Shown here piece after piece: positions 1 through 32,523 of a DNA stretch of 32,523 nucleotides. The stretch is from Candidatus Nanopelagicales bacterium (lineage in GTDB: Bacteria; Actinomycetota; Actinomycetes; S36-B12; UBA5976): NCBI GenBank assembly GCA_044239795.1, contig JBIIAS010000003.1, forward strand, positions 1 to 32,523, in the 5' to 3' direction. Each line of letters starts with the position of its first letter. The stretch's first letter is position 1. The position numbers and the translations under genes are program-made. The notes below the pieces were generated by a model that did no database searches, was not told the DNA's origin, and saw nothing but the letters and a program-made list of their open reading frames with translations.

Positions 1-83
1 GGTGGCAGATAGTGGGTTCGAACCACTGTAGCTTTCGCGACGGATTTACAGTCCGCTCCCATTGGCCGCTCGGGCAATCTGCC
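1..83 (-). tRNA. tRNA-Tyr (anticodon GTA); final A of CCA lies just outside the window
   Basis: Reverse complement GGCAGATTGCCCGAGCGGCCAATGGGAGCGGACTGTAAATCCGTCGCGAAAGCTACAGTGGTTCGAACCCACTATCTGCCACC. Acceptor stem GGCAGAT/ATCTGCC, anticodon loop CTGTAAA (GTA at 47-49), long variable arm, GGTTCGAA T-loop. Confidence 0.97.
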
Positions 84-87
84 ATTT

Positions 88-103
88 GTCGCCCGAAGGC
101 AAC
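88..103 (-). other. Small cUUCGg tetraloop hairpin just upstream of tRNA-Tyr (leader structure or ndh 3' stem)
   Basis: Minus strand GTTGCC-TTCG-GGCGAC: 6-bp stem with one G-U pair closing a UUCG loop. Confidence 0.5.
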
Positions 104-151
104 TTAGTAAGGATACCGAGCAAAAGGCTATAAATGCCAATCGGCAATTGG

Positions 152-1375
152 TTAAAAGGAGTCCATAATGTGTCGATTGCCACGGTCAAAGGTCAAGTAG
201 TTCCAAGTCCAATCAGCCATCGTGCCGATCTTGTTTCGACCACCAAGGATGTAAAACAGGTGAAGCCACAGCCACGCCAACCACGCAATTGGTCCCGAAA
301 TGCGAATGCCTTTAACTTCAACGATTGCTTTATGGCGACCGATAGTTGCCATTGAACCTTTGTCTTTGTACTTGAAATTTTGTAGTGGCTTAGACGCTGT
401 TAAAGCTTGAATCTGCTTAGCAAGGAATCGACCCTGTTGCATTGCAACTGGAGCAACCATTGGTAGCGGCACGCCATCAGATCCAACTACTCCAGCAATG
501 TCACCAAGCGCCCAAACATTTTCATAGCCAGTAACTTGAAGTGTGCTCGAAACATCAATTCGGCCTCGAGTAACAGGAAGTTGCAAAAGATCCATTGCTG
601 GCACCCCTTTAACGCCGGCAGCCCAAACTGTTGTGTTTGCAGGAATCGTATTTCCATCAAGCGTGAGAATTGAATCTGGCAACACTTCTTTTACTGAAGT
701 GTTGGTAAGAACTGTCACGCCAAGCTTCTCTAAATCCTTTTGAGTCTTGCTAGAAAGCGATTCCGAGAATGATGGAACTAATCTTGGGCCAGCTTCGATA
801 ATGGAAACTCGAACTCGATTTGCCGCATCGGCATAATCTGAGCGCAGTGGTCCGCGAACCAACTCAGCAAAAGCACCAGCCATCTCTACTCCCGTAGGAC
901 CGCCACCCACAATTGCGATGTCTAGATTGTCTTTGTTTCCCTGTTGGCACATTTCTTCATAAGAGCGCATAACTTCAGATCGAATAGTTAATGCCTCGCC
1001 AACAGTCTTCATGCCGAGTGCATTTTCTTTTACGCCGGCAATGCCAAAGTCAGCTGTAGTTGAACCCATCGCAATAACTAAGTGGTCATACTTAACAACT
1101 TGACCATCAGTCAAAGTTAATTCGTTCGCCGCTGAGTTTAGTTTTTCCGGAGTTCCCATTCGAAACTGCACATTGGTTTTCCGCAATGCGCCACGAATTG
1201 GATAGGCGACGTGGTCGGCGGCAAGGCCTGCAGTTGAGACTTGGTAGAGCAGTGGCAAGAAAGTTTGAAAATTATGACGATCAATTAGCGTTACTTGTGC
1301 GTGCTTAGATAGCGAGCGAGCTGCTGTTAATCCGCCGAAACCGGCACCCAGAATTACAACGTTTGGCAATCCCAT
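152..1375 (-). CDS. ndh: Type II NADH:quinone oxidoreductase (NDH-2)
   Basis: Two Rossmann motifs (GAGFGG; GGGPTGVEMAG), FLPLLYQV, WAAGV, AMQQG, YKDKGSMATIGR and a C-terminal amphipathic membrane segment. GAGG RBS upstream. Confidence 0.92.
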   Translation of the reverse strand: MGLPNVVILGAGFGGLTAARSLSKHAQVTLIDRHNFQTFLPLLYQVSTAGLAADHVAYPIRGALRKTNVQFRMGTPEKLNSAANELTLTDGQVVKYDHLVIAMGSTTADFGIAGVKENALGMKTVGEALTIRSEVMRSYEEMCQQGNKDNLDIAIVGGGPTGVEMAGAFAELVRGPLRSDYADAANRVRVSIIEAGPRLVPSFSESLSSKTQKDLEKLGVTVLTNTSVKEVLPDSILTLDGNTIPANTTVWAAGVKGVPAMDLLQLPVTRGRIDVSSTLQVTGYENVWALGDIAGVVGSDGVPLPMVAPVAMQQGRFLAKQIQALTASKPLQNFKYKDKGSMATIGRHKAIVEVKGIRISGPIAWLAWLWLHLFYILGGRNKIGTMADWTWNYLTFDRGNRHIMDSF

Positions 1376-1550
1376 AACGACCTCGATTCAAGAGGCTTGC
1401 TCGCTAAGACTAGTACCCAAAGCCAGGAGGTGGCACAGAACTCATCAAAGTCTGGCAAAATTTGACCTTTTCAGAATTGGGCCAGCGCGCCCAAGATAAA
1501 GACTACAAAGTAAAGTGGGGTGCAATATCCAGTTTCTAGTGAGGTAACAA

Positions 1551-2042
1551 ATGGCTGATTCCAGTATGGACATTGTGAGCAAAGTTGATCGTCAGGAAGC
1601 CGACAATGCCCTCGGCCAAGCTGCGAAAGAACTTGCGACTCGGTTTGATTTCAAGGGAACTGAAACTTCAATCGAATGGAAAGGTGAGCTCGGTGTCGAG
1701 ATCACATCCAGCACCGAAGATCGTGCCAAAGCTGCGCTTGAAGTATTCCGCGAAAAGTTGATTAAGCGAGGAGTGAGCCTTAAGTCCTTCAACGCAGGCG
1801 ATCCCCGAGTTTCTGGTAAAGATTACAAAATAAATGGCGAATTCAAGGCTGGAATTAGCCAAGAGCAGGCCAAGAAGATTGGCAAAATCATCCGTGACGA
1901 GGGGCCAAAGAACGTAAAGACTCAAGTTCAAGGTGAAGAGCTTCGGGTAACCGGTAAGAGTCGCGATGATTTACAAGCAGTTCAGCAATTGCTAAGTGAA
2001 TCTGATTTAGATTTCGCAGTTCAATACACGAACTATCGCTAA
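1551..2042 (+). CDS. yajQ: YajQ family nucleotide/c-di-GMP-binding protein
   Basis: [21 protein letters not shown]...[23 protein letters not shown] and C-terminal NYR. GAGG RBS. Confidence 0.95.
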
Positions 2043-2438
2043 CTATTTCTTTCGTCGACCACTAGGTGGTTCGTTTATCTGTGGCGCTGCTGACCCGTCA
2101 CTTCGCTTTGCACTAGGTAGTGAGGCGGCCAGCGCATCTATTCCATAGATAAGTTCGCCTCTGCCTTGCCCAGCTGGCATCGGTGAGTCAGACCAGAACA
2201 AAGCATCAAATGGGCAAACGTCGATACAAATACCACACCACATACATTGACCAAAATCAATTGTGAATTGATCTAAAACATTTTTTGTTGCTTGCCTGCG
2301 GGAGTTGCTGTAGGCCGGCGCATCTGGATCTGGTTCAGAATGAGCCTGCACAGTTATGCACCAGTCTGGACATTCCCGAACGCAGAGCATGCAGGAAGTG
2401 CATGATGCTGGATGTAACGCAATCGTTGAATGATTCAT
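2043..2438 (-). CDS. nuoI: NuoI-like 2x[4Fe-4S] ferredoxin subunit (actinobacterial second-cluster NuoI2 type), N-terminally trimmed
   Basis: CTSCMLCVRECPDWCI and CMWCGICIDVCPFDALFWS. The start at 2438 overlaps the upstream stop (ATGA); the ORF track start at 2447 is the alternative. Confidence 0.8.
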   Translation of the reverse strand: MNHSTIALHPASCTSCMLCVRECPDWCITVQAHSEPDPDAPAYSNSRRQATKNVLDQFTIDFGQCMWCGICIDVCPFDALFWSDSPMPAGQGRGELIYGIDALAASLPSAKRSDGSAAPQINEPPSGRRKK

Positions 2439-2884
2439 GATGTCCACTCCGGTAATACACCTGGCGGTAGCGACGGACGCCGCTTTGCATTCTCATCAGG
2501 CTCAACGGCGCCTGGCCACTGGGTATCTGAGCGAGTTGCGAGAGCAAAGTCTCGACGAAGTGGAAAGCCAGGGAGTTCTATCTCGAAAGCAGGCGTTGAA
2601 TCATTTAGTCCGATGAATTCAAAACCAAACATCTGAGTAACTTCTCGTTCATGAAACTCAACAGCCGGATAAATAGATGAGACAGATGCAATGCTTGCTT
2701 CTGTCTTCGTTGAAAGAATCACACTTTCAGATAAGTCCTCTTTAGAAAGCATTAGAGAAACCTCGAAGGAATCTCCCCCATTGTGAGTTGCCGTTAGCCA
2801 TTCACATCTAGCAAATCCCGTTTTTTTCATGTCGGCTGCCTGCGCTTGCCACTCAGATTTATCTACTTCTTTATGAATGGTCAT
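2435..2884 (-). CDS. nuoC: NuoC-like subunit (NuoC2 type)
   Basis: FHEREVTQMFGFEF.G, GFPLRRDF (cf. GHPLRKDF) and a WPGAVEP...RR..LPPGV tail. ATGA coupling with nuoB. Confidence 0.8.
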   Translation of the reverse strand: MTIHKEVDKSEWQAQAADMKKTGFARCEWLTATHNGGDSFEVSLMLSKEDLSESVILSTKTEASIASVSSIYPAVEFHEREVTQMFGFEFIGLNDSTPAFEIELPGFPLRRDFALATRSDTQWPGAVEPDENAKRRPSLPPGVLPEWTS

Positions 2885-3264
2885 TTTCTAGTCAACTCCA
2901 CCGCTTGCAGTAGCGCTGCCGCCAACTCTTCTGGCCCAGGTGGACAACCGGGAACTTGAATATCAACTGGAACAACTTCGTGAGCACCCGAGATCACTGA
3001 GTACGAATCCCAATAAGGGCCACCAGATATCGCACAAGCACCAAAGGCAACAACGACTTTAGGCTCCCGTAAGGCATCATAAGCAGATTTAACAGTTGAA
3101 GCTAGAGCATGAGTCACGGTCCCAGCAATCACCAAAATATGCTCGGCTGCACTTACCTTTGAAACTGATTCGGTTTGCTCCCAGGCACCCGCAACTAAGT
3201 CAACTGAACTTGATTCCACGCCGCAGCAGGCTAATCCCGCTTGCAGAATTGAAACATTGCTCAC
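2881..3264 (-). CDS. nuoB: NuoB-like [4Fe-4S] subunit, short (127 aa) and divergent
   Basis: GLACC, AGTVT, EPKVVVAFGACAISGGPYWDSYSV, VPVDIQVPGCPP; all four cluster-N2 Cys retained. Confidence 0.85.
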   Translation of the reverse strand: MSNVSILQAGLACCGVESSSVDLVAGAWEQTESVSKVSAAEHILVIAGTVTHALASTVKSAYDALREPKVVVAFGACAISGGPYWDSYSVISGAHEVVPVDIQVPGCPPGPEELAAALLQAVELTRK

Positions 3265-3270
3265 GGTATG

Positions 3271-3276
3271 ACTCTA
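3271..3276 (-). promoter_or_regulatory. Putative -10 box (TAGAGT) of a leaderless nuoB-C-I transcript
   Basis: Minus strand TAGAGT-CATACC-GTG: TANNNT 6 nt before the start codon, with no Shine-Dalgarno. Confidence 0.55.
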
Positions 3277-3324
3277 AAGCCTCACTTGCTAATCCCATAA
3301 AACTGGTACAGATACTTAATGCAC

Positions 3325-4059
3325 TTACGGCATCACGTCGCCGCTGTTTGGACCAAGTGTTTGCCCTACATATAAGTTTCCACCTGGACTACTTGCAAGA
3401 AGCACTGCAGTTGGCGCCACTTCTTCGATTTCGCCAAATCTGCCAAGTGGTAACTCCTTAGCCTTTGCGGCCTTCCACTCTTCATCGATGCCAGCCACCA
3501 TTTGGGTATAAACCGGACCTGGTGCAATTGCATTGACCAGAACTCCATTAGCTGAAACTTCTAGTGCCAATGACTTGGTAAACGCAATCACGCCTGCCTT
3601 CGCTGCTGCGTAATGCGCCAAGGATGCCGCTCCCTTGATTCCAAGTTGCGAGGCAACGTTGATGATTCGGCCATCGCCACGCTGCAACATTTGTGGCAAC
3701 ACATGGTGAGTAACTAGGAATACGCCAGACAAATCAACAGCTAAAGTTTCATTCCAAACTTCAAGACTCATATCAACAACTGGTGATTGGGTTGCAATAC
3801 CAGCGGAGTTAACCAAGATATCAATTCTGCCCATCAACTTGGTTGCGGTTGCTACTGCGTAACGTACCGAAGTTTCGTTTGTTACATCGATTGCAACGCC
3901 AAGGCTGCCGATTTCTCGAGCCCGTCGATTAGTAAATTCTTCATTGAAGTCAGCAATGACTACAGTTGCGCCAGCAGCCAAAAATGCTTCTGCAATTCCG
4001 CCACCAATTCCACCGGCACCGCCCACTACTAGTGCGCAGCGTCCACTTAATGCTCCCAT
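3325..4059 (-). CDS. Classical SDR oxidoreductase (FabG-like)
   Basis: GGAGGIG, acidic residue after beta-2 (ADF, NAD-preferring), NSAG, catalytic YAAAK. GGAG RBS. Confidence 0.92.
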   Translation of the reverse strand: MGALSGRCALVVGGAGGIGGGIAEAFLAAGATVVIADFNEEFTNRRAREIGSLGVAIDVTNETSVRYAVATATKLMGRIDILVNSAGIATQSPVVDMSLEVWNETLAVDLSGVFLVTHHVLPQMLQRGDGRIINVASQLGIKGAASLAHYAAAKAGVIAFTKSLALEVSANGVLVNAIAPGPVYTQMVAGIDEEWKAAKAKELPLGRFGEIEEVAPTAVLLASSPGGNLYVGQTLGPNSGDVMP

Positions 4060-4077
4060 TGTGTTCTCCTTGATTTC

Positions 4078-4842
4078 TTAGACTGGTAAACGAACGGTGT
4101 AAGCGCCATCAACGATTATCGCTTGCCCACTGATGTAGGAAGCTTTTGGTGAAGATAGGAAATCAATCAAACTTGCTACATCATCAGGAGTGCCTACTCG
4201 ACCTGCTGGAATTGACCCAGCAATCATCTTCAGTCCTTCTGGTCCAAGCGAGTTAACTGGATCTAATGATTGTGGTGATTCGATAATTCCTGGCACAACC
4301 GAGTTAACTGTGATTCCACGAGGCGCTAGTTCAATTGCCAAACTTCGTACAAGTCCCAAAAGTCCAGCTTTCGCTGTTGTGTAGTGCGCATGCTCTGGCC
4401 AACCATAAACCGCACCTGCGATGGACGAAACCGCAACCATGCTTCCAGAAGATTTCATCACTTTGCTTGCCGACCGAAACGTGCGTAAGACGCCGGTTAA
4501 ATCTACTTGGAGCATGTCATCCCAAGCAGCATCAGTTAAATCAGCAAGAGCTGCATTGCGAAGAATTCCCGCATTAGCAACTGCAATAGTTAGGTTTCCA
4601 AACTCATCAATAGCGCGCTGTGCGAAGGCATCAACTTGACCTGAGTCTCGAACATCAACTTCATGAACAACGGACTCACCACCCTGAGCCGCAACTAGGC
4701 TTTGAGTTTGCATTGGGTCATGTGGGTCTCCAGGGAAAGTTCCAATTACAACTTTCACTCCGCGCGCGGCCATTTGAACTGCGGTTGCTCTTCCAATGCC
4801 ACTAGCGGCACCAGAAATAATTGCGACATCATGGTTTGTCAT
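4078..4842 (-). CDS. Classical SDR oxidoreductase with GDPHDP loop
   Basis: SGAASGIG, NAG, SS..G, YTTAK, PG. GGAG RBS. Confidence 0.92.
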   Translation of the reverse strand: MTNHDVAIISGAASGIGRATAVQMAARGVKVVIGTFPGDPHDPMQTQSLVAAQGGESVVHEVDVRDSGQVDAFAQRAIDEFGNLTIAVANAGILRNAALADLTDAAWDDMLQVDLTGVLRTFRSASKVMKSSGSMVAVSSIAGAVYGWPEHAHYTTAKAGLLGLVRSLAIELAPRGITVNSVVPGIIESPQSLDPVNSLGPEGLKMIAGSIPAGRVGTPDDVASLIDFLSSPKASYISGQAIIVDGAYTVRLPV

Positions 4843-4879
4843 TTTTCTACTCCATACCTATCTATCTGGTGTTTCTGAC

Positions 4880-4896
4880 AATACCTCAGACCTTTT
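4880..4896 (-). promoter_or_regulatory. Putative operator site A (AAAAGGTCTGAGGTATT)
   Basis: Lies in the divergent SDR/regulator intergenic region and matches sites at 5763, 21045 and 29660. Confidence 0.6.
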
Positions 4897-4948
4897 GGGG
4901 AATTATTGGGAATTGGCTATATATATGCCAATAAAAAACTAAGTAAAC

Positions 4949-4954
4949 TAGGCT
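4949..4954 (+). promoter_or_regulatory. Putative -10 box (TAGGCT) of a leaderless regulator transcript
   Basis: TAGGCT-AAAGCT-GTG, with no SD before the GTG at 4961. Confidence 0.5.
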
Positions 4955-4960
4955 AAAGCT

Positions 4961-5665
4961 GTGGCACGTCAACCGGCTGGGCCTCCAGCATATGATCGGG
5001 TCGCCAACGATATTCGATTGCGAATAACAACCGGCGACCTAAATCCTGGCGATCAATTACCAGTCGAAAGCGACTTGGTTGATATCTACCAAGTCAGTCG
5101 TGGCACATTGCGTGAAGCCCTCAGATTACTGGCATCCGAAGGATTGCTAGAAACGATTCGCGGCCGAACTGGCGGAACATTTGTTACTCAAATTCTGCCA
5201 GCAGATATAAGCAGGCTTTTAAACGATGTCCTGGGCCTAACTGTTCAGGGCGAATCTCTATCAATTTCACACTTGGCAGAAGTTCGCTCATTGATTGAGC
5301 CACCTGCTGCAGCACTTGCAGCAGGCAGAGCAAAATACTCCTCGGTTGCTAAATTGCATGACTATTTACATCCAACGACCCAAGAAGAGCAACTTGAATT
5401 TAACTGGCATTGGCACCGGGAAGTTATGCGCCTGACTGATAACCCGTTGATCGTTGCGCTTTTTGAACCTGTGTTTCATCAGCTTCGAGGACGGTTCGAC
5501 CGATCGAAAGAGCAAAAATCCACCTGGGATCAGATTTTGAAAGAACACCTTGAAATCACCCAGTTAATCGAAGCTGGCGATGTTGCTGGCGTGCAAATAG
5601 CAATGGCAAAACACCTTGGCTATGTCAATGAGACCTACCTATCCTTGGATAAATCCGCCCACTAA
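4961..5665 (+). CDS. GntR family, FadR subfamily transcriptional regulator
   Basis: wHTH motif L.PGDQLP.E.DL...Y.VSRGTLREAL..L..EGL...RGRTGGTFV, followed by an FCD domain (E.R..IEP, H..., NP, EH..I...I..GD, M..HL). Confidence 0.93.
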   Translation: MARQPAGPPAYDRVANDIRLRITTGDLNPGDQLPVESDLVDIYQVSRGTLREALRLLASEGLLETIRGRTGGTFVTQILPADISRLLNDVLGLTVQGESLSISHLAEVRSLIEPPAAALAAGRAKYSSVAKLHDYLHPTTQEEQLEFNWHWHREVMRLTDNPLIVALFEPVFHQLRGRFDRSKEQKSTWDQILKEHLEITQLIEAGDVAGVQIAMAKHLGYVNETYLSLDKSAH

Positions 5666-5762
5666 TGGGGTTTTGGGTGTTAAGTCCGATAAATACCTGC
5701 GTTTTTGAGACTTTTTGCAAATTCCCCCTGCCAAATGCAGGAAATCCAAATAAAGTACAGGT

Positions 5763-5779
5763 AAAAGGTAGGACTATTT
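5763..5779 (+). promoter_or_regulatory. Putative operator site B (AAAAGGTAGGACTATTT)
   Basis: Just downstream of the TAAAGT -10 candidate (5751-5756) and upstream of the GAGGAGG RBS of the CoA-transferase operon, a repressor-like position. Confidence 0.6.
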
Positions 5780-5803
5780 AGCCGGCTAGCTCGAGGAGGG
5801 CCC

Positions 5804-7021
5804 ATGTTGCCTCTTGAGTCGGTCACCATAATTTCCTTAGAGCAATACGGTGCAGGTCCTTTTGCCACTATGCATCTAGCAGACCTTGGCGCCACAGTTA
5901 TCAAGATTGAAGATCCCACAGTTAATGGGGATATCGCACGATGGGTGCCACCGTTTCAAAAGGAAGATACCTCGTTATTTTTCGAATCATTTAACCGAAA
6001 TAAACAAAGCATTAGTTTGAATATCGCAACAGAAGCTGGACTTGAAGTTTTTCATGATCTAGTGCGAAATAGTGACGCAGTTTTTTCTAACTTACGTGGG
6101 GATGTTCCCGAAAAAATTGGAATTACCTACGATCAGTTAAAGGAAGTTAATCCTGCGATTGTTTGTTGTTCGCTGTCTGGTTACGGCCAAACTGGTCCTC
6201 GCGCACTAGATCCAGGGTATGACTACATGCTGCAAGCCTTAACCGGGTGGATGGATTTAACTGGTGAACCAGATGGACCGCCTACAAAAAGTGGATTGTC
6301 ATTAGTTGATTTTTCGGGTGGCCTTGTAGCTGCAACCGCAATCTTGGCTGGTGTTACTTCTGCAAGGATCACTGGGATCGGAACTGATTGCGACTTAAGT
6401 CTTTATGACACAGCTCTTGGGATGCTGACATATGTGGCGACTTGGGAAATGACTGGAAACTTCTCAGTTTCGCGTACTCATCATTCTGCTCATCCAACTC
6501 TGGTTCCATTCCAGGCATTTGAATCAAGTAATGGCTGGCTTGTCGTGGGTTGCGCTAAAGAAAAATTCTGGGTGCGGCTAACAAAAGTTCTTGATGCACC
6601 CGAATTGGAATCTGACCCTAGATTTTCCTCATTTGCGACTCGTTTTGAGAATAAGGATGACTTGCTTCCAATTCTGGAATCGATTTTCTTAAAGAAGGAC
6701 AACCAGACTTGGATAGCTGCGCTTCGTGCAGCTGGCGTTCCATGCGGTGAAGTTAATTCAGTTAGCGAAGCTCTCGCTGACAGTCACACCATCTCGAGAG
6801 AGATGATAGTTAAGTTTGACCATCCGGAATTTGGTGAAGTATCAAGTGTTGCTTCACCAATCAAAGTTGGCAAAACTCGGGTTAAGCACAAAGCAGCACC
6901 AAAGTTGAATCAAAACCAAGATGAGATTCTGCGACAGCGTTTGAATTACAGCGATGCGAAGATTGCGGAATTAACTGTTGGAAATGCATTCACATCTACA
7001 AACGAAAAGGAACCAGATTAG
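5804..7021 (+). CDS. Class III CoA-transferase (CaiB/BaiF family)
   Basis: AGPFATMHLADLGA.VIKIE, NRNK.S, SLSGYGQTGP, GYD, catalytic Asp in SLVDFSGG. Strong GAGGAGG RBS. Confidence 0.93.
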   Translation: MLPLESVTIISLEQYGAGPFATMHLADLGATVIKIEDPTVNGDIARWVPPFQKEDTSLFFESFNRNKQSISLNIATEAGLEVFHDLVRNSDAVFSNLRGDVPEKIGITYDQLKEVNPAIVCCSLSGYGQTGPRALDPGYDYMLQALTGWMDLTGEPDGPPTKSGLSLVDFSGGLVAATAILAGVTSARITGIGTDCDLSLYDTALGMLTYVATWEMTGNFSVSRTHHSAHPTLVPFQAFESSNGWLVVGCAKEKFWVRLTKVLDAPELESDPRFSSFATRFENKDDLLPILESIFLKKDNQTWIAALRAAGVPCGEVNSVSEALADSHTISREMIVKFDHPEFGEVSSVASPIKVGKTRVKHKAAPKLNQNQDEILRQRLNYSDAKIAELTVGNAFTSTNEKEPD

Positions 7022-7024
7022 GCC

Positions 7025-8188
7025 ATGGACTTTGAATTAAATGAAGATCAAAAAGAGTTTCAAAATGTCATGCGAGATTTTGTTAACAAGGAAATCAACC
7101 CAGTCGCCATGGAAATGGAAAAGTCTGGTGAATATCCCGAAAAGATCGTTCAGGGACTAAAGGACTTAGGTCTCTTCGGCATGACAGTTCCTGAAGAGTA
7201 CGGTGGCTTAGATCTAGACCCAGTTTCATTTGCAATCGTCTTTGAGGAACTTGCCCGAGGTTGGGTTGGTATCGCTGGAGTTTTAGGAAGTCACTCGCTA
7301 GCCTGCCACTTGATTGCAAAGAATGGCACACCAGAACAGAAGCAGAAGTACCTGCCTGATTTAGCAACCGGAAAGCGCCGAACCGGAATTGGCCTCACAG
7401 AACCAGATGCTGGCACGGACTTGCAAGGTATTAAAACTACTGCAGTGCGCGATGGAGATCATTACGTTATTAATGGTGCAAAAACTTGGATCACTAATGC
7501 TCGCCATGCAGATCCACTACCTGTTTTAGTCAAGACAGATCCAAAGGCTGACCCTCGCCATAAGGGAATGAGTGTAATCCTCGTTGAAGCATCAACTCCA
7601 GGATTTTCAATCAGTAAAGATATTGGGAAGCTCGGTTACAAGGGTCCAGAGTCTTGCGAAGTTGTACTTGATAATGTTCGAGTTCCAGTCACTGAACTAG
7701 TTGGTGGCGTTGAAGGCCAGGGCATGAAGCAAGTTCTTGGAGCACTGGAATCGGGAAGAGTAAACATCGCGGCTAGATCTGTCGGAATCGCACAAGCCGC
7801 CTACGATGCTGCACTTAAGTACAGTCGAGAGCGCGAAGCCTTCGGACAACCTATTTCAGATTTCCAAGCGATTCAACTCAAGTTAGGTGAAATGGCTACT
7901 AACTTGCAGGCTGCTCGATTGCTTACTTACTGGGCAGCAAGCGTGCAGGGTTCCGGCGCTCGATCAGATATGCACAGTGGAATGGCTAAGTACTTTGCAT
8001 CAGAAGTTGCGATCAAGGCTTCCTTGGAAGCAATGCGAATCCATGGTGGTTATGGCTATTCAACTGAGTATGTAGTTGAACGCCTGTACCGTGATGCTCC
8101 TTTGATGGCTATCGGTGAAGGCACAAATGACATTATGAAAATGGTTATTGCTAAGGCACTTATATCAGGAAAAGAAGTTATCAATTAA
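7025..8188 (+). CDS. Acyl-CoA dehydrogenase
   Basis: LTEPDAGTD, NGAKTWITN, R..FGQPI..FQ, HGGYGY..EY.VER.YRDA and catalytic Glu in IGEGTN. Confidence 0.95.
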   Translation: MDFELNEDQKEFQNVMRDFVNKEINPVAMEMEKSGEYPEKIVQGLKDLGLFGMTVPEEYGGLDLDPVSFAIVFEELARGWVGIAGVLGSHSLACHLIAKNGTPEQKQKYLPDLATGKRRTGIGLTEPDAGTDLQGIKTTAVRDGDHYVINGAKTWITNARHADPLPVLVKTDPKADPRHKGMSVILVEASTPGFSISKDIGKLGYKGPESCEVVLDNVRVPVTELVGGVEGQGMKQVLGALESGRVNIAARSVGIAQAAYDAALKYSREREAFGQPISDFQAIQLKLGEMATNLQAARLLTYWAASVQGSGARSDMHSGMAKYFASEVAIKASLEAMRIHGGYGYSTEYVVERLYRDAPLMAIGEGTNDIMKMVIAKALISGKEVIN

Positions 8189-9012
8189 TGCTTCGTAGCT
8201 ACCTGTATGTTCCTGGTGACGATCTGGTCAAGTTAACAAAAGCTCTGACCAGAGGTGCTGATGCGCTAATAGTTGACCTAGAAGATGGTGTGGCTTTTGA
8301 TAACAAAGAAGTCGCGCGTTCTGTCGTTTCTGAATTCCTAGAAAGCAAGGAAAGCAACTGGCCAAGTATCTGGGTGCGCCTCAATCCAGGCACCTTGCTT
8401 ACCTCAGACATACAGGCAATTCCAATTAACAAACTCGATGGGGTTGTTCTTGCGAAAACTGATTCGACTTCTGACCTTGACAACTTAGTATCCGAACTTG
8501 GTGATAGTTCAGATTTACCAGTAATGGCTCTCGTGGAAAGTGGTCTTGGAGTAACAAATCTCCTTGATGTTGTTAAACATGAAAGTGTTAGCTTGCTCCA
8601 GGTCGGTGAGGCCGACCTGGCGGCAGATCTAGGAATAACTCCTGATAGTCACTCCTCGCAATTCAACTATGTGCGGCAGCAAGCAGTTGTGGCTTGTGCT
8701 GCAGCCAAACTAAACGCTCCAATCGCTCCAGTTAGTACAAACTTTCGCGACCTTGAGCTATTCCGTGAAACTACTCAGTCTCTTGCCGACATGGGATATT
8801 TTGGTCGGGCCTGTATTCATCCAGCTCAAATCGAAATAGTTAATTCGGTGTTTACTCCAACTCACGAACAAATCGAAAAAGCTCTTGACACCATGAGCAG
8901 GTACGACGCAGCTCTTGCTTCTGGCTCGGGGGTTTGCCTTGATTTAGACGGCAGACTTGTTGATGAAGCGATAATTCGCTCAGCTCGAAGAATTATTGCG
9001 AATCAGCGCTAG
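8188..9012 (+). CDS. CitE-like CoA-ester lyase (HpcH/HpaI aldolase/citrate lyase family)
   Basis: RSYLYVPG, D.LIVDLEDGV, WVRLN, VES..G, GEADLAADLG, G..G..CIHP.Q. TAATG coupling with the dehydrogenase. Confidence 0.9.
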   Translation: MLRSYLYVPGDDLVKLTKALTRGADALIVDLEDGVAFDNKEVARSVVSEFLESKESNWPSIWVRLNPGTLLTSDIQAIPINKLDGVVLAKTDSTSDLDNLVSELGDSSDLPVMALVESGLGVTNLLDVVKHESVSLLQVGEADLAADLGITPDSHSSQFNYVRQQAVVACAAAKLNAPIAPVSTNFRDLELFRETTQSLADMGYFGRACIHPAQIEIVNSVFTPTHEQIEKALDTMSRYDAALASGSGVCLDLDGRLVDEAIIRSARRIIANQR

Positions 9013-9018
9013 CTCAAG

Positions 9019-9933
9019 ATGTCCACAACAACCAAGAAGTCCAATCTTGGAATTGGTCTTGCGGTTTTATACATTTGTTGGGGCAGCAGTTTCTTGGGAA
9101 TCGAGAAAGCAGTTTCTGGATTTCCACCATTAACTTCGGTTTTTATTCGATTCCTACTTGCCAGTTTGTTGCTTGCCAGCTTTATTACTTGGCGATCAGG
9201 GTGGCGCGCGCTACTTATTCCTAAGCGGGCAATTCCACAAACTGTTGGACTGGGCGTCCTCATGCTTTCTGTTGGCAACGGTGGAGTGTCAATGGCCCAA
9301 TCTCAAGGAATGCCATCATGGTTGGCCGCTTTAGTAATCGCTACTGTTCCGATTTGGGTGGTATTGCTTAGATTGGCTTTTGGTGAGCGAGTTGCCAAGT
9401 CAACTTTGATTGGAACTGGAATCGCGTTTTCTGGCACTTGTGCGCTGTTGTTGTCTGCATCGCAAAATGGCGAAGCCCGGCCAGAGAGTTTGTTGTTTGC
9501 CTTGCTGGGTGCGCTTGGCTGGTCGCTTGGCTCATTTCTTGCCTCTCGAACACCACAGTCAGAACAACCCATGATCAGCGGAACGCATCATTTATTTTTT
9601 GCCTCTCTTGGCATATTGGTTTTGGTTCTCCTGTCAGACGAACCAAGTGAATGGCAAAGTATGCAGCCTGACGCGTCGGCCATATTTGGTTTGCTCTGGT
9701 TGATAGTCGCAGGATCCAGCATCGGTCTTGTTGTGTACAACTGGGTGGTCACCCAGTCTTCTGTTTCAGTTGGCAATACTTATGCATTTAGTAACCCAGT
9801 CATAGCAACACTTCTGGCAGTAACTGTGGTGCACAATCGACCTTCACAAGGAGCTTTGCTCTCTATACCTTTTGTTGTTTTTGGCGTAGCGTTAATTATC
9901 TTGGGTGACAGAAAGGTTGTGACTCCGGCTTGA
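9019..9933 (+). CDS. EamA/DMT family transporter (YedA-like)
   Basis: About 10 hydrophobic helices in two repeats; LYICWGSSF, PP.....RF, YAFSNPVIA. Confidence 0.88.
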   Translation: MSTTTKKSNLGIGLAVLYICWGSSFLGIEKAVSGFPPLTSVFIRFLLASLLLASFITWRSGWRALLIPKRAIPQTVGLGVLMLSVGNGGVSMAQSQGMPSWLAALVIATVPIWVVLLRLAFGERVAKSTLIGTGIAFSGTCALLLSASQNGEARPESLLFALLGALGWSLGSFLASRTPQSEQPMISGTHHLFFASLGILVLVLLSDEPSEWQSMQPDASAIFGLLWLIVAGSSIGLVVYNWVVTQSSVSVGNTYAFSNPVIATLLAVTVVHNRPSQGALLSIPFVVFGVALIILGDRKVVTPA

Positions 9934-11474
9934 ATGAGAAAGCACAAAAATTCTCAATCTCAGTTGATCAAGTTCAATTCATAAACCAAGAACTTGGACT
10001 TGGGCTAAATTCGGACCAAGTTTTACTCGCTGCGCAAGCTTGTGCGGCGATCACTTCAGAGTATGACTTCATAAACAATGTTGCGGACCTTAAGACCCCA
10101 ACCAAAAGAAAGCATTCGCGGCCAAAAAGCAATAAGCACAATGCGTGGACTTATCAATGCGAGTTACGCGAATCTAAATCTGGATCGCTTGCTGGGTTGA
10201 CTTTTGCAATTAAGGATTCAATTAATCTTGCAGGCATTCCCATGGCAATGGGCTCTGAACTACTGGATGGCTGGGTTCCACAAACAGATGCCACGGTAGT
10301 TTCAAGAATTCTTGCTAATGGCGGCACAATTCTAGGAAAAACAACAACTGAGAACCTTTGTATTTCTGGTGGCTCAGTAACTTCATGGCCATTGCCAGTA
10401 GACAATCCAGCAGCTCTTGGGTTTAGCGCTGGCGGATCCAGCAGCGGTAGCGCAGCAGTTGTAGCAAATAACGAGGTAGATGTTGCGTTAGGCGCCGATC
10501 AAGGTGGCTCAATTCGAATTCCAGCTGCATTCTGCGGCGTTCTTGGGCACAAGCCAACACATGGACTGGTTCCCTACACTGGAATCGCGAGTTTGATGCC
10601 AAGCCTGGATCATGTGGGACCAATTGCGCGCTCGGCACGCAATCTCGCCCTGACCCTAGATGCAATAGCAGGACCCGATCAGGATGACCCAAGGCAGGCA
10701 GCGCTGCGTGGTCCTGCACCGTGGCCCAACGGTTACCAAATGTGTGAGCCAGAACTAGATAAAGGTGTTGCCGGACTAAGAATTGGCTTACTGCAAGAGG
10801 GCTTTGAGATAACCAAGAACGGTGAGACTAACGGATTCCCTGGATCTGCTGCGGCAGCTGAGCTAGTGCGGAAACAAACTTCTCTGTTAACAGAGCAAGG
10901 TGCAATCGTTACACCGGTAAGCATTCCTATACATAAGGATGCTGCCAAAATCTATGGTCCCATTTTGATTGATGGTGCCTACCAAGGTTTGAGCCTGATC
11001 GCTGGCAGAAACTTTGCGGGATTCGGCAAAGACGATAGTGCTACTCAAGAGATTTCTCGACGGATTGCTCAGAGTCCTGAAAAGGTGAGCTTGATAACGG
11101 CAATAGTTTTGATCGCTGGCCGCCACATGGAATTAATGGATGATGGAGCTGTCTACTCAAAAGCCAGTGGTCAAGTTTCGCTTCTTCGCAATGCATATCA
11201 AAATGCTTTTGAGAACTTTGATGCGCTAGTTTGTCCAGCTACTGGGCCAGCCGGGCTTCCAACAAAACAAACTGGGCTGGAAGAGAATCTCTTAAGTGAA
11301 ACTATGTCATTTTATGCAAATACAGCAGCGACGAACTTGACTGGACATCCAAGCACTAACGTGCCAGTGGGACTTATAGATGGTTTACCAATTAGTGCCA
11401 TGATTACGACGAACTACTGGCAAGATGCCTGCGCAATAAGAATCGCGCAGGCATTGCAACTAATCAGCCAGTAA
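9930..11474 (+). CDS. Amidase-signature family amidase (Rhodococcus AmdA-like N-terminus)
   Basis: Lys-cisSer-Ser triad motifs AIKD, GGSSSGS and GADQGGSIRIPA; KPTHGLVPYTG; DHVGP. The TTG start overlaps the EamA stop. Confidence 0.9.
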   Translation: MNEKAQKFSISVDQVQFINQELGLGLNSDQVLLAAQACAAITSEYDFINNVADLKTPTKRKHSRPKSNKHNAWTYQCELRESKSGSLAGLTFAIKDSINLAGIPMAMGSELLDGWVPQTDATVVSRILANGGTILGKTTTENLCISGGSVTSWPLPVDNPAALGFSAGGSSSGSAAVVANNEVDVALGADQGGSIRIPAAFCGVLGHKPTHGLVPYTGIASLMPSLDHVGPIARSARNLALTLDAIAGPDQDDPRQAALRGPAPWPNGYQMCEPELDKGVAGLRIGLLQEGFEITKNGETNGFPGSAAAAELVRKQTSLLTEQGAIVTPVSIPIHKDAAKIYGPILIDGAYQGLSLIAGRNFAGFGKDDSATQEISRRIAQSPEKVSLITAIVLIAGRHMELMDDGAVYSKASGQVSLLRNAYQNAFENFDALVCPATGPAGLPTKQTGLEENLLSETMSFYANTAATNLTGHPSTNVPVGLIDGLPISAMITTNYWQDACAIRIAQALQLISQ

Positions 11475-12222
11475 GAGCTTCACCTTTTGCGACGTCTCCT
11501 GATGCTGAACCATCATTGAGTACCTCACGAGCCAACACATCTACGGTGTAAGTGTGTTCAATTACTCGATTCAGTACCGGATCAGTCATCTTGATCGTCC
11601 AAGACTCAGCAAATCGCAACTTTTCTCCAATTGAAACAACGGTTCCACTGAACAAAATGTTTGCCCCGGCCACACGAGTAACGCTTTCTCTTAGACCTTG
11701 AACCATTTCTGCTGGAGTCCAGAATTCATTTACCATTGCCTCTTGGTACTTAACAGTTTCACCCTGATCAATCACCCAAGATTCCATATGAATGTCATCC
11801 CAGTGATCCTTTACGTCATTCCATCTCCACATTTGTGGCGCAACTACGTTTGGTGCAACCTGCTTTGACCAAGGGATATCAATGGTCTCAAGCGACCTAT
11901 CGGTATGGTCAGAACCAACTGAAACGAAAATCTCATCGTTTTCATCAACAATAGTGACAATTTCTACTTCACCTGAAGTTTTTGGTCGCTGCACACCAAT
12001 GTGGTTATCGGTAAGTACCGCCCATGAACTAATAGGCATAACCAATGGTGGTCGCTCGCAAATAAGTTCTTTAATTCCGAGCTTGTAGCACTCTTCAAGG
12101 TGTGCTTGCATCTTCGCTTCATCACGCATGGTAAAGCCAAGGTTGTAGCACCTTGAGAAATCCATCGACTTGTCTGACGAAGAACCATCTTTCTCAATCA
12201 ACTTGAATTTTAGAACGGACAT
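11464..12222 (-). CDS. DUF2848 family protein
   Basis: G.T.RD....AH.EE...LG, TSGEVE, VGSDHTDR.LE......SKQ, W...V..HWD...SW; recognised as the DUF2848 pattern. Confidence 0.75.
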   Translation of the reverse strand: MSVLKFKLIEKDGSSSDKSMDFSRCYNLGFTMRDEAKMQAHLEECYKLGIKELICERPPLVMPISSWAVLTDNHIGVQRPKTSGEVEIVTIVDENDEIFVSVGSDHTDRSLETIDIPWSKQVAPNVVAPQMWRWNDVKDHWDDIHMESWVIDQGETVKYQEAMVNEFWTPAEMVQGLRESVTRVAGANILFSGTVVSIGEKLRFAESWTIKMTDPVLNRVIEHTYTVDVLAREVLNDGSASGDVAKGEALTG

Positions 12223-12248
12223 ACTGACCTTCTTTCCTATTAGTTTCT

Positions 12249-13085
12249 TTAGTGAGTTTCTTCGCCACCGGAGACATTCATAGCCTCTCCAGTGATGTAT
12301 TGGGCGTCTTCGCTTGCCAGAAATGCGCAGGCATTGCCGATGTCAGATGGCAAACCTGTTCTACCAAGCGGGATGCGACTTTTCATAGCTGACATGTACT
12401 CCTCTAGTGAGACACCGAGCAACTTAGAAAAATAGTCGTTCTGCCATGAACCCAAACCAGTTGTTACGTGATTAGGGCAAACTGCATTAACAGTAATTCC
12501 ATGGCTACCGAGTTCAATTGCCACAGATCTGGTGAATCCAATAACTCCGTGCTTTGACGAGACATAAGCCGATGCATGAGGGAATCCACTCTTGCCACCC
12601 TGCGAAGAAATGTTTATAACTCTGCCACCATTGCCTGCAGCAATCATTGCTCGAGCGGCATGTTTTGTAGCAAGGAATGTGCCCTTCAGATTTACATCCA
12701 AAACGGCATCCCAGTCCGCTTCATTGGTATCAACCACTGGGCTCATCAGGTAACCAATCCCAGCATTGTTGATTAGAACGTCAATGGACCCAAAACTAGA
12801 AATCGTTGTTTTTACAGCATTCTCTACGTCGGACTCACTTCGCACATCACAGCTGACACTGATTGCCTGACCGGAACCACCGCTATTTAAGTTAGCTACA
12901 ACTAATTCCATTTCTGACTTAGTTGCTACTCCATGTTCGGGAAATTGGCTGCCACTGGTCTTATCAAGATCTGCAATAACTACATTGCATCCCTCTTCCA
13001 TAAAGCGTTTTGCAATGCCTTCACCAAGTCCCTTTTGACGTCCAGCGCCAGTTATCAAAACATTCTTACCTGTTAATCCACGCAT
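12249..13085 (-). CDS. SDR oxidoreductase (acetoin/polyol dehydrogenase-like)
   Basis: TGAGRQKGLG, ADL, NNAG, SSQGG, YVSSK, ITVNAVCP. Confidence 0.9.
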   Translation of the reverse strand: MRGLTGKNVLITGAGRQKGLGEGIAKRFMEEGCNVVIADLDKTSGSQFPEHGVATKSEMELVVANLNSGGSGQAISVSCDVRSESDVENAVKTTISSFGSIDVLINNAGIGYLMSPVVDTNEADWDAVLDVNLKGTFLATKHAARAMIAAGNGGRVINISSQGGKSGFPHASAYVSSKHGVIGFTRSVAIELGSHGITVNAVCPNHVTTGLGSWQNDYFSKLLGVSLEEYMSAMKSRIPLGRTGLPSDIGNACAFLASEDAQYITGEAMNVSGGEETH

Positions 13086-13094
13086 TAACTTCTC

Positions 13095-13400
13095 CTATAG
13101 ATTTTCGGACACGATAAATGTCGGATTGTCAGCAAACGCTTGAAACTGATTTGAAATTTCTTGCATTAGCTCTGTTGATACATCTTTTGTCAGCAGATCC
13201 ATGTCGGCCACATCAATAATCTCAATGTATTGATACGGGGAAGGTTCACCACTGAAGGTGCCTTGGGCTTTCAATACAGTGAACTTGTTTACTGAAGGTA
13301 ACGAATTTACAGTTGGTAAGTCTGTTGTTCGTGCCCATGATTCATAAGCAGCTACATCAGTTGTAGTTCTCAAATTGAATAGGACGATTACATGTGCCAT
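13095..13400 (-). CDS. RedY/HapK-like small dimeric alpha/beta-barrel (EthD-like) protein
   Basis: IVLFNL......AYE.WA...DLP.V..L.SV..F.V and PYQYIEII; 101 aa. Confidence 0.72.
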   Translation of the reverse strand: MAHVIVLFNLRTTTDVAAYESWARTTDLPTVNSLPSVNKFTVLKAQGTFSGEPSPYQYIEIIDVADMDLLTKDVSTELMQEISNQFQAFADNPTFIVSENL

Positions 13401-13891
13401 GACTTTATCTCCTCTAGTGACCAGATTTTATTTGGATTTTCTTCTTGCAAAGCATAAATTTTTTCTGCCGTATCAGTTCCGTCTTTTCGCCACAACGGAG
13501 TCGTTGCAGCCGGAAGCACCATAGGTACTTGTGGAGTGAGGAAAACCTGACCAATCGGCATTGGCGGACGGGCTGGATAACTATGCTCCGATTCAATCAA
13601 ATTCAAGATTTCAGGATTTGAATAGTATGCCGCAAACACTCTTGGAAGCAGGGCCTGGAAAATCTCTGGCTGCGTCGTTTCCAACTCTTTGCCAATCTCA
13701 AATCTTTTCTCAGAATCTGCATCCAGTAGACGAGTCAAGATGTCATGACCTGACACAGAATCTGCAAGTTCAACATCTGACAGGAATGAATTTGGGAAGC
13801 TTAAGACATCCGATGCCTTTGGCCAGCGGCCAGAGCCAGGTAACACCGTATCTGCAAATGCCTTTTGAATTTCGGGGGCAATTGAAACCAT
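13388..13891 (-). CDS. Small partner subunit of GMC dehydrogenase 1 (gluconate 2-dehydrogenase subunit 3-like), no Tat signal
   Basis: AFADTVLP....WPKAS and AAYYSNPE motifs; translationally coupled to the GMC; paralog of 27591-28016. Confidence 0.68.
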   Translation of the reverse strand: MVSIAPEIQKAFADTVLPGSGRWPKASDVLSFPNSFLSDVELADSVSGHDILTRLLDADSEKRFEIGKELETTQPEIFQALLPRVFAAYYSNPEILNLIESEHSYPARPPMPIGQVFLTPQVPMVLPAATTPLWRKDGTDTAEKIYALQEENPNKIWSLEEIKSWHM

Positions 13892-15477
13892 TAGATCCCC
13901 GCCTTAACAAGTTGATCTGCCGCGCGCAGTGCGACTGCTTGCAGAGTTGGGGTTGGATTTACTGCAGCGCTGCTAGCAAAAACTCCAGCATCAATAACAA
14001 GTAGATTCGGCACATCGTGTGATCGACAGTTTTGATCAACTACTGAATTCTCTGGGTTGCTTCCCATCCGCGCGGTACCCATTAAGTGAAAGCCGGCTTG
14101 TGATAGCAGTGGATTTACTAAAATTTCTTTAGCGCCTGCAGCCTCCAACCAAGCTTTTGCACTTTCTATTCCGTGCGACTTCATTCGAACCGAATTTTCT
14201 TCTAATTGGTAATTCATTACCGCCGATGGAACTCCGAAACGATCTGTTGTTGAACTATCGATTGAAACAAAATTTGTGTCAACTGGCAGGTCTTCGCATG
14301 TAACCGCAACCGTTGCTACGTGACCAAAAACCTGATCGAACCTTTCATGATGACCTTTGCCCCATGGGACATTGAGCCCAAAACCTCCAAGTGCCGATAT
14401 CAAAGGTCCTTGACCTCTTGTCACTTGCATTTCATAGCCTCGAACAAAATTACGATTTGGGTCTGTTTCGTAGAAGTGTTGTGTCAGCAGACAGAATGCA
14501 TCATTACCAGCCCAACTTTGAACCGGGTCATCCCAGACTCCAGTGACTCCAGCTATGGGATGGAGCATGAAGTTCTTTCCAACTTGTCCAGATGAATTAG
14601 CCAGGCCATCTGGAAAGTATTTGCTTACGCTATTCAAAAGAATTCGAGGCGAACCAATACCATTTGCGGCAAGCACAACATAGTCACAATCAGTTGCCTG
14701 CTCTTTGCCATTTCCATCAAACCAAACAACCCGCTTTGCTTTGCCGGTTTGATCAACTTCAATGTGTGATACCGAAGCGTTGGTTACCAATTCAGCGCCC
14801 ATTGCAATGGCTGCCGGCCAATAGGTTATGTCGACTGAACTACGTGCCCCGATTCGGCATCCCATTTCGCATGGGCCACAGTTGTTGCAACCTTTACGGC
14901 TTCCGTGATCGGTGGACAAAATGTTTCCATCACTTGGCCACCAGTGCCAACCTAATTTTGAAGCAGCATTTGCCATACGAGTTCCGGCTAATCCATACGG
15001 CATTGCAGGAGTATCGCGAGGAGTCCGAGGTGGATTTCCAGGATCTCCAGCAACGCCCGTTGTTCCCATCATGGCGTCGTTGATTTCGTAGTAGGGCGCT
15101 AAGTCCCAGTATGAGATTGGCCAGTCGAATCCAACGCCATCAAGGGAGTTGATTCGAAAGTCGGAAGGACGAAATCTTGGAGTGTGAGCTGACCACATTA
15201 AAGTGCTGCCACCGACACCGTTGTACATAAGCGGTTTGATTTCACTACCTGAATCCAAAATTGGGTAATCCGATGCTCCGTTGCGAACGTTTGGATTTGG
15301 TGAAAAGTCTGTAATTCTTCGATATTCCCAATCCGGTTGGTCAGTTGGAATATCTTGAGGCGCTAACCAGTCTCCTCGTTCCAGGCACACTGACTTAACT
15401 CCCTGCGAAGCGAGCCTCCAGGCAAATGCTGCCCCCGAGGCGCCTGCCCCAATGATCACTACGCGCGCATTGCTCAT
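13891..15477 (-). CDS. GMC family FAD oxidoreductase 1 with Cys-rich Fe-S motif
   Basis: GAGASG, VGGSTLMW, WPI.Y.DL.PYY, CNNCGPCEMGC, catalytic HLMGT.RMG and NPT.T. Confidence 0.92.
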   Translation of the reverse strand: MSNARVVIIGAGASGAAFAWRLASQGVKSVCLERGDWLAPQDIPTDQPDWEYRRITDFSPNPNVRNGASDYPILDSGSEIKPLMYNGVGGSTLMWSAHTPRFRPSDFRINSLDGVGFDWPISYWDLAPYYEINDAMMGTTGVAGDPGNPPRTPRDTPAMPYGLAGTRMANAASKLGWHWWPSDGNILSTDHGSRKGCNNCGPCEMGCRIGARSSVDITYWPAAIAMGAELVTNASVSHIEVDQTGKAKRVVWFDGNGKEQATDCDYVVLAANGIGSPRILLNSVSKYFPDGLANSSGQVGKNFMLHPIAGVTGVWDDPVQSWAGNDAFCLLTQHFYETDPNRNFVRGYEMQVTRGQGPLISALGGFGLNVPWGKGHHERFDQVFGHVATVAVTCEDLPVDTNFVSIDSSTTDRFGVPSAVMNYQLEENSVRMKSHGIESAKAWLEAAGAKEILVNPLLSQAGFHLMGTARMGSNPENSVVDQNCRSHDVPNLLVIDAGVFASSAAVNPTPTLQAVALRAADQLVKAGI

Positions 15478-15500
15478 CGCATTATTTCTTGATGGTTACT

Positions 15501-17297
15501 TCAGGATGGACTAAATGGGACATTTTCAGATGCTTTCCAACAACGCACAGACTGTCTTCCGTCTGTAATTGTCAAAGTCTGGACCTCGTCAGTGCAACGC
15601 TTTTCCACATACGGACAGCGTCCTGCAAGATAGCATCCCTTTGGCAAATCAACTGGGCTTGGAATTTCGCCATCCAAATCGGTTAGGCGGGCCTTATCTA
15701 CTCGACGGTTATTCGGGTCGTGGAATAGTACGGAATCCAAAAGTGCCTTTGTATATGGATGCTTTGGATCTGCGAAAATTTCCTCAGTTGTTCCCACTTC
15801 TACAATCTGTGACAAGTACATCACGGCTACATCGTGACAAAGCTCGCGTACTGTACTGAGGTCATGTGAGATGAAAACAAAGGACAAGCCAAGCTGCTTT
15901 TGCAAATCCTTCAAGAGCAAGATCAATTCAGCACGGGCAGCCGGTGGTAACGCTGAAGTTGGCTCATCCAAAACTACGAATTCTGGCCGAGTTACCAAAG
16001 CCCGTGCAAGACAAACTCTTTGCTGTTCGCCAGCGCTCAAGCCAATCGGTTTACGATCAGCACTTTCGGAATCCAGTCCAGCGGATGCCATTACTTCGAG
16101 CACTCTAGCCTTTCGCTCGCTTTGATTCATCTTGGTGTGTAACTTGAGCGGCTCTTCGATGCTCTTAAAGATTGGCCATCTTGGATTTAGGGAATCAAAT
16201 GGATCCTGGAAAACTACTTGAATCTTTGAGCGAAGTTGATTGAATTCCTTGAGCGACAACTCGGATATATTCTCGCCATCAAGTTCAATAGTGCCATTAT
16301 CTGGCTCCAGTAAGCGCAGGATCATTCGTCCCACAGTTGTTTTACCAGAACCACTTTCCCCAACTAAGCCAAGAGAGCGTCCCTTCTTAATGTTGAAGGA
16401 CACATTGTCTACTGCTTGAAGTACTTTACCGCCATCTACCTTGAAGGTTTTTCGCAGATCAGTAACTCTAATGATGTCATCTGGGGCATCGGCTGGAGCG
16501 GTTAATGAAGTTCGATCCGCTTTTGCCAACTTTAGAATGCGCTCACCATATGCATTATCAGGATTAGCAAAAAATTCCTTGGTATTTCTTACTGCGGTGA
16601 TTACGCCGTCTTCCATGATGATGGTGCGATCACAGTAATTGGCAATGATGCCGACATCTTGTGTTACCAATAGAACCGTCATGTCTCTATCTCGAGCAGC
16701 TCGCCACATGCGGTCAAGAAACTGAGCCTGAATGGTTACATCAAGTCCGCTAGTTGGTTCATCTGCAATCAAAAGCTTTGGTTCAGAGCTCAACGCCATT
16801 GAAATCAAGGCGCGCTGGGCCATTCCACCGGAAAGCTCATGAGGATAAGCATCAATACGTCGCTCGGCGTCGTTGATGCCAACATCTTCAAGCAGCACTA
16901 CCGCTTGCTTTAAGGCCTCTTCTTTTGAGGCCTCGACGTGTGAACGGTATACCCGACTAATTTGAGTTCCCACGTTCAAATATGGATTAAGAGATTGTCT
17001 CGGTTTTTGGGTAATCAGAGAAATATCTTTTCCTCTTAGCAATCGAGCGCTGTCTTCGTCTAAAGAAACAAGTTCCTTGTCATCGAAATGGACTTCGCCT
17101 TCAAGTTTTCCGGGAAATCTTGCTAGGCCAAGCAAGGCCAGAGCGAGTGAAGATTTACCTGATCCACTCTCACCAATTAAGCCAACAATCTCACCGGGAA
17201 ACAATTCAATGCTGACATCTTTTACTGCAGTTACTGGTCCAGCTGCTGTCGCATATGTGACAGTTAGATTTTTTGCTTCAAGAATTGGCTTTGTCAT
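15501..17297 (-). CDS. Fused double-domain ABC ATPase (DppD/DppF type)
   Basis: Two Walker A motifs (GESGSGKS, GESGSGKT), signatures LSGGM and LSAGE, DEPT Walker B, C-terminal HPYT and a Cys-rich tail. Confidence 0.95.
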   Translation of the reverse strand: MTKPILEAKNLTVTYATAAGPVTAVKDVSIELFPGEIVGLIGESGSGKSSLALALLGLARFPGKLEGEVHFDDKELVSLDEDSARLLRGKDISLITQKPRQSLNPYLNVGTQISRVYRSHVEASKEEALKQAVVLLEDVGINDAERRIDAYPHELSGGMAQRALISMALSSEPKLLIADEPTSGLDVTIQAQFLDRMWRAARDRDMTVLLVTQDVGIIANYCDRTIIMEDGVITAVRNTKEFFANPDNAYGERILKLAKADRTSLTAPADAPDDIIRVTDLRKTFKVDGGKVLQAVDNVSFNIKKGRSLGLVGESGSGKTTVGRMILRLLEPDNGTIELDGENISELSLKEFNQLRSKIQVVFQDPFDSLNPRWPIFKSIEEPLKLHTKMNQSERKARVLEVMASAGLDSESADRKPIGLSAGEQQRVCLARALVTRPEFVVLDEPTSALPPAARAELILLLKDLQKQLGLSFVFISHDLSTVRELCHDVAVMYLSQIVEVGTTEEIFADPKHPYTKALLDSVLFHDPNNRRVDKARLTDLDGEIPSPVDLPKGCYLAGRCPYVEKRCTDEVQTLTITDGRQSVRCWKASENVPFSPS

Positions 17298-18142
17298 TGT
17301 GAGGAGACTCTTCTCTCAAGTGCATTTCCAAGCGAAGCAAATCCAAACACGGTTAGAGACACTGCGATTCCTGGGAATAGTGAAGCCCACCATTCACCCA
17401 AGATCAGCTTTGGTGCACTGGTCGCAATCATTAGTCCCCATTCAGGTGTCGGCGGCCTCACACCAGCACCGATGTAGGAAAGTCCGGCTGTTAGCAAGAT
17501 TCCAAAACCAACGGTTACCGAAAGTTGAATAAGTGAGGGTGTTAGTGAATTAGGTAGAACGTGCTTTAGCGCAATCTTCCACTCTGAATTTCCTGTTGCT
17601 CGGGCAGCTTCAACATATGTTCTGGTTTTCTGTGTCAGCACTTCAGTTCTAGTTAAGCGAACAAAAATTGGAGTGTAGAGGAAGGTGAGCGCAAAAATCA
17701 GGTTGATTAAGTTTCTACCAGTAAGGGCGACTAGAACCATTGCCAAGATGAAGATTGGGAAAGCCTGAAGCACATCTGAAATTCTCATTACTAAAGAAGA
17801 GAATCGTCCTTCATAAAACCCAGTTCCAAGACCAATCAGAGTTCCAATGAGTCCAGATAGAAGGGCCGCGCTGACTGACAAAACAACGTCAATTCTTGGC
17901 GCAGTGATAACGCGGCTAAACACATCAAGTCCTGAAGAGTCGGTGCCAAACCAAAACTCGCGTGAAGGCGGTTGTGAGATTGGACCAACTGGAGTTCCCG
18001 GATCGTAAGGTGCGATCATGTATCCAAATACACTTAAAAACAATGCGGTGCCAACGATGATTACGCCTGCGAGTAACAGGCCATCTTGGTACCAGCGCTT
18101 AGCTTTAAAAACATTGAGAGCTTGAGTTGTTTGCGTTGTCAT
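17294..18142 (-). CDS. ABC permease (DppC/OppC type)
   Basis: WFGTD..G.DVFSR, EAA loop YVEAARATG, HVLPN, PP.PEWG. Confidence 0.95.
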   Translation of the reverse strand: MTTQTTQALNVFKAKRWYQDGLLLAGVIIVGTALFLSVFGYMIAPYDPGTPVGPISQPPSREFWFGTDSSGLDVFSRVITAPRIDVVLSVSAALLSGLIGTLIGLGTGFYEGRFSSLVMRISDVLQAFPIFILAMVLVALTGRNLINLIFALTFLYTPIFVRLTRTEVLTQKTRTYVEAARATGNSEWKIALKHVLPNSLTPSLIQLSVTVGFGILLTAGLSYIGAGVRPPTPEWGLMIATSAPKLILGEWWASLFPGIAVSLTVFGFASLGNALERRVSSQ

Positions 18143-19158
18143 TGTGCCTTCACTCTCGGGTCAGTAAACACTAAAACTAAGTCGAGGATCAGATAAACAA
18201 TTAGTGAAATGATCGTAATCACCAAAACTGTTCCCTGAATAGCTGGGTAATCTAAATTCAAAACCGCCCGAACCGAGTAGGAGCCAAGTCCGTTTAACGA
18301 GAAAACTTGTTCGATGAGAACTGCGCCACCCAACATAAAACCAAAAAGAATTCCGGTCAGTGTAAGCACAGGTGGCAAACTAGCGCGCAGTGTGGATCGA
18401 GCAATTTGCTTTCTGCTTAAACCAGAGGCGCGGGAATAAAGAATAAACTCGCTGCTGAGTACTCGGGCCATGCTTTGACGAGTCATTTTGATGATTGGCC
18501 CGGACAAAATAAATGCCAAGGTCATAACCGGTAGCCACAGATGCCAAAGTGCATTAAAGAAGGCATCGATTCGCCCAGTAACAAGTGAGTCAATCAAAAT
18601 AAATCCAGTTACCTTCTCGGGTGGAACCATAAGTGGATCTAAGACACCAAGTGGAGCTGGAGCAATTCCAAGTTTGAAGTAGAAGAAGAATGTGAACATT
18701 AACGCCCACCAAAACTCTGGCTGGGCTCCAGCAAATAATCCATAGCCGAACACGGATTTATCTAACTTTCCGCCGGGGCGCTTTGCCGTAGCGACACCGA
18801 TCGGAACTGCTACTGCCATTGCAAGAACAAATGAGAGCACAACCAGTTGCAGCGTAATCGGCAAAGTAGTGACAATCTCAGAAGTTACCGATGAGCCGGT
18901 AACCCAAGAAGTGCCAAGGTCACCTGTTATTACGCCAGAGCCATCGGTTCCGACAAAATCGCCGAGCTGCTCAGAGACTGTTCTATCTAGTCCAAGTGAG
19001 GCTTTGGCTTGATTGTAAACATCTGGTGTTGAGTTAAATCCAACAAGTCTGGCGACCGGGTCGGCAGGAAGTGCACGAATTACAAAGAAAACAACCAAAG
19101 TGATACCTGCGGCCTGGATCAAGCCGATCAAGATCCGGCGAAAAATATAACTGGCCAA
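18139..19158 (-). CDS. ABC permease (DppB/OppB type)
   Basis: YI.RR, LPADP, GDLG.S, TGF.LID, EAA-like loop, GAVLIE.VF..GLG, DPR. Confidence 0.95.
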   Translation of the reverse strand: MASYIFRRILIGLIQAAGITLVVFFVIRALPADPVARLVGFNSTPDVYNQAKASLGLDRTVSEQLGDFVGTDGSGVITGDLGTSWVTGSSVTSEIVTTLPITLQLVVLSFVLAMAVAVPIGVATAKRPGGKLDKSVFGYGLFAGAQPEFWWALMFTFFFYFKLGIAPAPLGVLDPLMVPPEKVTGFILIDSLVTGRIDAFFNALWHLWLPVMTLAFILSGPIIKMTRQSMARVLSSEFILYSRASGLSRKQIARSTLRASLPPVLTLTGILFGFMLGGAVLIEQVFSLNGLGSYSVRAVLNLDYPAIQGTVLVITIISLIVYLILDLVLVFTDPRVKAQ

Positions 19159-19211
19159 CAGAATTTCCTTTTCGCGATTGTTTTTGGTTAGTGAATTGCG
19201 GGGTGCTAGGT

Positions 19212-19247
19212 GTGCGGCCGAAACAGCTACTGCTGTCTCGGCCGCAC
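19212..19247 (-). terminator. Strong intercistronic stem-loop after the solute-binding gene (mRNA stabiliser or partial terminator)
   Basis: Minus strand GTGCGGCCGAGACAGC-AGTA-GCTGTTTCGGCCGCAC: 16-bp stem with one G-U pair, no adjacent U-tract. Confidence 0.7.
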
Positions 19248-19271
19248 CCTTGCGACTTACTTAGTTGATAA

Positions 19272-20981
19272 CTAGTTGAGTGTTAGATCAGCAAATCGAA
19301 CACCGTTATCAGGGTGCCACTTGATACCCGACAGCTTGTCGGAGTGTGCCCACTGAGTTTGGTATTCAACAACTGGAACCCAAGTGACATCAGTCATGAG
19401 CTGCTCTTGCACTTCTGCAAGCATTGCATCACGCTTGGTGTTATCAGCTTCGTTCTTTAGCTTGACGTATAGGTCATCTACATTCTTGCTTTCGTAGTTA
19501 ACCATGTTGTTCAAGCTGCCATTGGCTGCAGAAACGAAGAATAGCAATGTTGCATATCCTGAATCCACGGCGATTGGCTTTTCGTTGTCATTTAGAGCAA
19601 ATGGTAGATCGCGCTTAACAAGTGCACGGTCACCGAATTGGCTCTGTGGAATTGGGTCCAACTGGATGTTGATACCAACTGCAGCTAGATCCGCACGGAT
19701 CTGAGTTGCGATTGGACCAAGGGTTGATTCCAACTCTGTGATGTAAGACAGCTTCAATGAACCATCGTCTACGTATCCAGCTTCAGCAAGTAGTGCTTTT
19801 GCTGCTTCTGGGTCGTACTTGTATGGTGAATCAGCTTTCTTGTAACCAGGGTAGGTACTTGGCATGTGGCTATCCCACTTTTGTGCCTTACCGAAGTAAC
19901 CATTTGCAATGATCTTGTCGTAGTCAATCGCAGATGAAATCGCGCGACGTACTAGAACGTTATCGAATGGCTTGGTCTGGAAGTTCATGTGAACAAACAG
20001 ATTCTGGTTTCCAGCAACTGCTGAGATTCCAACACCTTCGACTCCATCAAGGCTGGCGTACTCACCTGGTGTCAACTTGTCAACAAGTTGAGCCTGGCCA
20101 GTCTGAACAGCAGCTAGACGGTTTGCAGATGTAGGTACCTTGCGCCAAACAACCTTCTTGATGCTTGGAGCTCCTGCGTAGTACTTCTCGTTAGCAGTAA
20201 GAGTCATTGAATCATTCTTGACCCAATCACTGATGCAGTAAGCGCCAAAGGAAGGCAGGTTAGTGCTGTTTGAGTACTCATGTGCCCAAGGATCTTCAGC
20301 GGTTGCATTAGCTTCCATTGATTCTTTGTCAAAGATGTTCAAACCAAAGATGGTAAGAACTGGCAAGAACAACTTATTTGGTGCAGCCTGCTTGATGGTT
20401 ACGGTGTAATCATCAACCTTGGTTACTTCGTCACCGAGCTTCTTAGCTTCTGTTGCCTTAGCAGCATCAGCATCAAATACACCAGCGGTGAAGCCAGCGA
20501 TGTCAGCTACGTTGGAAAGGAACCAACCAATTGGTGCGCTACCACTAACACTCTTTGCGCGTGCAAATGTGTACAGCACGTCATCGGCATTAAAGGTTTC
20601 ACCATTACATCCCTCTACACCCTGGCGTAACTTGAAGGTCCAAGTGAGAGTTGCTTCATCATATTCGTATGATTCAGCTAGACGTCCTTCGAAACTATTG
20701 AAGTCGAATAGTCCAACTCCAGTTTCATTTGCTGCACCATCCTTGTAGTAAACAAGTGGCTCCATGATGTTGCCAATTGCTTGCTGGGTAACTGGGATGG
20801 ATGCAGATGGACCGTCGGAGTCAAGACCCGGTGGCACATCTTCTGACAAAGCGATGATCTCGCTTGTGTTGCTTGCTGGTGCTGAACTTGCGTCTGTAGT
20901 TCCTGTATCTGTTCCACCTGAACAGGCAGTAACAAAGAAAAGACTGAATCCAACGATCAGCGCCTTTAACTTCTTACTCAT
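19272..20981 (-). CDS. Family 5 ABC solute-binding lipoprotein
   Basis: Start at 20981 has a GGAG RBS and a signal peptide MSKKLK...FFVTA-C lipobox; LAES...TWTFKLR.GV, F.ADDV.YTF, VRRAI..AID, YDPE.AK.LL.EAG. Confidence 0.93.
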   Translation of the reverse strand: MSKKLKALIVGFSLFFVTACSGGTDTGTTDASSAPASNTSEIIALSEDVPPGLDSDGPSASIPVTQQAIGNIMEPLVYYKDGAANETGVGLFDFNSFEGRLAESYEYDEATLTWTFKLRQGVEGCNGETFNADDVLYTFARAKSVSGSAPIGWFLSNVADIAGFTAGVFDADAAKATEAKKLGDEVTKVDDYTVTIKQAAPNKLFLPVLTIFGLNIFDKESMEANATAEDPWAHEYSNSTNLPSFGAYCISDWVKNDSMTLTANEKYYAGAPSIKKVVWRKVPTSANRLAAVQTGQAQLVDKLTPGEYASLDGVEGVGISAVAGNQNLFVHMNFQTKPFDNVLVRRAISSAIDYDKIIANGYFGKAQKWDSHMPSTYPGYKKADSPYKYDPEAAKALLAEAGYVDDGSLKLSYITELESTLGPIATQIRADLAAVGINIQLDPIPQSQFGDRALVKRDLPFALNDNEKPIAVDSGYATLLFFVSAANGSLNNMVNYESKNVDDLYVKLKNEADNTKRDAMLAEVQEQLMTDVTWVPVVEYQTQWAHSDKLSGIKWHPDNGVRFADLTLN

Positions 20982-21044
20982 ATAATCTCCGAACTTTCGT
21001 TGCTTGCGGCAGCTAACGTAATCATTCAACTACGTTGAGACAAG

Positions 21045-21061
21045 CAAACCTCATACCTTTT
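21045..21061 (-). promoter_or_regulatory. Putative operator site C (AAAAGGTATGAGGTTTG)
   Basis: In the divergent SBP/MmgE intergenic region; 14 of the first 16 nt are identical to site A. Confidence 0.62.
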
Positions 21062-21119
21062 ACATTCCGCAGGCAAATAGAGTAGAAAAGTACTCAGGTA
21101 GTAACGATTGGATAACGCG

Positions 21120-22499
21120 ATGGAAACCCAGAAAATGGCAAAACCCCTTATAACTATGGCAGTTGAGCACAGTTTGACCCTAAAATTCGAGGATATTCCG
21201 GATTCCACGAAATCTAATGCCAAGACGCTAATTCTGGACAGCCTGGGCGTAGGCCTGGCTGGAAGCTCCACCACCGAGTCAGGTTGGCTCCAAGGTTTCG
21301 CTGCCGCGAACAGCTCTGGCGAGACTTCAAACGGTTGGAACATGGGCCAAAAGCTTGATGCAGCAAACGCGGCCATGATCAATGCCCACCAAATGCATAC
21401 TCTTGAGTTTGACGCAATTCACGAACCCGCTGTTGTGCATCCGATGACCGTTGTTCTACCAAGTGTTGTCGCGTGGATGCAGCGAGAGCATGTCGCAAGT
21501 GGCTATGTTCCAAATGGAAAAGATTTAATCAAAGCCGTTTGTGTTGGAGTTGATATCGCAGGTGGTCTTGGCGATGTAACCACTTCACCACTTCAATTCT
21601 TTCGCCCCGCTACCGCAGGTGCATTAGGTGCAGTAGCCGCTATCAATTCAATTTCAGCGCCAACTAATGAAGCTGCTATGTCAGCTCTAGGCATTGTCTA
21701 TGGATTGCTTTCAGGCACGATGCAAGCCCACACCGAAGGTGCTCAAGTTTTAGCTTTGCAAGTTGGCTTTAATGCCAGATCTGCAATAAATGCAATCGAT
21801 CTTTCACAACGCGGATTCATTGGACCGGAATACATACTCGAAGGTAAGTACGGATACTTTTCGCTATTTGAAAAAGCTGGCGATCCGGAAGCCTTAATGA
21901 ATCGACTAGGTAGTCAGTGGGAAGTTGATCGCACATCACTTAAGCCATTCCCAAGCGGTCGAGCCACGCATGGAGCCTTGGATGCAATTCTGCAACTGCG
22001 TTCAGAGTTTGGTTTGAGTCGAGATCAAATCGAATCAATTGCTGTAACTGTCCCGCCTATGGTTTACAACTTAGTTGGCCGACGTCCAGATGTAGATATG
22101 CCTGTTGGTGCTGCTCGATTATGCCTTGCTTATCTAGTTCCACTTGCGATCGACAGTGGGCAAGTAAATCTGGATTGCTATCTAGATGAAAATTTACGAA
22201 ATTCAGAAATTCATAACTGGGCACAACGAATTTCGGTGACGGCTGATAGTAACCCTGACCTAAATGCATTTGACCCTCAGAAGGTTTCCATAACTCTGAA
22301 ATCTGGCGAAGTCCTCGAGAAGGAAATGCCATATTCATTGGGAAGTCCAACCAATCCGATGTCAGAAACACAAGTGTTGGAAAAACTGAACGCAAATCTC
22401 AGTCTTGTGGGGCGCGGTAGCTTGTTTGAAGATATCGTTGAGACCGTGAGTAACCTAGAGAATCAAAGCAACTTGAACGCACTATTTGGGAGTCTTTAA
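21120..22499 (+). CDS. MmgE/PrpD family protein (start uncertain: 21108, 21120 or 21135)
   Basis: ILDSLGV.LAG, AA.INA...H.LEFD..H....HP, G.G....LEG..G, KPFPS....H and C-terminal G.P.NPM. Confidence 0.9.
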   Translation: METQKMAKPLITMAVEHSLTLKFEDIPDSTKSNAKTLILDSLGVGLAGSSTTESGWLQGFAAANSSGETSNGWNMGQKLDAANAAMINAHQMHTLEFDAIHEPAVVHPMTVVLPSVVAWMQREHVASGYVPNGKDLIKAVCVGVDIAGGLGDVTTSPLQFFRPATAGALGAVAAINSISAPTNEAAMSALGIVYGLLSGTMQAHTEGAQVLALQVGFNARSAINAIDLSQRGFIGPEYILEGKYGYFSLFEKAGDPEALMNRLGSQWEVDRTSLKPFPSGRATHGALDAILQLRSEFGLSRDQIESIAVTVPPMVYNLVGRRPDVDMPVGAARLCLAYLVPLAIDSGQVNLDCYLDENLRNSEIHNWAQRISVTADSNPDLNAFDPQKVSITLKSGEVLEKEMPYSLGSPTNPMSETQVLEKLNANLSLVGRGSLFEDIVETVSNLENQSNLNALFGSL

Positions 22500-23854
22500 T
22501 GAGTTCTCCTTACTTTGATGCTTTTGACTACAAACGCCTTAGTGAGGAATATCCAACGGGCGCAAATTTCATTTCCAAATACTCTGGAATGTCTCGTCAG
22601 CAGCTTGAAGATATCCAACAGCAGAGGTTTAAGGAAGTTGTTGAATGTGCTTGGGATACTCCGTTTTACCGTTCACTATGGCTGGCTTCAGGGGTAGCAA
22701 AATCTGACGTAACCGATCTTTCTGATATTCATAAGTTGCCAATCATTGATAAATCTATGATCCTGGCTGATATTGAAGCTCACCCTCCATTTGGAAGCCT
22801 GCCAAGTCGTCTTGAGAAGTCGGGGCAACAAAGAATTTTGCAGACCACAAGTGGCACAACGGGAAATCCACAGCCAGTGCTGTGGGGTCCATGGGGACGC
22901 GAAGTTCAGAATGCATTGCTTGGAAGGACTTATACCTGGCTGGGAGTTAACTCCTCAGATGTAATGCACAGTGTTTACGGACACGGTTTAGTTAACGGTG
23001 GTCACTACATCAGAGAAGCCGCAACTAGGTACACCGAGGCGCTAATGCTTACGGCTGGCACTGGAATTGAAACTAGATCGGAACGACAAGTTGCAGTGAT
23101 GTCCCAATTTGGAGTCTCTGTACTTGTTGGATTTGCTGACTATTTGCTCAAGTTAGCCCAAGTTGCCTCTGACCAAAATCTGAAACCTGGAAAAGACATT
23201 CCAGTGCGAATGATTATTGGTCACGTTTTAGAAGGTGGCCGAGATGCCTTGGAGAATGCCTGGGGTGGTGCAAAAGTTTATAACTGGTACGGCGTTGCAG
23301 ATACTGGAATCGTTGCAACTGAAGGGCCAGAGCGCGATGGAATGCATGTTTGGGAAGATGCCAACTTCCTTGAAATCATAAACTTCGAAGATCCAGCTAG
23401 CGCAATGGGCGACATGGTTGTTACCAGTTTGGGTAAAAGCGATTTGGCTCCGCTGATCAGATTCAATACTCATGACTTAACGTCGTTGCATACTTCTGGC
23501 AGCAGTGACTACCCATTCCAGAAAATCGTCGGCCTTCTCGGACGCAGCGACAACATGGTAAAACTCAAAGGGATAAATGTTTACCCAACTGCTATCGGAG
23601 GGATGTTGCAAGAGGTTGCAAGCTTCACCGGAGAATACGTTTGTCGCGTCGAGAATCTAGATGGTGTCGAAAAGTTCACAGTAGTTGCTGAGTTGGCAAT
23701 CGAGGACGGGGATTCGCAAGAGTCCGTTAAGCGACTACTAGCTCAGAAGTTGGGAGTAACCGTGGAAGTTGAGATTGTTGCTCCTGGACAAACTGCCGAA
23801 GTGACGGGACTAAACACTAGGCAGAAACCTGCTCGACTATTGGATTTGCGCTAG
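22499..23854 (+). CDS. Phenylacetate-CoA ligase (PaaK)-family adenylate-forming enzyme
   Basis: PFY, LPII.K, P-loop TTSGTTG.P, YG..D, PLIRF...D, GRSD.M.K.KG.NVYP. TAATG coupling. Confidence 0.88.
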   Translation: MSSPYFDAFDYKRLSEEYPTGANFISKYSGMSRQQLEDIQQQRFKEVVECAWDTPFYRSLWLASGVAKSDVTDLSDIHKLPIIDKSMILADIEAHPPFGSLPSRLEKSGQQRILQTTSGTTGNPQPVLWGPWGREVQNALLGRTYTWLGVNSSDVMHSVYGHGLVNGGHYIREAATRYTEALMLTAGTGIETRSERQVAVMSQFGVSVLVGFADYLLKLAQVASDQNLKPGKDIPVRMIIGHVLEGGRDALENAWGGAKVYNWYGVADTGIVATEGPERDGMHVWEDANFLEIINFEDPASAMGDMVVTSLGKSDLAPLIRFNTHDLTSLHTSGSSDYPFQKIVGLLGRSDNMVKLKGINVYPTAIGGMLQEVASFTGEYVCRVENLDGVEKFTVVAELAIEDGDSQESVKRLLAQKLGVTVEVEIVAPGQTAEVTGLNTRQKPARLLDLR

Positions 23855-25125
23855 TGAATCAGGACATCTCAGCCATTTTGGAGTCGTACCAAAATGGCAA
23901 CACCCCTTCAGAAGTAGTTCTAACGGCTTCGAAGGTTACGGATACATGTTTTGCAATAGAGCAGCGGCTTACAGGTGCTGAAAATTCCGCACGGGATTCT
24001 GATGCTCTATTTGCTTCTAATTCCCAAAGAGCATTAGAAGGAATACCTTTTTCAGTTAAGGCAAACATTGACGTAGCGGGAGTCGTAACTTCCAATGGAA
24101 CGTCAATGGAAACTCAACCGGCAACCAAATCTGCTCGGATAATTGAACAGTTAAGTGGCGCCGGAGCTATTCCAGTCTTTACAACCACAATGGCCGAACT
24201 GGCAATTGGTGCAGTCACCGACAATGCACATACTGGAATTTGTGTAACTCCTGCTAATCCAAATCTTCACGCCGGAGGCTCAAGTGGTGGCTCTGGAGCA
24301 AGTGTTGCAGCCGGCTGGGTACCGTTTTCATTAGGTTCGGACACCATGGGGAGCGTACGAATTCCAGCTGCCTATTGCGGAGTTTTTGGATTTAAACCGT
24401 CTTCGCAAGCTATTGATCGGGCAGGCTTGGCTCCGCTGTATCCACCTATGGACACCATAGGAATTATTGCGAATACGGTTTCTGATATTCAGGCAGTGAT
24501 GAGTGTCTGTGCTGCAACAGGTTGGTCTGATGATCTAGAGCCTACGAATACTTTATTGATCCCAAGTTTTATCCAAAAGTCACACTCTGAAGTTCTCAAA
24601 AATTTCAATAACCAATTATCAAAGATTCGCTCAAGTGCAATCAATCATGGATTTACCGTAATCGATCTAGAACTTGATTTGGACTTAGGATTACTTCGAC
24701 GACGCGGGCTTTTACTTTGCGAAGTTACTGCCTGGAAGAATTTTTCAAATGCCGATGCAGTCCCCGCAGGAATATCAGAGCCAATAGCTGATTTGCTTAG
24801 GTATGGTGCCTCAGCTAAACCTGAAAAAGTAGAAGAGGCACGAGGAGTGTTAGCAAAAACTTCAGATTTGATGTCCAAAGCGCTAGATCAATTCCTTGGA
24901 AACTCAATGTTGATTCTGCCAGTTACGCCTTTTCCGACACCTGACATATCAGCAACAAACGAAGATCTAGCCACAAGTGCTGACTTCACTTGTTTGGCAA
25001 ATATTTGCGATTTGCCAGCAATAAGCATTCCGGCACCGGGGCAGGCAATTCAGCTTATGGCCAAGAATGGTGATGACTATCGACTACTCAACATGGCCAA
25101 AACCATTTACAAGATTCTTGGTTAA
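23854..25125 (+). CDS. Amidase-signature family amidase 2
   Basis: LEGIPFSVKAN, GGSSGGSGA.VA, LGSDTMGSVRIPAAYCG..GFKP. Confidence 0.88.
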   Translation: MNQDISAILESYQNGNTPSEVVLTASKVTDTCFAIEQRLTGAENSARDSDALFASNSQRALEGIPFSVKANIDVAGVVTSNGTSMETQPATKSARIIEQLSGAGAIPVFTTTMAELAIGAVTDNAHTGICVTPANPNLHAGGSSGGSGASVAAGWVPFSLGSDTMGSVRIPAAYCGVFGFKPSSQAIDRAGLAPLYPPMDTIGIIANTVSDIQAVMSVCAATGWSDDLEPTNTLLIPSFIQKSHSEVLKNFNNQLSKIRSSAINHGFTVIDLELDLDLGLLRRRGLLLCEVTAWKNFSNADAVPAGISEPIADLLRYGASAKPEKVEEARGVLAKTSDLMSKALDQFLGNSMLILPVTPFPTPDISATNEDLATSADFTCLANICDLPAISIPAPGQAIQLMAKNGDDYRLLNMAKTIYKILG

Positions 25126-25132
25126 ATCAGAT

Positions 25133-25906
25133 TTACTGAAATTTAGCGGTTCGCTTTTCCAGAAAAGCCGAAATTCCTTCGGCATGATCTGGCGAAACCA
25201 TTGCATCTTTAACAAAACTCAGGGTTTGTTCTGAATCTTCCCGTTGTCCGGAAAGCACTAACTCAATTTCAGTTTTCATGGACCTTACAGATGAGCTGCT
25301 ATTTGCCAGTATCAAGGTGATCCACTTATCTCTGATTGATTCAATCTCACTCGAGGAAGTTAGTTCATCTACATACCCCCACTGGGAGGCCTCGGTGGCA
25401 GAAAAAGTTCTACTGGTAAAAAGCAGTTGCTTGGCGATTGCCGGACCTACTAAATCAGTCAGCGCCACGATGTCTGAATAGGGATAGACCATGCCAAGTT
25501 TGGCCGGCGTGATAGCAAATGTTGAATTTGTGGAAGCTATTCGAAAGTCACAAGCAACAGCGAGTGCAGCTCCGCCCCCGAAACAAGGTCCGTCAATAAT
25601 CGCAATCGTTGGAATTGGGATCGCTCGAACTGATTCGATGGCTTTAGCAACTACCGCTTGACTTTGTGCTGCCCACTCGCCATCGCCTGCATGTTCGCGG
25701 TACTCAGATACATCTGCACCTGCACTGAATATTCCAGGAGAGTTAGATTCAACTGTGACAATCTTTAGTTTTGAATTTGCAGCAATCTCTTGCGAAATAT
25801 TCTCAAGTTTTTTCCACATTTCTTGATCAAAGGCATTCTTTTTTTCTGCCCTATTCATCGAAATGGTGGCAAGCGATTGAGTTATCTTTAATTCGATTCG
25901 ACTCAC
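25133..25906 (-). CDS. Enoyl-CoA hydratase/isomerase (crotonase) family protein (start GTG 25906 or TTG 25924)
   Basis: NR.EK.NA, FSAGAD, P.IA.I.G.C.GGG..LA..CDFR, EG..AF.EKR. The usual catalytic Glu positions read A and P. Confidence 0.9.
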   Translation of the reverse strand: MSRIELKITQSLATISMNRAEKKNAFDQEMWKKLENISQEIAANSKLKIVTVESNSPGIFSAGADVSEYREHAGDGEWAAQSQAVVAKAIESVRAIPIPTIAIIDGPCFGGGAALAVACDFRIASTNSTFAITPAKLGMVYPYSDIVALTDLVGPAIAKQLLFTSRTFSATEASQWGYVDELTSSSEIESIRDKWITLILANSSSSVRSMKTEIELVLSGQREDSEQTLSFVKDAMVSPDHAEGISAFLEKRTAKFQ

Positions 25907-25962
25907 TGCACACCCACTAATCAAAAATGTTCAACTACCTGAACTTTATGGCCCTTAGTCAT

Positions 25963-25968
25963 TATGCT
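25963..25968 (+). promoter_or_regulatory. Putative -10 box (TATGCT) of a leaderless puuE-like transcript
   Basis: TATGCT-ATCAACC-ATG places the start codon at 25976; no SD. Confidence 0.5.
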
Positions 25969-25975
25969 ATCAACC

Positions 25976-26827
25976 ATGACAATTCCTTCACCAACCTCAC
26001 TCGGCCTTTCAATCGTTGTAAATGTCGAAGAAGGTGCAGAGCAATCAATTTTGGATGGCGATCGAAGCCCAGAGCCTGTTGATGAAATGGGTTTGGCTTT
26101 AAAGGCTGGACTCCGCAATTACGGAAATGAATCCAACTACCAGTATGGAATCAAAGAAGGTTTCGGCAGGGTCGCCAGGATCTTGGAAGCTCACAAGATT
26201 CCTGCAACGTGGACCGTGGCAGCACTAGCTCTAGAGCGTGCGCCGCAGATTGCTAAATTCATCAGCGATCGTGGTGACGAAGCGGCTTCGCATGGTCATC
26301 GCTGGGTCCACCAATTCCGAATGGATGAGGAACAAGAATTTGAATTCATTAAGGCAGCTGCTGATTCCATTGAAAAATCAGTCGGGACCCGACCTGTTGG
26401 TCACTTATCGCGCTACTTATTGACTGAAAACACTCGAAACATACTGGCAAAGCAGGGTTTTCTATATCACATGGATGACTACAGCGGTGATGAGCCATTT
26501 TGGGATTCAACGCCTCATGGACCGATTGTTGTGATGCCATACGCAATTGATACCAATGACATGAAAATGTGGCACGACGCTGGTTATACGGCTAAAGACT
26601 GGTATGAGTATGCAATTGATACCTTTGACCAATTTTATCGAGAGCGTCAGCCTGGACATAGATACATGTCTCTTGGCTTGCACTTACGAATCATAGGTCG
26701 CCCGGGTCGCATCAACTATTTTGAAAAATTCATTGAGCATGTAACGAAGCATGAAGACCTTTGGATTGCTCATCGCAGGCAAATTGCCCAACGGTTTGCA
26801 TCAGAAGTTTCTCCACCTACTAGTTAG
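25976..26827 (+). CDS. PuuE-like (polysaccharide deacetylase/CE4 fold) cyclic-amide hydrolase
   Basis: NVEEGAE, ES.Y.YG, HGHRW (E-H-W triad typical of PuuE allantoinase), PY..DTND, LGLH.RI.GRPGR. The ORF track start at 25964 is the alternative. Confidence 0.82.
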   Translation: MTIPSPTSLGLSIVVNVEEGAEQSILDGDRSPEPVDEMGLALKAGLRNYGNESNYQYGIKEGFGRVARILEAHKIPATWTVAALALERAPQIAKFISDRGDEAASHGHRWVHQFRMDEEQEFEFIKAAADSIEKSVGTRPVGHLSRYLLTENTRNILAKQGFLYHMDDYSGDEPFWDSTPHGPIVVMPYAIDTNDMKMWHDAGYTAKDWYEYAIDTFDQFYRERQPGHRYMSLGLHLRIIGRPGRINYFEKFIEHVTKHEDLWIAHRRQIAQRFASEVSPPTS

Positions 26828-26830
26828 GCG

Positions 26831-27604
26831 CTACCAAGGTAACTCAGCACCATTCATTCCGATGCATTGGCCGCTGATGTACTCAGCATCGTCTGTGCAT
26901 AGCCAAGATACAGTTGCTGCAACATCTGCAGGTGTCCCAAACCTGCCCCAAGGCACAGTGGACAAAAACTCTTGCAAGGTCTCATCGCGAGATTTTCCAA
27001 GCTTTTTGCCCATGCCTTCAACGATGTCTTCCCACAGCGGCGTCATGATATGTCCAGGCGTGTAGCAGTTAACTCGAATCTTTGCTGGTGCTAGTTCTTG
27101 AGCGAAACTTTGGCTCATCATGATGATTGCAGCCTTGGTTGCGCAGTACTGGGAAAACATCGGTACGCCATGCCTGCCTCCACCGGATGATGCATTTACA
27201 ATTACTCCGCCCTTGTTGTCTCGGGACATGTAATCAGCCGCCACTTTAGATCCAAGTGCCACGCCAACTACATTCACATTCAGCATTTTCATCCAGCTCT
27301 CAGCCGTCGTATCTGCGAGTCCGGCTACGTTGATGATGCCAGCATTGTTGACCATGGCATCTAATCGAGATGTGTGGCGCAACAATTCTTCTACTGCATT
27401 ACGAATCATGGATTCATCACAGACATCAACTTTGCAGTAAAAAACTTGACCTGGGTATGTTTTCTCTAATTTAGAAATATCAGGTTCTTGTATGTCTGCA
27501 ATTACAACTACCGCGCCATCGTGCAGAAACCTTTCGACAATACCAAGTCCAATACCGCTGGATCCCCCAGTTACTACAACACCTTTACCGCTATGCGTTC
27601 CCAT
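26831..27604 (-). CDS. SDR oxidoreductase (acetoin/polyol dehydrogenase-like)
   Basis: TGGSSGIG, ADI, NNAG, SS.GG, YCATK, PG...TPLW. The start at 27604 has a GGAAGG/GGTGG RBS. Confidence 0.9.
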   Translation of the reverse strand: MGTHSGKGVVVTGGSSGIGLGIVERFLHDGAVVVIADIQEPDISKLEKTYPGQVFYCKVDVCDESMIRNAVEELLRHTSRLDAMVNNAGIINVAGLADTTAESWMKMLNVNVVGVALGSKVAADYMSRDNKGGVIVNASSGGGRHGVPMFSQYCATKAAIIMMSQSFAQELAPAKIRVNCYTPGHIMTPLWEDIVEGMGKKLGKSRDETLQEFLSTVPWGRFGTPADVAATVSWLCTDDAEYISGQCIGMNGAELPW

Positions 27605-28016
27605 GATCCACCTTCCAGAATGGCTTTCTATTTTTGACATTTGCTAACAAAGAAGTATCAAATTCCTCTAATGAATACCCTGCAGGCTGAGGAGGATTTA
27701 TGTTGTAACCAGTTTTTTCATTGACTCTTCGCAAAACTTCTGGCGACTCGTAGTAGGCAATGTAGACAGCATTCAATAAGATGGCAAACTCTTTAGGGAA
27801 GCTTGATTCACATTTACTAACTTCCGCCTCTGCCTGATCAACACCTATTTCAGCCAAGTTAACCGGCAAGGTATCAAGCATTTTCTCAACCAACGAGTAG
27901 TCATGTAATCGAGAAATATCTGCAATCAGGGATTCAGATGAAATTGCTTGAGCGGCACTTGGATGGCCGTCACTTGCTGGAATCAAAATCTCCAAGAGAT
28001 TTTCAATTTTCGTCAT
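27591..28016 (-). CDS. Small partner subunit of GMC dehydrogenase 2 (gluconate 2-dehydrogenase subunit 3-like), no Tat signal
   Basis: LLEILIP....HPSA and IAYYESPEV...Y...PP.P.G...PFW shared with 13388-13891; ATGA coupling with the GMC. Confidence 0.68.
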   Translation of the reverse strand: MTKIENLLEILIPASDGHPSAAQAISSESLIADISRLHDYSLVEKMLDTLPVNLAEIGVDQAEAEVSKCESSFPKEFAILLNAVYIAYYESPEVLRRVNEKTGYNINPPQPAGYSLEEFDTSLLANVKNRKPFWKVDHGNA

Positions 28017-29644
28017 AATGAACTCACCTGCTGTCGAAATGCTTCAGTTTCGTCCATGGGCGGAAGTAGTTTTCGCTCTAACATGGCATCAGCAGAGCGT
28101 AATGCGAATGCTTGAATTGTTGAAGTTGGGTTCAAGGCACCAGCAGTTACGAACACACTGCCATCTACAATCCAGAGATTATCAAAATCATGCGTCCGTC
28201 CAGTGGCGCTTACAACTGAATCCTTTGAATCATCTCCCATTCGAGCCGTGCCCAGCAGATGGAAGCCAGCTGAACCAACTAGAGGGACTGTAAGTATCTC
28301 GGTAGCTCCTGCTTCTTTGAGTACTTCGGTGTTTGTGCGAATTCCAAAGTCCAAAAGCTTTTGGGCATTTTCATCAACACGATAGGTCAGTTTTGGAATT
28401 CTCGATCCTTTGCTATCAACTTTGTCCGAAAGCGTGACTCGGTTTTCCGGATTTGGCATATCTTCAGTCGTCACTGTAATGCTGGCAGTCTTGCCGAACT
28501 GCCGATAAAAATCAGCGTGATGATTTCTACCCCACTTCACTGGTTTGGTGTATCCACCTGATGCAGTTCCAAGTGGTCCGTCGCTTCTAATTGTTTGAGC
28601 TTGATAGCCCCGGACAAATCCACGCGATGGATCAGTTTCGTAAAACTCTTGACTATAGATACTGACCGCGAATGGGCCCTTAAATCCATCAACATATTCA
28701 TCAAAGACACCAGTTACCAATGCAGTTGGATGGTGCATAAGATTTCTGCCTACTTGATCTGAACTATTTGCTAATCCAGTTGGGGAATCTGAATTAGCGC
28801 TCAAGAGAAGTAATCTTGCGGTTCCAATTCCGTTTCCAGCGAGTACAACATTATTTGCTTTCAGTGAGTGCGTTTCACCATTTCGATCTATGTACTCAAC
28901 ACCCGTAACTTTGTTTTGGTGTGATGTGATTTTTTGTACGGCTGCCTCGGTTATTAGTTCAGCGCCAGCTGCAATCGCTTCGGGCCAATAGGCAAGATCA
29001 ACGCTAGCTCTGGAGCCGCGCGGGCATCCCAGGTCACATGGGCCGCAATTGTTGCAGCCCTTGCGCACACCTTTTTGGCCATTTGTAATCGCTGCATCAA
29101 CAGGCCACCAGTGGTATCCGAGGCGTTCATAAGCCTGAGCTATTCGCTGTGCTCCAACACCGATAGGAAGAGGCGGAAATTCTCGTTCGGCGCGTGGTGG
29201 ATAAGCAGGATCACCGGCTAGTCCTGAAACGCCCATCATTTGATCATTTATTTCAAAATACTCTGCTAAATCAAAATAAGAAATTGGCCAATCGCGAGCA
29301 ACACCATCCAAAGACTTAACTCTGAAATCCGATGGCTTCATTCGAGGAAAATGCGCTCCCCAATGAATTGTGGAGCCACCCACTGCGTTGTATAGCGATG
29401 GCTGAATCGGGGTATCCGTTGCATCGATTGGGTAGTCCCAGCTATTCATTCGCACATTTGGATTTGGGTTATGGCTACGCTGCCTGGCTTGTTCCCAAGC
29501 TGGAGTTAGTGATGGCGCAGATTCAGGTGCAACCCACCCACCTTGCTCCAAACAAACAACTTTTGCACCACCTAGTGCCAGTCGCCACGAAACTGCAGCA
29601 CCTGACGCCCCGGCACCAATGACTAAGAAATCGATTTCCTTCAC
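28013..29644 (-). CDS. GMC family FAD oxidoreductase 2 with Cys-rich Fe-S motif
   Basis: GAGASG, VGGSTIHW, WPISY.DL..Y, CNNCGPCDLGCP, HLLGTARMG, NPTST; clear paralog of 13891-15477. Confidence 0.92.
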   Translation of the reverse strand: MKEIDFLVIGAGASGAAVSWRLALGGAKVVCLEQGGWVAPESAPSLTPAWEQARQRSHNPNPNVRMNSWDYPIDATDTPIQPSLYNAVGGSTIHWGAHFPRMKPSDFRVKSLDGVARDWPISYFDLAEYFEINDQMMGVSGLAGDPAYPPRAEREFPPLPIGVGAQRIAQAYERLGYHWWPVDAAITNGQKGVRKGCNNCGPCDLGCPRGSRASVDLAYWPEAIAAGAELITEAAVQKITSHQNKVTGVEYIDRNGETHSLKANNVVLAGNGIGTARLLLLSANSDSPTGLANSSDQVGRNLMHHPTALVTGVFDEYVDGFKGPFAVSIYSQEFYETDPSRGFVRGYQAQTIRSDGPLGTASGGYTKPVKWGRNHHADFYRQFGKTASITVTTEDMPNPENRVTLSDKVDSKGSRIPKLTYRVDENAQKLLDFGIRTNTEVLKEAGATEILTVPLVGSAGFHLLGTARMGDDSKDSVVSATGRTHDFDNLWIVDGSVFVTAGALNPTSTIQAFALRSADAMLERKLLPPMDETEAFRQQVSSL

Positions 29645-29651
29645 AGAGTTT

Positions 29652-29657
29652 AGGTTA
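29652..29657 (-). promoter_or_regulatory. Putative -10 box (TAACCT) of a leaderless GMC2 operon transcript
   Basis: Minus strand TAACCT-AAACTCT-GTG, no SD. Confidence 0.5.
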
Positions 29658-29659
29658 CT

Positions 29660-29676
29660 TAAAAGTCTTACCTTTT
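29660..29676 (-). promoter_or_regulatory. Putative operator site D (AAAAGGTAAGACTTTTA)
   Basis: Near-palindromic GGT-N3-AC core with A/T flanks, located in the spacer upstream of the predicted -10. Confidence 0.62.
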
Positions 29677-29717
29677 TCAGGTGAATTTGGTCTTTCGGTA
29701 ATCGTTCGAAGTAAGTG

Positions 29718-30623
29718 CTATTTCAGCGAACGCTGGCGCAAGGCATCGAAAGTTAGAACGCCAAGTGCTAACCAGATCAACATGAACCCAAGCAATCTTT
29801 CAGTTGGCATATATTCTTGAAAGACAAATAGGCCAATTACGAATTGGATGGTCGGACTTAAATACTGCAGCATGCCTAAACGAGATAACGGAATTCGAAT
29901 CGCAGCATAGCCAAAAAGTAAAAGTGGTAGAGCGGTAACTACTCCAGCGCTAATCAGCCAAAGCGAGTGCGTTAAGCCTTCGGTCAAGAACGTGCTCTGA
30001 TCGTTAACGGTAAGCCAGCCGAGGAAGACTACTGCAAATGGCGTTAGCGTTATCGTTTCGACCGTAAGGCTTTCTAATGCTTCTACATCCGCTAACTTTT
30101 TTGTATATCCATAGAGTCCAAAAGATAACCCAATTGCAAAGGCCAGTACCGGGGGGTTTCCAAGGGCAATACTCATAAAAAGTAACGCAAATGCAGCGAT
30201 TCCGATTGCAAACCATTGCAGTCTGTTCAGCTTCTCTTTGAAAAAGACCACTCCCAATAAAACATTCATTAGTGGAGTGACAAAATACCCAAGTGAAGAA
30301 TCTAAAACGTGGCTATTGATGCTTGACCAAATAAAGAAACCCCAGTTAATCGCTATCAATACCGATGCGCACGTCAACAAGAACAATGACCTTCGGTTGC
30401 GAAGTATTGAAAACAAATTACTAAACCGACGATATAGGCCTACTAACACGAGCAGCATTACTAAACTCCAAATGACACGGTGACTTAGAATTTCGACTGC
30501 ATCAGCTGGCTGCAACTTCGGCCAGTAAAGAACTACCGATCCCCAAAACAAATAGACAACTGCACCGGCTGCAGTACCTTTTGCTAATTCAGACTGGCTT
30601 CGTAAGTTACCCAAGGAGTTCAT
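29718..30623 (-). CDS. rarD: EamA family transporter RarD
   Basis: Y..WG....YW, EIL.HR.IWS, NW..FIW, SLGYF..PL..V.LG, SFG.YG..KK, LG.LQY.SP. Confidence 0.93.
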   Translation of the reverse strand: MNSLGNLRSQSELAKGTAAGAVVYLFWGSVVLYWPKLQPADAVEILSHRVIWSLVMLLVLVGLYRRFSNLFSILRNRRSLFLLTCASVLIAINWGFFIWSSINSHVLDSSLGYFVTPLMNVLLGVVFFKEKLNRLQWFAIGIAAFALLFMSIALGNPPVLAFAIGLSFGLYGYTKKLADVEALESLTVETITLTPFAVVFLGWLTVNDQSTFLTEGLTHSLWLISAGVVTALPLLLFGYAAIRIPLSRLGMLQYLSPTIQFVIGLFVFQEYMPTERLLGFMLIWLALGVLTFDALRQRSLK

Positions 30624-30668
30624 AGAAGTCTCAGACTTTCAATTTTAATTGACACTGGTAACTAGAAT

Positions 30669-31646
30669 CTAAACGGTGCGATATGCAACGTTATCGACCA
30701 GAGTCACCATTGCAGACTTTGCATCACAGTCTGGTAAGGCAGTCAATCTTTCGCGGGCCCGATCTGCCCACTGCTCTAGTACTTCACGCGCCTGATCCAT
30801 CGCTGGGTGCACCCTCAGTGCCGCTAAAGCTTCAGCGTGTTCAGCATCATCGGTGATTGCTCGACTCAATAGTTCGCGTAACCGTGGCGGAGTATCTGGA
30901 TCCGCAAGTGCAAACAAAACTGGCAAAGTACGAATACCTTCGCGTAAGTCCTTACCTGGGGTCTTGCCAGAAACTTCTGACTCAATATCCAATAAGTCGT
31001 CGCTTAACTGGAATGCGATTCCAATACTTTCACCAAAGTCAGCGATTCGATCAGTTATTTCGGGAGATACACCACTCATCATTGCGCCATATCTTCCAGC
31101 TGCTGCGATTAGAGAACCAGTCTTGTCTGCCAGGACCTCTAAGTGATGAACGATTGGATCTTCGCCACCTTGCGGACCAACGCTTTCCCGAAGTTGACCA
31201 ATTACAAGTCGTTCAAAAGTTTCGGCTTGTACCCGAACAGCTTCTGGGCCCAAATCAGCAAGAAGTTTTGAAGAACGAGCAAATAAGAAATCGCCACTGA
31301 GAATTGCAACAGTATTTCCCCAGCGACTGTTTGCAGATTCAGTGCCACGGCGGACTTCAGCCTCATCCATAACATCATCGTGATACAAAGTTGCTAAGTG
31401 GGTAAGTTCCACTACGACTGCTGACGGAACCACGCCTTCTGACTTTGGGTCACCAAAATGTGATGCTAAAAGAACTAACAACGGGCGGAATCTTTTGCCA
31501 CCCGCTTCGACTAAATGGCGCGCAGTAATGTCAGCAAGTTCATGATCACTTCTGATCTCTTCCCGAAGGCGATCTTCAATCGCGGCCAGGCCAGCAAACA
31601 TCTCATCTTCGAGTGCTGACAGCTCTTCTGGAAACAACACGCTCAC
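30669..31646 (-). CDS. All-trans polyprenyl diphosphate synthase (menaquinone side chain, HepT/GrcC-like)
   Basis: AGGKRFRP, ELTHLATLYHDDVMD...RRG, GDFL, KT, FQLSDDLLD; GAGG RBS. The position downstream of nuoN is typical for Actinobacteria. Confidence 0.94.
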   Translation of the reverse strand: MSVLFPEELSALEDEMFAGLAAIEDRLREEIRSDHELADITARHLVEAGGKRFRPLLVLLASHFGDPKSEGVVPSAVVVELTHLATLYHDDVMDEAEVRRGTESANSRWGNTVAILSGDFLFARSSKLLADLGPEAVRVQAETFERLVIGQLRESVGPQGGEDPIVHHLEVLADKTGSLIAAAGRYGAMMSGVSPEITDRIADFGESIGIAFQLSDDLLDIESEVSGKTPGKDLREGIRTLPVLFALADPDTPPRLRELLSRAITDDAEHAEALAALRVHPAMDQAREVLEQWADRARERLTALPDCDAKSAMVTLVDNVAYRTV

Positions 31647-31689
31647 AGGTCAATCCTCGCATTTTGTAAGCAAAGATGCGACTTGGGAC

Positions 31690-32523
31690 TTATCGGAGGA
31701 ACAATCCTGCATTGATTACCAAATCCAGTACTGGCTGAGGGGCGATTCCCAATAACACTGTGAAGGCAGCACTAGTTCCAATGGCCACGGTTGTGAATGC
31801 ACTTGGCACTACAACGCTTGGTCCATCAACTGGAGGCTCAGTGAAGAACATCAAGACAATTACACGGGCATAGAAGAATGCAGCAACCGCACTTGATACG
31901 ACCGCAATGATCACTAATGGAGTTGCACCGCCATCAATTGCGGCAGTAAACACTGCAAACTTTCCAGTGAATCCGCTCGTTAGTGGAATTCCTGCTAATG
32001 CCAATAGGAATAGTGCAAAAATGCTTGCCATCCAAGGAGATTTCTTGCCCAGTCCCGCCCATTGCGACAAGTGCGTTGCTTCGCCAGAAGCATCACGAAC
32101 TAATCCAACGATTGCAAAGACGCCAACTGAAGTGAAGCCATACGCGAGTAAGTAGAACAAAGTACTGGACAATCCAGCAGCACTTGTTGAAACTACTCCA
32201 AGCAAAATGAAACCGGTATGGGCAACTGATGAGAATGCCAACATGCGTTTCATGTCTGTCTGGGTAACAGCTAGCAATGAGCCAACAACCATGGTTAATC
32301 CTGCAATTACCCACATCATTGGGCGCCAATCCCAACGCATTCCACCAAAGGCTACATAGAAGACGCGAAGCAAGGCACCAAATGCCGCAACTTTAGTCGC
32401 AGCACTCATGAATGCAGTTAATGGCGTTGGTGAGCCTTGATAAACATCTGGGACCCATTGATGGAATGGAACCGCACCAACTTTGAAAAGTAAGCCGACA
32501 GCGATCATGGCTATACCAGGAAT
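31690..32523 (-). CDS. nuoN: NADH-quinone oxidoreductase subunit N (3' part; 5' end outside the window)
   Basis: FKVGAVPFH.W.PDVYQGSPTP, K.AAF, Q..KRMLA.SS..H.G, LAGIP...GF.GKF, FY.R. Confidence 0.95.
   Translation of the reverse strand: MPGIAMIAVGLLFKVGAVPFHQWVPDVYQGSPTPLTAFMSAATKVAAFGALLRVFYVAFGGMRWDWRPMMWVIAGLTMVVGSLLAVTQTDMKRMLAFSSVAHTGFILLGVVSTSAAGLSSTLFYLLAYGFTSVGVFAIVGLVRDASGEATHLSQWAGLGKKSPWMASIFALFLLALAGIPLTSGFTGKFAVFTAAIDGGATPLVIIAVVSSAVAAFFYARVIVLMFFTEPPVDGPSVVVPSAFTTVAIGTSAAFTVLLGIAPQPVLDLVINAGLFLR

Follow-up and report, generated by a model that had tools for sequence, protein, structure and literature searches.

Does the long run of catabolic genes in this genome-streamlined freshwater actinobacterium (acI/Candidatus Nanopelagicales) form one system, and what would it degrade? 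The window analyzed, a stretch of 32,523 nucleotides, contains a 26-kb accessory island at positions 3265–29717. ORFs and Pfam domains gave 25 genes between 3325 and 29644 (24 genes and a FadR-type regulator; Table 1), laid out in seven strand blocks plus the regulator, with four SDRs among them. Every gene family named in an earlier note, made from the letters alone, was recovered in its place. The same note's seven transcription units plus regulator persist as seven strand blocks; as transcription units they are predicted from strand switches only. A 118-aa ORF at 21026–21382, which overlaps the MmgE/PrpD start and matches no family, is probably not a gene. We read the island as one co-inherited catabolic system built from two modules, with a probability of about 0.55.

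Table 1. Features of the island and its junction.
Feature	Position	Strand	Basis
SDR oxidoreductase A1, 244 aa	3325..4059	-	Pfam adh_short_C2 6.6e-57
SDR oxidoreductase A2, 254 aa	4078..4842	-	Pfam adh_short_C2 7.9e-60
GntR-family regulator, FadR subfamily	4961..5665	+	Pfam GntR 1.4e-18 + FCD 4.8e-18
Candidate operator upstream of CoA-transferase unit	5761..5773	-	matches TCNTACCTTTTWC
Class III CoA-transferase B1	5804..7021	+	Pfam CoA_transf_3 1.5e-117
Acyl-CoA dehydrogenase B2	7025..8188	+	three ACAD Pfam domains
CitE/HpcH-like acyl-CoA lyase B3	8188..9012	+	Pfam HpcH_HpaI 1.5e-29
EamA-type membrane transporter B4	9019..9933	+	Pfam EamA 9.2e-27
Amidase-signature amidase B5, 514 aa	9930..11474	+	Pfam Amidase 2.3e-81
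DUF2848 protein C9	11464..12222	-	Pfam DUF2848 2.8e-54
SDR oxidoreductase C8	12249..13085	-	Pfam adh_short_C2 2.7e-61
HapK/RedY-like DABB-fold protein C7, 101 aa	13095..13400	-	Pfam HapK 3.7e-12
Small GMC partner subunit C6, 167 aa	13388..13891	-	homology to 141-aa ORF; no Pfam family
FAD/Fe-S GMC dehydrogenase C5, 528 aa	13891..15477	-	Pfam GMC_oxred_N + GMC_oxred_C
Fused double ABC ATPase C4, 598 aa, oligo_HPY tail	15501..17297	-	Pfam ABC_tran in 2 stretches + oligo_HPY
ABC permease C3	17294..18142	-	Pfam BPD_transp_1
ABC permease C2	18139..19158	-	Pfam BPD_transp_1 + BPD_transp_1_N
Stable RNA hairpin just 3' of SBP stop codon	19211..19248	-	MFE -42.2 kcal/mol
Family-5 solute-binding lipoprotein (SBP) C1	19272..21029	-	Pfam SBP_bac_5 4.1e-72
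Candidate operator, divergent SBP / MmgE-PrpD promoter region	21051..21063	+	TCNTACCTTTTWC match
Divergent MmgE/PrpD-family protein D1	21108..22499	+	Pfam MmgE_PrpD_N + MmgE_PrpD_C
PaaK-like adenylating CoA ligase D2	22499..23854	+	Pfam AMP-binding_C_2
Amidase-signature amidase D3, 423 aa	23854..25125	+	Pfam Amidase 5.4e-60
Crotonase-family enoyl-CoA hydratase E	25133..25924	-	Pfam ECH_1 2.3e-42
PuuE-like (polysaccharide-deacetylase fold) ring amidohydrolase F	25964..26827	+	Pfam Polysacc_deac_1
SDR oxidoreductase G3	26831..27640	-	Pfam adh_short
Small partner subunit G2, 141 aa	27591..28016	-	homology to C6; no Pfam family
FAD/Fe-S GMC dehydrogenase G1, 543 aa	28013..29644	-	Pfam GMC_oxred_N + GMC_oxred_C
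Candidate operator upstream of second GMC unit	29666..29678	+	TCNTACCTTTTWC match
EamA transporter at island junction, variable	29718..30623	-	Pfam EamA

Two same-genus genomes (G011, 98% complete; G001, 92%) carry the flanks directly adjacent to one another without the island, in the order NuoN-like, polyprenyl synthase, EamA, and then NuoB-like g04, g03, g02, and DUF520. Because the flanks abut in both genomes, the block is a discrete insertion. Flank identity is mostly 79–98% (g03, 60–82%); the junction EamA is only 53–54% identical in genomes whose neighboring genes are mostly at 79–98%, apart from one at 60%. A search of 24 other same-genus genomes found the DUF2848 gene in only 2. On one 41.6-kb Mycobacteriales contig, 22 of the 25 island proteins were matched at 30–67% identity (positions 4368–32528, ∼28 kb); the order of units is rearranged there, and the order inside sub-operons is preserved. 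These matches include B2 and the PuuE-like F (67% each), G1 (66%), B1 (59%), A2 at the cluster edge (49%), the crotonase (46%), and the GntR regulator (40%); no counterpart of the EamA protein B4 was found in this cluster. Five other actinobacterial MAGs carry the DUF2848 module, and the PaaK-like gene is present in all five (58–93% identity), the CoA-transferase in four, and the PuuE-like gene in four, counts that come from related, nonindependent MAGs chosen for that module and of 68–70% or unknown completeness. By comparison, a PaaK-like homologue (E ≤ 1e-60) occurs in 1 of 400 other Actinomycetota genomes. The discrete insertion, the near-complete Mycobacteriales conservation with rearranged order, and the genome-level co-occurrence together argue that the genes are one inherited unit.

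That unit divides in two. The upper module comprises the family-5 ABC importer, cytoplasmic Fe–S GMCs with small partner subunits, an SDR, the HapK-like protein, and DUF2848; the lower module comprises the PuuE-like hydrolase, an amidase, the PaaK-like ligase, the divergent MmgE/PrpD, the CoA-transferase, the acyl-CoA dehydrogenase, and the CitE-like lyase. In Alphaproteobacteria, the ABC/GMC/DUF2848 part is present without the PrpD/PaaK/amidase/PuuE part, and DUF2848, the ABC importer, and two GMCs lie beside OYE-type reductases, a TauD-like dioxygenase, Amidohydro_2, and CMD. Another locus (L005) has CMD, isochorismatase, and 2-oxoacid:ferredoxin oxidoreductase after the DUF2848 end of the cluster, in place of the CoA-transferase unit. 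Conversely, three metagenome lineages (L097, L101, and L104) carry the lower module with no GMC or DUF2848 in the stretches covered, which reach at most 10 kb to each side of the PaaK-like gene. L097 has the order PrpD, PrpD, PaaK, amidase, CoA-transferase, and then HapK, SDR, PuuE, CitE, MaoC, acyl-CoA dehydrogenase, and CoA-transferase; L101 and L104 have PrpD, PaaK, amidase, and then two CoA-transferases, acyl-CoA dehydrogenase, MaoC, and CitE, with another PrpD and a PuuE-like gene in L104. Identities to L097/L104 are 44% for B1, 49% for B2, and 53–55% for the PuuE-like protein. Because the upper and lower parts each occur apart elsewhere, this is a two-module system and not an indivisible pathway. 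The single cluster claimed earlier thus stands as co-inheritance, on insertion, synteny, and co-occurrence, and fails as strict unity; independence of the sub-operons across genomes, which the earlier note had named as grounds for abandoning its claim, was seen at the two-module level.

Control by a single FadR-type regulator, also proposed in that note, finds suggestive support in a conserved motif common to three units. The window holds three copies of TCNTACCTTTTWC, each upstream of a unit, a statistic that is circular, as the pattern was derived from the same three sites. The motif is preserved at syntenic intergenic sites of four loci (L092, L094, L095, and L096). The site in the divergent promoter region does not vary among the four acI-type sequences aligned, and the site upstream of the second GMC unit lies in a conserved footprint, TACTTAAAAGTC.TACCTTT.TCA, amid a diverged intergenic region (mean column identity 70%). 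The candidate regulator sites contain TACCTTTT. A second motif was not significant (5 matches vs. 2.29 expected; 4 of 100 shuffles equaled this). The FadR-type regulator probably governs several units via a common candidate operator.

The solute-binding protein has a lipobox-like ...FFVTAC after an internal Met, and its nearest solved structures are peptide, dipeptide, and AI-2/heme binders (≤122 bits). The ATPase is fused here, whereas Mycobacteriales and alphaproteobacterial loci have two separate genes. The hairpin behind the SBP gene has a z score of −8.66, and 0 of 200 shuffles were as stable. RNA-library contigs covered the SBP gene, over 19252–20886, in four of four runs from four studies; we count this as support for use in nature, although RNA libraries may contain DNA and contigs give no transcript levels. 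Contigs from two studies stop at 19252, which hints only weakly at a 3′ end there.

Both GMC proteins are best matched by 3Fe-4S enzymes, the FAD-glucose dehydrogenase alpha and fructose dehydrogenase large subunits. For C5, the best PDB matches were 6a2u_B and 7w2j_A, and C197, C203, and C207 aligned to Cys212, Cys218, and Cys222 of 6a2u_B, which are given as cluster ligands in PMC6719666. All 16 aligned homologues have these three cysteines as well as C200, H464, and N507, and G1 has the same Cys motif. The Fe–S GMC reading is thus confirmed. C6, which has no Pfam family even at E 0.05 and no twin-arginine signal, is homologous to the 141-aa G2 and to small ORFs behind GMC genes at other loci; G2 is likewise homologous to alphaproteobacterial small ORFs. 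A predicted C5–C6 complex scored ipSAE 0.92 vs. 0.00 for the best of three controls; in calibration, 58 of the 80 solved complexes reached the mark, as against 2 of the 110 mismatched pairs. At least 90% of contacts agreed across three runs, and partner pLDDT was ≥88. Since like complexes are already solved, we take this predicted pairing as likeness.

None of the 20 proteins scanned reached an equivalog-type NCBIfam cut-off, and every specific enzyme name is, therefore, an extrapolation. B1 scored best as a succinate-glutarate (257 bits; cut-off 750) or succinyl-CoA:mesaconate (248 bits; cut-off 700) CoA-transferase, B3 as RipC_Ccl (153.7 bits; cut-off 375) or citE (140.4 bits; cut-off 443), and D2 against TIGR02155 (141.7 bits; cut-off 646), with 4r1l as its best PDB match (158.6 bits). 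The nearest solved relative of B5 is amidase 3a1k (320 bits; PRK07235 457 bits, cut-off 545), and the closest models for D3 (PRK08310, AtzE-family, and allophanate hydrolase) each stayed under their cut-offs, as did TIGR03212 for the PuuE-like protein (224.8 vs. 424.6 bits). SDR A1 fell below every NCBIfam cut-off, and SDR G3 cleared a single model, the broad subfamily NF005559 (219.2 vs. 215 bits). In acI, Mycobacteriales, Dehalococcoidia L009, and L097, SDR C8 neighbors either the DUF2848 gene or the HapK-like one. In its AF2 model (pLDDT 88.3), the HapK-like C7 is a DABB fold, with Foldseek matches to HapK 2jdj, olivetolic acid cyclase, 4-methylmuconolactone methylisomerase, and LsrG. The AF2 model of DUF2848 (pLDDT 88.1) is an FAH-superfamily fold (TM 0.55–0.62 at 11–18% identity), matching Cg1458, fumarylpyruvate hydrolase, KdaD, and L-2,4-diketo-3-deoxyrhamnonate hydrolase. 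The literature searched held no mention of DUF2848; this and the NCBIfam result bear out the view that the combination is not a recognized characterized pathway. The absence of an oxygenase likewise held, with zero matches to Pfam oxygenase families across all 25 proteins, with the caveat that cofactor-free monooxygenases are among the proteins sharing the DABB fold seen in the HapK-like C7.

Gene content, boundaries, synteny, co-occurrence, folds, Fe–S ligands, the predicted pairing of GMC and small subunit, and motif conservation are what the analysis shows; all of the reactions, their order, and the substrate are our inference, as follows. The lipoprotein family-5 binding protein and ABC importer would bring a polar organic compound into the cell. 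Two cytoplasmic FAD/Fe–S GMCs, each with a Tat-less small subunit, would oxidize C–OH groups, and the NAD(P)-dependent SDRs may perform chemistry of the same type. The HapK-like protein and DUF2848 could next catalyze isomerization, and cleavage or decarboxylation, of the β-dicarbonyl or 2-oxo acid so formed. The PuuE-like hydrolase would open the ring of a cyclic amide, imide, or ureide, and the amidase-signature amidases would release ammonia. The divergent MmgE/PrpD may act on the leftover substituted-succinate-type acid, whose activation could fall to the PaaK-like ligase, the class III CoA-transferase, or both. The CoA ester would then be dehydrogenated by the acyl-CoA dehydrogenase, hydrated by the crotonase, and split by the CitE-like lyase to give an acyl-CoA plus a 2-oxo acid, the kind of cleavage known from methylsuccinate/itaconate degradation. 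Overall, the pathway looks like import, oxidation, and nitrogen removal of an N-containing compound, with breakdown of its carbon skeleton via CoA esters. Our best guess at the substrate, of low confidence, would be a hydroxylated lactam or cyclic imide built on an alkyl- or carboxyalkyl-succinate skeleton, which would yield a substituted succinate.

Known systems resemble parts of this scheme. Fungal nicotinate degradation, as described in PMC9304392, ends with an SDR, then a PgdA/PuuE-type cyclic imidase, and then an amidase-signature amidase; the island's PuuE-like protein scores 188 bits with true allantoinase (PuuE 3cl6) and 67 bits with the imidase-related 3qbu, which places it nearer the allantoinase. 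According to PMC12290011, the methylsuccinate/itaconate cluster comprises a CoA-transferase, an acyl-CoA dehydrogenase, MmgE/PrpD, a hydratase, and a CitE-like lyase, and known MmgE/PrpD substrates are all C2/C3-substituted succinates. The best PDB match of D1 is cis-aconitate decarboxylase (∼100 bits), and the family's conserved His and Lys are Arg and Leu in D1. The likeness to this cluster, pointed out in the earlier note, is real and is reinforced by two related clusters in which the genes for CitE and acyl-CoA dehydrogenase flank one for a MaoC-type hydratase; in the proposed scheme, MaoC would carry out in relatives the hydration assigned to the crotonase in the island.

The block of 25 genes at 3325-29644 contains the genes that the earlier note had listed for it, as an ORF listing and a Pfam scan both bore out. 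Its FadR-subfamily regulator combines an N-terminal winged helix (GntR, 66.8 bits) with a C-terminal FCD domain (66.2 bits). None of the 20 island proteins scanned reached the curated NCBIfam cut-off of any equivalog-type model; the sole NCBIfam model passed was NF005559, a broad SDR subfamily, by two SDRs (226.5 and 219.2 bits against 215). In two genomes of the same genus that lack the block (G011, 98% complete, and G001, 92%), the island flanks are directly adjacent, with NuoN-like, polyprenyl synthase and EamA genes followed by NuoB-like, NuoC-like, ferredoxin and DUF520 genes. Flank identity to these genomes is mostly 79-98%, with one gene at 60-82%. The boundaries drawn in the earlier note thus match a discrete 26-kb insertion, which makes up ~1.4% of the genome size estimated from the source assembly (1.41 Mb in 178 contigs, 77% complete). 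The DUF2848 gene is present in 2 of 24 other genomes of the genus and in 0 of 16 from other families of the order. GC content is even across the window (0.444-0.481) and so carries no compositional trace of recent transfer. Among 30 window proteins scanned with Pfam there was no integrase family, and the four left-flank genes scanned were DUF520, ferredoxin, and two Nuo-like subunits. The island edges have no tRNA, the only one in the window being a tRNA-Tyr, and a longest-repeat scan gave no flanking direct repeats.

Units of the island and coordinates of features in the window and in related loci
Feature	Location	Strand	Remark
tRNA-Tyr	1-83		sole tRNA of the window
Left flank	2043-3264		small NuoB-like, NuoC-like, and ferredoxin genes, beside DUF520 and NDH-2 gene
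Island	3325-29644
Two SDRs (A1, A2)		minus	Pfam
GntR+FCD regulator, FadR subfamily			Pfam
Class III CoA-transferase (B1), acyl-CoA dehydrogenase (B2), CitE/HpcH-like lyase (B3), EamA transporter, 514-aa amidase-signature amidase (B5)		plus	one unit
SBP_bac_5 (C1), two permeases, fused double ATPase, GMC (C5), 167-aa ORF (C6), HapK-like (C7), SDR (C8), DUF2848 (C9)		minus	nine-gene unit
ABC ATPase	15501-17297		one fused two-domain gene, 598 aa
Hairpin after SBP stop codon	19211-19248	minus	-42.2 kcal/mol, z -8.66; no T-run behind
End of RNA contigs	19252		contigs from two studies
MmgE/PrpD (D1), PaaK-like ligase (D2), 423-aa amidase (D3)		plus	one unit
MmgE/PrpD clades, window	21108-22499
MmgE/PrpD clades, L097	7206-9975
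MmgE/PrpD clades, L104	74-1411; 11028-12413
Additional TACCTTTTTCAG core	24034-24055		inside the 423-aa amidase gene
Crotonase (E)			alone
PuuE-like gene (F)			alone
GMC (G1), 141-aa ORF (G2), SDR		minus	last unit
Junction EamA gene	29718-30623
DUF2848 end and following genes, L005	8095-12119		related Actinomycetota MAG
AbiEi/AbiEii pair and TOTE-type gene, L089	15935-18511		contig G041:C33
PuuE-like orthologue, L163	G442:C169:1385-2224		one in-frame TAA within match
PuuE-like orthologue, L162	G444:C69:12928-13755		one in-frame TAA within match

The EamA gene that borders the island on the right shares only 53-54% identity with its counterparts in the block-free genomes (neighbours mostly 79-98%) and 60-78% with those in island-bearing relatives, and it may have been exchanged along with the island. 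In a related Actinomycetota MAG (L005), the genes behind the DUF2848 end are of the CMD, isochorismatase, and 2-oxoacid:ferredoxin oxidoreductase families, and beyond them comes the NuoB-like and DUF520 flank known from the island, so one insertion site carries different cargo. The ABC ATPase that is fused in acI is encoded by two genes in the Mycobacteriales and alphaproteobacterial loci.

We found counterparts of 22 of the 25 island proteins inside ~28 kb of one 41.6-kb Mycobacteriales MAG contig (tblastn, E<=1e-8, at least 50% coverage); only A1 (one of the SDRs), the EamA gene, and the 514-aa amidase had none on that contig. Identities were 43% for the CitE-like lyase, 40% for the GntR regulator, 67% for the acyl-CoA dehydrogenase, 59% for the CoA-transferase, and 44-58% for the ABC system. 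One GMC (66%) is grouped with a small ORF (31%) and an SDR (59%), and the PuuE-like (67%), crotonase (46%), amidase (41%), PaaK-like (59%), and PrpD (49%) genes are likewise represented. Another group comprises a GMC (60%), a small ORF (30%), HapK (48%), an SDR (67%), and DUF2848 (67%), beyond which lie an alpha/beta hydrolase, an SDR (49%), and a further amidase. The units are arranged differently in acI and Mycobacteriales, but each unit retains its internal gene order. An AbiEi/AbiEii toxin-antitoxin pair and a gene with a TOTE-type primase domain lie within a few kb of the Mycobacteriales cluster, on its right side, so that region is variable too.

Five other actinobacterial MAGs, chosen for carrying the DUF2848 unit, all have the PaaK-like gene (58-93% identity), and four each have the CoA-transferase (55-85%) and the PuuE-like gene (66-97%), figures that are not independent because these MAGs are incomplete and related. 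At E<=1e-60, a PaaK-like homologue occurs in 1 of 400 other Actinomycetota genomes. Among acI-type loci found through the PaaK-like protein, two (L095 and L096) have the same gene order across nearly the whole island and one (L094) across its last third. Two PuuE-like orthologues (L163 and L162), from two related MAGs, each contain an in-frame stop codon; they could be pseudogenes or split genes, or the stop could stem from an assembly error.

Outside these actinobacteria, the two halves of the island occur apart. A search with the DUF2848 profile gave 80 loci, all tabulated and 19 mapped in detail; a GMC homologue is present in 15 of the 80 and a family-5-type permease in 31. Eight alphaproteobacterial loci, and a ninth cut by a contig end, share a cluster of DUF2848, ABC system, and GMC dehydrogenases, with two GMCs in six of the nine and the small ORF where found (L052, L053, L049, L065, L081, L074, L026, L054, and L032, including a SAR116 single-cell genome and Roseibium, Salipiger, and Silicimonas MAGs). 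The one annotated in this set, L052, adds an acyl-CoA dehydrogenase, a PaaK-like ligase, Amidohydro_2, a TauD-like dioxygenase, two OYE/dienoyl-CoA-reductase-like flavoproteins, CMD, and an SDR, and it has no PrpD/amidase/PuuE set. This alphaproteobacterial cluster is likewise uncharacterized. A search with the PaaK-like protein gave 50 metagenome loci, eight of which were mapped; L105-L141 were left out as distant paralogues (23-37% identity) or fragments (L131, 48%, short). Three distant lineages (L097, L101, and L104; PaaK-like identity 45-48%) have only the lower module. The order in L097 is PrpD, PrpD, PaaK, amidase, CoA-transferase, HapK, SDR, PuuE, CitE, MaoC, acyl-CoA dehydrogenase, CoA-transferase; in L101 and L104 it is PrpD, PaaK, amidase, two CoA-transferases, acyl-CoA dehydrogenase, MaoC, CitE, and L104 has in addition another PrpD and a PuuE-like gene. 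The cultured Nocardioides alcanivorans NGK65 (L022) holds a lighter related cluster (SDR, family-5 ABC system, OYE-like flavoprotein, DUF2848, an arylmalonate-decarboxylase/maleate-isomerase-family gene, CoA-transferase, canonical-type PrpD, and CitE) and is a possible experimental entry point.

The system is thus modular: the sub-operons do occur independently elsewhere, which partly bears out the refuting condition set in the earlier note, but in Actinomycetota they are kept together. The view that the region is one cluster for an uncharacterized pathway gained strength from the insertion, the synteny, and the co-occurrence, and we restate it as a two-module, co-inherited catabolic island.

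A candidate regulatory motif, TCNTACCTTTTWC, has three copies in the window, all in intergenic regions that bear promoters. One precedes the CoA-transferase unit, one lies between the units of the SBP and PrpD genes, and one precedes the second GMC unit. Three copies compare with 0.35 expected, a comparison that is circular, as the pattern was derived from the same sites. Its core is kept at syntenic positions in four relatives (L092, L094, L095, and L096) and stands out as a clear footprint in the diverged region upstream of the second GMC unit. The heptamer ACCTTTT has 11 copies in the window and occurs in five of nine regions examined, four of these being promoter regions. A further core, inside the 423-aa amidase gene, matches the site upstream of the second GMC unit at 82% over 22 nt. 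Another candidate motif, AAAGTWCAGGTAR, was discarded, its five matches against 2.29 expected not being significant. RNA contigs from two studies end near the hairpin behind the SBP gene, which could be a transcript-stabilizing or attenuating element giving excess SBP mRNA. All four RNA libraries, from four studies of lakes and fresh water, gave contigs that match the SBP gene at 90-100% identity, and in one of them part of the DUF2848 gene is covered as well; most of the rest of the island has no RNA contigs, and contig coverage says nothing about expression there. These data are compatible with expression in situ, within the limits of contig data and possible DNA carry-over.

In the upper module, both GMC proteins are closest to 3Fe-4S sugar dehydrogenases, their best solved relatives being the Burkholderia cepacia FAD-glucose dehydrogenase gamma-alpha-beta complex and Gluconobacter fructose dehydrogenase (187 and 180 bits). 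The cysteines C197, C203, and C207 of the 528-aa GMC align to Cys212, Cys218, and Cys222, the Fe-S ligands of a 3Fe-4S GMC enzyme according to PMC6719666. Together with C200, H464, and N507, they are invariant in 16 of 16 GMC homologues, and the fourth cysteine gives island-type proteins a CxxCxxCxxxC pattern, unlike FAD-glucose dehydrogenase and fructose dehydrogenase. The two small ORFs without a family are homologous to each other and to ORFs after GMC genes elsewhere. Complex prediction from custom alignments paired the 528-aa GMC (C5) with the 167-aa protein (C6) at an ipSAE of 0.92 (best of three controls, 0.00), a value that indicates likeness rather than proof of binding, because like complexes are already solved. 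Runs agreed in at least 90% of contacts and partner pLDDT was at least 88; in calibration, 58 of 80 solved complexes and 2 of 110 mismatched pairs had attained the mark. The predicted pairing resembles that of the "hitchhiker" subunit with its catalytic subunit in 3Fe-4S GMC complexes. Complexes of the FAD-glucose dehydrogenase type are periplasmic and membrane-bound, with a Tat signal on the small subunit and a multihaem cytochrome c subunit. In the island, the small-subunit N termini have no twin-arginine motif and Pfam found no cytochrome c family among the 25 proteins, so the GMC enzymes are probably cytoplasmic.

The DUF2848 protein is modeled (pLDDT 88.1) with an FAH fold, matching many FAH-family structures at a Foldseek probability of 1.00 and TM scores of 0.55-0.62. 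Its fold relatives (fumarylpyruvate hydrolase, FAHD1, KdaD, and L-2,4-diketo-3-deoxyrhamnonate hydrolase) act on 2-oxo and 2,4-dioxo acids and share only 11-18% identity with it; the DUF2848 profile has no sequence-level match among PDB chains, and the protein does not match Pfam FAA_hydrolase. In an alignment of 26 sequences, E85 and E87 (an E-x-E pair), D105, D108, and K120 are invariant throughout. A search of the ESM Atlas returned DUF2848 clusters only, and a literature search for DUF2848 returned nothing. In close relatives an SDR gene always adjoins the DUF2848 gene, and the order HapK-SDR-DUF2848 is kept in acI, the Mycobacteriales MAG, and a Dehalococcoidia locus. The HapK-like protein belongs to PF11639 (47.1 bits, cut-off 25), and its model (pLDDT 88.3) has a DABB fold, as do HapK, olivetolic acid cyclase, methylmuconolactone isomerase, and LsrG; its top match is HapK itself (2jdj, TM 0.81, 26% identity). 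Enzymes with FAH and DABB folds typically use beta-dicarbonyl, lactone, or 2-oxo-acid compounds.

Proteins of the lower module belong to their broad families and stay well below the specific models. The lyase B3 scores 153.7 bits against 375 for RipC/Ccl (NF038242) and 140.4 against 443.4 for CitE (TIGR01588), matching only the Pfam HpcH_HpaI superfamily. The CoA-transferase B1 scores 248.2 against 700 for succinyl-CoA:mesaconate (NF041294) and 257.3 against 750 for succinate-glutarate (NF052585), and it matches Pfam CoA_transf_3. The PaaK-like ligase D2 reaches 141.7 of 646.3 bits for PaaK (TIGR02155), with its fold family backed by AMP-binding_C_2 and PDB 4r1l (158.6 bits).

The MmgE/PrpD protein D1 has both the N- and C-terminal Pfam domains of its family (149 and 92.7 bits, cut-off 32.1). 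Six residues that coordinate carboxylates or act in catalysis are described as conserved throughout the family, in IDS epimerase numbering H85, D88, H99, H150, K198, and K266 (PMC12290011). Aligned to cis-aconitate decarboxylase, D1 still has the H-x2-E pair along with the catalytic His and the final Lys, but not the full set of six. In all ten D1-type sequences, from four lineages, the second conserved His and the first conserved Lys, which we take to be H159 and K207 in cis-aconitate decarboxylase numbering, are replaced in their columns by Arg (or Phe-Arg) and by Leu. Five of the six other PrpD proteins in the alignment keep His and Lys; that of L022 keeps Lys, an insertion blurring the His column. 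Directly upstream of the D1 type, a canonical His/Lys paralogue is found in L097, L098, L100, L101, and L104, and none is present in the acI island or the Mycobacteriales MAG. Judged by these columns, D1 is a noncanonical member of the family, and from Arg and Leu in place of His and Lys we infer a ligand that might have one altered carboxylate, such as a half-amide or thioester.

Taken as a co-inherited whole, the upper half would be an import-and-oxidation module built around unusual cytoplasmic Fe-S GMC dehydrogenases, the DABB protein, and DUF2848, and the lower half would be a substituted-succinate (methylsuccinate-type) CoA route supplied by ring opening and deamidation. With low confidence, we favor a hydroxylated lactam or cyclic imide as the substrate over a ureide or an N-free compound. 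No enzyme family here is categorically new; what is uncharacterized is their combination, along with the D1 clade and the setting of DUF2848. A fuller proposal, that acI uses a previously undescribed, oxygenase-free route to mineralize hydroxylated lactams or cyclic imides with an alkyl- or carboxyalkyl-succinate skeleton through three new activities, is unlikely to hold jointly, at roughly one chance in eight. If it did, example substrates would be maleimide- or succinimide-type products from the breakdown of tetrapyrrole pigments, or other natural imides. The activities would be those of a new class of cytoplasmic Fe-S GMC enzymes oxidizing ring carbinol(amide)s, of an MmgE/PrpD subfamily, also new, whose substrate is a half-amide or thioester instead of a free dicarboxylate, and of DUF2848, which would gain its first function as a C-C hydrolase or decarboxylase of the FAH type. 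A 1993 Mycobacterium study reportedly described a route from isonicotinate through citrazyl-CoA and a dioxopiperidine-carboxyl-CoA to a tricarboxylate, a chemically attractive analogue that we offer as an idea and not as evidence. Literature searches returned nothing relevant on isonicotinate, citrazinate, or tricarballylate catabolism, or on gene clusters for imidases, half-amidases, or cyclic imides. A citrate-amide siderophore, opines, oxidized chitin oligomers, and cyanobacterial peptides were dropped as substrates for want of specific support.

Few freshwater bacteria are as abundant as the acI Actinobacteria (Candidatus Nanopelagicales), whose genomes are very small. An accessory block of 26 kb that two actinobacterial orders keep nearly intact points to an ecologically relevant, specific source of organic nitrogen and carbon, one that the known acI substrates do not yet include. 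The cluster also provides a testable context for DUF2848, HapK-like DABB proteins, the residue-swapped MmgE/PrpD clade, and cytochrome-free cytoplasmic Fe-S GMC enzymes, and, with its substrate identified, its genes could be used as a set of markers for lake metagenomes and metatranscriptomes.

The modules could instead be two or more independent pathways traveling together in a flexible-genome island, one (ABC/GMC/SDR/DABB/DUF2848) for an N-free polyol, sugar acid, or alicyclic acid and a separate one for small amides or imides and C5-dicarboxylates. We consider this possible but doubtful. The modules do lie apart in Alphaproteobacteria and in L097, L101, and L104, and the GMC proteins are closest to sugar dehydrogenases. 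Nonphosphorylative deoxy-sugar pathways end with an SDR and an FAH-fold enzyme, and the island's SDR and FAH-fold pair resembles that ending, with a fold match to L-2,4-diketo-3-deoxyrhamnonate hydrolase. However, the modules are interleaved and, for all the rearrangement, stay linked in two actinobacterial orders, five of five actinobacterial genomes with the DUF2848 module also have the PaaK-like gene, which is rare otherwise, HapK and SDR genes of the acI upper module adjoin PuuE and CitE in L097, and units of both modules share an upstream motif. Nitrogen scavenging from ureides, in which the PuuE-like protein opens allantoin, a 5-substituted hydantoin, or a dihydropyrimidine and the amidases are ureido or carbamoyl hydrolases, is quite unlikely. 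The best solved relative of F is the PuuE allantoinase (188 bits) and its best NCBIfam model the equivalog-domain model TIGR03212, and the 423-aa amidase is nearest to the AtzE-family and allophanate hydrolase models; yet F reaches only 224.8 of 424.6 bits, the amidase models are also far below cut-off, no allantoate or ureidoglycolate enzyme family occurs among the 25 genes, and the conserved CoA-transferase/acyl-CoA dehydrogenase/CitE/PrpD set is left unexplained.

Two further readings fare worse still. That the island is an ordinary itaconate/methylsuccinate cluster with unrelated neighbors, the amidases and PuuE-like gene being incidental, would account for four families grouped as in the characterized cluster (PMC12290011) and for RipC/Ccl as the lyase's best NCBIfam match. 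It is nevertheless very unlikely: the specific models all stay far under their cut-offs, D1 lacks two residues described as conserved family-wide, the methylsuccinate isomerases reported so far come almost entirely from Pseudomonadota (96.2%), and four lineages keep amidase and PuuE-like genes together with the CoA genes. Most improbable is the biosynthesis of a pyrrole-type or similar secondary metabolite, as suggested by prodiginine clusters, from which HapK/RedY and PigA/RedW-like acyl-CoA dehydrogenases are known. A Pfam HapK match and subthreshold scores of the acyl-CoA dehydrogenase to RedW (230.7 bits, cut-off 650) and PigA (212.5, cut-off 500) agree with it, but that dehydrogenase scores better on catabolic models, the transporter, having a solute-binding protein, is an importer, and Pfam found no PKS, NRPS, carrier protein, or tailoring synthase family among the island proteins.

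Further characterized systems bear comparison with the island. Like the itaconate/methylsuccinate cluster of Pseudomonas aeruginosa and Cupriavidus necator (Ict, Ich, Ccl, methylsuccinyl-C4-CoA dehydrogenase, and methylsuccinate isomerase), it groups a class III CoA-transferase, an acyl-CoA dehydrogenase, a CitE-like lyase, and an MmgE/PrpD protein; in the reference cluster, according to PMC12290011, the dehydrogenase acts on methylsuccinyl-C4-CoA and the MmgE/PrpD protein is the methylsuccinate isomerase, and known MmgE/PrpD substrates all have a C2/C3-substituted succinate backbone. Two relatives of the island, L097 and L104, come nearer to that cluster through a MaoC/mesaconyl-CoA-hydratase-type gene between lyase and dehydrogenase, which strengthens the methylsuccinate analogy. 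Unlike it, acI and the Mycobacteriales MAG have a crotonase as the sole hydratase candidate, the island adds the PaaK-like ligase, amidases, PuuE-like hydrolase, GMC dehydrogenases, and ABC importer, and its host belongs to Actinomycetota. The Pseudomonas PuuE allantoinase (3cl6) shares the polysaccharide-deacetylase-like family with the 287-aa F, whose surroundings differ from a PuuE context in having no other ureide-pathway gene nearby. At the end of nicotinate catabolism in Aspergillus nidulans, according to PMC9304392, the polyol dehydrogenase HxnW converts a hydroxylactam to a cyclic imide, the cyclic imidase HxnM (related to 3qbu, PgdA, and PuuE) opens the ring, and the amidase-signature amidase HxnN frees ammonia and leaves a dicarboxylate. 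Unlike that route, the island has no pyridine hydroxylases or monooxygenases, F is nearer to PuuE than to 3qbu (67 bits), and we saw no orthologue-level homology to Hxn proteins. Like it, the island has SDRs, a PuuE-like hydrolase, and amidase-signature amidases, and by this analogy the PuuE-like protein and the amidases would fit a ring opening followed by deamidation.
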